Below are positions 1 through 53,690 of a stretch of 53,690 nt of DNA, in pieces. The stretch is taken from IMG/VR virus record IMGVR_UViG_3300037756_000111, positions 1 through 53,690 of that record. One strand, given 5' to 3'. The DNA is from a virus. Taxonomy: Duplodnaviria > Caudoviricetes. Positions within the stretch are counted from its first letter, which is position 1. The number at the start of each line of letters is the position of its first letter. The notes beneath the pieces are model-generated. The model saw nothing but the letters and a program-made list of their open reading frames with translations, ran no database searches and was not told the origin of the DNA. A program made the translations under genes and the position numbers.

Positions 1-1
1 T

Positions 2-655
2 TTGCGACGAGTTCGCCACGTCATTGTCGATGACACCAACTTCGCTTCCAAGCACGAGACCAATCTTCGGTCTATAGCCATCGAGGAGGGTGCCGACTTC
101 GAAGTGGTCGATTTCACTCATGTACCGCTTGAAACCTGTCTCGAGCGCAATGCCAAGCGAGACAATCCGGTTCCCGAAGCTGTCATACGCAAAATGTGGG
201 CCGATTACCTCAGGCCCGAGCCTCCCACCTATGACAAGAACCTCCCGTGGGCTCTGATAGTCGATCTGGACGGCACTCTGGCTCATATGAACGGTAGAAG
301 CCCCTATGAGTGGAAGCGTGTAGGTGAGGACACCATCGACGAAAACGTCGCCCGATTCATCGCAGACCATTTCGGAGCTCCGGAGGCGCTCATCGTTCTC
401 TCGGGAAGAGACGCTGTGTGCCGTTCCGAAACGGAGAGTTGGCTAGCCCGATACAACATCCAGTACGACTACCTATTCATGCGAGCTGAAGGTGACATGC
501 GTAAAGATTCCATCGTGAAGCGAGAGATCTTCGAGAGAGAGATCAAGGACAAGTACTACCCCTACCTGGTGCTAGATGATCGCGATCAAGTAGTCCGGAT
601 GTGGCGAGACGAACTCGGCCTGACGGTCTGGCAAGTGGCAGATGGCAATTTCTAG
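2..655 (+). CDS. Polynucleotide kinase/3'-phosphatase (T4 PseT-like), 5'-truncated
   Basis: Kinase remnant (VIVDDTN, CLERNAKR) followed by HAD phosphatase motifs DLDGTLA, SGR, DSIVK, DDRDQVV, QVADGNF. Confidence 0.9.
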   Translation: MRRVRHVIVDDTNFASKHETNLRSIAIEEGADFEVVDFTHVPLETCLERNAKRDNPVPEAVIRKMWADYLRPEPPTYDKNLPWALIVDLDGTLAHMNGRSPYEWKRVGEDTIDENVARFIADHFGAPEALIVLSGRDAVCRSETESWLARYNIQYDYLFMRAEGDMRKDSIVKREIFEREIKDKYYPYLVLDDRDQVVRMWRDELGLTVWQVADGNF

Positions 656-851
656 GACCTTTGACAATCAGCGACAGTTGTGGTTCTGCGTAGTTCATAA
701 ATCCACGGCCAATCCGGTTTTGAACCCTCCAGAAAAATACGATATGTGGGCAGGATGTCATGACAGTTTGTGGGCCTTTTCAGCCGGACAACAGGAGACA
801 CAAGTGCAACGCTGCCATTTAGTGAAAGCGACGATTTCCTATCATGTCTAA
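642..851 (+). CDS. Small Cys/His protein, N-terminus RTFDN
   Basis: Overlaps both neighbours; WFCVVH...C...C pattern. Confidence 0.55.
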   Translation: MAISRTFDNQRQLWFCVVHKSTANPVLNPPEKYDMWAGCHDSLWAFSAGQQETQVQRCHLVKATISYHV

Positions 852-1221
852 GGCGCGATTCGACAACGCATGGAATGGCGAAATCTTCGGGGATTACACC
901 GACCAAGAGGTCTTCAAATACGCCGAAACCGCACAATTAGTCACGGGAGCTATCCATCCCGAACCAGTCGTTCTATATGGTTGGACACTGAGCCACGTTT
1001 TACGTCCCCTTTATTGGGCTGAGGGTGACAATGATGGACCCGATTGGATCGCTGTTGTTCGCCTGAAAGATGGCGATTATGGCGCAGTCACTGCCGGATG
1101 CGACTATACCGGCTGGGGCTGACAGGAAGGCGGGGGCGCGTGTCGCTCCAAAGAACTAGATCTGATAATCCGTTGGTGGTTGGACGACAGCCACCGAGAG
1201 AGATTGGGGTTGAAGCTGTGA
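844..1221 (+). CDS. Hypothetical protein with in-frame UGA at 1120-1122 (candidate selenoprotein, 125 aa if read through)
   Basis: AGCDYTGWG*QEGGG; frame stays open to TGA 1219-1221, which overlaps the next GTG; hairpin at 1133-1149. Confidence 0.65.
1133..1149 (+). promoter_or_regulatory. Candidate bacterial SECIS hairpin
   Basis: GGGGCG/CGCTCC 6-bp stem, loop CGTGT starting 16 nt after the UGA, GU at loop positions 2-3. Confidence 0.5.
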
Positions 1222-1346
1222 TAACGACGCCTTGCAACAAGAAGATGACGATGACCGAATTCACTCGTCATCTTCACCGATGTCAGACCTGCATTATCTG
1301 GTGGACCAAACAATCCATGCTGTCCAAACAGAACCGAACAAAATGA
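1218..1346 (+). CDS. Small Zn-binding protein (PCNK...HLHRCQTC)
   Basis: GTG start overlapping the upstream TGA; C...H-x2-C-x2-C. Confidence 0.5.
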   Translation: MITTPCNKKMTMTEFTRHLHRCQTCIIWWTKQSMLSKQNRTK

Positions 1347-1383
1347 GACTCGAATACCTAGTGGTAGAAATGGAGAATCGAAA

Positions 1384-1698
1384 TTGCCAAATATCTCACA
1401 TCCAACCGAACGACCAAATTTTGCGATTGTGGCTGTGGGTGGGATTCAGGTCGCGTTCAGTTATCGGACCATGATCGGCTACCAGTTTCCGGGCGAAGAT
1501 TGGACGCTCTGTCAAAATGATTGGGGTCCGACGACAGGCAAGCACCTCAACCACATAGACCCCGACAAATCGAAGCGCCTCGACCAGGAGACATTCATCA
1601 AGAACTACTACTTGAAAGAAGGCTCTTACAGAAAGGACCTAATTTTGGATAAGCTCGGCTTGCCCGAACAGCTCTGGGACAACAGGAAGTTTCGCTGA
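1384..1698 (+). CDS. Hypothetical phage protein
   Basis: GGAG RBS before TTG; FSYRT...WGPTTGKHLN motif recalled from small phage proteins. Confidence 0.7.
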   Translation: MPNISHPTERPNFAIVAVGGIQVAFSYRTMIGYQFPGEDWTLCQNDWGPTTGKHLNHIDPDKSKRLDQETFIKNYYLKEGSYRKDLILDKLGLPEQLWDNRKFR

Positions 1699-1934
1699 TG
1701 GATGTCCTCTGTCACTGCGGTGCGCCCCTCCACCTGGTTGATATCGACAGAGTATGGAAGATCTATCGCGCCGAATTCAGCCGAAGAGACGACGGGAAGC
1801 TGGTCGCGACGACTGATTGGGACCTGCAAGACGAGGAATCTATCGAAACGATTGAGGAATTCATCGAGTGCGCCAACAATCACAAGATCACCAAGTTCAT
1901 TTTGAAGGAGCTAACGCTGGGAGACATCCCTTGA
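1698..1934 (+). CDS. Small Zn-ribbon protein
   Basis: CHCG...ECANNH; stop/start overlap. Confidence 0.6.
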   Translation: MDVLCHCGAPLHLVDIDRVWKIYRAEFSRRDDGKLVATTDWDLQDEESIETIEEFIECANNHKITKFILKELTLGDIP

Positions 1935-2182
1935 TGGACATAGAGAAGCTCGCCATAGCGTGTGAGCATGACAAAATCTACAAGCACCAGAAACCAATCT
2001 ACGACCGCTTCGGCCAGCCCGTGGGGTTTGGAGAATGGTGTGAAGGTGGCAGGTTTGTCACTTTCTTCGATCTAGTCAAGGAATTCGCCGTTGAAATGGT
2101 GGCTGCCTTAGTGGCTGAAGGCGTACTCGACAATGAGGGAAAGAACCCGGAGATCACCTGGGATGCGGATTCGGACCTTTGA
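1934..2182 (+). CDS. Hypothetical protein (CEH...WCEGG type)
   Basis: ATG 1934 overlaps the upstream stop; resembles 5322-5555 (CEHG...CPGG). Confidence 0.6.
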   Translation: MDIEKLAIACEHDKIYKHQKPIYDRFGQPVGFGEWCEGGRFVTFFDLVKEFAVEMVAALVAEGVLDNEGKNPEITWDADSDL

Positions 2183-2399
2183 CGGGGGGTGGCGACACAA
2201 CCACTCCGAATACAGCACTCCTTACTCGTATTCGTGCCCCTATCTAGGAGAGAATGGTAAGCACTGCGAAGGGCCCCACGGATATCGAGGCCATGACAAG
2301 GCCTTGGGTGATGGCACCGATCATTACTGGAAGCGGAATGGTCCCACCTGGAGGCTGTGTTGGCCCTGCCACTTCAAGATGAAGATAGGCCGTGACTAA
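2163..2399 (+). CDS. FDGxW-family small Cys/His protein, copy 1
   Basis: RTFDGGW...CPYLGENGKHC...H...CWPC. Confidence 0.65.
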   Translation: MRIRTFDGGWRHNHSEYSTPYSYSCPYLGENGKHCEGPHGYRGHDKALGDGTDHYWKRNGPTWRLCWPCHFKMKIGRD

Positions 2400-2613
2400 G
2401 CCATACTCTCGCACTCGCTCTTTCGACGGTGGTTGGCGTCACCATGTTCTCGAACATACCTTAGGCGATAAGACCTGTGGAATGATCAACCCAAGCGGAT
2501 TCCACTGTCATGGGGGCCATGGGTGGTATGACCATCCCGACGATGCCAACTTCCCCTTTCTATACACACAATGGTGGAAACTATGTTCAATACCAAAGGA
2601 CCAACATGCCTGA
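2392..2613 (+). CDS. FDGxW-family small Cys/His protein, copy 2
   Basis: RSFDGGW...CGMINPSGFHC...H...C. Confidence 0.65.
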   Translation: MTKPYSRTRSFDGGWRHHVLEHTLGDKTCGMINPSGFHCHGGHGWYDHPDDANFPFLYTQWWKLCSIPKDQHA

Positions 2614-3055
2614 AATCCAATGGCAAGTCCAACTCACCTATCGAGTGACGAGCGAAAGCGAAAATACAAAGGAGTACCTATCCGAACTGCTGTACGGAGA
2701 GACTGTGGTCGGACCTGATCTGCTCGAGCATGACACCGAGTTCAGCATCGAGCGCACAATGGTCGACCGCTTCGGGCCCATCAATGTGATTCAGGTCTTC
2801 AACTCCGATGTCAAAGCAGCCAGTAATCGTGCCGGCCTTCGGACTGAGCTGGTGAACGTCGCCCTTGCCGACCCTGGGAAGCTCCCACCTCCTAAGCCAA
2901 AGAACTACGCTCCACCAAGACCAATCATGAAACAAATAATGAAGTCGTATCGTCGAGCATGGGACCTATCCTTAGAATCTTCACGTGAAGATGTCCGGTT
3001 AGGCATCGAAGACTTAGGGGAACTACTCAAATTGATAGACAAAGATGAATCTTAG
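2606..3055 (+). CDS. Hypothetical protein
   Basis: AAGGA RBS before ATG 2606. Confidence 0.6.
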   Translation: MPEIQWQVQLTYRVTSESENTKEYLSELLYGETVVGPDLLEHDTEFSIERTMVDRFGPINVIQVFNSDVKAASNRAGLRTELVNVALADPGKLPPPKPKNYAPPRPIMKQIMKSYRRAWDLSLESSREDVRLGIEDLGELLKLIDKDES

Positions 3056-3113
3056 GACAGGCCTCCACGGCGGATTAAAAAGTCTCACGCAATCACGAGA
3101 GGGCGACAGCTTT

Positions 3114-3317
3114 ATGTCTTTCCCCGGGCGAAAGCGTCTCCACGACAGCAAGCTTGAACCCTCTACTCGTAGAGTCAAGGGCGAGCCACCTCCCGACGAC
3201 CCGCGCTATATGATCGTCGCCTACGGCAGAGACGCCCGAATTCTAGATCGCGAAACCAACAAGCTGACCGAGCCAATGTCTCGCGACAAGGCGCTGGAGT
3301 ATGTCAGGGACCTTTGA
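3114..3317 (+). CDS. Hypothetical protein
   Basis: ATG 3114 after a short intergenic gap. Confidence 0.55.
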   Translation: MSFPGRKRLHDSKLEPSTRRVKGEPPPDDPRYMIVAYGRDARILDRETNKLTEPMSRDKALEYVRDL

Positions 3318-3469
3318 CGGGTCGATCGAGCCCCTTCACTGGCGTCGGATTCTGAGCCAGCGTTTCCAGATCTGTCTATGGATAGAAATGGACCCAGAAA
3401 ACTCACTGCGTATCTCAACACTCGAACAAAGCCAAAGTCAAAATGATGTTTAGTTACTTCGAGCAATGA
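3301..3469 (+). pseudogene. Possible frameshifted FDGxW-family member
   Basis: MSGTFDGS...ICLWIEMDPE in one frame (stop 3453); THC... continues in the +1 frame to 3469. Confidence 0.3.
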
Positions 3470-3475
3470 GATCCG

Positions 3476-3694
3476 GTGGCAAACAAAGATCAATCCGACG
3501 GTGGAACAAGGAAGTGGTTCGATGGCAGCTGGCATCAGCACAGGTCACAGAACCACTACTCCGGTCTGTGGGATACCTGTGTCCACATCACAAAAAACGG
3601 ACACTGCTATATCAGCGAGCACCACATCCATACCCCCTACCGGCCCTGTGGAGACTGCGTCAGGAGAAAATATGCCACTAGAACGCGCCTTTGA
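3476..3694 (+). CDS. FDGxW-family small Cys/His protein, copy 3
   Basis: KWFDGSW...CVHITKNGHC...HH...CGDC. Confidence 0.6.
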   Translation: MANKDQSDGGTRKWFDGSWHQHRSQNHYSGLWDTCVHITKNGHCYISEHHIHTPYRPCGDCVRRKYATRTRL

Positions 3695-3956
3695 CGGGCA
3701 GTGGAGGTCGATGTATCGATACCGTCACAATAATTTTCAGCGCAACATGTGCCCATACATGAGCGAGGAGGGAGTGCATTGCACCTATCCCCCAGGACAT
3801 AAGGCGCATTCTTTTCACAACGACGACGGCCACCCGTGTGGCTACTGCGTTAAAAACTTGTACAAGCGGAACCGAACACCTATAGTCCGACAATCTAAGG
3901 AGGAACCACGAACACACCCATCCGCGGCTACGGAGAATCCTTCAGCGACGAGCTGA
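3672..3956 (+). CDS. FDGxW-family small Cys/His protein, copy 4
   Basis: AGGAG RBS; RAFDGQW...CPYMSEEGVHC...H...CGYC. Confidence 0.7.
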   Translation: MPLERAFDGQWRSMYRYRHNNFQRNMCPYMSEEGVHCTYPPGHKAHSFHNDDGHPCGYCVKNLYKRNRTPIVRQSKEEPRTHPSAATENPSATS

Positions 3957-4888
3957 TACTGGGTTACGTATGCTGGTATACAATCGTCGACCCTCGAGTC
4001 AGCCACCAACGTCTGCACGATCTCGTCAAGGCGTCTGGCGTACTCGAAGAGAAACTGATACCTGGACCGCCCCGACTCGGTGACGCCTTCAAGCGTGCCT
4101 GCCGATACTCAGAACGTGCCAGTCTGGCCATCCCTTACACCGACAACACAGCCAACATCCTGATCCGATCGGTAGCTACGAGTGCTGCCGAAGTGGAGCG
4201 CCACATGGTGATGGAAATCGTTGACTCCAACGGTAAGACCCTTGAGTACTACACGGTGGGCGAACTAAAGTTCGACCGCGCCAACGAAGTGCTCAACATC
4301 AAGCAGATGTCAATCGACCCCGACATCAACCCACTCATCGACTCGTCCATCGAGTTGTTTCGTGCGAAGTTTGCTGAGGCTGTGTCTCACATCGACCCTC
4401 AAGTCATCAGACGGATGATCCGGGAACAGTTGGATCGTATGGGAGCTATCGGAGTACGGAGACAAGGCAGCGTGTACTTCTATCCAGCCAAGTACAAGCC
4501 TCAAGGCGAAGCACTCGAGGAACTGTGTGCTGGATTGAATAGCGGCTCGGTCTTTCACAACCTGCCCCTGGTTGACGACACCAAGCAGCGTGAGATGATC
4601 CGCTCCGCTTTCGAGGACGAGGTCCACGAGGAAGCGACCGAATCCATCAAGCAACTGATGGCCAAACGTGAGAGCGGAGACAAGATCACCGCCAGGTCGT
4701 GGGCTGAATACCACAAGCGGCTCCGGGATCTCAACGAGCGACGTGCAGAGTATGAGACCCTGGTCACCCATGAGATCACCAAGGCCGAGATCGAACTGTC
4801 CGCTTACGAAGAGCACCTTCAGGCCATGCTCGAGGATGGTCTCGTGAAGGTCGAGAACCAGAAGGAAGAAGAAGATGACGCTACTTGA
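3908..4888 (+). CDS. DUF6744-like phage protein, probable ACG start
   Basis: Frame open from the in-frame TAA at 3896; TAAGGAGG then ACG 3908; LGYVCWY, PRLGDAFKRA and GSVYFYP motifs; coiled C-terminus. Confidence 0.7.
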   Translation, partial: TNTPIRGYGESFSDELILGYVCWYTIVDPRVSHQRLHDLVKASGVLEEKLIPGPPRLGDAFKRACRYSERASLAIPYTDNTANILIRSVATSAAEVERHMVMEIVDSNGKTLEYYTVGELKFDRANEVLNIKQMSIDPDINPLIDSSIELFRAKFAEAVSHIDPQVIRRMIREQLDRMGAIGVRRQGSVYFYPAKYKPQGEALEELCAGLNSGSVFHNLPLVDDTKQREMIRSAFEDEVHEEATESIKQLMAKRESGDKITARSWAEYHKRLRDLNERRAEYETLVTHEITKAEIELSAYEEHLQAMLEDGLVKVENQKEEEDDAT

Positions 4889-4967
4889 TATTGGACAGGC
4901 CATTGGCATAGTGGTCCTGGCTCTGGCTGTCACGGTCATTGCCACTCGTGTGACGAGGAAGAAATGA
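4875..4967 (+). CDS. 30-aa single-pass membrane peptide
   Basis: MTLLDIGQAIGIVVLALAVTVIATRVTRKK; stop overlaps the next ATG. Confidence 0.55.
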   Translation: MTLLDIGQAIGIVVLALAVTVIATRVTRKK

Positions 4968-5182
4968 AAGAGCTTGGATTCTGGGAGAGCTTTGGAATCG
5001 GATACTTAAAGGGCCACGCTGTCTCGTTGATGGCTCTCGCAGCAATAGGACCCGTGTGGGCACTCCTCCAATTCGATTGGTGGATCGGACTGTTATCACT
5101 GCCGGTCGGCTATGTAATGCTGATGGGTGGCCAATGGATGTGGCGATACGCCCGACGTTGGGAGAAAGGATGGCAAGAATGA
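4964..5182 (+). CDS. Small membrane protein
   Basis: Two hydrophobic stretches; ATGA overlaps at both ends. Confidence 0.6.
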   Translation: MKELGFWESFGIGYLKGHAVSLMALAAIGPVWALLQFDWWIGLLSLPVGYVMLMGGQWMWRYARRWEKGWQE

Positions 5183-5325
5183 CCGAATGCATCTGCGGCC
5201 ACACCGAGAACAAACACGAGTACCGAAGCCACATGGGAGGTTGCCTCATATCAACCTGTTTCTGCACCACCTTCGAGGAAGTGGAATGGGACGACGACCG
5301 ATGGCTACCAGGAGATGACCAATGA
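5179..5325 (+). CDS. Small Zn-finger protein
   Basis: CICGH...H...C...CFC. Confidence 0.65.
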   Translation: MTECICGHTENKHEYRSHMGGCLISTCFCTTFEEVEWDDDRWLPGDDQ

Positions 5326-5555
5326 CCTATGCCCGACTCTGCGAACACGGAAGGTTTGAAGCCCACGACAACCGCGATGCCGATGGTTGGTTAATTCTTC
5401 CGCATCCCTGCCCTGGCGGTTCGGTCCTGGCAGACGACCTCCTGCCGTTTTCCACTGAGGAACTAATAGCCGAACTGGTGCGCCGTGACGAATGGCCTCT
5501 CGGGATTCCAGCGACCCCAATCAAATCGTCATGGTGGATCGAGGAACCTTCGTGA
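5322..5555 (+). CDS. Hypothetical protein
   Basis: CEHGRFEAH...CPGG; ATGA overlap. Confidence 0.6.
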   Translation: MTYARLCEHGRFEAHDNRDADGWLILPHPCPGGSVLADDLLPFSTEELIAELVRRDEWPLGIPATPIKSSWWIEEPS

Positions 5556-5810
5556 CAGTCCTCGACACCCTTGCCGCTGCCCAAGGAGAAGAAGATGCCT
5601 AAAGGAAGAGGCGCAAACGAATCACGCCGCAACGAGCGGCAGAAAAAATCCATCCGACAGGCCAACACATATGACAGAGACGAGAAATTGGAGGCCTTCA
5701 CCCATAACGCCAAGATGGTGAGTGCCACTCAAGGGACCGGGGTCAAAGGACCAGCAGTTTGTCGGTCATCGTTGCACCCACACAAAATAAAGATCCAGGT
5801 AACCCAATGA
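5552..5810 (+). CDS. Small basic protein
   Basis: Fills the gap between neighbours; Lys/Arg-rich; exact start uncertain (ORF track gives 5571). Confidence 0.4.
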
Positions 5811-6202
5811 AACCAACATGGAAACTATACACCGCGTCTGATATCCACTACAGACTGGCCAAGGTCCTCCTATCTGAGGAATACAAGGGCAGCGACTGGA
5901 TCGAAGAACAAGCTCTGTTCTGTCCCTACTACAGCGCCCTTGAAGGTGCCTTGGGGGCAGACTGGGGAGTGATCGTCAACCCTGAGTCGAAGCGGTTCGG
6001 GATGCTCACCTTCGAACACGACTGGTGTGGGTGTCCACCACATGATCAAGGCAACCAAGCCTATGACCTGTGGGTCGCCGACAAATGTCAGGACAACAAA
6101 GAAACAAGAGACGGCTACTGGCGCTTCTGTATCCGGCCTGTTGGACACAGAGGGCTGCACGAAGACTCACATTGGGATGGACCGCCTAAGCGATGGAGAT
6201 GA
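5807..6202 (+). CDS. DUF3027-like protein with C-terminal C/H motif
   Basis: LGADWGVIVNPES...LTFEHDWC, then C...CIRPVGHRGLH. Confidence 0.55.
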   Translation: MKPTWKLYTASDIHYRLAKVLLSEEYKGSDWIEEQALFCPYYSALEGALGADWGVIVNPESKRFGMLTFEHDWCGCPPHDQGNQAYDLWVADKCQDNKETRDGYWRFCIRPVGHRGLHEDSHWDGPPKRWR

Positions 6203-6465
6203 TGGAAATCGACAACTACATAGGCGTCATACTGCTCGTCGGGATCATCAGTTTTCTCGTCCTGCATTTCTTGCGCTGGAAGATCGCGAAGGACATGATG
6301 CACTTCGAAAAAGACATGGAACGATACGTTGACCAGCTTCTTCGAGAGCAGTGGTCATCAATACAAGAACAGATAAGGGACTGGAATGAATATACAGAAC
6401 GAACTATTAGAGAAGGACTCGCACGACAATGGGACAACGGAGTCAAAGCCCGTCGAGTTCCCTAA
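6193..6465 (+). CDS. Membrane-anchored hypothetical protein
   Basis: N-terminal TM helix followed by a helical tail. Confidence 0.55.
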   Translation: MEMMEIDNYIGVILLVGIISFLVLHFLRWKIAKDMMHFEKDMERYVDQLLREQWSSIQEQIRDWNEYTERTIREGLARQWDNGVKARRVP

Positions 6466-7240
6466 GACTCGAGTGCTAGACCTGTTGGCACGACGAGACG
6501 CACATGATTTGATGGTGGTGGCCGAAACAGGTTCCATAGCACACGGCATCAGTGTCGGCGGATCAGACTTGGACTACACAGTCATACGTCTTGAGTCATG
6601 GCATGAATTTGTCAACGGTCCCGGCGACCGTCAGTCGATGCACATTCGCACTCAACCAGACGGAATCCGATCACGGATGGGAGACATAGACCTCTCGGTC
6701 TACACCCTAAGAAAATTTGCATTCCTGGCAACATCAGGCAATCCTTCCATCCTGGCAACGCTGTGGAGTCCCAATACGTACCTGGTCCGAGATATCTGGC
6801 CTCAATTCTGTACCGCCATGCGGAGCTACGTCCCCGCGGTATCGGCAGGCCAGGCATTCCTGGGCTACATGAGACAACAGATGGAACGATGGGCTGGCAT
6901 CAGAGGCCAGAAGAACGTGACTCGCCCCGAACTGGTAGCCAAGTACGGGTACGACGTGAAGTATGCCGCTCAGATCATCAAGCTGGGCCAACAAGGCATC
7001 ACCTTCATGGAGACAGGCATCGTGGAGGTACCTATCTCTGAGCCCACCGCCACAGAGATCAAATCTCTCCGCACTGGGGGCTACACCGAAGCTCAAGCCC
7101 TCGACTGGGCTGAAGGAATCGAAGCCCGTCTCAAGCAGGCCATCAACAAGTCTATGCTCCCCGACCGACCGAACCAAATTGGCATCCAACACTTGGTTGC
7201 CTCGACATACGGACAGCACTACGCGGCTGTCCTGAGATAG
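6386..7240 (+). CDS. Nucleotidyltransferase (Pol-beta fold, RlaP/YcgL-like phage family)
   Basis: GSIAHG...SDLD, GNPSIL, GYDVKYA motifs; true start may be downstream. Confidence 0.85.
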   Translation: MNIQNELLEKDSHDNGTTESKPVEFPKTRVLDLLARRDAHDLMVVAETGSIAHGISVGGSDLDYTVIRLESWHEFVNGPGDRQSMHIRTQPDGIRSRMGDIDLSVYTLRKFAFLATSGNPSILATLWSPNTYLVRDIWPQFCTAMRSYVPAVSAGQAFLGYMRQQMERWAGIRGQKNVTRPELVAKYGYDVKYAAQIIKLGQQGITFMETGIVEVPISEPTATEIKSLRTGGYTEAQALDWAEGIEARLKQAINKSMLPDRPNQIGIQHLVASTYGQHYAAVLR

Positions 7241-7248
7241 GAGATAAA

Positions 7249-7437
7249 TTGAGAGGACTGCTCTACCTAGCCCTAGCAATCAGCATGATGATCTTCTTTG
7301 TATCCAGCTTCATGGTCTGGGTCAACTACAAGGCAAAGAAAGCTTCACTCGAACGTCAGTTCGAGCGGAAGGAAAAGGACATCGAAACCTACGTAACCAA
7401 CCTGGAGCGCGACCTGCTCCGAAAGGAATCAGATTGA
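7249..7437 (+). CDS. Small membrane protein
   Basis: AGGAG RBS; N-terminal TM helix. Confidence 0.65.
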   Translation: MRGLLYLALAISMMIFFVSSFMVWVNYKAKKASLERQFERKEKDIETYVTNLERDLLRKESD

Positions 7438-8354
7438 TCTACTTCGCAATCATCGCCGCCGTTGTATTTGTCGGCGGTGTGCTTACGGCACTGTTCAGCG
7501 ACACGTATCGAGGTGAAGGTGTTTTGACAGCACTAGGCGCGGGCCTCGTTGCTGTCATCACCAGCATCTTTGCCTTCACTATCACGGTGGATGCGGGAGA
7601 AGTTGTGGTACCTGTCTTGTTCGGTGAGGTACAAGCCCCCCTCACATCACCAGGATGGCAAGGGATTCATCCCTTTGCATCGACCGTATCTATGCCCACC
7701 CGCACCGTACAAGACACCTTTGAGGGCAACGTCACAGAGACTAACCCCCTTGGAGCCATCACTGCTCTTTCAGGTGAAGGAGCAACCATCACCGTTGATC
7801 TGACTGTCTTGTGGCATGTCAATGCAATCAAGGCTGGCGACCTGTACCGGACTGTCGGTACCTCACTTCGTGAAACACTGCTGTTCCCTTACGTCAGATC
7901 AGCCACGAGAAACTGCATGGCTCAGTATGAATTCGAGGAGGCTCGCACATCGGGTCGACTCGGTGCTGCTGGGTGCATCAAGGATTCCATCGCTAGTGCC
8001 CTCGACCAGCGTGGCATCGTCGTAGAAGAAATCCTGTTGCGTGGCATGACCGCTGATGCCAAACTACAGGCCGCCATCGACCAGAAACTTGAAGCCCAGA
8101 ACGCAGTCCAGGAAGCTGAGTTCCTGAAGCAGCAAGCCGAAGTGGATGCACTACGTGCTGTTGTTACTGCCGAAGGTGAGCGACAAGCTGCCATCATCCG
8201 GGCCGAAGGTGAAGCCCAAGCCAACCGACTGGTTGCCGAATCACTGACCGCTGACATCTTGCAGCTGAGGATCTTCGAAACCCTCGGTGACAAGGCCGTG
8301 GTCTACATGACTGGCAACGAAATCGACACCGTCATCCCCCTACCTACCCCATAG
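7434..8354 (+). CDS. SPFH/Band 7 (prohibitin-like) membrane protein
   Basis: Two N-terminal TM helices, SPFH core, coiled coil AEGEAQANRLVAESLT. Confidence 0.9.
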   Translation: MIYFAIIAAVVFVGGVLTALFSDTYRGEGVLTALGAGLVAVITSIFAFTITVDAGEVVVPVLFGEVQAPLTSPGWQGIHPFASTVSMPTRTVQDTFEGNVTETNPLGAITALSGEGATITVDLTVLWHVNAIKAGDLYRTVGTSLRETLLFPYVRSATRNCMAQYEFEEARTSGRLGAAGCIKDSIASALDQRGIVVEEILLRGMTADAKLQAAIDQKLEAQNAVQEAEFLKQQAEVDALRAVVTAEGERQAAIIRAEGEAQANRLVAESLTADILQLRIFETLGDKAVVYMTGNEIDTVIPLPTP

Positions 8355-8363
8355 GAGAACGCA

Positions 8364-8741
8364 ATGGAAATACTGGTAACCGCACTGATCGTAGGTCTTG
8401 TCGCTGTCCTGACAGGCTACGCCCTCTTCCTCCGGAGTGAATTAGAAATCCAGAAGATGCTGTTCAACATCGAGCGAGGAGCTGTAGACGACCTCATCAA
8501 GGACTACGAGAGAGTCGTCGAAAAACTGACTGCCCAAATGAATGAGCCAACCCTCTTCGATGATCTCTTCGATGATCTCTTCGACGGTCAGGATATCTAT
8601 GACACCGATGAGGAGGGCAACTGCCTAGGCTGCGGCTCCAACCACTACAACGAAGACTGGCCCGCGGAATCATTCAATGAATGGAACGAAATCTTCAACA
8701 ACCAAAAGGGCGAAGACATTGTTGTCACTGACGCAGTTTGA
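8364..8741 (+). CDS. Membrane-anchored acidic protein
   Basis: AGGAG RBS, TM helix, LFDD repeat, CLGC. Confidence 0.7.
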   Translation: MEILVTALIVGLVAVLTGYALFLRSELEIQKMLFNIERGAVDDLIKDYERVVEKLTAQMNEPTLFDDLFDDLFDGQDIYDTDEEGNCLGCGSNHYNEDWPAESFNEWNEIFNNQKGEDIVVTDAV

Positions 8742-9057
8742 AGTCATCCTGCTGCAAATCCGCTATAAGCCATTCCATAACCTGAAGTGGGGCCAATGCC
8801 CTGTCTCCGGTACCGACATTCAGGAGATCTGGTGGCAGTACACGAGGCCCGATGCTCGGCGGCCTTCCGTCTTGGAAATGGGTGAGAGCGGAAAGCTTCT
8901 CGTGAACATCACCGAAGAGACCGAAGAATCCCTGGTCCGCAAGGTGTGGGGCATGACCCTGCGCCTTGAGGACCACGAGGCCCGTGAGTTCTTCACGTAC
9001 GGAGACCAGCGCCCGATGGATCCCCACGTTGAACTGATCAAGCCTCTATTGGAATGA
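8719..9057 (+). CDS. Conserved phage hypothetical protein
   Basis: C-terminal HEAREFFTY...DPH motif; start uncertain. Confidence 0.65.
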   Translation: MLSLTQFEVILLQIRYKPFHNLKWGQCPVSGTDIQEIWWQYTRPDARRPSVLEMGESGKLLVNITEETEESLVRKVWGMTLRLEDHEAREFFTYGDQRPMDPHVELIKPLLE

Positions 9058-9338
9058 GACGAACGCGACTATTGCACTTCGACGGATCATGGATAGAGAC
9101 ATGGCATCCCGGACCATGGTCTGGATGTCACGGTCTGTCCTCTTCGGGCGTGCATTGTGCCTGGCTTCCCCAAGGGGCCATGCTCAATATTGTTCACGAC
9201 ACTAAGGACAAATACCACACTCATTGGTGTGGGAAATGTCTGAGGGATCGCCCCGTCGATTGTGTATGGAGGAACAACAATGGCCGAACAAAACCAGAAT
9301 CAGAATCCTATTTAGTTGATCGGAGGAATGAGAAATGA
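9054..9338 (+). CDS. FDGxW-family small Cys/His protein, copy 5
   Basis: LHFDGSW...CHGLSSSGVHC...H...CGKC; ATGA overlaps at both ends. Confidence 0.65.
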   Translation: MRRTRLLHFDGSWIETWHPGPWSGCHGLSSSGVHCAWLPQGAMLNIVHDTKDKYHTHWCGKCLRDRPVDCVWRNNNGRTKPESESYLVDRRNEK

Positions 9339-9574
9339 CACCCGACGAACTGGTAGCCGAGATCTTCCGGATACAGAACGAGCGCAACCCTGATGCCGAC
9401 CCCGGTGATCTGACCATAGAGATCCAAGACGACATGCCGATGGTGTTGGTCTGGCAAGCCAAGTGGCGTGACTCGGACCGCTTCGACATAGAGGATTTTG
9501 TACCCGATGGAATGGGAACCACCATCCAAGCGGCGCTTGAAGATGCCCTCACCAATGTTCTAGCGAAGACCTGA
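9335..9574 (+). CDS. Small acidic protein
   Basis: GGAGG RBS; overlaps neighbours. Confidence 0.65.
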   Translation: MTPDELVAEIFRIQNERNPDADPGDLTIEIQDDMPMVLVWQAKWRDSDRFDIEDFVPDGMGTTIQAALEDALTNVLAKT

Positions 9575-9765
9575 TGCCACACACACCACCCCTCCTCGAA
9601 GATGCCATCGAAAAAGTGGAAGGCATTGAACTCCGCGCCCGACGCTATCACGACTTAGGGGCAGCGGCAAAGCCACCTCCCTTAGAGTGGGAAGAAGTCG
9701 AAGCGCTAAGGGTCTTGCTCCGGGTCGGACGCGACCTGTTGTCATTACGATCAGTGTTGACCTGA
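9574..9765 (+). CDS. Hypothetical protein
   Basis: TGATG coupling at both ends. Confidence 0.55.
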   Translation: MPHTPPLLEDAIEKVEGIELRARRYHDLGAAAKPPPLEWEEVEALRVLLRVGRDLLSLRSVLT

Positions 9766-10001
9766 TGGCCTGGCTCGCGTGGTGTGACTACCACGGAGGA
9801 CCGTGGGACTACCCGTTCGAGGGCCAATGCTGCAACGGAGCCAACCCTGAAAATTGCGTCAGGGCAGTGTTTGTCCAGGCCCACCTGGGGCCGCCGATAG
9901 AGCGCGCGAGCAGAAGATTCGACAACACCATGACCGCCGACATCTTTCCCGCTGAGCGGGTTGAAATGATTCGTTTCCTAAGGGGAGACAGGAAAATCTG
10001 A
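9765..10001 (+). CDS. Small Cys/His protein (WCDYH...RRFDN)
   Basis: TGATG coupling; same C-x2-H...C...C layout as 10001-10198. Confidence 0.6.
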   Translation: MAWLAWCDYHGGPWDYPFEGQCCNGANPENCVRAVFVQAHLGPPIERASRRFDNTMTADIFPAERVEMIRFLRGDRKI

Positions 10002-10198
10002 TGACCTGGATGGCCCACTGCTCTACGCATTGGGGGCTTTGGATAGACAAAGAAAACAGGTGTGAGGACGCTCTTCTCTCCTCCATTATCTGTAAGAAAC
10101 AAGTGATGGTGTCAATCACCCAAGGATTTGACAATGCCATACATGTGGAAATAACCAATGAAGAAAGAGAGGCGATCATCGAATGGATGAAGACCTAA
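10001..10198 (+). CDS. Small Cys/His protein (HCSTH...GFDN)
   Basis: TGATG coupling; resembles the preceding gene. Confidence 0.55.
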   Translation: MTWMAHCSTHWGLWIDKENRCEDALLSSIICKKQVMVSITQGFDNAIHVEITNEEREAIIEWMKT

Positions 10199-11118
10199 TC
10201 GACATCGACGACCTCGAAGAATACCAACGGATGCTCGACCAAAAGTACGGACAAATTCCCGAGGACCTCGAGGTTTTCAAGGCCCAGCAGGAGGAGCTAG
10301 CCAAGAGCCTGGCGTGGTCGAGCTCGATACTGGAAGAGATTGCCAGAGACGAACAAGCACCTCAAGGACTGCTACTCATCGGACAGCAGATCGTAAAGAG
10401 CCAGATCGAACCTTACATGAAGGCCCAGAAGTTCCCCCACAGCCTCATATTGGGGCCTCCTGGCATCGGAAAGACCCATCTGGCCCGATGGATAGCAGCC
10501 AAGCGAGGCGAGGTATTTGAGGAGTTCCTGGCCCCTGTAAGAGCAGAGCAGTTGCAAAGGACTGGGATGGTGTTGCTAGACGAAGCTCACCGCCAATACA
10601 GGCCTGAGTCTCTCTTCCCAATCATGGAACTGGGGTTCGTGACCATCATGGCAGCCACCACCCGCCCCGAACTACTGGATCCCGCCTTTATTTCCCGGTT
10701 CGCTCTGCGTTTAGACCTGGATCTCCTGTCGCAAGAAGATTCAGAGACTCTGATCGCCGGTCTGCTGAACACCGATGTCGATGTCAGCAAGCTTGCAGCA
10801 GCAAGCGCTGGCAACCCTCGGCAGGCTGAGCGAATTGTGACTACGGCCAGGGCTCTAGGCACCACCGACCCCAACTATGTACTGGCCGCTATCCGAATCA
10901 ATGCCGATGGGTTGGACGATGTTCACCTGAAGATCCTTCGAACCCTGAGGCGTATCTCGAGACCTGTAGGTGTGGCGCAAATAGCAACTATGCTCTACAC
11001 CTCCGAACAGGACATCAAGGAACACGAGCGACTACTCATGAACCACGGACTGCTCGACCTAACGTCCGCCGGTCGTATGCTCACTAAGAAAGGAGAGAAG
11101 TATGCAGACGCAGTCTGA
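10183..11118 (+). CDS. RuvB-like AAA+ ATPase
   Basis: GPPGIGKT, LDEAHR, AATT, SRF, GNPR, GLDD and C-terminal winged-helix GRMLT match the RuvB layout. Confidence 0.85.
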   Translation: MDEDLIDIDDLEEYQRMLDQKYGQIPEDLEVFKAQQEELAKSLAWSSSILEEIARDEQAPQGLLLIGQQIVKSQIEPYMKAQKFPHSLILGPPGIGKTHLARWIAAKRGEVFEEFLAPVRAEQLQRTGMVLLDEAHRQYRPESLFPIMELGFVTIMAATTRPELLDPAFISRFALRLDLDLLSQEDSETLIAGLLNTDVDVSKLAAASAGNPRQAERIVTTARALGTTDPNYVLAAIRINADGLDDVHLKILRTLRRISRPVGVAQIATMLYTSEQDIKEHERLLMNHGLLDLTSAGRMLTKKGEKYADAV

Positions 11119-11407
11119 TGCTCCCAAGAGACGAGGGGCCAAGCCCCAGCCGATCAAGCACGGCACCCTACATGCCTACCGCAAATACAAGTGCCGTTGC
11201 AGGCCCTGCATTGACGCTCAGACCGAGCGTTGCAACACGTGGACGCGTACCCGAGACCTTGCCAACGCACCTCACGGCACTGTTTCTGGCTACATCAATT
11301 GGCGGTGTCGCTGCTATGCATGCAAGCTGGCTGGCTCCATCCAGAACAAGGAAGTCAAAGCACGCATGATCGCGCGAGGATGGATACCCAAGGCGCGAAG
11401 GAAGTGA
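11102..11407 (+). CDS. Basic protein with two HGT-x3-Y...CRC-x2-C Zn repeats
   Basis: HGTLHAYRKYKCRCRPC and HGTVSGYINWRCRCYAC. Confidence 0.8.
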   Translation: MQTQSDAPKRRGAKPQPIKHGTLHAYRKYKCRCRPCIDAQTERCNTWTRTRDLANAPHGTVSGYINWRCRCYACKLAGSIQNKEVKARMIARGWIPKARRK

Positions 11408-11408
11408 C

Positions 11409-11645
11409 GTGGAAACTATCGAGGAACTGATGAAGCGCACCATCGTCTACGTCCCCGACGACTCCGGCTTCTGGAGCGAGGACCGGGAGCGAGTCTTCCA
11501 TTGGCGAGCTGGACGACCGCGCTTTACCCTGTGCGGTCTCGAAGAAGAACACTTCGACCTTAAGCCTTTGGGAGAGATAACTCTCTCGGTATGTCTTTCC
11601 TGCGAAGAAGTAACCAAGCGAATAGAGAAAGGATGGTCTTCATGA
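11409..11645 (+). CDS. Small Zn-binding protein
   Basis: FH...TLCG...CLSC. Confidence 0.6.
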   Translation: METIEELMKRTIVYVPDDSGFWSEDRERVFHWRAGRPRFTLCGLEEEHFDLKPLGEITLSVCLSCEEVTKRIEKGWSS

Positions 11646-12043
11646 TCGGAGACCTATACGAACCACGCCAAATCCAGATCAACCTGGACGAGTATCAGCT
11701 AGCCGCCACCATCGAAGCAACCCATGATGCCCTCATAAAGAGAGTCAAATGGACGGTGATCAGAGAACCTCATTGGGCAGGTCTGGACTACCAGATAATC
11801 AAGATGTCCATCTCCCACCTCGCTCAGGCCTATACCACCTTCATGTTCGCGGCTCGCGACCTACCTTCCGAAGCATTCCACAGCGAGTTCTTCTCCACGT
11901 TTTCGATTGAGCCAGACATGTGGGGTCTCATCAATGCCATCACTTTTGGCAAGAACTGGGAAAGCATGCCGATCCACCCCCACATGCCGGGACACCCGAG
12001 CCGACCAGCGTGCAGCCTCTGCGACGGATTCGAGATGGCATGA
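11642..12043 (+). CDS. Hypothetical protein
   Basis: ATGA overlap; C-terminal H...H...CSLC. Confidence 0.6.
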   Translation: MIGDLYEPRQIQINLDEYQLAATIEATHDALIKRVKWTVIREPHWAGLDYQIIKMSISHLAQAYTTFMFAARDLPSEAFHSEFFSTFSIEPDMWGLINAITFGKNWESMPIHPHMPGHPSRPACSLCDGFEMA

Positions 12044-12498
12044 AAGCCATAGGATTCACGGGCACCCAAGCGGGAATGAACGACGATCAATTCCAGGAAG
12101 TCTGGTGGACGCTGCAGGGCTACCGAGCCAACGGCTACCGAGAATTTCATCATGGTGACTGCATCGGTGCTGACGTAGAGGCAGCAACTATCGCTAACGT
12201 CCTGGGCTACAAGATCGTATGCCACCCACCGGATAACCCGTCCAAGCGTGGATACTTCTGGGCTAATGACGTAGTGCTTGAGGAGTTCCCATACCTCACC
12301 CGCAATCAGCACATCGTCAGGGACACCGAGTTTGTGATCGCCACTCCCAAGGAACAGAAAGAAATAGACCGAAGCGGTACCTGGGCCACGATCAGACAAG
12401 CAAGAGCCCGGACCCAAGCTCATGTCATCACTCCTGACGGAATGCTCGAGGTACAGGACAAGTCGTACGCCTTCGGGAGAGCGAGGAAGGTCGGATGA
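12040..12498 (+). CDS. SLOG-superfamily (YspA/DprA-like) nucleotide-binding protein
   Basis: IGFTGTQ, FHHGDCIGAD, YLTRNQHIV, SGTWATIR. Confidence 0.8.
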   Translation: MKAIGFTGTQAGMNDDQFQEVWWTLQGYRANGYREFHHGDCIGADVEAATIANVLGYKIVCHPPDNPSKRGYFWANDVVLEEFPYLTRNQHIVRDTEFVIATPKEQKEIDRSGTWATIRQARARTQAHVITPDGMLEVQDKSYAFGRARKVG

Positions 12499-12818
12499 GC
12501 GACACTGATGCCGATTGGACCAACACACTGGCCTGCCGATGGGCAGAAGGTCACCTGAAGCTTCCGAAGGGGAGTGTGATAAAGGTGACCTACGGTCACG
12601 AAAGTGAAGATCATTACTATGTCGGGCCTGACGAGTACGACTCCCAAAACATGGGATCCTGGACCTACATGTGGGCCTGGCTCAACATCGAAGTCCCCGA
12701 CCCCTACGGCGGGATGTACCCCGTACACAGATTGGATATCAGTCTGAGTCTTGAGACAGCAGTGAAAGAAATGCTCGCCCTTGGCGAGTCCATCATCGAA
12801 AGTGGAGAAAAACTATGA
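12495..12818 (+). CDS. Hypothetical protein
   Basis: ATGA overlaps at both ends. Confidence 0.6.
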   Translation: MSDTDADWTNTLACRWAEGHLKLPKGSVIKVTYGHESEDHYYVGPDEYDSQNMGSWTYMWAWLNIEVPDPYGGMYPVHRLDISLSLETAVKEMLALGESIIESGEKL

Positions 12819-13066
12819 GACTCAACGATGCAGCCATCATCAACGTGGTTCACAATTATGTGAGATGGACCAACCCCAACGCAGGCTTCGACGATTTAGA
12901 CATCATAGATATCGCGTCAAGGACATTTCACAAACCAGGGAACATCGGCATATGGGCCGACGCCGAGTCGATATGCAAAAAGAAATTTGACGGAGACGCG
13001 ATCTTCATACGAAGGTCTGTAGCTGAAAAGATCCTCCCACCTTGCAAGCGGTGCTACGGCCTGTAA
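12815..13066 (+). CDS. Small Zn-binding protein
   Basis: GGAG RBS; FH...SIC...CKRC. Confidence 0.6.
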   Translation: MRLNDAAIINVVHNYVRWTNPNAGFDDLDIIDIASRTFHKPGNIGIWADAESICKKKFDGDAIFIRRSVAEKILPPCKRCYGL

Positions 13067-13076
13067 AGTCTCCCAT

Positions 13077-13152
13077 GGTGGCCGTAGCTCAACGGTAGAG
13101 TGCCTGGTTGTGATCCAGGAGACGAGGGGTTCGACACCCCCCGGTCACCCCA
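13077..13152 (+). tRNA. tRNA-His(GUG)
   Basis: Acceptor GTGGCCG/CGGTCAC, G-1 opposite C73, anticodon arm CCTGG-TTGTGAT-CCAGG, T-loop TTCGACA, encoded CCA. Confidence 0.92.
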
Positions 13153-13240
13153 TGAGGGCGCGTGGTGCCCAGCTAAAGAGTGTTATCCGCTGGGCCAAGT
13201 GGCGAAAGTAAGGGTCGACCGCAGCAGCCCGCGCCCTCAT
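13152..13240. ncRNA. Unidentified structured element next to the tRNA
   Basis: 11-bp closing stem ATGAGGGCGCG/CGCGCCCTCAT enclosing two hairpins. Confidence 0.45.
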
Positions 13241-13267
13241 TCATATTCCTTCCGATAGCGGAAGTAT

Positions 13268-13675
13268 TTAGAAACGACACTCCCAAGCATTGCAACCATA
13301 GTCCCAGTCCACTTTCTGGTCCCAGACCTCGCAATCGTTAGCCTCGGTCCTGAATTTACACGACACACAGGTTGCCAGGACCTCCCTGTAGCGCCAGGTC
13401 CCTTGCTTGGCCATCTGTAAGCTCATGCCGTAGCTATGCACCGACATGCCGTGTTGGATCGCCCCGTGGAAGGCCCACTTGGGCCAGGTAATAGGGTCGC
13501 TATGCGCTTCGCGATGGTGAAAACGGCAAAGACTGACTAGGTTCCAGGGTTCATCAGGCCCGCCGTGACTACGGAAAATGATGTGGTGGATCTCTGTGTC
13601 CCCGACAAGTCCACACACCTGGCACTGACCACCATCGCGTTCAGCTACCTGTTGGTAGGGGTTGGGCTTGGCCAC
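13268..13675 (-). CDS. HNH endonuclease
   Basis: RDGGQCQVCG, HHIIFRSHGG, NLVSLCRFHH. Confidence 0.9.
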   Translation of the reverse strand: MAKPNPYQQVAERDGGQCQVCGLVGDTEIHHIIFRSHGGPDEPWNLVSLCRFHHREAHSDPITWPKWAFHGAIQHGMSVHSYGMSLQMAKQGTWRYREVLATCVSCKFRTEANDCEVWDQKVDWDYGCNAWECRF

Positions 13676-14561
13676 GGATCTCCTCTTGGAATAGGTCCAT
13701 CATCTCTCCGTAGGTCATAGTAATTCCTTCGGGTGAAGGTACTAAACCTCCCATTCTCGGACGCCTGGCTGAGAGATTGGTAACCACAGAGGTTCCCTTC
13801 CGGATCGCCGGGTACCTGCCCTTTAGAAACTGATACCAAGTCATGGGCGAGGCATCGGGCCCAACATGGACGATAGGTGGAAGGTCTACGCCGTCGTACA
13901 TTTGCCAGGCCAAGCGCAACAGAACCCTCGCCGCGGCTTCGACATGAGTGGGGGTACCTGTTATGTCGTCCCATATAGACACAGGCTTGACGGCTTCTAT
14001 CGCTTCACCTGAAGGTCGCACAATGGTCTCGTACCCCGACTTGACCGCAAGCATCGGCGCGCTCTGCGGGTATTCGGGTCCGAACAGCCAGCCGATACGG
14101 GCTATCACTGTGCTGGGACTGATGGCAGCGTTCCACTCTCCCCGTAACTTGCTGAGGCCATACTGCTGGACAGGGAAAGGTCTATCTCCCGCCCGGTAAG
14201 GACCTTGGGGACCACCGCCAAACACGTAATCGGTTGACACGTGAAGCAATTTCATACCATAGGCAAGACAGGCTATGGAAAGAAACCCTGGACCCAGGGT
14301 ATTGGCCCCTCCTCCGAGTTGAGCAAAAGTCTCCATCTGATTGACATTTGTGTAAGCCGCACAATTGATCACGATCTCGACACCTCGGGCTGCTGCTCGG
14401 GCAAGGTACTCCGCCACCTGGCGAGCGTCGGTTACGTTGAGATCAAGGTGTCTGGCCATCTCCAACGGGAGGCCCAGGCTCGACAGCTTCAACATACGTT
14501 CGGCTAAGCGTCCTCCGCCTACGACAAGTATCACCGAATCAGGATACCGCCACGCCTTCAT
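13641..14561 (-). CDS. rmlD: dTDP-4-dehydrorhamnose reductase-like SDR
   Basis: INCAAYTNV, HVSTDYVF, YGLSKLRGE, GTPT; GAAGGAAG before ATG 14561. Confidence 0.8.
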   Translation of the reverse strand: MKAWRYPDSVILVVGGGRLAERMLKLSSLGLPLEMARHLDLNVTDARQVAEYLARAAARGVEIVINCAAYTNVNQMETFAQLGGGANTLGPGFLSIACLAYGMKLLHVSTDYVFGGGPQGPYRAGDRPFPVQQYGLSKLRGEWNAAISPSTVIARIGWLFGPEYPQSAPMLAVKSGYETIVRPSGEAIEAVKPVSIWDDITGTPTHVEAAARVLLRLAWQMYDGVDLPPIVHVGPDASPMTWYQFLKGRYPAIRKGTSVVTNLSARRPRMGGLVPSPEGITMTYGEMMDLFQEEIRGQAQPLPTGS

Positions 14562-14578
14562 GCTTCCTTCGCCTGAAA

Positions 14579-14776
14579 TTAGTCGTCCATGACAATCAGG
14601 TTGGCATCTTCGGGAAGGTCCCAACACACGTGACGGTTACCCGTAGCTACCTCCATCGCGAGAGCAGGTTCGTGGTACCCATCCTTTTTCTTCGTGCGAA
14701 CAATCACAAGTGCTTCCTTGCACTTGTCACACTCGCGACGCTCATACTCCATGGCGATACCAACGTTCTTAGGCAT
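14579..14776 (-). CDS. Small Zn-binding protein
   Basis: CDKC...HVC. Confidence 0.6.
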   Translation of the reverse strand: MPKNVGIAMEYERRECDKCKEALVIVRTKKKDGYHEPALAMEVATGNRHVCWDLPEDANLIVMDD

Positions 14777-14861
14777 TGACGATCCTCACTATCTGGATGA
14801 CGAATCCGAAGACCAGGCCCCCGAAGAAGGCATACCAGCCCCTCCGATCCATCCTTCTCAT
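14769..14861 (-). CDS. Small membrane peptide
   Basis: MRRMDRRGWYAFFGGLVFGFVIQIVRIVNA; overlaps both neighbours. Confidence 0.5.
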   Translation of the reverse strand: MRRMDRRGWYAFFGGLVFGFVIQIVRIVNA

Positions 14862-14956
14862 GAACAACCAGTCGTCTCCCCGCACACTTGGCACGTAAAG
14901 CAAGCCCCGGTCTTCACCAGGGCCTTGTTACCACAGAAAAAGCACTTCTCAGGCAT
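14858..14956 (-). CDS. 32-aa Zn-ribbon peptide resembling the class II ribonucleotide reductase C-terminus
   Basis: MPEKCFFCGNKALVKTGACFTCQVCGETTGCS; overlaps the endolysin stop and the next start. Confidence 0.7.
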   Translation of the reverse strand: MPEKCFFCGNKALVKTGACFTCQVCGETTGCS

Positions 14957-15692
14957 TGATCATCTCCAAAATTTGCTTGCCTTTGGTCACGAGAAGATAA
15001 GCAAACTCAGCGCGGGTCATCTTCTCATCGGGATACCAAAGCTTCCCGTCGCCGACCATGATACCTCGCTCGATCATCCGGCGTGCCTGTACCTCGGCCC
15101 AATGTCCAGTCAGGTCTGGATAGGAAACCTGCGGCGGCAGAATGATGGGCGGGGAACCACCGGGGAGGATGCTCTTGATGTAGGAACGCTCCCAGGCCAT
15201 ATCAAGGGAATGGGGATCAGACTTGCGAGCAGGTGCCCACTCCTTGTGGCCACACAAGAAGGCTTCCGATCTCTTCACGTGAAGCAAAATGGCAGCGGTC
15301 GCCCGACGCACCGAGTCTAACTGTGCCAGCGGCCAAGGCTCGGCAGCAGTACCAGCGTTATACATCTCAAAGCCGATCATCGAACGGTTGCCCGTCATCC
15401 CGTTCCACGACCCCGCTCCGGCATGATTAGCTACACCCGTAGCGACGATGTAGTGGGTGCCATCACGTTCTGTTCCAACATTACACAGAGGGGGAGGGGT
15501 AGTGGCATTGCCCTTATAGGCAAGCAGGTTGTTGACACTGGCCGTCGTCCAGTTTGTTCCCGTGACGGTATGGTGCCAGACCACTCCAGGATTGGCTATT
15601 CCATCGTCCCTACCCCTGGCATCCGCGCCGTCCAGTACCACCACTGGTAGGCCAGCAGCTTTCAGGACGGCGGGGAGCCAAGACCACATCAT
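14949..15692 (-). CDS. Endolysin: Amidase_2 domain plus C-terminal SLH domain
   Basis: WHHT, NHAG, IGFE, GHKEW, KSDP; SLH-like YPDLTGHWAE...GIMVG...PDEKMTRAEFA. Confidence 0.9.
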   Translation of the reverse strand: MMWSWLPAVLKAAGLPVVVLDGADARGRDDGIANPGVVWHHTVTGTNWTTASVNNLLAYKGNATTPPPLCNVGTERDGTHYIVATGVANHAGAGSWNGMTGNRSMIGFEMYNAGTAAEPWPLAQLDSVRRATAAILLHVKRSEAFLCGHKEWAPARKSDPHSLDMAWERSYIKSILPGGSPPIILPPQVSYPDLTGHWAEVQARRMIERGIMVGDGKLWYPDEKMTRAEFAYLLVTKGKQILEMINA

Positions 15693-15820
15693 GACTTAGG
15701 TACTCTCAGTCCAGACTCGTTATCGCCTGCGTCTCCAGCCTGATGCCAGCCCGGATCAAAGGTACCCATGTCTTCGTTGTAACCCACGTCACCGGGGTTA
15801 AAGCCCTCATCGAAGCGGCT

Positions 15821-16168
15821 TCAGCGAGGAGCAGCATCGTCACTGCCGCCCCCGTAAGCCTCCTCTCCTGCTTCAAGCAAAACTTCTGCGGTGATCTTGC
15901 GACTGTTGTTCAGGGCACCCTTTGCCTCTGCGATAACCGAAGCAACACCTGCAAGGATTGCACCTGTGAGCAGACGGTTCTCGAGGTCAAGGCCACTGAA
16001 AGTGAATTGCTCGACCACGCTGGCCGGAATGAAGGTGGCCGCAAAGCCCACCGCCCAGGCCAAAATATTCACCAGCCGACCATCGACGCCCGTAGCAACG
16101 CTACGAATCCACTCGACAGCCAGGGTTACCAACGTACCAACAATCAGAAAAGCCAGTCCAGTATCCAT
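15821..16168 (-). CDS. Holin-like membrane protein (frame continues past the TGA to 15689)
   Basis: Three hydrophobic segments, directly upstream of the endolysin, AAGGAGG RBS. Confidence 0.7.
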   Translation of the reverse strand: MDTGLAFLIVGTLVTLAVEWIRSVATGVDGRLVNILAWAVGFAATFIPASVVEQFTFSGLDLENRLLTGAILAGVASVIAEAKGALNNSRKITAEVLLEAGEEAYGGGSDDAAPR

Positions 16169-16423
16169 TCATCCCTCCTTGGGGGGTTCGTTCAAGTGAA
16201 CTCTAACATCCACTTTACCATTTCTATCACTGGCGACGTGCCAATGATCACAATGCCTACAATCGTAGGCCAACAGGTCAAGGGTCCTGCTAGACGCCAT
16301 TTTAGCGTACAGCCGGGCTTCTTCACCTGAAGGAAACCCGAACTTCTTGCTCGGGCAATTCTTAATCCTCCACGGATGTGGGTCCTCCGCCTTGCGTTTC
16401 TTCGCTGTTCCCTTGCTCGACAT
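16169..16423 (-). CDS. Small basic Zn-binding protein
   Basis: CPSKK...AYDCRHCDHWHVAS; AAGGAGG RBS. Confidence 0.75.
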   Translation of the reverse strand: MSSKGTAKKRKAEDPHPWRIKNCPSKKFGFPSGEEARLYAKMASSRTLDLLAYDCRHCDHWHVASDRNGKVDVRVHLNEPPKEG

Positions 16424-16523
16424 GCTTAGCCTCCTTCAGGTGACCTTCCATCAGAGCAGCCCCGATGAAATCGTACGGAACGATGAACCCACAAGCATTA
16501 CAACGCAACGACTTGCTACTCAT
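16362..16523 (-). CDS. C2H2-like small protein
   Basis: MSSKSLRCNACG...MEGHLKEAKH; ATGA overlap. Confidence 0.5.
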   Translation of the reverse strand: MSSKSLRCNACGFIVPYDFIGAALMEGHLKEAKHVEQGNSEETQGGGPTSVED

Positions 16524-16606
16524 CCCAACCACCAGCCAATCAAGCCAGGAATCCCAACAAGAAAAGCTATCTCTAACAAATCAGACCGTCTAGGTCTGTC
16601 TCTCAT
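16520..16606 (-). CDS. 28-aa membrane peptide
   Basis: MRDRPRRSDLLEIAFLVGIPGLIGWWLG; ATGA overlaps at both ends. Confidence 0.5.
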   Translation of the reverse strand: MRDRPRRSDLLEIAFLVGIPGLIGWWLG

Positions 16607-16800
16607 TTCAAGTCCACCGCATCCTTGAGAAAAGCGATAGCTCGTGAGATCATGGCCTCAGCTTCCTCAATCCTCTTCTGCGTCACGTCTTGCGCCTCGC
16701 GCAAATGAGACCTTTCCTGGCGCAACTCATAAAGCTTGTTAACCAATTCGCCCGGAGTCAACTCGGGCTCTGCCTTTGCCTTCATTTCATCAAACATCAT
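16603..16800 (-). CDS. Small coiled-coil protein
   Basis: ATGA overlaps; heptad pattern. Confidence 0.6.
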   Translation of the reverse strand: MMFDEMKAKAEPELTPGELVNKLYELRQERSHLREAQDVTQKRIEEAEAMISRAIAFLKDAVDLK

Positions 16801-17042
16801 TTCTTCTTTCTCTTGTAGCGACGCCAATGAGCCAAGAACTCATCAGCAGATTGCCGGAGCTCACTGGTCCAGTAGACAAGCTCTGCGGAAGCCTTCTGAC
16901 CTTCCTCAGTTATCACCGACTGGTACAGAGTGCCTCCATCGTCATCATTCTCTGACTCAACAATCCACGTGATCTGGATACCGCCCTCCTGATCGAAGGC
17001 GATGCTTGCGATGGTCTGTTCCGACGGAACCTCTTCTCTCAT
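16797..17042 (-). CDS. Hypothetical protein
   Basis: Coupled ORF. Confidence 0.6.
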   Translation of the reverse strand: MREEVPSEQTIASIAFDQEGGIQITWIVESENDDDGGTLYQSVITEEGQKASAELVYWTSELRQSADEFLAHWRRYKRKKK

Positions 17043-17248
17043 TTCTTCTCCCTTGCCACGACCTTGCCCTTGTAGAAGGTCTCATGCCTCTCGGAAACAT
17101 TGGGGTTGACCACAACCTTCACCTGAAGATCCACGGGCACCCCGAAGAATTCTTCAGCTATGTGGCGCGCTCTGCGGTCAATTTCCTGGGCTGAGTTGCC
17201 CTTAACTATGTAGACCAGCTCCTGATGGGTGAACTCATGCATCGTCAT
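17039..17248 (-). CDS. Hypothetical protein
   Basis: Coupled ORF. Confidence 0.6.
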   Translation of the reverse strand: MTMHEFTHQELVYIVKGNSAQEIDRRARHIAEEFFGVPVDLQVKVVVNPNVSERHETFYKGKVVAREKK

Positions 17249-17459
17249 CGGGATCCCTTACCTCTTCAATCAGAACCTCATGATCACGAGTGAGCCTGCC
17301 GGTCCTTCTGTTCTCACGAATAGAAACCCCGACGACCTTGCCCTTAATGGTCACCTGAACATCTTCACCAAGGATGAGGGGTTCGGCGATAGCCCCTTTG
17401 AATTGTCGGATCGTCACCGAGCACCCATCCAGGTCCTCGCCCTCAAATCTGACTGCCAC
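17235..17459 (-). CDS. Hypothetical protein
   Basis: GGAGG RBS; coupled ORF. Confidence 0.65.
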   Translation of the reverse strand: MAVRFEGEDLDGCSVTIRQFKGAIAEPLILGEDVQVTIKGKVVGVSIRENRRTGRLTRDHEVLIEEVRDPDDDA

Positions 17460-17871
17460 GTTCGTCCCTCCACTGTTCGTACACCCGCTCGAGGGCCACT
17501 CCCTTAGCTAGGGAGAGCCTCCGTACCCAGGCTTCGTCCGTTTCGTTGGCCAAAGCATCAGCTACAGCCGAGACCAGATCGTACTCCTCCTGTTTACCAT
17601 GCGCCGCCAACGCGGCGTTCACGTGAAAGAATATGCCATAAGGTTCTCTGACCCGTATCCCTTGATCTTTTATGTACCGGACGGTGGCAATCAGGTCCCC
17701 GAAAGACCAACCATTCACCGCCATTTCGTCTTTCAACTGGCCCAAGAACACGGCTCTACGCCCGCCGGGCGGGTGACTGACACCCAATTGTTCTCGTAGA
17801 TATAGAGAGAACTCAAAAGGATTGGAGGGAAGTTCACCTGAAGTATGGTTAGAAATAGAACGACGGTTCAC
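17443..17871 (-). CDS. Hypothetical replication-region protein
   Basis: GTG 17871 overlaps the upstream stop. Confidence 0.6.
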   Translation of the reverse strand: MNRRSISNHTSGELPSNPFEFSLYLREQLGVSHPPGGRRAVFLGQLKDEMAVNGWSFGDLIATVRYIKDQGIRVREPYGIFFHVNAALAAHGKQEEYDLVSAVADALANETDEAWVRRLSLAKGVALERVYEQWRDERGSQI

Positions 17872-17987
17872 TGCCACTCGGCTACCTCCGCACAATCTCT
17901 GCACACATCGAATGTGACGGATACTGGAGCCGTAAATATCACCAACCGGTCAGCTGGAGCCTGGTCGCAACTCATACACAAGGTCAC
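17868..17987 (-). CDS. Small Zn-ribbon protein
   Basis: CMSC...CRDC; GTGA overlap with the primase-helicase stop. Confidence 0.55.
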   Translation of the reverse strand: MTLCMSCDQAPADRLVIFTAPVSVTFDVCRDCAEVAEWQ

Positions 17988-19864
17988 CACGATGGGCCTG
18001 CGAAACCGCCCGAGTGTAACTTCAATACTTCTTCGTACAGGGCCTGCGAGTCGTACATCTTCCATTCCACCCTCACTTTCTCGTCCATCTCCCCCTTCGG
18101 TATCATCGCCAACGAATAGGGGGTCCAAAGCATCGAGACTACCCGCCCCTTGTTCCCGTGTCGTGACTTCAAGATCTCGAGGCGCACCTCCGCTCGCTTG
18201 AGCGAATCCATTTCCTCGTCATCTTCCTTGCCTGCTTCAGGCCTGTAGAGACTGAACACAAAATCTGCTGTCTCTTCTACAGTTCCAGCATCTCGAGCAA
18301 CATCCATCTCAAACCGCTGTCCAACCTTTCCTTCACGTGAAACTTGGTGCGGCGTGATAATCACCACGCCCAAGTCTTTAGCGAATCGCTTCAACTCCAT
18401 GATGGCGTCAGAGACCTGGTGGTACCTGTCTTTGCCTCGAAAGGCTCTAGCCCAATAACCCAAATAGTCCACCAACATCACCCGTGGCGGCTCACCAATC
18501 CTGTCGATGAACTCCTCATAGAGGGCTGGAACATCAGCAGGAGGAATCCGGTTCTCGTCACAAATGAGGAAATTGTGGTACCAGTCACCCATCTCTTTAG
18601 GTGAAGCCCATGGATTATAGATACGCCCCACTCGCTCCAATCGGCTCGTCGTCTCAGCCTTAGTTTGTTCAAGTGACAGAAGCAAAGTCGGCACTCCCGG
18701 CCCGTGCTTGTCGCCTTTGAAATTTGACCACGCGCTGAGATTATGTGCTATCTGGGTCAGCATCGCCGTCTTCCCCTCTCCAGTTTTGGCCAGTACCACC
18801 ATCACCTGGCCAGGGAGAAGGCCTGGACTCAACGACCAATCGAGGTCTTTCCAACCCAACTTGAGGCCCTGAAGACCGAGCATCTCGTCACGCTCTTTAA
18901 GACCATCCAAGAACTCATAAAGTCGATGCCCACGCATCTGATCCAAAAGGACCTGAAACTCATCCTTCGTGTGAAGGTCGCGAAGGAAGTACTCGGTGAC
19001 GTCTGTTGAGGCGGCTTCATCAGGTACCGGGAGGTCCACGATGCGGGCACGCTTTCCCAAGAACTGCTCAACTTTGGCGGCACCTTTCTCTCCCGCGTCA
19101 TCGGCATCAAGCACGACGAAGACTCTCTTGGCGCCCTCGAACCAGGTGTTCCAGCCCTCCTGATAGTTAAGGGCCCCGGGTATAGCGCACGTGCTATAAC
19201 CCTGTTGATCCAGAAACATGGCATCAAGCTCACCCTCGCACAGGACTACCTCTTTGTGGCCCCGGAGATTGTCCACCCCGAACAGATAGACGTTGGTGTC
19301 TTTCGCCTGAAGAATGCCCCCACCGTCGATGGACTTGCCACGAATCGTGACGATATGATCACGCTGGTAGTAGGGGATAACAACCCTGTCCCAGAACAGG
19401 GGGTAGTTCTTGCCGTTCCTCTCGTTTACGAGCCCGGCGTGCCTGAGATCTGCGATAGACCACCGCTCAAGCAACCGACCCATCAGGTTCTTGTCAGCCC
19501 ATCCGAGTCGGTACTTGGCGATAGTGGCCGAGGTCAGACCCCTCTCCCTACGGAGATAGTCCCTAGCCCCTGGCGCGTCGAACAGCGCATCGGTACACAA
19601 ATCTACCATGTCGGCCCACACGTGCCATTTGTGAGCTAGGTCGCGAGTGAACGGCTCGGGCTTGTCACCAAGCATCACCTGGAGTGCGTAGAACGACCCC
19701 TTCTCCCCGCACTTGTGACATATGAATGCCCCATGATCACGGTTTACATACAGGTGCCCGTACTTGTTCTTATCCCCACAAAAAGGGCACTGCGTCTGAT
19801 GTTCGCCTGGCGCTGCCCTGAGCTTGAACCCCTTATCGAGGAGGTATTGCTCTGGGCTGATCAT
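17984..19864 (-). CDS. Bifunctional DNA primase-helicase
   Basis: Zn finger CPFC...H...CHKC; TOPRIM CEGELD and DAD; DnaB-like AKTGEGKT, VDYL, HQVSR, KSRHG. Confidence 0.93.
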   Translation of the reverse strand: MISPEQYLLDKGFKLRAAPGEHQTQCPFCGDKNKYGHLYVNRDHGAFICHKCGEKGSFYALQVMLGDKPEPFTRDLAHKWHVWADMVDLCTDALFDAPGARDYLRRERGLTSATIAKYRLGWADKNLMGRLLERWSIADLRHAGLVNERNGKNYPLFWDRVVIPYYQRDHIVTIRGKSIDGGGILQAKDTNVYLFGVDNLRGHKEVVLCEGELDAMFLDQQGYSTCAIPGALNYQEGWNTWFEGAKRVFVVLDADDAGEKGAAKVEQFLGKRARIVDLPVPDEAASTDVTEYFLRDLHTKDEFQVLLDQMRGHRLYEFLDGLKERDEMLGLQGLKLGWKDLDWSLSPGLLPGQVMVVLAKTGEGKTAMLTQIAHNLSAWSNFKGDKHGPGVPTLLLSLEQTKAETTSRLERVGRIYNPWASPKEMGDWYHNFLICDENRIPPADVPALYEEFIDRIGEPPRVMLVDYLGYWARAFRGKDRYHQVSDAIMELKRFAKDLGVVIITPHQVSREGKVGQRFEMDVARDAGTVEETADFVFSLYRPEAGKEDDEEMDSLKRAEVRLEILKSRHGNKGRVVSMLWTPYSLAMIPKGEMDEKVRVEWKMYDSQALYEEVLKLHSGGFAGPSW

Positions 19865-19865
19865 G

Positions 19866-20306
19866 TCAGAAAGGGTTCTCGGTTGGCTGCTCTATCGCAG
19901 CTTTCGATGCCTTTCCTGCTGGAATGACTTCCTTGACACGCATCCAAATGGTGCCCTCTTTGCCTGGCTTGTGCTCAATCAGAATCCGACACGGCAATCC
20001 GATCAGATTATCGGTCGAGAAAGCCGGATCGTCTTCACTAAAGGCCTTGCCCGTCAGCGCCTTGACCCAATGGTAAGGCTTGCAGTTGGGGTGCGGATTG
20101 AAGTTGATCGAGGTCTCGCCAATGATGTCTGCACCAAACCACTCGTTGTCTGGTTCCGTGACAGTGAACAGCCACTTCAGCTTCTCGATCTTCTTGTTCT
20201 GGTGAACAAACTCGTGATACTCGACGCCCGCGACGCGAGCATCCACGATGGCATTTTCCTCAAGCAACGGCCGCGTCGGCCCTCTCTTGAATTCCCATCC
20301 ACTCAT
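19866..20306 (-). CDS. Putative single-stranded DNA-binding protein
   Basis: Beta-rich, ends ENPF, lies between the Sak4-like gene and the primase. Confidence 0.55.
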   Translation of the reverse strand: MSGWEFKRGPTRPLLEENAIVDARVAGVEYHEFVHQNKKIEKLKWLFTVTEPDNEWFGADIIGETSINFNPHPNCKPYHWVKALTGKAFSEDDPAFSTDNLIGLPCRILIEHKPGKEGTIWMRVKEVIPAGKASKAAIEQPTENPF

Positions 20307-20310
20307 TTGA

Positions 20311-21579
20311 CTATCCCTTCCTTGCGTTGTCTAGTGCCGCCTTGAAATGTTCTCGGCAATACACCTTGTCCGGAAAGCGAATCTTCGTGACTTCACGTAG
20401 ATCCTCGTCGTCTACGGATGCCGAACACACCTCGCAAACGAATTCTGCTGTGATCCCGCCTTCGGCCAGGATCTCAAGCGTCTGGTCCATAGTGGGTTCC
20501 GGCCCGCTATCGGTGCTGTCAGGCTCGGGGTGGGATTCCGATTCCTCTGGCGTGCTAGCGGTGGGCGGCTCCACTACGTCAAGCACCTCCTGGGTCCCTT
20601 GGGTAGGTTCCAGTACCGGTGCCTCAACTTCAGCCGCTACCTCGACAGGAAGGTCAGGGGCTTCGGTCTCTGTAGTTTTACCACGTGGCTTCAAAGTCTT
20701 CTTCGCCTGAAGCTCCTCGGGAGTGGGAACAGCCGCACCAGAATTAGATACAACCCGCTCGGCCCCAATGGTATCTATCACCTGACGCTCTTGGCCCTCG
20801 CCCCAACGCTCACTAGCCATGAAGGTCTTGAGCAAGCGATCCCAGTCGCCGACGAAATTCGACGAGAGCGGAAACCGTGCGGGCATGTTGCCCGAGTGAT
20901 CCTTGACCCAAGGATACATGCGTGACGAGTGAGTCAGAAGCACTCGCTGCACCACAGCATCTCCATCCTGATCCAAGGTCTCGAAGGTGTCGAGTGCCCC
21001 CACGACGTCAAACCAACTCGAAGCCTCGTTCTTGGCAGCACCCTGAAGCGCCAACTCGCGCACCATGAATCCATCCTGTCCATCCTGAGAAGCCGTCAGG
21101 TGAAACAACACGATTACATGCATGGGCAAATCTATCAAGGTCTGCATCACGGAACGATAAGCATCAGCCAGCCAGGTCCAGTCACCTGGACCAAACTCTC
21201 CTCGGTTCTTGGCTCGTCTCGCCGAAGCCATCTGCTGGAACAACTGATCGCCCGTGTCGACCGTGATCGCCTTGTACTTGTTCTCGCCCAGCATGGCCTT
21301 CATCTGAAGGTTGGAAACCAGTACGTGAAGTTGGTCTTGGACTGTGGACTCGACAGACCCATCGGACCGGATCTTGTTCCCGAGCTTCACGTGAGGCAGG
21401 AACCTGTCCGCCACCGACTTGATCGGGGAGTCAACAAACCACACAAATAGGTTCTCCCCTGGCTCACATGTAGAGGCCAGCAAGGTCTTGGCCGCTCCGG
21501 GGTAACCGGCGACAGCCACCTTCCACGGCCCCTCCCGGTCCTCGCGACCGGTAATTTGAATCTCTAGTTCTTCGGCCAT
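20311..21579 (-). CDS. Sak4-like/AAA_24 ATPase with acidic linker and C-terminal Zn finger
   Basis: GYPGAAKT, ITVDT, WFDVVG, WVKDHSG; CEVC...CREH. Confidence 0.8.
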   Translation of the reverse strand: MAEELEIQITGREDREGPWKVAVAGYPGAAKTLLASTCEPGENLFVWFVDSPIKSVADRFLPHVKLGNKIRSDGSVESTVQDQLHVLVSNLQMKAMLGENKYKAITVDTGDQLFQQMASARRAKNRGEFGPGDWTWLADAYRSVMQTLIDLPMHVIVLFHLTASQDGQDGFMVRELALQGAAKNEASSWFDVVGALDTFETLDQDGDAVVQRVLLTHSSRMYPWVKDHSGNMPARFPLSSNFVGDWDRLLKTFMASERWGEGQERQVIDTIGAERVVSNSGAAVPTPEELQAKKTLKPRGKTTETEAPDLPVEVAAEVEAPVLEPTQGTQEVLDVVEPPTASTPEESESHPEPDSTDSGPEPTMDQTLEILAEGGITAEFVCEVCSASVDDEDLREVTKIRFPDKVYCREHFKAALDNARKG

Positions 21580-21887
21580 CGTTCCTTCTTTCCTTGGTTC
21601 CCGCCCCAGCGATCTGCGCTAGCGCGGGTTCGTCCCTGTCCGGGCAAAATAGCTTCATCCGGTTCTAATTCATCGGTGAACTTCATGTGAAGACCCTTGC
21701 GGAAGGCCTGGGCCTCAGGATACTCGTCGCAATAGACACACACGCCAGGTGAATGCAACACCCGGTTATCACAGTGAACAAGTATGTCACGCTCCTCCAG
21801 AAAGGCCAAGTATGCCTCAGTCGCCCGAAGGCCTCGACCAAGTTCCTGCACTTCAGGACCAAGAGCTTCGAACAAGTCTTCGGTCAT
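21564..21887 (-). CDS. Conserved phage Cys/His protein
   Basis: HCDNRVLHSPGVCVYCD...WGGN. Confidence 0.7.
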   Translation of the reverse strand: MTEDLFEALGPEVQELGRGLRATEAYLAFLEERDILVHCDNRVLHSPGVCVYCDEYPEAQAFRKGLHMKFTDELEPDEAILPGQGRTRASADRWGGNQGKKERWPKN

Positions 21888-22141
21888 GTCTTGCCCAAAT
21901 TCTGTAGAGTTGCCTCATAGTCAGCCTTCATACGAAGATCATCGGGCAGCGCCCGTATTTCCAGGGGCATCAAATGCTCATCCGGTATCTCTAGGGTCAG
22001 CTTCACCACCCTCGTTGCAGACTCTCCTATGTTCTGAGGCTCAGCTTGTGTCATCGACACCACCTTCAAACCAGTAATCTTGGAAGAGGGGGGATTCTTC
22101 ACGGGAACAACCTGCAGGTACACAACACCTTTTGCCATCAC
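21884..22141 (-). CDS. Hypothetical protein
   Basis: ATGA overlaps; GGAG RBS. Confidence 0.65.
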   Translation of the reverse strand: MMAKGVVYLQVVPVKNPPSSKITGLKVVSMTQAEPQNIGESATRVVKLTLEIPDEHLMPLEIRALPDDLRMKADYEATLQNLGKT

Positions 22142-22932
22142 ATCTCCACTGGATTGGGCATGCCAGAACCACAGACTTCACCCACGAATGGGCAGTAACC
22201 GCAGTTTTCGCCTTTGATATCGAGGGGAAAAATGTCAGCCTGGATCGCCTTGTCCATCTCAATCACAGCCAAATACAAACGCTGGTAGTCGAGAGCCTCG
22301 CGGTCACCAGCATTCCACATCTTGTTGTTGCGGGCGTGGTACCACCAACCGCCTCGCTGATAGTCCGCAAACCGAGTGTGTCCATCTTCGAAGCCTGGAA
22401 CCCTAGTCCAAAACTCGGGTCGCATGGTGGCATAACAGTAAGCCGTGAACTGGATGTTGTATCGAAGCTTCTCGGGAACATGCGCACCGGTCTTGATATC
22501 GACTACCTCCAAGCGCTTCTGTCCCTCCCGTATCCAAAGCTTGTCGATGGTCCCCTGAAGCACGTGCTCTCCGATAGGAACTTCGAACTGAATCTCGGTC
22601 CCGACCAATGCTCCCTGGAACGGAAGAAGCTCGTGATACTCATCAAGCATCTTGAGCCCGCGCTCGAGAAGACTCTGCCAGGTCGTAGAGCGATGATAGA
22701 AATCCACCTTCTCACCTAGCTCGTCGGGATGCTCCCAATACCAGGCAAAGGTGCGTCTCGCCAGATCGAGGTCGTTGTCGAACTCTTCATAGACCTCAAC
22801 GGCGTAATGCCAGACCGTGCCCATGACAGTCAAGGAACCAGAAAGTTCTTTGCCTATACCTAAAACTTGAGACAGGAAAAATTGCTGGGCGCAGTTACCG
22901 AACTGCTTCAGCCCGCTCTGCCGGACTATCAC
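22138..22932 (-). CDS. Cas4/RecB-family PD-(D/E)XK exonuclease
   Basis: C...GTVWH, GTID, VDIKTG, QFTAY, CGYCPFVGEVC. Confidence 0.9.
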   Translation of the reverse strand: MIVRQSGLKQFGNCAQQFFLSQVLGIGKELSGSLTVMGTVWHYAVEVYEEFDNDLDLARRTFAWYWEHPDELGEKVDFYHRSTTWQSLLERGLKMLDEYHELLPFQGALVGTEIQFEVPIGEHVLQGTIDKLWIREGQKRLEVVDIKTGAHVPEKLRYNIQFTAYCYATMRPEFWTRVPGFEDGHTRFADYQRGGWWYHARNNKMWNAGDREALDYQRLYLAVIEMDKAIQADIFPLDIKGENCGYCPFVGEVCGSGMPNPVEM

Positions 22933-23809
22933 TTACGTACTTCTCCCATCTGGTGTCAGACATGAATCCCGGAGGTTTCCACCCCAAGTGATTCCATGTC
23001 TGGGTCGGGTCGACACAGTATCCGACATCGACACCACGTCGTTCAGGTGAAACAATATGGGGCACCCCACCGATGCGGTCCAGCACCCTACCAAGAGTGT
23101 GTTCTTCCCCTGTGGCAATGTTGCGAACGAAGCACACCCCGGGACCCGGCCGATCCACTGACAACTGATATATCGCCTTCACGTTGTCTTCCACGTACAG
23201 CCAGTCTCGCTCGAAGCCATAGCCGTGGACCACCATCGGGATCCCAGTCCGCTTGGCCTTGAGGGCTGCTGGAATGAACTTCTCCTCATGCTGTCGAGGA
23301 CCCCAATTGTTTGAGCTACGGGTAATGACGGCGGCCACATCAAAGCTCCGCACATAGGTCTGAACCATGAACTCTGCTGCGGCTTTGGTGGCCGCGTAAG
23401 GATTCTGGGGGTGGAGGGCGTCTGTCTCCCTGTGGGGGAAAGGATCGTCTCCGTACACCTCGTCAGTCGATATCTGAACAAAGGTAATGGGCTTGTCTCT
23501 GACCGCCTCCAGAAGGGACACCACCCCATCGACATTGCTTCGCGTGAAGGTCGGAACCGATCGGTAAGAGCTATCTACGTGAGACTCGGCAGCGAAGTTG
23601 ACCACCACGTCAGGCTTATAGCGAGCCACCACATCCTTCACGAGACGCTCGTCACAGATATCTCCGACCACCCGGTCTTCCGTATAGAGATCGGGATTCG
23701 ATGAATAGGTAAGGGCGTCGACTATCAGGAAGTCTTCTCCCTCGGTCGCGAGCAAGTCTGCGAAGTGACTGCCTATGAAACCGAGTCCACCAGTTACTAG
23801 CCAACGCAC
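22895..23809 (-). CDS. rmlB: dTDP-glucose 4,6-dehydratase
   Basis: VTGGLGFIGS, DALTY, FAAESHVD, ISTDEVYG, YAATKA, RDWLYVED. Confidence 0.9.
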   Translation of the reverse strand: MRWLVTGGLGFIGSHFADLLATEGEDFLIVDALTYSSNPDLYTEDRVVGDICDERLVKDVVARYKPDVVVNFAAESHVDSSYRSVPTFTRSNVDGVVSLLEAVRDKPITFVQISTDEVYGDDPFPHRETDALHPQNPYAATKAAAEFMVQTYVRSFDVAAVITRSSNNWGPRQHEEKFIPAALKAKRTGIPMVVHGYGFERDWLYVEDNVKAIYQLSVDRPGPGVCFVRNIATGEEHTLGRVLDRIGGVPHIVSPERRGVDVGYCVDPTQTWNHLGWKPPGFMSDTRWEKYVSDSPAERAEAVR

Positions 23810-24370
23810 TCAGTTTACCTCTAAGTCGTGAACGGCCTCACGCAATTGGACACGCAAATCAGCGATGATCTTTATCAAGTCCTCTTTGTTGGGACGCTCC
23901 TCGATGAGTTCTCGCAGCTTGAGAACTTCACCTTGCAAAGCCAGCACCTCTGTCCGGCTGGCATCCAGCTTCTGTTCCAGCCTCAAAAAAGAATCTCCAA
24001 ACGACAAGGGGCTCTGCAATTCATCAGCCACCTTATTGATCAAAGCGCGTCGCGCGTGGCTGCCATACAACGAACCCGCAGCAATCAAAGCAACCACCGC
24101 AACAACAAGAATACGTCGCATGAGGATTGCACTGCCATCAGGTAGAAACATTGCCATAAACAAGAGGGTTGCCAGAAGCAATAACTTCACGGACCTCAAC
24201 GACTCATTGATAATGGTGCTATCACTCAATGACTTAAGCGCACCGTTCTTCCCTGAACGCGACAACAACACACCATCGACAATGGCCTGCACCAACAAAT
24301 ACAGACTCGCGGTCGAAGCCACCCCCGTAAGCACCATAGAAATGATCAAGACGATCTGTGCCGATTCCAT
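23810..24370 (-). CDS. Membrane protein, 3 TM helices plus coiled coil
   Basis: Hydrophobic segments and heptad C-terminus. Confidence 0.7.
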   Translation of the reverse strand: MESAQIVLIISMVLTGVASTASLYLLVQAIVDGVLLSRSGKNGALKSLSDSTIINESLRSVKLLLLATLLFMAMFLPDGSAILMRRILVVAVVALIAAGSLYGSHARRALINKVADELQSPLSFGDSFLRLEQKLDASRTEVLALQGEVLKLRELIEERPNKEDLIKIIADLRVQLREAVHDLEVN

Positions 24371-24513
24371 CTAACTTCCCCCCTGGACATCAAGATCTGT
24401 AACTGCAACTGCAGCAACGCAATCCGCGCACTGGCTTCAGCCTTTTCGCGCTCGCGTTCATCACGCTCTTTATCCGTCTCGACCCTTACTTCATCCGTCT
24501 TGATCTTAGCCAT
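24346..24513 (-). CDS. Small hypothetical protein
   Basis: AAGGA RBS before ATG 24513. Confidence 0.55.
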   Translation of the reverse strand: MAKIKTDEVRVETDKERDEREREKAEASARIALLQLQLQILMSRGEVRWNRHRSS

Positions 24514-24514
24514 T

Positions 24515-24787
24515 TTAAGGCTTCTTTCCTTCGACTTCTGCAAGTCTCGCCTTGATCATTTGCTCGGCTATGTCAGTTCCCTTAAGGGCTATATCCCTCC
24601 AAAACTCACTGTCTCTTTGTGCCTGACGAATTTGGTCATCTTTGATCGACACCACCGACTTTGGCACCAACCAACCATTGATCAGCGCCAACACCAACCA
24701 GCCCAGTACTCCTACTGCGCTTCCTCCTGTCAGCAGATCAACAAATTCTGGCGTCAAGTCCTCGGCCTTCACGTGAACAATGACCAA
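24515..24787 (-). CDS. Small holin-like membrane protein
   Basis: One TM helix then GWLVP...RDSEFWR pattern; start uncertain. Confidence 0.6.
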   Translation of the reverse strand: MVIVHVKAEDLTPEFVDLLTGGSAVGVLGWLVLALINGWLVPKSVVSIKDDQIRQAQRDSEFWRDIALKGTDIAEQMIKARLAEVEGKKP

Positions 24788-25457
24788 CTCTAATAGGTAT
24801 CATGGACATATGACTGATCACCCAGCAAAATACAGCCCTAAAGTACTCCAAACCATCTCGAACATGCTGGGCCAGCCGCGCAAAGGGAGCAATAAGATCC
24901 TCGATCCCTTCGCTGGAACGGGACTGATCCATAGCCTGAGACCCACTTGGCATACCATCGGAGTCGAAATTGAACAGGAGTGGGCGGCCCTCAGTCCCCA
25001 TACGGTCCACGAAGACGCTCTTATCTTCCTGGGTTATACGCCTGACGAGTGGTACGACGCCATCGTCACCTCACCATGCTTCGGGAACCGCATGGCTGAC
25101 CACCACGACGCAAAAGACTCCTCCAAACGGATCACCTACCGCCACATGCTGGGCAGAGCCCTGAGCGCTGGCAGTGCGGCAGGCATGCCGTGGGGCAACC
25201 GCTACCGAGACTTCCATTCTGAGATCTGGACGGAGTGCGCTCGAGTCCTCAAGCCAGGTGGGGACTTCATCCTCCACATCTCAGACCACATCAGGAAGGG
25301 CGAGGTTCAGCCTGTCTCGCAATGGCACCGCGATGTTCTCGTGAAGGAAGGTTTGAAGTTCATCGAAGGCCTAGAAATTACCTCCCGCCGGATGCGCTTC
25401 GGCGCTAACCGCGAGCTGCGGGTGGTCTCTGAATACGTCTACCATTTCAAAAAATGA
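24780..25457 (+). CDS. DNA amino-(N4/N6) methyltransferase
   Basis: ILDPFAGTG, GVEIE, VTSPCFGN, RVLKPGG. Confidence 0.85.
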   Translation: MTNSNRYHGHMTDHPAKYSPKVLQTISNMLGQPRKGSNKILDPFAGTGLIHSLRPTWHTIGVEIEQEWAALSPHTVHEDALIFLGYTPDEWYDAIVTSPCFGNRMADHHDAKDSSKRITYRHMLGRALSAGSAAGMPWGNRYRDFHSEIWTECARVLKPGGDFILHISDHIRKGEVQPVSQWHRDVLVKEGLKFIEGLEITSRRMRFGANRELRVVSEYVYHFKK

Positions 25458-26101
25458 GATTGCTCGACCTGTTCTGTGGTGCTGGTGGAGCTTCCATGGG
25501 ATATCACCGAGCAGGTTTCGATGAGATCGTAGGCATCGACAATCGCCCTCAGCCCAACTACCCATTCACCTTCATCCTGGGGGATGCCACGCAACCCCCG
25601 ATAGACCTGGCTGCCTTCGACCTCATCCACGCCTCCCCACCATGCCAGGCATACAGCACGCTCAGACACCAACAGAGCCATACCTATCCCGAACTGATCC
25701 CAGTGGTGCGCCGGGCACTTGCCGGGAGACCCTACTGGGTGATCGAAAATGTGGTCGGAGCCAAGCAATCGTTGATAAACCCAATCAAGCTGTGTGGATC
25801 TCACTTCAACCTTCACCTGAACGATGGCTCAGAGTTGAGAAGACATCGCCTTTTCGAAACCTCTTTTCCAGTACCTGAACCCAAGTGCAACCACGTGGGA
25901 CAGGTCCTCGGGGTCTACGGACGGCTGGAACCAATACGTAGACTCAGCAATGTCAACCGCCGCCCCAAGGGAGACCGGAAGGCAAGCAGGGCAGAGGCCA
26001 GAGAGCTAATGCAGATCGACTGGATGACCGACAAAGAACTGGTCGAGGCCATCCCTCCTTCTTACACCGAATACATAGGACGCGAGTTCCTGAAGCTATG
26101 A
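25454..26101 (+). CDS. DNA cytosine-C5 methyltransferase (short phage type)
   Basis: LDLFCGAGG, ASPPCQ, IENV, RHRLFE, EAIPP. Confidence 0.9.
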   Translation: MRLLDLFCGAGGASMGYHRAGFDEIVGIDNRPQPNYPFTFILGDATQPPIDLAAFDLIHASPPCQAYSTLRHQQSHTYPELIPVVRRALAGRPYWVIENVVGAKQSLINPIKLCGSHFNLHLNDGSELRRHRLFETSFPVPEPKCNHVGQVLGVYGRLEPIRRLSNVNRRPKGDRKASRAEARELMQIDWMTDKELVEAIPPSYTEYIGREFLKL

Positions 26102-26301
26102 GGGAGTGGCCTGACGGAATGACGAGGCTCTGCAAATGCCTCAGCTTCAATAGACACACCACCGGAATCTGCTCAGCCTGGACCCCTCGCTACCGTCGGT
26201 TCGACAACGACATGCGAGCCTATTGCAACTCCTGCCTATGGCACTGCGTTAAACTTTTCGGGGATGAACCTCAGGCACCTGAATCGTCGCGATATTCGTA
26301 A
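26098..26301 (+). CDS. Small Cys-rich protein containing RRFDN
   Basis: ATGA overlap; CKC...H...C...CNSC. Confidence 0.55.
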   Translation: MREWPDGMTRLCKCLSFNRHTTGICSAWTPRYRRFDNDMRAYCNSCLWHCVKLFGDEPQAPESSRYS

Positions 26302-26365
26302 AGACGCATCTATCTGCTCCTACTGTCTCGGGCACAACTCCCACTGGTGGGACACTCCGGACTAT

Positions 26366-27403
26366 TCAGTCGAGCTTGATGAGGTGCTCGGATACGACAC
26401 CGAACCCGGGTTTGACCATGAGCAACCACTGACTTGGTTCCCCCGCTGCGGCTAACTGCTCAGCAGCATAAGGATTATGACTCTCGGTCGAACCGTTAAT
26501 CCAGAGTCGAACCCCGTTCACATACATCGACACTGGGGTATGGAAATGGCCTGCGGCCACATAATCGAAGGTCATCTGGTCCCAGATCCGTCCCATCATC
26601 GACCACGCCATGACTTTGCGGGTCCACCCATACCATGGAATACCGTTATAACCTTTGACCTGGTTGCCGTGACAGAGCATGAAGCGACACTTGGGTCCTA
26701 GGTCTGCCGGCATCCACCAGTCGAGCGACACATCCCACGACATATGCTTAACGTCCTGAGTCAGCATCGACACCACCTGATACAACATCCGATCAGCATT
26801 CGACTCGGGGTGCATGTCCTTGCGAGCCCTGCCCCCTAGATAACCATGGTTGCCAGGCACAGCAAACACGTCCACTTTAGGGAACGCGGCTGCCATTCTT
26901 CTAGTGAAGTTCCCGAGGATCCGCGGTCCATCCACAGTGACCTGTCGATATAGCGAAGCATCTATCTGCCAGGACTGACCAGGGAAGATCAACTCTCCCT
27001 CAACCATATCCCCCACCAAAAAAACAGCCAGGCGGTCCACTGGACGTACCTGGCGTTGATCATCTATCGACTTGATCAACTTGTCTGCGTAAACCTCCAT
27101 GCGAGACTCGCAAATAGCCGAGTCATAGGACGGCGTGAGCTTCCCAAGCTGCCAGTCTGACAGAACTGCTACCCCTATCTCAGCACTCTTGGACTTAGTG
27201 GATTTAGGTGGCGGCTTGATGGGAGAAAGTTCAAGTGAAGCAAGTCCGGACAAAATAGCTGAATGCACCGCCTCGGAGATCGCCTCGGTCTTAGCCTTCT
27301 CCTTGTCAAGGGCGCGGGAAAGTCGGTCAACCTCTTTCTTGAGATCCTTCACCCGATCATCTGCAGCATCGGCGACAAGCTGTGCTACATCAGGGCCAGA
27401 CAC
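26366..27403 (-). CDS. Calcineurin-like metallophosphoesterase with N-terminal coiled coil
   Basis: SDWQLG, GDMVEG, GNHG, CHG, GHFH. Confidence 0.88.
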   Translation of the reverse strand: MSGPDVAQLVADAADDRVKDLKKEVDRLSRALDKEKAKTEAISEAVHSAILSGLASLELSPIKPPPKSTKSKSAEIGVAVLSDWQLGKLTPSYDSAICESRMEVYADKLIKSIDDQRQVRPVDRLAVFLVGDMVEGELIFPGQSWQIDASLYRQVTVDGPRILGNFTRRMAAAFPKVDVFAVPGNHGYLGGRARKDMHPESNADRMLYQVVSMLTQDVKHMSWDVSLDWWMPADLGPKCRFMLCHGNQVKGYNGIPWYGWTRKVMAWSMMGRIWDQMTFDYVAAGHFHTPVSMYVNGVRLWINGSTESHNPYAAEQLAAAGEPSQWLLMVKPGFGVVSEHLIKLD

Positions 27404-27659
27404 ATTGACACTCTTTCGCGAAATGACGCTTGACTGTTGAGATATCAACATCTACCCCAAAATATTGGGACAGGTCCCGTCGAACCTGGGCTCTGTTGAC
27501 TGCCATAGGACGCTCGCTCTCGATCCGATGAAGAGCATCTAGATATTCCAGAGCAGGTTTCGGCAGGGTAAAGACCCAACATCGACTGCCAGAAGGCCGC
27601 CTCGACTGTGCGGACTTGACCAAATCTTCTAAAGAAGGCATCTTCGGCTGCCCTGTCAT
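27390..27659 (-). CDS. Small putative DNA-binding protein
   Basis: C...ISTVKRHFAKECQC; immediately upstream of the phosphoesterase. Confidence 0.65.
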   Translation of the reverse strand: MTGQPKMPSLEDLVKSAQSRRPSGSRCWVFTLPKPALEYLDALHRIESERPMAVNRAQVRRDLSQYFGVDVDISTVKRHFAKECQCVWP

Positions 27660-27690
27660 CTGGGGATACCTTACCAGTCTCAACCGAACA

Positions 27691-29988
27691 TCAATGCCAA
27701 ATCGAGAACTGAACGTCGTCCCCATTGGTCGTAGGCGACCCCGTCACCAAGACTTCTACCGTACAAACAGCCCCCGCGTGGAGGGTAGGCAAAATTAACT
27801 GCCACTCAAATTTGTCCACTCGAACGGTAGTTCCAGTCACTAACTCCACTTCAAACTCTATATCGGCAACTCCATCTGCCTCGAATTCGAGCTCAAACGC
27901 TGGCGTGTAGCTAGGGCGGGACTGAGCAACCGTCATTGAGGCCAAGACAGTGGGCCCGTTGGCATCTATGACCGACAGAAGTACCGCGTCAGCATCGGTG
28001 GGGGCTACATAGAACAGAGCCGTATAGACCCCTGTATCGAGCACCCCGACAGGCCAATTAACAGTATCGGTACCAGTCAACTCGGTGGCATCGCCATTGC
28101 TGGCCTGAGCATCTGAAACGTCCACCCCCGTGGACACTGCAGGCGCATCTTCAGCCTCTTGAGAATCCTCGAGAAGTAGAGGAGCTTCCCACGAGTGATA
28201 CTGAACCGTCGTCTGAACATCCAGATCGACAATGGTCGGGCCGTGGCCCCGGACTAACCGTTCGACCGAACCCGTACCAATAAGTCCAGCATCGTTCATC
28301 TGAAGGATGGGGACAACCGTCCCGCCAGGGTCAACCCAAGTAATGACCCACGGGTCTATTTCGGTGCCAGTACCTGTCACAGTGACATCTACGATCGACG
28401 TGATATCAGTCTCCAAACGAGTGGCAAGCGTCGCCCCCGTATCGTCAAACATGATGGCATTCGTCTCATCTACACCATCGCTCAAGGTGAAATCACCACC
28501 ATCCGACCCTTCGATCAAGGTCGTCACCGTTATGGTTCCCGAAATATCGACCGTACCGGTCATTTCCGGGACGTTCTGACCTCCTGGATCAGAGAACTCC
28601 ACACTCCAGGTGCGGGTACCGGTCAAGTTTACAAACACCTCAGTGATATTGGTAAGTGCCTCGAGAGCATCCTTGATCTCAGTCACAGTCGGAGCTGCAG
28701 GGATGGTGGCAGTGGTCTCGCCGTCAAAAGTCAGCGTCCAAGTATTGGCCGCGGCCGACTTGACCACCTGTTGAACCTCGTTGCGAGGCTGCGTGTCCAC
28801 CCAAACCTGTTGTACCTCATCGGCAATATCGTCATCTGAAACTCGGATCGTCACAAAGTTGCTGCCATCTACTCCGGTCGGAGCGAGCAGAAAGAACGCC
28901 TCAAGCTTCGTGAGAAGCATGTCATACTGCGGGGAGAACTGGTTGTAGTCTTGAACCGCAAGGGTTCCCGGCAAATAGGTGTAATGCTGACTGACCGCGA
29001 GGGGAGCCAACGCCGAAGGCAATCTACTCCCACCTTCAGCAAACGCCGTGGAAGCATCAATCTGGGGCACCGTGGGCGGAATAGCAGTCTGTTGAAGCGG
29101 GATGCCAGGCCCCAGAACAGCGCCAACGTCCGTATAGGTAGTGACGAGAACGGACCCGCCCTCCGTAACCGTATCGGATACCGTGGCAACCAAACTGTTC
29201 GCTGGGAAGGTGATAGACGCCTCAGTGCGGTAGATCCGCCAGCTGAGAACCCTGGTATCTAGGGGCAACTCAGAGGCTGGGATGGCCACCGTGACCGAAT
29301 TGCTCGAGTTGGTCGTATTGACCGTCGGACGACGCTTCGTGCAATCCGGACTGGCCGTCCCGTCATCTAAGTAATTCGTCTCTGTGGCCAACACTGTCGC
29401 CAACAGCCAGTAGTCCGTCTCATCTGGCGCTCTGCGGTATATCTTCCACCCCGTAGCCTCATCAGGAGGAGTCCCGAAGGTCAAAGTGATCGTGTTGGTA
29501 TTGGTACCTGTCGGTACAACCACCGTAAGAATATTGGGCGCTGGCGTCTGCGCGCTAGTTCCCTGGTAGTACGAAAGGGCATAGCGATAAGTGCCAGGAA
29601 TCAGAGTGCCTCCCGTAGTGGCTACCACCGCCGAAGGGATTGGCGGTGGAGTCAACGGAGAGGGCGTCGAGACCGGCCCTGTCGTGGAGGCTTGAGTCTC
29701 GTTGCCGTCAGCATCCACATAAGAAAACTTGTAGTAGAAGGTCCGGCCACCAGGCAGAGTGCCCGATGTGCCTAGCGTCAGGTCGGGGAATACCAGCGAG
29801 GCTGGGCCCTGGAGCGAGGACACCTCATCTGAGCCACGGTGATCATGATTGAACAACGTGAACAGAAGGGCATCTATCAAATCCCTGTCCTTGGACGAGA
29901 ACTGACTCCCATCATCAGTGATCGCTCCCGGAGGGAATTTCTTGAAACCGAAGTTGGTGGTATTGGGCATTATTCTCCTGAATATCAA
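27691..29988 (-). CDS. Minor tail/fibre protein with repeated beta-rich domains
   Basis: Repeated YYKFSY/YRYALSY...WKIYR/WRIYR units and two EVQQV units; Thr/Gly-rich. Confidence 0.75.
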   Translation of the reverse strand: MIFRRIMPNTTNFGFKKFPPGAITDDGSQFSSKDRDLIDALLFTLFNHDHRGSDEVSSLQGPASLVFPDLTLGTSGTLPGGRTFYYKFSYVDADGNETQASTTGPVSTPSPLTPPPIPSAVVATTGGTLIPGTYRYALSYYQGTSAQTPAPNILTVVVPTGTNTNTITLTFGTPPDEATGWKIYRRAPDETDYWLLATVLATETNYLDDGTASPDCTKRRPTVNTTNSSNSVTVAIPASELPLDTRVLSWRIYRTEASITFPANSLVATVSDTVTEGGSVLVTTYTDVGAVLGPGIPLQQTAIPPTVPQIDASTAFAEGGSRLPSALAPLAVSQHYTYLPGTLAVQDYNQFSPQYDMLLTKLEAFFLLAPTGVDGSNFVTIRVSDDDIADEVQQVWVDTQPRNEVQQVVKSAAANTWTLTFDGETTATIPAAPTVTEIKDALEALTNITEVFVNLTGTRTWSVEFSDPGGQNVPEMTGTVDISGTITVTTLIEGSDGGDFTLSDGVDETNAIMFDDTGATLATRLETDITSIVDVTVTGTGTEIDPWVITWVDPGGTVVPILQMNDAGLIGTGSVERLVRGHGPTIVDLDVQTTVQYHSWEAPLLLEDSQEAEDAPAVSTGVDVSDAQASNGDATELTGTDTVNWPVGVLDTGVYTALFYVAPTDADAVLLSVIDANGPTVLASMTVAQSRPSYTPAFELEFEADGVADIEFEVELVTGTTVRVDKFEWQLILPTLHAGAVCTVEVLVTGSPTTNGDDVQFSIWH

Positions 29989-30401
29989 ACGATAGCGTTG
30001 GTACCGAGCAGGGTCGGGTTCTTAAACGACGTTCCTTCGAAATAAGTCCTGTATCTAATACGGTAAGCAGTCGCAGCTATACCCTGGACCCACACCAAAG
30101 CCCCGATATAATAAGGTGCCTTCTCCGGCTCCTCTATGCCGTCGTTAGTGGTACGCCACTCCTTCACCCCCGCCGACACAGCTGGATAATCGCCCTCTAT
30201 GAGGACCTCTCCCTCCTGAAGCTCAACCCCAAGCTGGAAGAAGGGCTGGCCCTCGAAGGCCAACTTAAAGGATATCTCCAGTTCGATTACTTCAGGCGAA
30301 AGAAATAAATCATGAACGTTCTCAACCCTCTCGGGAACTGCCCAAGTGCCACGATCAAGTTCCTGCTTGTTATTAGCAGTACGAATCCCTGGATAGATCA
30401 T
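29985..30401 (-). CDS. Minor tail protein
   Basis: Position; resembles the N-terminal domain of 32000-33064. Confidence 0.65.
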   Translation of the reverse strand: MIYPGIRTANNKQELDRGTWAVPERVENVHDLFLSPEVIELEISFKLAFEGQPFFQLGVELQEGEVLIEGDYPAVSAGVKEWRTTNDGIEEPEKAPYYIGALVWVQGIAATAYRIRYRTYFEGTSFKNPTLLGTNAIV

Positions 30402-31300
30402 GCCGCCGCCACCCCCAACACAAAATTATCAGCATCCACATGCACCAAACCGCTACCGATAACAGGGTTGCCATGGATGAAAGTCCACTCAACCGTAACC
30501 GCATAAGCACCAACCGGTGCAACTTGAACACGGTCATAAGTCACATATGAAGTCGTGAGGGTGACCTGACTTATGGCGTTGCCAGTGGGGGTGGCCACTC
30601 CTGTCTGAATGGCTACCCCGTCTACGTCGCGCCACGTCATCGAAGCTTGAACCCGAGGATAATTTATACTGCCAACCGTGTAATTCCGATTGCTCATGAC
30701 TCGCGCTGTGGTGGTGACCACATCACCCTCCACTAGAAACGCCGCCGCGCCAATCTGAAGACCATTCGCCATATGAGGTATCAACGAACACCAATACGCT
30801 GGCTGAGGGTAGACACTCCGGCTGATACCCACTGTTGCCGTGTCGGGGTCTTCGGTCAGCCGAAGATGCTTGGTCCCAGTGTCGGGATTCTCAGCCGATA
30901 CGTATGGCACCCACTTCCGACCCGCCTTCGGACCACTATTGAAGAACGCTGAATCTGCATGGCTACTGGCCCCAAAGACAGTGAACGTCTGGCCGACTCT
31001 TGATTTGTAAACAATGTTGTCAGCAGTAAGCGGAAAAACATCGGGAGCCTCGATCAGCTGGATACCTTCAGACGAAGCATCGGGAAACGCTCCCGTCTGT
31101 AACTCATGACCAATATACTCATCAAGCTGGTGACTCTCCACCCCACCATCGGGCAAGATGTTCTCACCATAAACAATCGGCTCGTTACAACAGCCCGACA
31201 TGATGATCGGATCCTCCGGAGCCACGGGAGCCAGGGCACGTACCGCCGCATATCCTCTATAAGTTTCACCAATAAACCGGAAGGTCATATCAAGGGTCAC
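30398..31300 (-). CDS. Tail-tip protein with carbohydrate-binding-like module, paralogue 3
   Basis: GENILPDGG, GTKHLR, APVGAY, VDADNFVLGVA. Confidence 0.7.
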   Translation of the reverse strand: MTLDMTFRFIGETYRGYAAVRALAPVAPEDPIIMSGCCNEPIVYGENILPDGGVESHQLDEYIGHELQTGAFPDASSEGIQLIEAPDVFPLTADNIVYKSRVGQTFTVFGASSHADSAFFNSGPKAGRKWVPYVSAENPDTGTKHLRLTEDPDTATVGISRSVYPQPAYWCSLIPHMANGLQIGAAAFLVEGDVVTTTARVMSNRNYTVGSINYPRVQASMTWRDVDGVAIQTGVATPTGNAISQVTLTTSYVTYDRVQVAPVGAYAVTVEWTFIHGNPVIGSGLVHVDADNFVLGVAAA

Positions 31301-32000
31301 CAGCTACCCCCAAACTAAAAGTGTCAGCATCAATCTGGCATGTCGAGTTGGGGAAGTTATAAGACAACCGCGTGGTAGTCAGACAGTAATAAGCACCAAA
31401 CGGAGCAAGCTCGGTCCACGAATACTGGGTATAGACAGAGGCCAAGGGTTGGTTGCTAGAAAAGAAACTCGAAAAAGGAATCTCTGCAAAAGTCGAGTCG
31501 AACCACGTGATAATGGTTGATATGAACGGGATGCCACCCGACTCCAAGCCAACATGACGCCACTTTGAAGACCAGGTAACCACATCCCCTTGCTGCACCC
31601 TGGCTGAATACATACGAAACCGATTCCGACAAGACCGACCCCCTAAGGCATACAAATAGTGAGGTCCGCTACCAGCAACACTTGCCTGATTCAGGCGCGC
31701 ATGATAGGTACCCGCTTCAGGACCCACGGTCGATAAATTCCAATGTCTTGCAAAGCTCTGACCCCATCCAACTACGTCAGGAGCGCAAGTCTTATCAGAC
31801 CACGTCAGTGCTGGGAAGCACCACGGCACCGGCAAATCCGCAGCCAGATAACCACTGATCGAGGTCACATCAGCGTTGTAAAACGGAATGTCATCGCCGC
31901 CCGGACCCCCACCACCCGAAAGCGTCAGGTGATTCTCGAATCCAGGGTCGCGCAAGATGTTCTCGCCCAATATCCGAGGTTCAGCAATCAAAACTGCCAT
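31290..32000 (-). CDS. Tail-tip protein, paralogue 2
   Basis: GENILRDPGFE, GTYHAR, APFGAY, IDADTFSLGVA. Confidence 0.7.
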   Translation of the reverse strand: MAVLIAEPRILGENILRDPGFENHLTLSGGGGPGGDDIPFYNADVTSISGYLAADLPVPWCFPALTWSDKTCAPDVVGWGQSFARHWNLSTVGPEAGTYHARLNQASVAGSGPHYLYALGGRSCRNRFRMYSARVQQGDVVTWSSKWRHVGLESGGIPFISTIITWFDSTFAEIPFSSFFSSNQPLASVYTQYSWTELAPFGAYYCLTTTRLSYNFPNSTCQIDADTFSLGVAGDP

Positions 32001-33064
32001 CAAGCTATCTCCACTTTGCAATCAATGATGTCAACCACGAAATTCCCAGTCCCTGGCGCGACATTGAACACCCACACCGGCCTTGTGAATGCCCACTCAG
32101 ACACGACGTTGCCGTCAGCCGTAGGACCGCCTGCCGGAACGACGTAGCTATAGGTATGAAGGGTGTAGTCGCTGGACACAGGAAGGACTATCGGGTCGGA
32201 ATAGCTCCACGGATCAGGTGTCTGCTGATAATCCCCCGCCTCATCGAAAATGTCGAAACCTTGCCAAAAATGGACCGTGTCTGAAGCTACAGAGAGACTG
32301 ACATAAGAGTCAACGGTCAACACCTGACCCGTCTCGATCCTAGTCAATAACCACTGGGCTTCCACCGCTGCGCCCTGAGGATAGGGTATACCGCAAAATA
32401 ACTGGCCACCGGCTATCAGAATCGGCGGTGAATCCTCATACCCCACCCACGGGAGGCTCGGGAAGTTGTCTTCGATCCATTGAGACCTCAAATGCCTGGT
32501 ACCGCCGCCCGGTCGTGGGTGAACAGTCGAAATTGCCCAACCAGGACTCGGATTGGACGAAAAATCCTGGGACGTAAACCAGATACCCTTCTGATCATCG
32601 GGTAGCGACCCATCCGAATACTGAAGCTGTCTGCCGAAACCAAACTCCCCGACGTTGGGTATCTCGGTACCAGACGGACCCCCCCCAACACTCTCAAACC
32701 CTGGATCGGGAAGCACGTCGCCAACTAGGGCCAGCACTTCGCAATCGTCAACAAGCGGAGGACACCCGTCACAAGGAATCTTGATCCAGATGCGACAACC
32801 GATGTAAGCCCCAAACTCGTCAATGATCCAGTTGGCTATCCCCACCGTTGCCGCGGGCGGTACGTCCCATCCGTCGATGATGGTCATATCCCAATCAAGG
32901 TCTGGCACCGCCTCAAAAGCACGATCGAAATACACTTCACGGGTTAGGAACTCCCCCCCGCCATATACCCGAGAGACATAAGGGCGCTGAGTCAGCCCAG
33001 ACCAATTATTCCGATCCAGAGATTGCTTCTCCTGAACAGTGCGAACATTGCTATATGACCTCAT
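32000..33064 (-). CDS. Tail-tip protein, paralogue 1
   Basis: ATG 33064 overlaps the Tal stop; GDVLPDPGFE, GTRHLR. Confidence 0.7.
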   Translation of the reverse strand: MRSYSNVRTVQEKQSLDRNNWSGLTQRPYVSRVYGGGEFLTREVYFDRAFEAVPDLDWDMTIIDGWDVPPAATVGIANWIIDEFGAYIGCRIWIKIPCDGCPPLVDDCEVLALVGDVLPDPGFESVGGGPSGTEIPNVGEFGFGRQLQYSDGSLPDDQKGIWFTSQDFSSNPSPGWAISTVHPRPGGGTRHLRSQWIEDNFPSLPWVGYEDSPPILIAGGQLFCGIPYPQGAAVEAQWLLTRIETGQVLTVDSYVSLSVASDTVHFWQGFDIFDEAGDYQQTPDPWSYSDPIVLPVSSDYTLHTYSYVVPAGGPTADGNVVSEWAFTRPVWVFNVAPGTGNFVVDIIDCKVEIA

Positions 33065-36000
33065 CGAGTTACGCCAGTCTTGATATCGGCAGCAGTGCAA
33101 ACGATCTCGAGATGCATCCAGTCCTTCTTCGAAGTCCAGTTGCCACCCCACTCAAACACTTTCTGACCATTGACGGTACGAATCTCAGCCACCGCTCTCT
33201 GAGCGGCTGCTTTCCAGGCAGCGCTAACCAGAGACGACGCCTTGTTAACCGCGTTGTCGGTCCAGTTGACATCAATAGCTAGACCCCACGAGTGCACCGA
33301 CAGGACAGTCGTTCCCGAAATGTACCTGTAGTTATAGGCCCCGGTCTGACTGGGCTTGACGTAATAAAGCTCCTCGGCAATGATCTCTGACAACAACCTA
33401 AAGGCCGGGATGGCGAGAGCGTTGCAGGTTATGTTCACCGCTGAAACCTGGCTCACGCTCGTGTTTTCAGGCACCGGATAACCTATGGGAGGACTGTTAT
33501 ATAGATCCTGCCAGGGCACCATGAACGACAACGAAGTCTGATTGGACCCAGGCGCTCCCCAAGTAGCCCAGTAGAAAGCTTCGGAACGATTGACAACGGT
33601 CCCTCCACTCGAGCCGGATGGAGCAACCACATAGTCGCTGCCGTACAGGGCGGCCAGTTCCTCATCGGACATGGTGGCAATCGAAGTATTGATAGTGGGC
33701 AATCCTGGGAACAGGTCCGAAAAGTCATCCTCGACCCGATCCCATACATCAGTGTTGGCAAATTCTGGAAGTTCGAATATGGGTGGCGCTCCACCACCTC
33801 CACCATCAACTTCGATCTCTCCAATCGCTAAGAGGTAGGCATACAACGCAGGCGGCATATCTGCATAGGTATTGACCAGCCAGGTCCGATCAGGCCCCTC
33901 GCCCAACCAATGAGTGTCCATATCCATAAACCACGTGCCGTTCTGGAAGTCCATGGAGGAACTGACACCCTCTATGTAGTGGACAAACTGCTCGTGAGTA
34001 ATTCGCTCATAGATAGTCACCTGATCGTCGGGCATGAACGCGGGACAGCCCGGAATCCGTACCTTGTCCTTACGAAACGTCCAGTGAATCCACAAGGAGA
34101 TGAGATAGGCGAATTTATCGACCTCGGCCTGGGCGATGAAGGGGTAGTTAGGAACCAACATAACGCGATCCTGACCCGCTAAGAGGGCCGCATCTCCTTG
34201 CGGACCGATAGTCCCAGGAATAGCCAAATCAGCACTCCAGGAGGGCGTCAGGGCCGTGTAGAGGCTCCTGTCGCTGGACGACACCACGATAATCTCACTC
34301 CGCAGCGAGGCATCGTCCAGAACCACTCCAAGATCGAGGATCACTTTCCTCTCATCGAGCGTCCGGACAGAGTCCGAACCCACGAACCCCTGACCCAGAA
34401 CGTAATTCCCGGTACGCCAAATGTTAGGCATCCGACAAATCAGGCCCCCGGTAGCATCGCAATAGACAATGTACCCAAGGATCTCCTTGATCTGATTGAT
34501 ACCGTCCATCACGCTCTTGTTATCCCAGAAACTGGCAGGAATGCAAGGAGGGTCAACCGGATAGGCCCCCGAATTAAAGAAATCTCCCCAGATCCTCCCT
34601 ACTGGGTTACCGAATTCATTCAAAACAGGATCGGCAGGGGTACCGCCAGCCCAATAGAACCCAGCCCAACCAGCCAAGACCTTGATTATATCCACATAAT
34701 CGGTGATGTTACCCTCAACAAATTCGGTGGTGACTGTCGTCTCCGGGTCGCCTTCGCCTTCGAAGAAGGGATGATCGAAAACCTCAAGGCCATAGATCGA
34801 AGCGCGATAATAACCGTCGGACTCGACGTGGAGGTTTGTGAAAACCACCCTTATCTGCTCTGCGTAATACCGGTCGGGAAGAGTGATCCCAAACCAGGTT
34901 TCACTAGCAGGAACATTGATCGGTCCTGCCACATAGGCCATAGCCGAACCGTTGTTTAACGGCTCAGATGCCGTAGTGCCATACGGAATAGTGGCACTCC
35001 CCTGCCAGACACCACCCACCTTGACGCAAACATAAACCTGGTACCCGCCCCAGCGAGGACGAAACTGGACGAAGTTGATCGGATTGCCATTGGTATCGGC
35101 ACTGATCCATTCAAAGGACGGATAGTCGCAACAACTGAGATGGTGACGAGAGAGCCAATAACTGGTCCAGTCGCCATCGAAGACATGAGAAGCCCGATGG
35201 CCGAACATGGAATCGTTCCAAACACCAGTCACATACCCCACTGACGAGTCATAGTCTTCGAAGTTGTGGAACCCTACATTGACACTGGCTGGATCATTGG
35301 GGTCAACCGTCACGGGAACATCCACGAAATGGTCAGCGCAAAACTCCAATGGGTAGTAATCGAGAGGAATCACAGGTGGGTACAGGCGCTGCTCGATAGC
35401 CAGCTTCAAGAAGTCCCGACACGTAATCGTGATATCTCCAGAAGCTGTCAACTCGACGCGATCTATCAGCCAAGAACCCGTAAGCACCTGGCGCGTATCG
35501 TTCCAAGGATTGGCCGCACCATCGGTCCCATAGCCCTGCCAAGTCCTGATGACCCTGTTGGGAATCAGCATGTCAACCCAAGTAGTGCTCATGGCATATG
35601 CCCAACCAACTTGATTGGTAGCGTTGACACCCCTACGGAAGGTAAAGAATCCAGGATGACCAAGATCGCGCAACTCACGGACCGTACGACCATCACCAAC
35701 AGGCAGCGACAATCCCCCATCGGTAAGATCGAGATTCTGCATAGGATCTACGGGGATATTGTTCTTAATGACCAACGTCATCTGAGCCGCGTCAGTACCA
35801 AGACGGCGATCAATGGTGAGACTCTTCAAAACAGCCTGTGGAAATTCAATCTGAGGCTCGTCTTGAAGAATCATGGTCTTCATCTTCTCGTCGGGTCGGA
35901 GCAAAGCCTTCTGGACCGTGACGCGCGCATAAGGACGATTAGGGCCGGTGAAATCACCGGCCTCCCAAATATCCCAGAGGTCAATGGGCATGCCTTGCAT
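33061..36000 (-). CDS. Baseplate hub/Tal protein with discoidin-like insert and C-terminal M15 peptidase
   Basis: Follows Dit; HVFDGDWTSYW; R...SVHSWGLAIDVN...WGGNW...DWMHLE. Confidence 0.85.
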   Translation of the reverse strand: MQGMPIDLWDIWEAGDFTGPNRPYARVTVQKALLRPDEKMKTMILQDEPQIEFPQAVLKSLTIDRRLGTDAAQMTLVIKNNIPVDPMQNLDLTDGGLSLPVGDGRTVRELRDLGHPGFFTFRRGVNATNQVGWAYAMSTTWVDMLIPNRVIRTWQGYGTDGAANPWNDTRQVLTGSWLIDRVELTASGDITITCRDFLKLAIEQRLYPPVIPLDYYPLEFCADHFVDVPVTVDPNDPASVNVGFHNFEDYDSSVGYVTGVWNDSMFGHRASHVFDGDWTSYWLSRHHLSCCDYPSFEWISADTNGNPINFVQFRPRWGGYQVYVCVKVGGVWQGSATIPYGTTASEPLNNGSAMAYVAGPINVPASETWFGITLPDRYYAEQIRVVFTNLHVESDGYYRASIYGLEVFDHPFFEGEGDPETTVTTEFVEGNITDYVDIIKVLAGWAGFYWAGGTPADPVLNEFGNPVGRIWGDFFNSGAYPVDPPCIPASFWDNKSVMDGINQIKEILGYIVYCDATGGLICRMPNIWRTGNYVLGQGFVGSDSVRTLDERKVILDLGVVLDDASLRSEIIVVSSSDRSLYTALTPSWSADLAIPGTIGPQGDAALLAGQDRVMLVPNYPFIAQAEVDKFAYLISLWIHWTFRKDKVRIPGCPAFMPDDQVTIYERITHEQFVHYIEGVSSSMDFQNGTWFMDMDTHWLGEGPDRTWLVNTYADMPPALYAYLLAIGEIEVDGGGGGAPPIFELPEFANTDVWDRVEDDFSDLFPGLPTINTSIATMSDEELAALYGSDYVVAPSGSSGGTVVNRSEAFYWATWGAPGSNQTSLSFMVPWQDLYNSPPIGYPVPENTSVSQVSAVNITCNALAIPAFRLLSEIIAEELYYVKPSQTGAYNYRYISGTTVLSVHSWGLAIDVNWTDNAVNKASSLVSAAWKAAAQRAVAEIRTVNGQKVFEWGGNWTSKKDWMHLEIVCTAADIKTGVTR

Positions 36001-36383
36001 CAGCCCACCACTAAGAATTCAATGGTGTAGTCATAGCGATGAGGATGAACAGCCCTGCGCAACCGCTTCCACGTAATCTCGGTAATGATGATGATCCAAC
36101 TGTTGTTGAGGTCGTCTGTCAAGACCAATGGATACCACTTCGAAGCCCAAATATCCAGATCACTGAACTGCTGGGACGAATTGACCAGCCCAGTCATCGA
36201 GCCACGACGAACCTGATCTCTCCCCTGAAACAGGACCGGGGCGCCATTGGCCGCCACCGCCATCTCCTCCTTAATGTTCGCACGACGATTGGGCGGGTCG
36301 AACTCATTGGGGTTCACCACCATCTCCAGCACGACCGGAGTCCCAGTGCTGTTATCGGTCAAGGTCCAAGCTATACGAGCCAT
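36000..36383 (-). CDS. Distal tail (Dit)-like protein
   Basis: Small beta-rich ORF after the tape measure; VNP...YDYTIEF. Confidence 0.7.
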   Translation of the reverse strand: MARIAWTLTDNSTGTPVVLEMVVNPNEFDPPNRRANIKEEMAVAANGAPVLFQGRDQVRRGSMTGLVNSSQQFSDLDIWASKWYPLVLTDDLNNSWIIIITEITWKRLRRAVHPHRYDYTIEFLVVG

Positions 36384-39300
36384 CAGAAACCACCCAACGT
36401 AAGGCTGGAAGCTCCGGGCGCGTACCGTCCAGCAGTAGAGGTGACGGAACCACCGAGAGAAGAGGCAAGCGCCTCCACCAACGCTTCCACATCGGTAGCA
36501 TCTCTCACATCAATGGTGATATCCATCTGTCTGTTGTCCTGATAGGTCACGCCCAATTGATCAGCGGCCAGCGCCCTTCTTACTTCGAAGAGAGTGGGAA
36601 GCCGAATAGCAGTAGGCACGTTAAACGCAAGCTCGCCTATATCGTCGGTAAGTCCGTCAATCAGAGACTGAATCTCCAGGAAGATCTCCTTGCCCTGCTG
36701 CGTGGTGGTATCCACCTGACCCAAAAGACTCCGAAGCGCGGACAGATAGGCTCCGGTTCCAATAGCCCCAGTCTCCGACAGGAACCTCAGGTTGAACAAC
36801 TCGGTTGAGAAGAAAGACCGTTCGGCAGCCATCTCGCCACGCGCCTGCTCCAAGAGGAGTTGTGCTTTCTCGAGATCGCCCAGGTCAGGAGCCTGCAATT
36901 TCTCGGCAAGGAGCTGGAGGTCGAGGATCGCCTGCTCGAAATCATTGGAAAGATCGGACCCCAGGCGACGATTCATATCGTCGAGCGACAAGAGAGCCTG
37001 AGCCAACTGGTTCTTGAGGTTAGCCAAGGCGGCCTTGGCTCTATTGAATTCAGATGAGAGCGTTCCAAAGATAGAAGCCGCGGCTTCTATCTCGGCGATG
37101 GCAACAGTGATTTGACCCTTGAGAGACAATATTTCATTAGTAGCCCCAGCCTGAGCCTCCACAAACGCCGACATCCGAGCAATCTCTTCTTGCAATACCT
37201 GGGCCAGAAGTTCACGAAGCTGCACCTGAAGCTCCAGCGCTTCCAGAGGATCGTCTTCTGCCGCCAGGGCCAAGCGCACCGCCTTAATCTGACCCGCCAA
37301 CTGATTCATCTTGTCGTTAATGGGGCCCCTCAACCGCGCCGTAGCGATAGCTGTCCGTTGAGCCTCGTCTAAAAGACGATCGGTAACAGCATCTTTAGCA
37401 TCTTCCCACGCCTGCCTAGCAGCATGAAACTCTTCGTAACTGCCACCCTCGGCAATGATGTTTTCCAACTCCGCCAGCAAAGCATCAATCAAAGCTTCCT
37501 GAGCCTTGAACCATTCGGCGCTAGTCCTAGCACCACCCACATGTATCTGGGCAACGGCTGTTGCCGCGGCCCGCGTCGCATCAGCAATTGCCCGAACAGT
37601 CTTGGTGATCTCAATTTGCTTTAAGGCAATATCGTTGAAATTAGTCTTTTCAATTTGCAACAATTCACGCTGCAAAATGTCAAGTTCAGCACGCAATCTT
37701 GCTACCTCAGACGGAAGCTGTTGCGCCGCGGCACGGTCAACATCAAGTACCGAGATTTCATGCTGGACAATCTGGAGAAGAATCTGCTCGGCCAGGGTGA
37801 TGGCCTCCTGAGCGGCCTCCTCGTCCTTGCCAAACTGAGCCGCAGCACGAGCCCGAAGATCCCTTTCGATCTCTCTCAACCGTTCAACAAATTCCGCATT
37901 TCCAATACGACCGACACTGAACTCGCGTTGTGCACGTGAAATTTCGTTGGAAGCCGAATTAACAGTGCCCTCTAGGTTCTGAACACTCCCCTCAAGGGTG
38001 CTCATGTATTCTTCCCAGTCCGCAACCAAAACATCAAGAGCCGATTGAGCATTGGCAACAGAAATATCGTCGGTGGCAAGCTGAATCTCCCGCACCAACA
38101 AATTGGCGTTACGCAAGAAAACCGCTGCCTGATCATTGGGCTTCGTTGCATCCAATCCGCCAGCAAATGGGTCCAAATCAATCAATCCAGGCAAGCCATT
38201 GCTGCCTGGTGAAGTAAGGCCCGTTCCAGTGATTGACGCCCGTGCTCCCGCGGCAATGGCCTGACCAATCAACTCAGCAACAGTGGCAGCGAGAACAGCC
38301 CTTGTCTGCTCACGTTCCAATGCTGCTTGAAACTCCGGCGTACCCGGCACCAGCTGTTTGATGATGTCGCCAGCCAAATCTTCTCTCTGGCCCGTCCTGT
38401 CTCCCAATAGTTCGGCTCGTTGCTGATCGGACAGCTCTCCACCCTGGTTCTTCGCAACCAGATCAGCCAAATCCTGTTGACCCTGATTGGCGGCCGCGGT
38501 TGCGGCAACGATACCCAGCGTTAAGCGCTCGAAGAACGAATCAAGCTCTGCATTCTGTTGCTGCAAAGCAATGAGGGTCAACTCAGCGACCCGGCGGTTG
38601 AAGCTCTCTGGAGTGGCGAGCGCCCTCGGATCCTCCAGCCTCTCTCGACGGGCTTGCGCCGTCGCCGAGAGCTGAGCATTGGTGAATCCCTTAGAAGCCT
38701 TAGCAGCCGCGTCCACGGCATTCTGGAAGTTGATGGCAGCACCAGCCAAGAGACCTACGGCGAGTGCCCCTGCGCTAGCTGCCACACCAAAGGCACCCAT
38801 AGACAAACCGGTTCTAGCTATCCCCGCTTCGAGCGCCAACGCCGCAGGCATCAGCCTCCCGTTAAACGCGAACGCCAATTTGTTAAGACCCGTATTGAGT
38901 GTGTTGCCCACGCTGGCAGAGAGGGCACTGAAAGTCATCTTGATCAACGCCCCGGTTGCCTGGAAGAGCGCACCGGTCATGGCAACCAACCCAATCCGGT
39001 GTCCCTTGGCAGAAGACGCCAATTCTTTGAAGATAGTGCCCAGCTTGGTCGCACCAGTACTCACAGAGGCAGCGAGAGCACCTTCTTTCCCACCAGCGAT
39101 AGCCGCAACCTTGCCCAGTCCAAACGTGCTGACCGAAGCAATCAAACCAGCAAGACGCGTAAGGCTCGACCTGGCAATCGTGAAGGTCAGGGCCCCCTTC
39201 AAAACGTCACCGATAATCCCCGCCTCCGCGATGATTTTGGTCAAAGTCTCCAGGAAAGAGTTGGCCCCCTGCAGCAATTCATCGAACGCGGCAACCGCGA

Positions 39301-41662
39301 GCTGCAAAGGGGTCAACAAACCAAGCTGCGTAAAGTTCTGAGCAAGGCGCTCAAATCCCGTACCAATAGAAGAGAGTCTCTCAGAAATGGTCCTGGACAA
39401 CACCGTGAACCGCTGTTCAGCTGCACCGGCAGCACCGGTAAGTGCACCAACCATGGCTTCCTGAAGGTCAGTGGTATTGAACAAGGCAGCCACTACATCA
39501 AGCTCACGACGCTGACCGATGACATTCAACACCTTGAAAGCGGTCTGCGGATCAACCTGTTCAAGATTTCGGAATTGCTCAACCAGGGCACTCAGTGCCT
39601 TTTCGCCAGTCTCAAAATCTTGGAACGTCAGGGTTAGATTCGAACTAGCCGCGGCGAGATCGAGCAACTGATCCCGGATGCCCGGCTCCACCAATTGGCC
39701 CAGGGAGCGGTTCACGCTGTCCGCCACAGACGAACCAGTCAGACCAAGTTCACGTGAAATTGACGCAACGATGGCAGCGGTCTGCTCCATCGAGAATCCC
39801 ATCTTGGCAAAAGTCGGAGCCAGACGAGACACGCCCTCAAGCGTGTCTTCCACCTCGACGCCAAACCTTTGCTGAAGAAGCGTTGCTACATCGAGCGCCT
39901 TCCCGTAATTGAGTACAGCGGTGGCTTCGCGCTGCATAAGCTTCTCACCAATGGACGCTCCATCCGCCACAAACAACGAAGCAGCCGCAAAGTTTTCAGC
40001 AACAGACGACAAAGCACGGAGGGCTTCGGCCTGGTCAATCGTAGAAATCTTGGTGGCCAGCAACTGAGCACGGAGAGCCTTGAGCGCATCACTGGCATCT
40101 CCAAAACGAGACACCATCGAGAACGCTGCCTTGTTCGCCTCAGTCGGAAGAACGTTGAACTCATCTGCAAGTTGAAGAACTTCGATTCTGATCTCATTCA
40201 GCTGTTGACGAAACTCAGTAGTCCCTCGCTCTGCGTCTATATCGAACTCGAACGCCGTCCCGATATCAGCAAACGCGCGCTCGACTTCGATGGCCGTCTC
40301 AATAAATCGACGCGCCAACTGCTGGACACCGAAGATCAACGCGCCCGAGATGGCGAACTGCAGAGTCGCTTGGAATCGCCGACCCATATCATCGAAGGCA
40401 CCAATAAACAAACGCTCTAGTCTCGGCAATGCAGCAAGCTCGCGAGCAGCCACATCAGACAATGATTCGAACCCCTCGATACCCAAAGCGGCAGGATCGA
40501 GTCCCTCCAATCGTTCAGCCTCTAGAAGGGTCTCATTGAATTCCCTCTGAAGTCGGATGCGCTTCTTGGTCCCCTCGGGTTCCACCTGAAGCTGGGCATT
40601 GATCCTGGCCAGCTTCTTTATGGTGTCATCCAACCCCGAAGCGAATCCCTTAAGGCCTTCGTTATTGAGTTTGATCTGCTGTTCGCGTATCCTCTGAAGG
40701 AACTGAGCGTTCCTCTTAAGCGCTTCTTCGGCACCCGAACTCAAACCAGCCAGAACACCCAGACGAGCCTCCGGCTCCTCGAGATTTCCTCTTGCAGTTG
40801 CAGCCTTACGATCTGCCCTTCCCAGATCGTCGAGAAGCTTCTTCTGAAGATCCTGCTGAGCCTTGCGCTCCCGAGTAGATAGGGCAGCCCCCTTAGCCAT
40901 GTCAGACTCGAGAGACTTCAAGCGACTGAGAATGCGCTCGCGCTCTGACAGCGCAGCGTTGAGCTTCTTTTCCTCCTGCTCCCGTACCTTATTGATACGG
41001 TCCCCGGCGCGACCCGTCTGGCGCGTGAGGGCTTGTTCGAGAGCCACCTGGTTCTGCTGCGCGGCCTGCGCTGCTTCTCTAAGGAGCTGCGCTCTGCGCT
41101 CGAGTATCTGACCCTCAACGTCTCCCGACAACAGACGAGCAGTGCGCTGCTTAATGAACTGCTCTTGTGTGGCCAGGGAAATAATCTTCTGCGCCTGTTC
41201 AGCATGCTGAACCATGAATCTGGCGATTTCCTGCTCGCCTTCGGTACTCAAAGTATTGAGTTTGGTGCGCTGGCGAATCAGTTCCGCCAACGTCTCCTTC
41301 GCTTGCTTATCAACATCGCCCGCAGTAATCCGCTTCTGCGTTCCTTCTGGATCGACCAAGAATCCCTCGGCCGGACTCAGACGCTCTCGTCCAATGGTCT
41401 TAGCACCAGGCTTGAATTTCGCCTGCACTCGCTCCAGAAGTTCCAAGTTGTTGGTAAGGAGCTGGATATCCCTCATCGTCGCGCGGGCGGCGGTGGACAT
41501 TTCCTTAGCCCGCTTAGCAAACGAATCGGATTGAGCGCCCTCACCAATTTTCAGAAGCTCGGCAGAAATCAATTTGAACTGCTTGATGATCGCATTGGTT
41601 GCTTGAACAACCTGCTGATATCGAGCAGTAAAATTGATCAGAACTTCATTGCCTGGTGGCAC
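36383..41662 (-). CDS. Tape measure protein
   Basis: 1759 aa, helical and Ala/Leu-rich, canonical position. Confidence 0.92.
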   Translation of the reverse strand: MPPGNEVLINFTARYQQVVQATNAIIKQFKLISAELLKIGEGAQSDSFAKRAKEMSTAARATMRDIQLLTNNLELLERVQAKFKPGAKTIGRERLSPAEGFLVDPEGTQKRITAGDVDKQAKETLAELIRQRTKLNTLSTEGEQEIARFMVQHAEQAQKIISLATQEQFIKQRTARLLSGDVEGQILERRAQLLREAAQAAQQNQVALEQALTRQTGRAGDRINKVREQEEKKLNAALSERERILSRLKSLESDMAKGAALSTRERKAQQDLQKKLLDDLGRADRKAATARGNLEEPEARLGVLAGLSSGAEEALKRNAQFLQRIREQQIKLNNEGLKGFASGLDDTIKKLARINAQLQVEPEGTKKRIRLQREFNETLLEAERLEGLDPAALGIEGFESLSDVAARELAALPRLERLFIGAFDDMGRRFQATLQFAISGALIFGVQQLARRFIETAIEVERAFADIGTAFEFDIDAERGTTEFRQQLNEIRIEVLQLADEFNVLPTEANKAAFSMVSRFGDASDALKALRAQLLATKISTIDQAEALRALSSVAENFAAASLFVADGASIGEKLMQREATAVLNYGKALDVATLLQQRFGVEVEDTLEGVSRLAPTFAKMGFSMEQTAAIVASISRELGLTGSSVADSVNRSLGQLVEPGIRDQLLDLAAASSNLTLTFQDFETGEKALSALVEQFRNLEQVDPQTAFKVLNVIGQRRELDVVAALFNTTDLQEAMVGALTGAAGAAEQRFTVLSRTISERLSSIGTGFERLAQNFTQLGLLTPLQLAVAAFDELLQGANSFLETLTKIIAEAGIIGDVLKGALTFTIARSSLTRLAGLIASVSTFGLGKVAAIAGGKEGALAASVSTGATKLGTIFKELASSAKGHRIGLVAMTGALFQATGALIKMTFSALSASVGNTLNTGLNKLAFAFNGRLMPAALALEAGIARTGLSMGAFGVAASAGALAVGLLAGAAINFQNAVDAAAKASKGFTNAQLSATAQARRERLEDPRALATPESFNRRVAELTLIALQQQNAELDSFFERLTLGIVAATAAANQGQQDLADLVAKNQGGELSDQQRAELLGDRTGQREDLAGDIIKQLVPGTPEFQAALEREQTRAVLAATVAELIGQAIAAGARASITGTGLTSPGSNGLPGLIDLDPFAGGLDATKPNDQAAVFLRNANLLVREIQLATDDISVANAQSALDVLVADWEEYMSTLEGSVQNLEGTVNSASNEISRAQREFSVGRIGNAEFVERLREIERDLRARAAAQFGKDEEAAQEAITLAEQILLQIVQHEISVLDVDRAAAQQLPSEVARLRAELDILQRELLQIEKTNFNDIALKQIEITKTVRAIADATRAAATAVAQIHVGGARTSAEWFKAQEALIDALLAELENIIAEGGSYEEFHAARQAWEDAKDAVTDRLLDEAQRTAIATARLRGPINDKMNQLAGQIKAVRLALAAEDDPLEALELQVQLRELLAQVLQEEIARMSAFVEAQAGATNEILSLKGQITVAIAEIEAAASIFGTLSSEFNRAKAALANLKNQLAQALLSLDDMNRRLGSDLSNDFEQAILDLQLLAEKLQAPDLGDLEKAQLLLEQARGEMAAERSFFSTELFNLRFLSETGAIGTGAYLSALRSLLGQVDTTTQQGKEIFLEIQSLIDGLTDDIGELAFNVPTAIRLPTLFEVRRALAADQLGVTYQDNRQMDITIDVRDATDVEALVEALASSLGGSVTSTAGRYAPGASSLTLGGF

Positions 41663-41667
41663 GCTGC

Positions 41668-42027
41668 TTATCCCTTTGGTCTGTAACGTGCGGCATATTC
41701 ATTTTCGGACATTGGAGCATCGTCCGCGTCTGAATAGGAACTACGCGACCGACTGCCACTGCCGCGTTTCCCTTCCCGCTCTTTCCTTACGTCTTCAAAC
41801 CATTCGTCTAGCAGCTTCTCCGACCACCATATGTGGCGTGGAGGTTGCTCATCCCGTGGCAAGTTCTCATGCCAGGATATCACCATCAGCGCCATGTTTA
41901 TGGCGAATAGGAGCAAATAGGGAGCTTCGCTTACTCCGTCTGGGAAGAAGGACTCGAATCCACCGCCGGTTCCTCTAACTGCCCGGACAAGTCCGAGGAA
42001 TTCTCCGGAGTGGACGAGGCTTTTAGG
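41668..42027 (-). CDS. Tail assembly chaperone -1 frameshift extension (gpT-like)
   Basis: -1 frame open from CCTAAAA (42027-42021) to 41668. Confidence 0.7.
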   Translation of the reverse strand, partial: PKSLVHSGEFLGLVRAVRGTGGGFESFFPDGVSEAPYLLLFAINMALMVISWHENLPRDEQPPRHIWWSEKLLDEWFEDVRKEREGKRGSGSRSRSSYSDADDAPMSENEYAARYRPKG

Positions 42028-42827
42028 TCGCCACCTATCCGAGAAACCTCCCGGTATTTGTCCCTGATCTGGGTCTGGACATAATCGGGAAGCTCAGCGA
42101 TTTCCCCCGGGTCGCGGAAGTAAAACCTCTTACGGTCATTCGGGTACCGACAAGCAAAGAATGTCAGCCAGGTGCTGTATTCTTCGAGCCAGGCGGAACG
42201 AGTGAGAAGGTCGACCATCTTCTTCCAAATTTCAGCGCGAAGTTCTTCGTCTGAACGATTCTTCAACTTCAGTGCCTCAGCCCTACGAAGCTCACCAAGC
42301 CGATCATCTACCTCAGCCTGGAACTGGTCGTACACCGCCTGCAGACGAGCCATCTCGGGGTCGTCCTCATGAGGCAATCCCTCGGCTTTCAGTTCCTCGC
42401 CTCGATCAAAGGTCGCCTGAAGGACGTTCAAGTAGTCAAGCCCCGGCTCGCCGGTTTTCTTGTCTTCGGCTTCCCAGTTGGAACCGGACTCCCCGTACAG
42501 AACTTCGTTGTAGGCCCTCTCGCGAAGCTCGCTGTCGTCAGTCGAAAGAAGGAATTCCTCCATATCGGCACGAGCCTCTACCTGATCCATGTCGGCCGTT
42601 AGGGCCGCATAGTCGTCACTGTTCTTATCCTTCAATGCTTGGCGTAAACGAGCCTGCTTGGCTCCAGCCTTGCGGATAGCCTCTTGCTGATTGTCTGACG
42701 ACGGAACCCTCATCCACATGGCGACAGAGGCAATGGTGCCATCTGGCTGGGGGACCTTGAGCGATACTTCTTCGCCAATCCGAAACAGATCGCGAAGATG
42801 TGGTTGGGCTTTCTCTGCCACTGTCAT
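41931..42827 (-). CDS. Tail assembly chaperone (gpG-like)
   Basis: Between the major tail and tape measure genes. Confidence 0.8.
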   Translation of the reverse strand: MTVAEKAQPHLRDLFRIGEEVSLKVPQPDGTIASVAMWMRVPSSDNQQEAIRKAGAKQARLRQALKDKNSDDYAALTADMDQVEARADMEEFLLSTDDSELRERAYNEVLYGESGSNWEAEDKKTGEPGLDYLNVLQATFDRGEELKAEGLPHEDDPEMARLQAVYDQFQAEVDDRLGELRRAEALKLKNRSDEELRAEIWKKMVDLLTRSAWLEEYSTWLTFFACRYPNDRKRFYFRDPGEIAELPDYVQTQIRDKYREVSRIGGDLKASSTPENSSDLSGQLEEPAVDSSPSSQTE

Positions 42828-42834
42828 CCTTTCG

Positions 42835-42856
42835 TTCCTTCAGGTGAACATTAACA
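42835..42856 (-). repeat. 22-nt repeat TGTTAATGTTCACCTGAAGGAA, copy 1
   Basis: Identical to 46912-46933. Confidence 0.85.
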
Positions 42857-42880
42857 GAAGGCCGCCCCGAAGGACGGCCT
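42853..42880 (-). terminator. Intrinsic terminator after the major tail gene
   Basis: AGGCCGTCC-TTCG-GGGCGGCCT followed by TCTGTT. Confidence 0.7.
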
Positions 42881-42986
42881 GTCTGCGCCACTACCCGTTC
42901 TCCAACGGAGTTCTATCAAACCCGCTTGGCAAACCAGAGAATCAATAATACCAAGAGGATCACAATGAGAATGGTTTCAATACCCA

Positions 42987-44204
42987 TCAGGCTGGGTCGC
43001 CAGTCCAAATCGTCAGCACGCCGGTCGAAGACGTGAAGGGGAAGTCGACCTCAAGCTTCTGACCCACGTTCCCCTGGATCTGAGGCACTGTGAACTTGGC
43101 AGCATCAACCACCAGAGTCTTCAGCGTGTCACCCGTCTCCGGATCAGAGATCTTGATCTCTACATCCAACTCGGGCGGATCCTGAGTAGCGTTAGCCACA
43201 TCAGTGCCCGAGACCCCCGCAATGGCCTGCACCTGTGCAAACAGAGCAGCCACATCAGAAGGCTTCATCGTGACCGAACCTGATACCTCCGGCACGTCGA
43301 AGTCCTGAGCAACCACCTGTGCATTGCCGAACTCTTCGTCTCGTTCCAGGGTGACCCGCCAGTCAACCGAAGCCGACTGCACGCCAAGCCATCCAGACCA
43401 AACCGGAGTAGCTGCACCGTCTGACAGGCGGATGTGAATATCACGTCCGCGAACAGCAGCGGGCTTGGTCGGGTCGTGGACCGTCTGCAGATACTCATCG
43501 GCGTCACCAGAGGCGTAAACCACCTTGATGTTGTCGGTACCAGCAGGAGGAATGGAACCAGCCTCGAACGTGATTCCAGTGGCATCATTTGTGTAATCGG
43601 TGCCGAGACGCATGCGCTCCCACTGGGTGCCGTTATGCACCATGACCGAAAGACCGAAGTAGGTGTCGCCACCAATATCCGATGAGAAGGCGGGGCCATT
43701 GACGAAGGCGAAAGCGGTCGTAGCTCCGTTGCCGTCAAACTTGTCTTCCCACACCGCACCAGGCGCATAGAAGATGGAGTCACCTCTCAGGGTGACGGTG
43801 ACCGAAGTCGGGTCCGTCAGCGAGAAGGCGTAACTCACCGACTCAAGGGTCAGGAACGGGATGATGATACCGCCCACAATGGTGAACAGATTCGATGCCT
43901 TGTAGGGGCTGAGAATGTTGATCGGAACAGCTTCCGTCAATGCAAGACTGGTGTTGACCGTCTCAGTTCCATCACCACCGGTCAGCAAAGATTCGATCTC
44001 GGTAGTCGAGTCATTGGACTCGATCTCAAAGGTAAGGTCAGGAATGTCCCGGACGGTACCGATGGCCTCATAGTTACCAAGTTCCTCGAGGCGCTCCTCA
44101 TTCACATTGATGCCAGTAACCCCAGCTGTTTGGATCCGGTCCACGACAAAATTAGCCGCTGGGCCGCCCACAACGTGGAGGATTTGGCCTCCCTTAATTG
44201 CCAT
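42987..44204 (-). CDS. Major tail (tube) protein
   Basis: AAGGAG RBS, 405 aa acidic and beta-rich, position, downstream terminator. Confidence 0.85.
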   Translation of the reverse strand: MAIKGGQILHVVGGPAANFVVDRIQTAGVTGINVNEERLEELGNYEAIGTVRDIPDLTFEIESNDSTTEIESLLTGGDGTETVNTSLALTEAVPINILSPYKASNLFTIVGGIIIPFLTLESVSYAFSLTDPTSVTVTLRGDSIFYAPGAVWEDKFDGNGATTAFAFVNGPAFSSDIGGDTYFGLSVMVHNGTQWERMRLGTDYTNDATGITFEAGSIPPAGTDNIKVVYASGDADEYLQTVHDPTKPAAVRGRDIHIRLSDGAATPVWSGWLGVQSASVDWRVTLERDEEFGNAQVVAQDFDVPEVSGSVTMKPSDVAALFAQVQAIAGVSGTDVANATQDPPELDVEIKISDPETGDTLKTLVVDAAKFTVPQIQGNVGQKLEVDFPFTSSTGVLTIWTGDPA

Positions 44205-44271
44205 GAACTACTCCTTAAAGGTCAGTCGTCACTGATGCTACCACGAAAACCTTCGCATGAAGGTTCTCTTT

Positions 44272-45030
44272 TCACCTATATGCCTCGGTTGGAATCCGCT
44301 CATATTCCTTCTTGGCTTCCACCACCATCTCATCTAAAGCCCTAGTCAAAAAGAATTTCCCAAACTGACCCTGGGGATCAACCCTCTTCTTTTTGAAAGC
44401 ATTCTTCCGACGCTGCTTCGTCTTGAATAGCTGGTAATAGGTGGCCCCACTTGCCACGGCCGGTCCCTTGAGGATTACCAGCTGCGCAACTGCTGGGTTA
44501 GGCGAAGTAAACCCGAACCGCTGAGGCAACATAGCCTTCCCTCGGGACCCATAACGACCGATCAAATCAGAAGCTATCGCAGGAATCGATACCCCCGCCT
44601 GAGGAGACCCAAGCCTTGGTCCAAGACCAAACTCCAAAACTCTCCAAATCCCCTTGGTCTTTCGGTCTGCCACCGCCACATCTGGATAGCCAAACCCCAC
44701 CACATTATTCTCGGCAAAGGTGCGACCCACAAAGGCACCCCCCTGGCCAAAGGTAAACTTCTGAGTCTGACGGTTGCGATCGTCCTGGCCCTGGCCGCTC
44801 TCCCCTGGGCGAAGAATCGACGACCGCAGATTATGTTTGGCTCGAGTCGAGATACTCCCAATCAGTCGCGTGTTGGCGGCTTTCAGAGATTCATCAATCT
44901 TGTGAACAGCCCTCTCGAATTTCACAAGAACATCAGTGTTCATACCCGCCGACAACAGACCCGTATCCTTAAACCCGACCTTAAGATTGGGCGGCTTATC
45001 GAGACCTTTGGGGCCGCCTTTCTTAGCCAC
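44272..45030 (-). CDS. Basic neck/tail-completion protein
   Basis: WRVLEFG...FFLTRA pattern reminiscent of HK97 gp10-like proteins. Confidence 0.6.
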   Translation of the reverse strand: MAKKGGPKGLDKPPNLKVGFKDTGLLSAGMNTDVLVKFERAVHKIDESLKAANTRLIGSISTRAKHNLRSSILRPGESGQGQDDRNRQTQKFTFGQGGAFVGRTFAENNVVGFGYPDVAVADRKTKGIWRVLEFGLGPRLGSPQAGVSIPAIASDLIGRYGSRGKAMLPQRFGFTSPNPAVAQLVILKGPAVASGATYYQLFKTKQRRKNAFKKKRVDPQGQFGKFFLTRALDEMVVEAKKEYERIPTEAYR

Positions 45031-45298
45031 TGATTTTCTCCAGCGCCTGGTGAATGTCATCGAGCTTCTGGACCCAGATATCGTTGATCAGGTCCTGGTC
45101 AGACTTCACAATGTCGATGGCCAAATCTTTGAATGAGTTGACAGCATTGACCACCACCTGACGCAACTTACGCTGGTCTTCGGTAGAAATGTTTGGGTAT
45201 CTTTCGTAAAGGGTATCTTCTAAGAACCCCATGATTGTGGCCGTACATCTGTTACCACGGGTGGCAATCAGTTGGGCCGGAAAGCTTTCTCTAGCCAT
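45023..45298 (-). CDS. Hypothetical protein
   Basis: Coupled ORF in the neck region. Confidence 0.65.
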   Translation of the reverse strand: MARESFPAQLIATRGNRCTATIMGFLEDTLYERYPNISTEDQRKLRQVVVNAVNSFKDLAIDIVKSDQDLINDIWVQKLDDIHQALEKISG

Positions 45299-45821
45299 TA
45301 GGACGATCATCCCTCAAGATAAATGAGACCATCAGCCAGTGCTTCATCCACGGGTTGGTGGCTCGGGCGGGCCGGTCCTTAGAAACCGATTCCTCTTCGA
45401 GAATCGCGTAGAAATCCACTGCGGGAGTCGCGATGGAATAATCCGTAATAGGAATAACAGGATTCTCGTTAATCCAGGCGTAGATATCACCCATGACATG
45501 CCGCATGAGGGCGTCGCTGGCGGCGAAGAAGTCGATATAGATTGGGGAATAGTGTGTCTCTCCATTTGAACCCAACTCCAACATATCCTGAAACGAGTCA
45601 CCCGCCGAGAAGGCCATTGTATTAATGGGAACCTCCACATTCTCCGGGTCAGACGGGTACTCGTCTATCACCCTGATGCGATCATATGAGTCTTGAAGAG
45701 GGTTTACCTCAGTCCCATCCGGTTCCATAATCGCCCAGTTCAAAGTCTCCAGGCGGTTCATAACCTGACGCAGAACATTGTCAAGGATCATCCGATCCCG
45801 CAGGCCGCCAGTAAGGGGCAT
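45291..45821 (-). CDS. Tail terminator-like protein
   Basis: Position; IYIDFFA motif. Confidence 0.65.
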   Translation of the reverse strand: MPLTGGLRDRMILDNVLRQVMNRLETLNWAIMEPDGTEVNPLQDSYDRIRVIDEYPSDPENVEVPINTMAFSAGDSFQDMLELGSNGETHYSPIYIDFFAASDALMRHVMGDIYAWINENPVIPITDYSIATPAVDFYAILEEESVSKDRPARATNPWMKHWLMVSFILRDDRPNG

Positions 45822-46297
45822 CAGGCCACCGCATCCGCGCTCAAGTGCACCTGGTACACCGTCATGTCCCCCAGCCCATAGGAGGGCCGCCAGAAGCGAA
45901 AGAAGAACCTTGTGTCCCCCGGCCCTGCCGTTGCATAGCTAGCCCCATTCACTTCAGCAAACTCCTCTTCGAACAACGTCACCACCAGAGAGGTCGGGTT
46001 GAAGTCACCCACCTCAGTCGGGAAAGCTCCCTGCCTACCCAATGGAGAGAAGAATTCAAAAGCACAGACGGGTTGCACCGGGGCCGGTTGTGCAGACGAC
46101 TCCGGTGCAACCGTCCAGTCCCAGGGGTTCCCTTCGGCATCATGCGCAGCCCACTCCACATCAAACTTGAAGTAGAAGGTGGGCTTTTCGGCGTCCTCAA
46201 CCGGCAGGCCCATTACCATGACCTGCCGCAAGGTCTCCCGGAGAGTATCAACCGGGATGACTGCTATCGAATCGAAGCCCCCATGAGATTCGGCCAT
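45821..46297 (-). CDS. Head-closure/head-tail protein
   Basis: Position and size. Confidence 0.6.
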   Translation of the reverse strand: MAESHGGFDSIAVIPVDTLRETLRQVMVMGLPVEDAEKPTFYFKFDVEWAAHDAEGNPWDWTVAPESSAQPAPVQPVCAFEFFSPLGRQGAFPTEVGDFNPTSLVVTLFEEEFAEVNGASYATAGPGDTRFFFRFWRPSYGLGDMTVYQVHLSADAVA

Positions 46298-46300
46298 AGA

Positions 46301-46858
46301 TCAACCACTGCCTACCTTGACTCCTTCAGGAACGGAGAACCCTCCCGGACTCACCCGCGTAGGCCTGTCTTCTGGTTCGGGGCGAGTGATGATCTCTCTG
46401 TCACCTCGAGCAGCGGACGGGTTCAACTCGCTCATCCGATTCCGGATAGCTTTCACGTCCGAATCCTTGGAGTCACCCTCCGCCACGAAGATTTCCAACA
46501 TTCGCTGAAGAGTGACTGGGGACTCGATGGAGGTCAGGTAATTCACCAGATTCTCCTCGCCATGAGTGACCTCGTTATAGATCGACTCAATCTGGGCATC
46601 CGTCAACGAGTTCGGCGATGCAATCTCATCAGGGTCAGTCTCCGTGGCGGCCTTCTTCAACACAAAGGTGCCATTACGAAACAGGTCTAGCTCGGGGATC
46701 GACGCCTCCTGATTCAACTGACGCTCCTGGGTAGTCAGAGTAAACACACCATTGCCCCTCACAACCTTGGTCGTCTCGCGACCCTGGATATCGAAACACT
46801 TGTACCACTTGAGTCCGAGACTGGTATTTCTCCAGGTCTCGTGCTTGGGATCCGCCAT
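46301..46858 (-). CDS. Hypothetical protein after the capsid gene
   Basis: AAGGAG RBS. Confidence 0.7.
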   Translation of the reverse strand: MADPKHETWRNTSLGLKWYKCFDIQGRETTKVVRGNGVFTLTTQERQLNQEASIPELDLFRNGTFVLKKAATETDPDEIASPNSLTDAQIESIYNEVTHGEENLVNYLTSIESPVTLQRMLEIFVAEGDSKDSDVKAIRNRMSELNPSAARGDREIITRPEPEDRPTRVSPGGFSVPEGVKVGSG

Positions 46859-46911
46859 TCTTTCTCTCCTTGATCGAAGTGCTAATGAGTCTCATAACTC
46901 TCATTAGCTCA

Positions 46912-46933
46912 TTCCTTCAGGTGAACATTAACA
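46912..46933 (-). repeat. 22-nt repeat, copy 2
   Basis: Identical to 42835-42856. Confidence 0.85.
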
Positions 46934-46952
46934 CCACAGTCACCCATGATGC

Positions 46953-46979
46953 AGGAAAGCCGCCGGTTAAGGCGGCCCT
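46953..46979 (-). terminator. Intrinsic terminator after the capsid gene
   Basis: GCCGCC-TTAACC-GGCGGC followed by TTTCCT. Confidence 0.6.
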
Positions 46980-47002
46980 CCGTCATTACAGATCCTTACA
47001 GA

Positions 47003-47944
47003 TCAAGCGTCGATGCTCGTATCCACAAACCGGCGCACACGCTCCGGCCGATAGATCGAACCCCCGAAGTCCTGGCGACCGATGTAGTGCCAGTACCAGT
47101 TGTCGGCCTCGACGTACTCCTTCGTCTTCAGCCCACCGTAGGTGGCGAAGAGTCCAGCGTCATTGGCGAGGACATACAACTCGTTGGCAGGAATGTAGGA
47201 CTCCCCATCCTGGTCGGTGAAGTTCCGAACCGAGATGATGGTCGCACCCTTGTAGACACCGAGGCGTCCACGCAAGCGGATTTCCTCCAGAGCCTCATCG
47301 GCAAAGCCAGTGAATTCCGTGATCTGTTCCGTCATCTGTGGGCGACCATAAATGGTCACTGCACCTGAGAGAGACTCGTCCCGGACCTCACGGATCGCCT
47401 GGTTGAGGGCTGCCTGAGACAGACCTGCACCAGAGATGTAGTAAGGCGAAACACTGTCAATCGCAGCTTCCACCAGGGCCTTGATTTGCTGGTTCACAGC
47501 AAAGTCCAGCCGACGAACGATCAAGGAACGCATTTCCGCCGTGGTCTTGGCGAAGTTTGCCTCCATGTGATCCTCGAATTCGTACACGTGGAAACCCAGC
47601 GTGTCACGTGGGATCTCCATCGTCTCGGAGACCATCGAGCTTGCCTCGATGTGGCCACCCTTGGCAATGTAGAAGACCCGCAGACCAGTCTCTTCCTGGA
47701 GGAATACACGGTCGGTAAACCCGACCCGATCCACCCGGACCACCTGATCGTAGAAGGTTTCGAATTGGAAACCCTCGAGGATCGACTGTGTGAGAACCGC
47801 AGCCATTTCCTTCCGCCATTCCGGCCTATGCCAGTTGGCGGCAGCTTCGGCGTTCACCTTGTTGATTAGCTCGGTTGCCTTGGCCCGTTCCTCAGCGGAG
47901 CGTCCGTAGTTGTCGAGCAAGTTCTTCAGAGTCGACATCGTCAC
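47003..47944 (-). CDS. Major capsid protein
   Basis: 313 aa, follows scaffold and decoration genes, GRLGVYKGATII pattern, downstream terminator. Confidence 0.85.
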   Translation of the reverse strand: MTMSTLKNLLDNYGRSAEERAKATELINKVNAEAAANWHRPEWRKEMAAVLTQSILEGFQFETFYDQVVRVDRVGFTDRVFLQEETGLRVFYIAKGGHIEASSMVSETMEIPRDTLGFHVYEFEDHMEANFAKTTAEMRSLIVRRLDFAVNQQIKALVEAAIDSVSPYYISGAGLSQAALNQAIREVRDESLSGAVTIYGRPQMTEQITEFTGFADEALEEIRLRGRLGVYKGATIISVRNFTDQDGESYIPANELYVLANDAGLFATYGGLKTKEYVEADNWYWHYIGRQDFGGSIYRPERVRRFVDTSIDA

Positions 47945-47952
47945 ACCCCCTT

Positions 47953-48540
47953 TCAGACCAAGATCTCTGCGTCGAGTTCATCCCTATCCGGGTAGACCGC
48001 AGTCACCCGCATGAAGGCCTCAGCCGCATCTACTGTCACCGTGTAAAAGTCGTTGGTGTCGTCCCAACCCAGAAGCTCACCGACAGTGACAGTCGGAGTC
48101 GCGAGACTCAGACCGTCCACCATGATGACTTCATCCCGAGTATTGGGGAAGTTAAGCCCCGGCTCGGTTGTGGCTTCGGCAGTGTTCCGGAACCAAACCT
48201 TCACGCCCGGGCCACTGATGACCTGGACCATCCGGTTGTTTGGAACCCACCAAAGATCCTGTACTAGCTGACCAGCGGCAGCACCAAAGCGAGGATCGTT
48301 GTACGTCTGCGAATCATGCTCATAGAGGACAATTCCACACTTGTTCAAACGAACATCGCCACCACCACCGATAGCGGTCAGCGTTGCCTCCCTGACGCGA
48401 TCGGGATCGTTCGGATCCTGCTCGACAAAGGTTCCAATGCGAAGCGTTGTACCGCTCGCAGGCGAACGGAGGCGGCCTTCCCGAACGATATTCGTGAATC
48501 GCCGGAAACCAAAGTTGCGAGTATCTGTGCTCGAACCCAT
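47953..48540 (-). CDS. Capsid decoration/cement protein (putative)
   Basis: Position between scaffold and capsid. Confidence 0.6.
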   Translation of the reverse strand: MGSSTDTRNFGFRRFTNIVREGRLRSPASGTTLRIGTFVEQDPNDPDRVREATLTAIGGGGDVRLNKCGIVLYEHDSQTYNDPRFGAAAGQLVQDLWWVPNNRMVQVISGPGVKVWFRNTAEATTEPGLNFPNTRDEVIMVDGLSLATPTVTVGELLGWDDTNDFYTVTVDAAEAFMRVTAVYPDRDELDAEILV

Positions 48541-48558
48541 ATCAGCTCACCCCCTCTC

Positions 48559-49191
48559 TCAAATCTTGCCGACTAGGGCAGGCACAACACCGAAGAAGTC
48601 TTTGATGACATCCACCTCTTCGTTGCCTTCGCCCGCAGTCGAGCGGGTACCGTCGAAGTCCGACTTCTTACCACCGTCGTCCTTCTTCTCTTCCTTCTTG
48701 CCCCCATTGACTTTCGCTACTTCGCGAATGTCGTCGAGGTAAGCCTTGAAATCGCCTTCGGACAGCGCAGCCCATTGGGCCTTACGTGCCTCGATCTGCT
48801 CGTCTGAGAAATTGACCTCAGCCTTGACGAGCTTGGCCCGCTCAGAAGCAAGGGCGTCGAGACGAGCCTTCTCGTCACGGGCGTTGATATCGGACTCAAG
48901 GTCCTTGATCTTCGCATCCTTCTCGTCGGCTTCCTTCTCAAAGGCCATGACTCGCTCGTTGAGCTTCAACACTTCGGCATCCACCGAGGCTGTCGCTTCC
49001 TTGCGGGCCTTCTCAATGGCAGAGGCAAGGAGCTGCTCATGCTGCTCCTGCGTGAAGATCTTGTCTCCTTCAGCCACTTCTTCCTTCTCCTGATCGGGTT
49101 CTTTGCAAAACTTGCAACTGGCAATCTCGTGACTTGCGTCATCTGGTTTGTTGACCAGCAACCAGTCATGTACGACTTTTTCAGTGCTCAT
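48559..49191 (-). CDS. Scaffolding protein
   Basis: Charged coiled coil upstream of the capsid genes. Confidence 0.75.
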   Translation of the reverse strand: MSTEKVVHDWLLVNKPDDASHEIASCKFCKEPDQEKEEVAEGDKIFTQEQHEQLLASAIEKARKEATASVDAEVLKLNERVMAFEKEADEKDAKIKDLESDINARDEKARLDALASERAKLVKAEVNFSDEQIEARKAQWAALSEGDFKAYLDDIREVAKVNGGKKEEKKDDGGKKSDFDGTRSTAGEGNEEVDVIKDFFGVVPALVGKI

Positions 49192-49197
49192 TCTGCA

Positions 49198-49218
49198 TCC
49201 TTCAGGTGAAGCTTAACA
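49198..49218 (-). repeat. Near-copy of the 22-nt repeat (TGTTAAGCTTCACCTGAAGGA)
   Basis: 19 of 21 positions match; preceded by hairpin 49219-49238. Confidence 0.8.
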
Positions 49219-49242
49219 CCCATTACCCAAATAATGGGAGAT

Positions 49243-49986
49243 TTAACCGTCCAACACTTTCAGCATCAACTGCTCCCAGTCATTAGACGTATACGGGTAC
49301 GAATCTCGAGAAGCATAAGAGACCAATTCCCGAGCCAATTCAGCCTCAGCGTCTGGCCACGCCGGACGTTCTGGAGGAAAAATCAGGGCTCCACCTAAAA
49401 AGGTTGGATTAATAAACCGGCGAGGCGCGACTCCCGAGGACGCCATATGGACACATGTTTGAGCCGCGGCCATTGCATAAGGAAAGACCTCGTCACAAGT
49501 CAAACATTGAGTCGATTCAGCAACACATTCCATCGACCACCAGAGCTGCTTCTTCTCATTCGACTCTCGAACCTTATCCGCAACCTCAGGAAAGTTGGCA
49601 GCCCAGACCAACCCAAGAACCTGAATCTCGGGAATCAGGCGGTCGGCGGCCTTCTCACCTTCGCCGACCACCTTCTCCTCGCGATGAACGATCTTCGACT
49701 GAACAATGGTCCCAATGGCTGTGTCCCATTTGTGAAGCGCATTGACCGGAACATACTGGATGGACTGCTGACCCTTCTGAAGATCATCGAACGTCCAGTA
49801 GTGACCATTCTTGTTCGCCCTATTCGCCTGGACATAGCGACCTGCCACCCACAAGTAACTCTGATTGAGGCCCTTGGTGTCCAGTTCAGCCGCGAGCTCT
49901 CGAGGCATGTCCACTGGACCGGACACTATGAAGGCTTCGGCTGTGGCATAAATCTTGTTGTTGATCGGCGTCAATAATTCCATCAT
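49243..49986 (-). CDS. Prohead protease (putative)
   Basis: ANKNG, PVNALH...IG, WSMEC, PAWPDA; lies between portal and scaffold. Confidence 0.7.
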   Translation of the reverse strand: MMELLTPINNKIYATAEAFIVSGPVDMPRELAAELDTKGLNQSYLWVAGRYVQANRANKNGHYWTFDDLQKGQQSIQYVPVNALHKWDTAIGTIVQSKIVHREEKVVGEGEKAADRLIPEIQVLGLVWAANFPEVADKVRESNEKKQLWWSMECVAESTQCLTCDEVFPYAMAAAQTCVHMASSGVAPRRFINPTFLGGALIFPPERPAWPDAEAELARELVSYASRDSYPYTSNDWEQLMLKVLDG

Positions 49987-51620
49987 CTCTCCCCTGCCGG
50001 TCGCGGCGGCCCATTCTCCTGAGGCTGCGGTCCGGCCCCCGGCGGCTTGCCTCCCGTTCTCCCAGACCCACCCGGAGTGGTCTTATCAGGAGAGTCAAAT
50101 GGTACGTTGACCGGCGTGAAAATCTTGTCATACTTCTCGGCTTCGATCTCACGGTTGTGAGCCTCCATCTCCTGATTGAAGTTGAACTCGGTAAGCACGG
50201 TCTCTCTGGAAAGATCGCCACGATCCCGAAGTTCCTGAATCAGAGTGATGAGAGCAGGATCGAGCTGAAGCTCCATCTGCCGAGGGGCAAACTCGATAGA
50301 GGTAGACGCCGAAAACTTTGCCCTTTCATTGATCGGATGTTCCGATATGGCACGAATCAATTCTTTCTCAATTGTCCGCTTCAACATATGACGCCTTGAG
50401 GCCAGGCCCCTAGCAATGACCCGGCCCAAGGTGATCGACGTTTCGCGGTTAGAGGTTTCGGACGGCAACTGGAACGTGCCCCAGAGTCTCATCATGATGC
50501 GCTCATCGAGAACGGTCCACTTGTCCTTATCAAGGACGTGCTCAACCTCAGGAGTAATGATCTCAATGGCTATCCGATGATCAGACACAATGACAGGAGA
50601 GCGCGAATGCGTCCTCATCAATGCCGTAGTGCTATCAACCTCTGCCTTGGTGGTAGGCCTCTCGTCGGTCCCTCTCGTCACCAGGACAATGAAGTTGATA
50701 CCACCACGTACCCAGGCACGGTCCATTTCCCGGAGATGAGTCTTCAAATCGAGGAGCGGGAAGATTCCCTTCATGCGAAGCTTGGCCCACCGCTCATAAG
50801 GCGAGCGCGTCAGGGTATGGCGAAAGACCATATCGGGATTGAGTTCCCACAAATTGTCTATAGGAATATTCTCCTTTTGGAGATCCGCCTCTTCCTTTTT
50901 GGTGGGCTTGTACTTCCCGACAATGAGTTTGGCAACCAGACCGATGTCACTTGCCAGATTCTGGAACTGCTCTTGTTCCCATTCGTTGGCTATCCACGCC
51001 AGCCTGGCGTTGCCAAAGATATCGTTGGCTACCGGCACCACTCGAGTCGGATCCAAGAACCCCAAATCGGTAGGCACCATCAAGCCATATGTCTTTCTCT
51101 TGGCACGAACATCGCCCTGGCCCTCAACCTTGTATTCCTTGAAGCCCCAATTCCGAACCCCATAAAACTGAGAACAGGTAAACAACTCACGCCATGCAAC
51201 GCGCAGCCAGTCGTCAAGATTCAAATCGCGACCAATCTGAGACCAGACAGTGTCTTGATCCTCGTCGTCACATTGGAAAGCAACCTTCTGAAAAGCAATC
51301 GCCTCTGAGGTATCGGCAACCGCCCCGACGATGTCATCGTCTAATGCTTGATAAGCAAGAGCCATCTGCTCGAACACCTTGCCAGGGGTGACGTAACGAT
51401 CCCGAGGCCAATAAGAATCTCGGTCACGCACCTTCCCATCCGACGTATATGTCTGCTGATAATCCTCCGCCCAAGCAGCAAGGGCCCTAGTCACCTGCGG
51501 AGAAAAAGCAGCAAGACGATCACCCACCTCACCATTGAGAGCGGACTCAACCTCTTCTGGGTCTATCTCAGAAGAGATCAAGACTCCGTCTTTAACAATT
51601 GCCTCAGAAGCACTAGTCAT
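49983..51620 (-). CDS. Portal protein
   Basis: 545 aa, follows terminase, LDPTRV and RGDLSRET patterns. Confidence 0.8.
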   Translation of the reverse strand: MTSASEAIVKDGVLISSEIDPEEVESALNGEVGDRLAAFSPQVTRALAAWAEDYQQTYTSDGKVRDRDSYWPRDRYVTPGKVFEQMALAYQALDDDIVGAVADTSEAIAFQKVAFQCDDEDQDTVWSQIGRDLNLDDWLRVAWRELFTCSQFYGVRNWGFKEYKVEGQGDVRAKRKTYGLMVPTDLGFLDPTRVVPVANDIFGNARLAWIANEWEQEQFQNLASDIGLVAKLIVGKYKPTKKEEADLQKENIPIDNLWELNPDMVFRHTLTRSPYERWAKLRMKGIFPLLDLKTHLREMDRAWVRGGINFIVLVTRGTDERPTTKAEVDSTTALMRTHSRSPVIVSDHRIAIEIITPEVEHVLDKDKWTVLDERIMMRLWGTFQLPSETSNRETSITLGRVIARGLASRRHMLKRTIEKELIRAISEHPINERAKFSASTSIEFAPRQMELQLDPALITLIQELRDRGDLSRETVLTEFNFNQEMEAHNREIEAEKYDKIFTPVNVPFDSPDKTTPGGSGRTGGKPPGAGPQPQENGPPRPAGER

Positions 51621-51967
51621 CTCGAAAGCTCCACATCTTGACGCCGCACCTCGATAAGGCGCGAAGCCCCCCTCGAGTAAAACTCAATTAGATCCATGAC
51701 CTTTTGGAGTTGCATGGTTCGGAAGACCTTCGCCTTGCGATGATCGTTTTCGATCCTGACCATCTGTAGATAAATCTCGGTACAGCGGGCCATCAAGGCC
51801 ATCGACAGCACCAAAGCCTGATCGGGACGCTCCGAATCGCAGGACATGACCGCTGCGACCATCTCGTCTAGCTCTTCTTCCAGAGTCGCCTGTGGCGTCA
51901 AGTTGGCAATGATTTGTTCCCCCCGGCCTGGACGCGGACCGGTGTTCTTCACCTGAAGGATCGTCAT
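51617..51967 (-). CDS. Hypothetical helical protein
   Basis: Between terminase and portal; ATGA overlap. Confidence 0.7.
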   Translation of the reverse strand: MTILQVKNTGPRPGRGEQIIANLTPQATLEEELDEMVAAVMSCDSERPDQALVLSMALMARCTEIYLQMVRIENDHRKAKVFRTMQLQKVMDLIEFYSRGASRLIEVRRQDVELSR

Positions 51968-51987
51968 AACCCTAGGTTACACCATAC

Positions 51988-53607
51988 CTAAGCAAAGCTA
52001 AGGGGAATGAACTCCGAAGCTGAAGTCACCTTCTGAAGCTGTTCGAGCAGCATCAGCTCTTTGCCCACCACCATCATGGCTGCCGCATCCAACGTGTGAA
52101 ACTTGCCCCGAGCGAAGATTTTCTTCCCATAAGGGTTAGTTTCGGAACGATCCGGAACCCAAGTCTGACCCTGCCATTCACCCAGAAGCTCACGATCCCA
52201 AGGAAGAATGACCTTCTTCAGGTCTACGTAGTCCCTCAACTTGTCATAACCAAATTCCTTCGCAGGACGCTTGATTTCAAACTCCTCAGGATCTTGCCAA
52301 TCTTCATGTGGAAGGAAACCCACAACCACCTTCTCATCGGCGTTATAACCCTTCACTCGCGAAACCAGATTCGCCGAAGCCCTTTGGATCTCCTGATAGA
52401 CCGGGAGGCCAAGGCCTCCTCGGTCGAGAGTCAAGAGCCTCAAGTCGTAATACTGGAAGAGCAGATCAACCACTCGACGCTGATCTGGAGAGCTAATACG
52501 CTCGAGATGGATCCTCGACAGAAGCCTCAAGACCACATCAGCCTTGCCCTTGACCACCTCCTCCCCAAAGATCAGAATCTCCGAAGGCGCGTTAGTCAGC
52601 CCAATGTCCATGCCAGCCCAGGTGTTCTTCCACGCCTTATGGGAACCAGGGGGGAGCAACAACATCTCCATCGGCTGAGCGCGCAGCATCTCGTCGGTTA
52701 TGCGGCGGTAGTAATAGATCTCCTGGTTGTACTCGGACTCAAGCTGGTCATCGACCGTGGCCATCAGGCGGAACAAGACAAACAGCGGGTTGGTGGCGTC
52801 ACCATGCTGGCCCAAGATGTTCCTCTTGTAATCAGGCGAGTCCCTGGTCCCGTAGGCCTCGATCTTGGCATCCCGCTCCTCCGTGTTCCAAGTAGGCCTG
52901 TGCATTCCCGTTATGACGTGAACAACCCAGCCCGAATCTGGCTGGGAGTGGCGATAGAACTCGTCTCGAACCCCGCGGGACACGCCGTGAGCGCGCCACT
53001 GAGCACCCTCCTCGCCGTGGCGAAGGGTCTCAATGACTTCAGTCCATCCGGGAGCTGGGAAGTCCTGACCTTCGTCTAGCTCGAGCTTGAGCGGGTGGAG
53101 ACCCTTCATGCCACGCCCGTCACGCTGGGGAATCCGGCCCAGGATCTTGGCTCCGTTCAAGAAGTTCACGTGAAAGGGGCGATGCTTAAATCCCAGGCCA
53201 ACACGCTTGGGCAGCAACTCTCTAGTGATTCTGGTTTCCTTGATCCGGTCTTCGATACGACTCGTAAGCGGATCAAGGTGAATGAGTTCCGGAGCGGTGA
53301 TAACCATCTCTGCCCCTGGATGCTGGATCGGGAAGGCCCAGGCCCGCAGGATGATCGACATGGTCTTGCCAACCGCGCGACCACAAGCGTCAATGATCTG
53401 CGTAGGCTGTTCGTATAGGGGCTTACCCGCTACGAAACTATTACGCCACCAGGCATACTGGAAGTCCCAGCATCGAAAAATCTTCTCCTCGTTGTCTGCC
53501 ATCTGGTCTTCCCACATGAACTCAGCGAGGTCGATGCCGGCGGAGTCTTCGATCATTGCGATCAGGTAGGACTCAGCTACGGATAACCCTATCGGTTGTA
53601 CTGCCAT
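51988..53607 (-). CDS. terL: Terminase large subunit
   Basis: GRAVGKT, LELDEGQ, RNase H-like GMDIG, LDRGG, HTLDA. Confidence 0.92.
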   Translation of the reverse strand: MAVQPIGLSVAESYLIAMIEDSAGIDLAEFMWEDQMADNEEKIFRCWDFQYAWWRNSFVAGKPLYEQPTQIIDACGRAVGKTMSIILRAWAFPIQHPGAEMVITAPELIHLDPLTSRIEDRIKETRITRELLPKRVGLGFKHRPFHVNFLNGAKILGRIPQRDGRGMKGLHPLKLELDEGQDFPAPGWTEVIETLRHGEEGAQWRAHGVSRGVRDEFYRHSQPDSGWVVHVITGMHRPTWNTEERDAKIEAYGTRDSPDYKRNILGQHGDATNPLFVLFRLMATVDDQLESEYNQEIYYYRRITDEMLRAQPMEMLLLPPGSHKAWKNTWAGMDIGLTNAPSEILIFGEEVVKGKADVVLRLLSRIHLERISSPDQRRVVDLLFQYYDLRLLTLDRGGLGLPVYQEIQRASANLVSRVKGYNADEKVVVGFLPHEDWQDPEEFEIKRPAKEFGYDKLRDYVDLKKVILPWDRELLGEWQGQTWVPDRSETNPYGKKIFARGKFHTLDAAAMMVVGKELMLLEQLQKVTSASEFIPLSFA

Positions 53608-53690
53608 GATCGAACTATAACCTTCACCCGAAGAACACGTGTTTCCGGGAAGTCGATTACCTTCCCAGCGGGGTGACCTAAACGGATACC

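Follow-up and report, generated by a model that had tools for sequence, protein, structure and literature searches.

A dispersed palindrome and the genes in which it lies

The window, which is the whole 53,690-nucleotide stretch of phage DNA that was analysed, carries 24 copies of the palindrome TTCANNTGAA among the 69 genes of our home-made gene calls (87% coding). The leftmost is a TTCACGTGAA at 2980..2989 (+) in the 3' part of ORF 2606-3055, with a TAGAAT box 1 nt upstream, and it stands 124 nt before ORF 3114-3317 as a predicted promoter-operator unit. The sites that follow have no -10-like box and lie within genes, namely TTCAGGTGAA at 7769..7778 in an SPFH/Band-7 gene (7434-8354), TTCACCTGAA at 10922..10931 in a RuvB-like AAA+/winged-helix gene (10183-11118), TTCACCTGAA at 14004..14013 in an RmlD-like gene (13641-14561), and TTCACGTGAA at 15274..15283 in an endolysin gene (14949-15692) that encodes Amidase_2 and SLH domains. 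At 16191..16200 (-) is a TTCACTTGAA whose first T is overlapped by a TAGAGT box (TGTTAGAGT); this predicted promoter-operator unit lies 22 nt before ORF 15821-16168 and also within the 3' end of ORF 16169-16423, a probable 84-aa zinc-ribbon-like frame that the home-made caller left out. The same frame holds a TTCACCTGAA at 16322..16331, and the right arm of a near-site, GTCACCTGAA at 16435..16444 (-), merges into its Shine-Dalgarno sequence GAAGGAGG.

Further sites are spread through the replication and recombination genes. A TTCACCTGAA at 17118..17127 lies within the small ORF 17039-17248, a TTCACGTGAA at 17618..17627 (-) within ORF 17443-17751 is abutted by a TATTCT box and is a possible internal promoter-operator, and a TTCACCTGAA at 17833..17842 is intergenic between that ORF and the primase/helicase gene (17984-19864), which itself contains a TTCACGTGAA at 18332..18341. 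The Sak4-like gene (20311-21579) has a TTCATCTGAA at 21299..21308, and ORF 21564-21887 has a TTCATGTGAA at 21682..21691. A TTCACCTGAA at 23042..23051 (-), again a possible internal promoter-operator with an abutting TATTGT box, lies in the 3' part of a sugar dehydratase/epimerase gene and precedes the exonuclease gene (22138-22932) by 109 nt. A TTCACGTGAA at 24768..24777 lies where ORF 24515-24772 (-) and the methyltransferase genes starting at 24780 (+) diverge, and sites then occur within a C5-methyltransferase-like ORF (25454-26101; TTCACCTGAA, 25812..25821), a Mre11-like exonuclease gene (26366-27403; TTCAAGTGAA, 27230..27239), and a 759-aa gene without family match (27691-29970; TTCATCTGAA, 28295..28304).

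The sole strict site of the tail block is a TTCACGTGAA at 39749..39758, within the tape-measure gene (36383-41662). Beyond it are late modules on the minus strand, the first of which (42839..42848) consists of a hairpin with T-run, a TGTTAATGT box, and TTCACCTGAAGGA, with the ATG of gene 41931-42827 located 11 nt downstream. The second (46916..46925), downstream of a major-capsid-like gene, has a hairpin, a GTGTTAATGT box, and TTCACCTGAAGGA ahead of gene 46301-46858; both of these positions are kept in relatives. In the third (49201..49210), a GTGTTAAGCT box is followed by a TTCACCTGAAGGA whose right arm is the Shine-Dalgarno sequence, with the ATG of gene 48559-49191 located 9 nt downstream. 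Finally, TTCAGGTGAA on the coding strand (51948..51957) spans codons 4-7 of ORF 51617-51967, which immediately follows the terminase gene, a TTCACGTGAA at 53165..53174 lies within the large-terminase gene, where it encodes P-F-H-V-N, and a near-site, TTCGGGTGAAGG at 53623..53632 (-), is 15 nt upstream of the terminase ATG (53607).

Dinucleotide shuffles of the window give a mean of 1.05 copies of the palindrome (largest value 5 in 100), and an unbiased k-mer scan places palindrome words at rank 1 among 10-mers. The initial annotation had counted by eye about 24 sites against roughly one expected, and its figures are exact for all 24 coordinates and for the spacer classes, which are seven TTCACGTGAA, twelve TTCACCTGAA or TTCAGGTGAA, and five with other spacers. 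The clustering that it described at 14-28 kb, with near-absence from the tail genes, is likewise borne out by 15 sites in 13.2-28.4 kb compared with 6.8 under a uniform spread and by one site in 28.4-42.8 kb compared with 6.4. Most sites do lie in coding sequence, 17 of the 24 by rough gene calls, and the excess persists when coding constraint is preserved: those 17 compare with 0.57 expected after codon shuffling within genes (maximum 3) and with 1.88 after a protein-preserving synonymous shuffle (maximum 5; 300 shuffles each), and the 35 homology-supported genes hold 14 sites against 1.16 (maximum 4 of 500 shuffles). The in-gene sites fall on either strand, encode different peptides, and occupy frame 1 ten times, frame 2 seven times, and frame 0 never, since frame 0 would read TGA. 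The palindrome is genuine and under selection at the DNA level.

The enrichment is confined to the 2-nt spacer (0, 1, 24, 2, 2, 0, and 2 copies for spacers of 0 to 6 nt), and the everted form TGAANNTTCA has no copies in the window. When the half-sites are symmetrised, position -1 is C in 28, G in 14, T in 6, and A in none of 48, in keeping with the earlier remark that many sites extend to CTTCA-NN-TGAAG, and both flanks are symmetric (W-C-C...G-G-W). The CC/GG-centred form has no orientation bias relative to genes (6 versus 6); the strict spacing, this unoriented form, and the symmetric flanks together speak for a two-fold-symmetric site. Degenerate forms are enriched as well, with 19 copies of TTCGNNTGAA against 2.7, nine of TTCTNNTGAA against 2.5, and 67 of all TTC-N4-GAA against 20. 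The consensus is W-C-C-TTCAC-S-TGAA-G-G-W in the window, and the family-wide core is TTC-N4-GAA.

A promoter-like module conserved among relatives

The conserved copies in relatives form part of a fixed module, in which a terminator hairpin, a -10-like box (TGnTAnnnT), the palindrome, a Shine-Dalgarno sequence, and the ATG follow one another, and this module stands ahead of the same head and tail genes across relatives. This module at the starts of gene blocks had escaped the initial annotation. With boxes defined as consensus matches alone, a box scoring at least 5 accompanies 7 of the 24 window sites in the gene's direction and none in the opposite direction (background 2.4%), and across 15 non-redundant loci of the close clade 23 of 50 sites have one in the gene's direction and 1 of 50 in the opposite one (background 2.3%). 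The composite of TAnnnT with TTC-N4-GAA occurs eight times in the window against 2.6 in simulations (maximum 7 of 40). The start of the palindrome ranges from 1 nt ahead of the box end to 3 nt past it, which places the palindrome over the predicted transcription start, and in the late modules a hairpin with a T-run lies 5' of the box. The distance to the start codon is 9-57 nt for conserved copies in the window and 15 to ~45 nt for a strict site in relatives. One important consideration is that GAAGGA, the right arm, is also the Shine-Dalgarno sequence of several modules, so that part of the conservation at gene starts could reflect the ribosome-binding site. A generic sigma-70 scan of 41.5-53.7 kb gave no excess (6 versus 5.9), which counts against the operator reading given below, and no RNA run contained this phage.

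Site positions are kept among relatives with 45-70% protein identity. Ahead of the orthologues of 48559-49191, TTC-N4-GAAGGATG is found in 10 of 10 close relatives and the strict motif in 8 of 10; the motif or a one-mismatch form also precedes the orthologues of 46301-46858 in 8 of 8 and those of 41931-42827 in 6 of 6. The 51948 position has a site in six relatives (L007, L008, L013, L015, L109, and L115), and L055 reads CTTCACGTG where its sequence is cut. The 53165 position reads TTCAGGTGAA (P-F-Q-V-N) in L109 and L110, the closest accessible relatives, whereas more distant ones have no site there, and at the equivalent of the 53623 near-site L109 has TTCATGTGAA.

The enrichment is a clade trait. 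Fourteen loci with terminases at least 61% identical have 36 sites, where base composition predicts ~2, the whole records G001-G005 hold 7, 6, 2, 5, and 4 against 0, 0, 2, 1, and 1 for a reversed-pattern control, the replication module in L098 has eight sites in 15.6 kb, and L109 has ten in 15.1 kb. In relatives, 23 of 46 sites are intergenic although ~90-98% of the DNA is coding by home-made calls, and the 23 in-gene sites compare with 2.66 expected; in-gene positions turn over among relatives while density is kept. The sister clade has a different core. The top-ranking 10-mer there is TTCGTACGAA (12 sites in 94 kb, ~0.2 expected), which occupies the same late-gene positions as the window palindrome, and the clade's records hold 6, 7, 9, 6, and 1 copies of TTCGNNCGAA against 0, 1, 1, 3, and 0 for the control. 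There, 14 of 19 sites are intergenic and in-gene copies are not enriched (5 versus 2.63), which indicates that the in-gene excess is not a constant feature of the system. The G003/G004/L132 subclade has mixed half-sites, TTCACACGAA and TTCATACGAA.

A candidate binder and the operator interpretation

A stand-alone winged-helix protein of the LexA type, 84-102 aa long, is encoded in all relatives; its gene lies 2-6 kb upstream of the terminase, just past what corresponds to the end of the window. The gene was found in 25 related loci and in six more from metagenomes. Its product matches PF01726 LexA_DNA_bind (E 2.5e-6 and 1.9e-3) and phrog_362, annotated 'transcriptional repressor', a profile from alignment A3 retrieves LexA DNA-binding domains from the PDB (E 3.8e-13), and the model (pLDDT 87.6) has a LexA-DNA complex as its best fold match (TM 0.72). 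Within the window the gene was not found (best tblastn/HMM E ~0.2); that this genome has it is an extrapolation from synteny. In the close clade the recognition helix is RS[ST]VQFH[IVL]N.L and in the sister clade RS[SA][IV]QYH[IV][DE][ST]L, and binder specificity may have co-evolved with the palindrome, the covariation of helix and motif being drawn from just two clades. Of eight close-clade loci, four have the strict motif 228-249 nt ahead of the winged-helix gene and three lack TTC-N4-GAA in the 330 nt upstream, and in the sister clade a one-mismatch form of its own palindrome is directly upstream. The L016/L018 group has the same protein family, and no enriched palindrome was found there. 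This protein is the likeliest binder of the palindrome, presumably as a dimer.

We consider the palindrome most likely to be the docking site of a phage gene regulator at the starts of gene blocks, rather than parS. In its full form, to which we give about an even chance, the proposal is an operator network of a symmetric phage regulator laid over promoter start regions, plus selected intragenic copies. The palindrome would be the operator of a two-fold-symmetric DNA-binding regulator specific to this phage lineage, its modules would head blocks of head, tail, and replication/recombination genes, and a bound dimer would gate initiation by host RNA polymerase at an extended -10-like box with no room for a -35 element, in the simplest form as a repressor or timer. 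Seventeen of the 24 window sites are mid-gene and without a box, which counts against this reading, and any role given to them is a guess, because a plain operator model does not need them. In this lineage the extra in-gene copies are kept by DNA-level selection, and they would most plausibly serve as auxiliary operators that act by looping or raised local concentration, as roadblocks, or for titration. The initial annotation's idea of a binding network for a dimeric protein survives as dispersed sites for a symmetric binder, possibly a dispersed repressor, and is not supported in its ParB/parS part.

That part, in which the palindromes would serve partition, condensation, or KorB-like silencing by loading a CTP clamp of the ParB family from host or phage, is extremely improbable. 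The seven CG-centred sites do equal the central 10 bp of the 16-bp parS, TTCACGTGAA appears almost solely in parS papers in the part of the literature consulted, and the layout in the window resembles that of KorB, a ParB-family regulator of plasmid RK2 whose dozen or so palindromic sites lie partly at promoters and partly at a distance from them. The flanks, however, are unlike parS: the best sites match 12 of 15 specified positions and just two reach 12, 6 of 48 half-sites have the T that parS needs at position -1, and the flanks follow W-C-C and not T-G-T. In addition, 12 of the 24 sites are CC/GG-centred, and a conserved host parS does not account for TTCGTACGAA, which the sister clade has at these positions. 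A search for ParB_N (PF02195) gave no match in the window and in the records of four relatives (all partial genomes), with control genomes responding, and the Pfam ParB models had no match among the 69 + 51 ORFs scanned. A host-derived signal, either a host regulator site or a host-abundant word that each phage clade mirrors, is improbable too. The motif differs between clades that could differ in host, and the SLH-bearing endolysin, whose nearest Atlas clusters are commonest in Bacillota, gives a weak taxon hint, but the motif tracks phage phylogeny along with a phage-encoded DNA-binding protein, and the mixed half-sites of G003 and G004 suggest that one system drifted gradually rather than that hosts were switched. 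A search of 185,579 species genomes gave 0 loci of a related prophage or host.

Another alternative is that the palindrome is itself part of the promoter, serving as a discriminator or start-site element for a phage RNA polymerase, a sigma-like protein, or a transcription factor specific to the phage. The box adjoins it in the gene's direction at the frequencies given above, the terminator hairpin abuts the box and leaves no space for a -35 element, the element differs between clades as polymerase/promoter pairs do, and large proteins without family match exist (759 aa in the window, 1658 aa in G004). We nonetheless regard it as unlikely, since the element is a two-fold palindrome present in both orientations in genes without a box, its offset from the box varies by 4 nt, selected in-gene copies would fire sense and antisense transcripts, and neither the window nor those parts of relatives that were examined yielded an RNA polymerase or sigma domain. 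A similarly small probability attaches to a DNA-metabolism or genome-marking signal, such as a target of methyltransferases encoded by the phage itself, a Chi-like recombination or nuclease-control site, or a seed for a small AspA-like winged-helix protein that spreads along or condenses DNA. The two adjacent methyltransferases have one site in their divergent upstream region and one inside, density peaks in the replication/recombination block, in-gene turnover at kept density is expected for a number-dependent signal, the winged-helix model also resembles the centromere-binding protein AspA (TM 0.72), and ACGT and GTAC, which occur as inner tetranucleotides, are short words typical of methylation and restriction. 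Such targets are usually avoided rather than enriched, however, the commonest inner form, ACCT, is a non-palindromic tetranucleotide, Chi-like sites are asymmetric and oriented, the copies conserved in place across the family are promoter-linked, most sister-clade sites are intergenic, and the 14-18.4 kb cluster has no AT-rich unwinding region (minimum GC 0.46). Very unlikely is an RNA-level element of the 5' untranslated region, be it a translational operator, an RNase site, or a hairpin masking the Shine-Dalgarno sequence. It would fit the closeness of conserved copies to start codons and the GAAGGA arm, and in our own reading the CC form resembles the 16S rRNA 3' end on one strand and its complement on the other, but the predicted folds are weak (-1.8 to -4.2 kcal/mol, z -0.01 to -0.85) and no better than shuffles in all five tested, in-gene copies are equal in both orientations so that half are not in mRNA sense, and symmetric arms and flanks favour recognition of duplex DNA.

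Comparison with known systems

The operator network proposed here has partial counterparts in several systems. Cluster A mycobacteriophages such as L5 and TipsytheTRex have more than 20 dispersed short sites per ~50-kb genome for one phage repressor, and these stoperators, in the portion of the report available, are asymmetric 13-mers, bound by monomers, oriented with transcription, and placed in short intergenic gaps of temperate phages (PMC9283540). As far as that portion goes, the parallel drawn in the initial annotation applies to the multi-copy dispersal of one short site, more than 20 times, at promoters and elsewhere, and breaks down on symmetry, orientation, and intergenic placement, because the window site is palindromic, unoriented, and mostly mid-gene. 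Unlike those temperate phages, no integrase was seen in the window and no prophage among relatives. HIP1 of cyanobacteria is described, in the available part of its source, as a short palindrome 15- to 300-fold over-represented, also in genes, and kept by selection (PMC5861425). On that partial description, the two share over-representation inside genes under selection, but HIP1 is a host-genome-wide 8-mer of unknown function, whereas the phage motif is clade-specific and tied to a promoter-like box. We know of no promoter module tied to HIP1.

The CG-centred form shares with ParB-parS the central 10 bp and a palindrome read by a symmetric protein; it differs in that the outer 6 bp mismatch in the window and that there are dozens of sites per 54 kb, tied to promoter-like boxes. 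The KorB-OB regulon of RK2 and the conserved inverted repeats of the Streptomyces phage phiC31 each have a palindromic operator in at least a dozen copies, both at promoters and remote from them, and so resemble the window in repeating an operator over a mobile genome for global timing control, though the protein families are ParB-type for KorB and another repressor type for phiC31. To our knowledge, neither set of repeats is enriched within coding sequence. Finally, LexA is a parallel in that its boxes are palindromes that lie over promoters and that its winged-helix DNA-binding domain recurs in the candidate binder. The Gram-positive LexA box GAAC-N4-GTTC shares the 4-bp spacing, and its half-site word is related to that of the phage motif. 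The phage protein, at 84-102 aa, differs in being without a cleavage/dimerisation domain, and the phage half-sites face the opposite way, as (G/C)TTC-N4-GAA(C/G), and occur by the dozen per genome, also within genes.

Distribution of the palindrome and layout of the window

The strict motif TTCA-NN-TGAA (TTCANNTGAA) occurs 24 times in the window against 1.05 expected from dinucleotide shuffles, and all 24 positions listed by the initial annotation, which had put the numbers at about 24 against roughly one, proved exact. Seven of the sites have a CG center, 12 have CC/GG, and five have other spacers. In an unbiased scan of the window TTCACGTGAA and TTCACCTGAA together rank first among all 10-mers, and in a spacing scan the half-sites are enriched only at a spacer of 2 nt, with the everted arrangement absent. 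Looser words also exceed expectation, with TTCGNNTGAA found 19 times (2.7 expected), TTCTNNTGAA 9 times (2.5 expected), and TTC-N4-GAA as a whole 67 times (20 expected). When the flanks are symmetrized, W-C-C precedes TTCA, and the motif is therefore an inverted repeat of fixed spacing with symmetric flanks, as looked for in a winged-helix operator. The sites are unevenly spread, with 15 between 13.2 and 28.4 kb (6.8 expected if uniform) and one in the tail block at 28.4 to 42.8 kb (6.4 expected), which bears out the reported clustering at 14 to 28 kb and near absence from the tail genes. The cluster at 14 to 18.4 kb was considered as a replication origin, for which composition gives no support, there being no AT-rich stretch. 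Another palindrome, GCCGCGGC, is present in seven copies (13930, 28748, 37077, 37563, 37725, 39648, and 49463; 0.79 expected), and it was set aside, since four of the seven lie in the tape-measure gene and the excess probably reflects Ala-Ala codons.

The window is the whole record of 53,690 bases, linear and of an estimated completeness of 52%, in which our own rough calls, annotated with PHROGs and Pfam, give 69 genes and 87% coding sequence. The plus-strand block (1–13 kb) encodes a polynucleotide kinase/phosphatase (2–655) and an RlaP-like nucleotidyltransferase (6386–7240), which together look like an RNA-repair module, as well as an SPFH protein and a RuvB-like AAA+ protein. Plus- and minus-strand blocks converge at a tRNA-His gene (anticodon GTG; 13078–13152, plus strand), which adjoins an HNH endonuclease gene (13268–13675, minus strand). 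The minus-strand replication and recombination block (13–28 kb) encodes a primase/helicase, a Sak4-like protein, a PD-(D/E)XK exonuclease, an Mre11-like nuclease, two sugar-nucleotide enzymes, and an endolysin (14949–15692) that combines Amidase_2 with an SLH domain. The SLH domain would point to a host with SLH-anchoring cell-wall polymers, and with the Atlas neighbors it hints only weakly at a Bacillota host. The deoxy-sugar genes are RmlD-like (13641–14561, minus strand) and GDP-mannose-4,6-dehydratase-like (22895–23809, minus strand), and the record of a relative, G002, holds a dTDP-4-dehydrorhamnose 3,5-epimerase and glycosyltransferases (locus L089, 2577–3113 and 6273–7864); such pathway genes suggest glycosylation of the virion, the DNA, or the host surface. 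A probable 84-amino acid gene at 16169–16423 (minus strand), Cys-rich and zinc-ribbon-like with weak matches to RYYR-CCHC (E 0.007) and phrog_15216 (E 3e-5), contains two copies of the motif and a near-copy at its ribosome-binding site, and its product could be another nucleic-acid-binding regulator. Two methyltransferase ORFs at 24.8–26.1 kb, one of N6/N4 type (24780–25457, plus strand) and one of C5 type (25454–26101, plus strand), are adjacent, short, and on the strand opposite to their neighbors; one contig of sequencing run X3 has a joint that skips 25521–26009 (487 nt), weak in that its shorter side is only 21 letters.

The tail and head block (28–53.6 kb, minus strand) includes the last gene of the window, 51988–53607, which has no match in Pfam, PHROGs, or the PDB sequences. 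The model of its product has a pLDDT of 64 overall and about 90 in the C-terminal half, and because large-terminase nuclease domains and complete terminases come first among its fold matches (E 2.8e-6 and following), we call it the predicted terminase large subunit, a name taken from the fold search only. Some of its homologues (P0009, P0013, P0016, and P0058) are 820 to 900 amino acids long with intein/Hint and LAGLIDADG domains and are intein-invaded terminases inside the phage group of the window. A 1658-amino acid ORF without a match in Pfam, PHROGs, or the PDB sequences lies beyond the terminase gene in the related record G004 (locus L092, 13759–18735, minus strand), in a region missing from the window.

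A phage nearly identical to the window was not found in the INPHARED/GenBank phage set, and all tblastn matches of the primase/helicase to GenBank phages were below 60% identity. By the listing of sequencing runs, the phage DNA occurs in sediment and soil metagenomes, and none of the runs listed that carry the phage is an RNA run. Contigs from four DNA runs are identical to the window and offer no variants from which conservation of the sites over short distances could be read; a 95%-identical strain is present on a 59-kb contig.

Sites inside genes

As the initial annotation had it, most sites lie within coding sequence, 17 of the 24 by our own calls. They fall in frame 1 (10 sites) or frame 2 (7 sites), on either strand, and encode unrelated peptides. 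A codon shuffle within genes leaves 0.57 sites and a synonymous shuffle that keeps every protein leaves 1.88 (maximum 5 in 300), and for the 35 genes with a family match or an orthologue in relatives 14 sites compare with 1.16 (maximum 4 in 500). The enrichment was to be abandoned if it disappeared under a codon-preserving null; since the sites exceed both the codon and the synonymous shuffle, it persists, and it is not a coding artefact. An origin in mismatch repair of the very-short-patch type was set aside, as the would-be deamination products TTCATGTGAA and TTCACATGAA themselves serve as sites in relatives. If the motif acted as RNA, for example as a 5'-UTR hairpin, stable folding would be expected, whereas the folds are weak (z −0.01 to −0.85, with all five segments no more stable than shuffles) and the orientation of the in-gene copies is random, so that a role of this kind is unlikely.

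Comparison with relatives shows that most in-gene copies do not keep their positions. The site at 53165, in the terminase gene, persists in the related loci L109 and L110 as TTCAGGTGAA, with Gln there in place of the His of the window, and is missing from more distant relatives, and the primase of another related locus, L098, holds a site that has no counterpart in the window. In-gene density is nevertheless maintained despite this positional turnover in the close clade, the relatives whose terminase is at least 61% identical: in 10 sequences, 23 sites lie in genes against 2.66 after synonymous shuffling, and the other 23 of 46 fall in the few per cent called non-coding. Because half of the sites are concentrated in so little non-coding DNA and the in-gene copies are unfixed, the primary conserved role of the motif is intergenic, and the in-gene excess is an added feature that is strongest in the window.

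Conserved modules, clade-specific words, and a winged-helix candidate

The terminase has hundreds of metagenomic homologues, and through a terminase alignment (A1) we gathered 80 IMG/VR loci and later 27 metagenome loci. The primase found nothing as a single protein, and an alignment-based primase search gave one close locus, L098 (primase 60% identical), which has 8 sites in 15.6 kb and is the only close relative spanning the replication block. A search for prophages or hosts among 185,579 species genomes returned no loci. Enrichment of the strict motif is confined to the close clade, with 36 sites in 14 loci where base composition predicts about 2, and the remaining 66 loci contain 20 altogether. 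The whole records of five relatives (G001 to G005) have 7, 6, 2, 5, and 4 sites against 0, 0, 2, 1, and 1 in a reversed control, and L109, the closest accessible relative (terminase 73% identical), has 10 in 15.1 kb.

In these relatives the sites before late genes keep their places. TTC-N4-GAAGGATG precedes the orthologues of 48559–49191 in 10 of 10 close relatives, with the strict motif in 8 of the 10, and the motif or a one-mismatch form precedes those of 46301–46858 in 8 of 8 and those of 41931–42827 in 6 of 6, while the module described below also recurs directly after the terminase gene in different phages. The conserved positions correspond to the window sites at 49201, 46916, 42839, and 51948. 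The expectation that the motif would be conserved in related phages thus held for the late-gene positions and not for most of the copies inside genes.

The module that recurs in relatives begins with a G+C-rich hairpin and a short T-run, followed by a TGnTAnnnT box that resembles a −10 element (for example TGTTAATGT, TGTTAGCAT, GTGTATCAT, or TATAGT), a palindrome whose start falls between 1 nt before and 3 nt after the box end, and a Shine-Dalgarno sequence, often the GAAGGA of the palindrome itself, and then ATG. A −10 score of at least 5 in the direction of the gene is reached at 7 of the 24 window sites and at none in the opposite direction (background 2.4%), and across 15 non-redundant close-clade loci, with duplicate copies of the same records excluded, the box is present at 23 of 50 sites against 1 of 50 in the opposite direction (background 2.3%). 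The window holds 8 copies of the composite of TAnnnT and TTC-N4-GAA, where simulations give 2.6, and 7 of the 8 are strict sites facing the downstream gene (2980, 16191, 17618, 23042, 42839, 46916, and 49201). Scanning 41.5–53.7 kb for generic sigma-70 promoters and terminators gave no excess and missed hairpins that were seen by eye, a null result that fits the lack of space for a −35 element, and the modules can be read as putative promoters from what is a weak consensus.

In the sister clade (terminase 58–59% identical) the window motif is absent, and the top 10-mer is not the window-type palindrome CCTTCACGTGAAGG but TTCGTACGAA, which has 12 sites in 94 kb where about 0.2 would be expected, counted in 6 of 11 loci after near-duplicates and one short locus were dropped. 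Sister-clade records have 6, 7, 9, 6, and 1 copies of TTCGNNCGAA against 0, 1, 1, 3, and 0 in the control, two of these records (G008 and G009) being near-identical. The sister word or a one-mismatch form, such as CTCGTACGAAGGATG or GTTCGTAGGAAGGATGG, follows a similar box at these late-gene positions too, and 14 of 19 sites are intergenic, with the 5 in genes not above the null of 2.63. The subclade of G003, G004, and L132 favors the mixed half-sites TTCACACGAA and TTCATACGAA. Taken together, these words give a family-wide core of TTC-N4-GAA with a center that is clade-specific. A third clade word, GGTCTTCCCA in the L016/L018 group, is an artefact: it represents Trp-Glu-Asp codons of the terminase gene, and duplicate loci inflated its count.

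Neither a helix-turn-helix nor a ParB domain was detected in the window, and the DNA of relatives beyond the terminase gene encodes a small protein with a LexA DNA-binding domain. It matches PF01726 (E 2.5e-6 in G004 and 1.9e-3 in G002) and phrog_362, a "transcriptional repressor," and in the PDB a profile of its alignment (A3) finds the DNA-binding domains of LexA (E 3.8e-13). Its model (pLDDT 87.6) is a winged helix with a C-terminal helix, for which a LexA–DNA complex is the best fold match (TM 0.72) and the centromere-binding protein AspA is also among the matches. This gene is found upstream of the terminase gene, at a distance of 2 to 6 kb, in 25 loci and also in additional loci from metagenomes. 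No homologue occurs in the window, whose end is 83 nt upstream of the terminase ATG, and a search for the gene on the 59-kb contig of the 95%-identical strain brought up no cluster; the gene of the window phage, if present, would lie just outside the window.

The predicted recognition helix reads RS[ST]VQFH[IVL]N.L in the close clade and RS[SA][IV]QYH[IV][DE][ST]L in the sister clade. The strict motif stands 228 to 249 nt upstream of the winged-helix gene in 4 of 8 close-clade loci, with TTCGCTTGAA at −77 in a fifth, and the sister-clade gene is directly preceded by the palindrome of that clade with one mismatch. The link between helix and motif is a correlation from two clades, not proof, and in the L016/L018 group the same winged-helix family is present, yet no enriched palindrome was found. 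A homodimer prediction (score 0.02, mark 0.42) counts neither way, and we infer binding of the palindrome by this protein as a candidate pairing only. Downstream of the motif copy preceding the winged-helix gene is a conserved, non-coding-looking stretch (L015 1214–1462, L073 1252–1479, L012 351–590, L055 1989–2218, L115 4966, and L128 4386), in which CTAGGAT(C/T)A lies about 20 to 25 nt after the palindrome in six loci with differing reading frames, and further on a hairpin has compensatory arms between loci (GTTCCCC/GGGGAAC versus GCTTCCC/GGGAAGC). The stretch matches no Rfam family and might encode a small RNA or serve in packaging or as a leader.

Readings of the network and comparison with known systems

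The palindrome had been taken for a parS-like binding network of a dimeric protein, either a ParB-family clamp or a dispersed repressor. Of this proposal the symmetric operator network is retained, and the ParB/parS part is not supported. Against the 16-bp parS consensus as the initial annotation gave it (15 specified positions), one site matches at 7 positions, three at 8, eight at 9, seven at 10, three at 11, and two at 12, so that the best reaches 12 of 15 and none of the 24 comes within one or two mismatches. A parS palindrome would be expected to have an invariant CG center, which only 7 of the 24 sites share. The search for ParB that had been proposed came back empty, with no match to ParB_N (PF02195) in the window or in the records of four relatives (all of these records being 20–52% complete), while control genomes respond. 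Moreover, a center that differs by clade is a pattern that a universal host parS would not be able to produce and that a co-evolving protein–DNA pair could.

The palindrome may be the core of a promoter read by a polymerase or sigma factor specific to the phage, though such a core does not sit well with the two-fold symmetry, with the changing distance from the box, or with selection for in-gene copies in either orientation. The copies inside genes may instead serve DNA metabolism or genome marking, as a methyltransferase target, in recombination, or as sites for a spreading AspA-like winged-helix protein, for which the AspA match of the winged-helix model speaks, and a host factor may be what reads the motif. 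The reading we prefer, to which we give about an even chance of being right, is that the palindromes serve as a network of operators for a symmetric phage regulator, in which the operators would sit on the start region of −10-only promoters heading gene blocks, the network would co-evolve with the phage lineage, and the window phage would carry additional selected copies inside genes. A more elaborate version of this operator network, which we consider improbable, supposes an apparently lytic lineage of about 100 kb with a stand-alone LexA-type domain and 50 to 100 sites per genome. Here the copies over late-block starts would be switches, those inside genes would be decoys or auxiliary operators, such that genome replication would titrate the regulator and release late transcription, and the recognition code would have changed between the sister clades, ACGT/ACCT giving way to GTAC at the core by way of mixed intermediates. 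If true, each clade would have its own private regulatory language, much as immunity groups do, although the phages here would be virulent.

A few cultured temperate phages and plasmids are known to have dispersed operator networks, and a comparable network here would belong to an uncultured sediment and soil phage group whose genes almost all lack a family assignment. The network gives a ready-made map of predicted promoter modules for the group, and the candidate regulator–operator pair with its natural specificity switch offers a compact test case for changes in winged-helix DNA specificity. Selection for putative regulator sites within genes, of a strength that affects which codons are used, is unusual. 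For motif-based annotation the palindrome is also a caution, since a sequence can match the parS core perfectly and yet have no apparent link to partition.

For palindromic operators, the systems to compare are KorB of RK2, the inverted repeats of phiC31, and the Gram-positive LexA box. In the portions of the literature available to us TTCACGTGAA appears almost only in parS papers and nothing relevant was found on TTCACCTGAA, and a non-exhaustive search found neither the motif nor a phage regulon under a stand-alone LexA domain described. HIP1 (PMC5861425) is a further system for comparison. The stoperators of cluster A mycobacteriophages, also treated in PMC11447400, are described in PMC9283540 as asymmetric, oriented with transcription, and placed in short gaps. 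The window site, in contrast, is palindromic, with its CC/GG form split 6 versus 6 relative to the genes, and while stoperators occur in promoters and short intergenic gaps, 17 of the 24 window sites are in genes and 23 of the 46 in relatives are intergenic.
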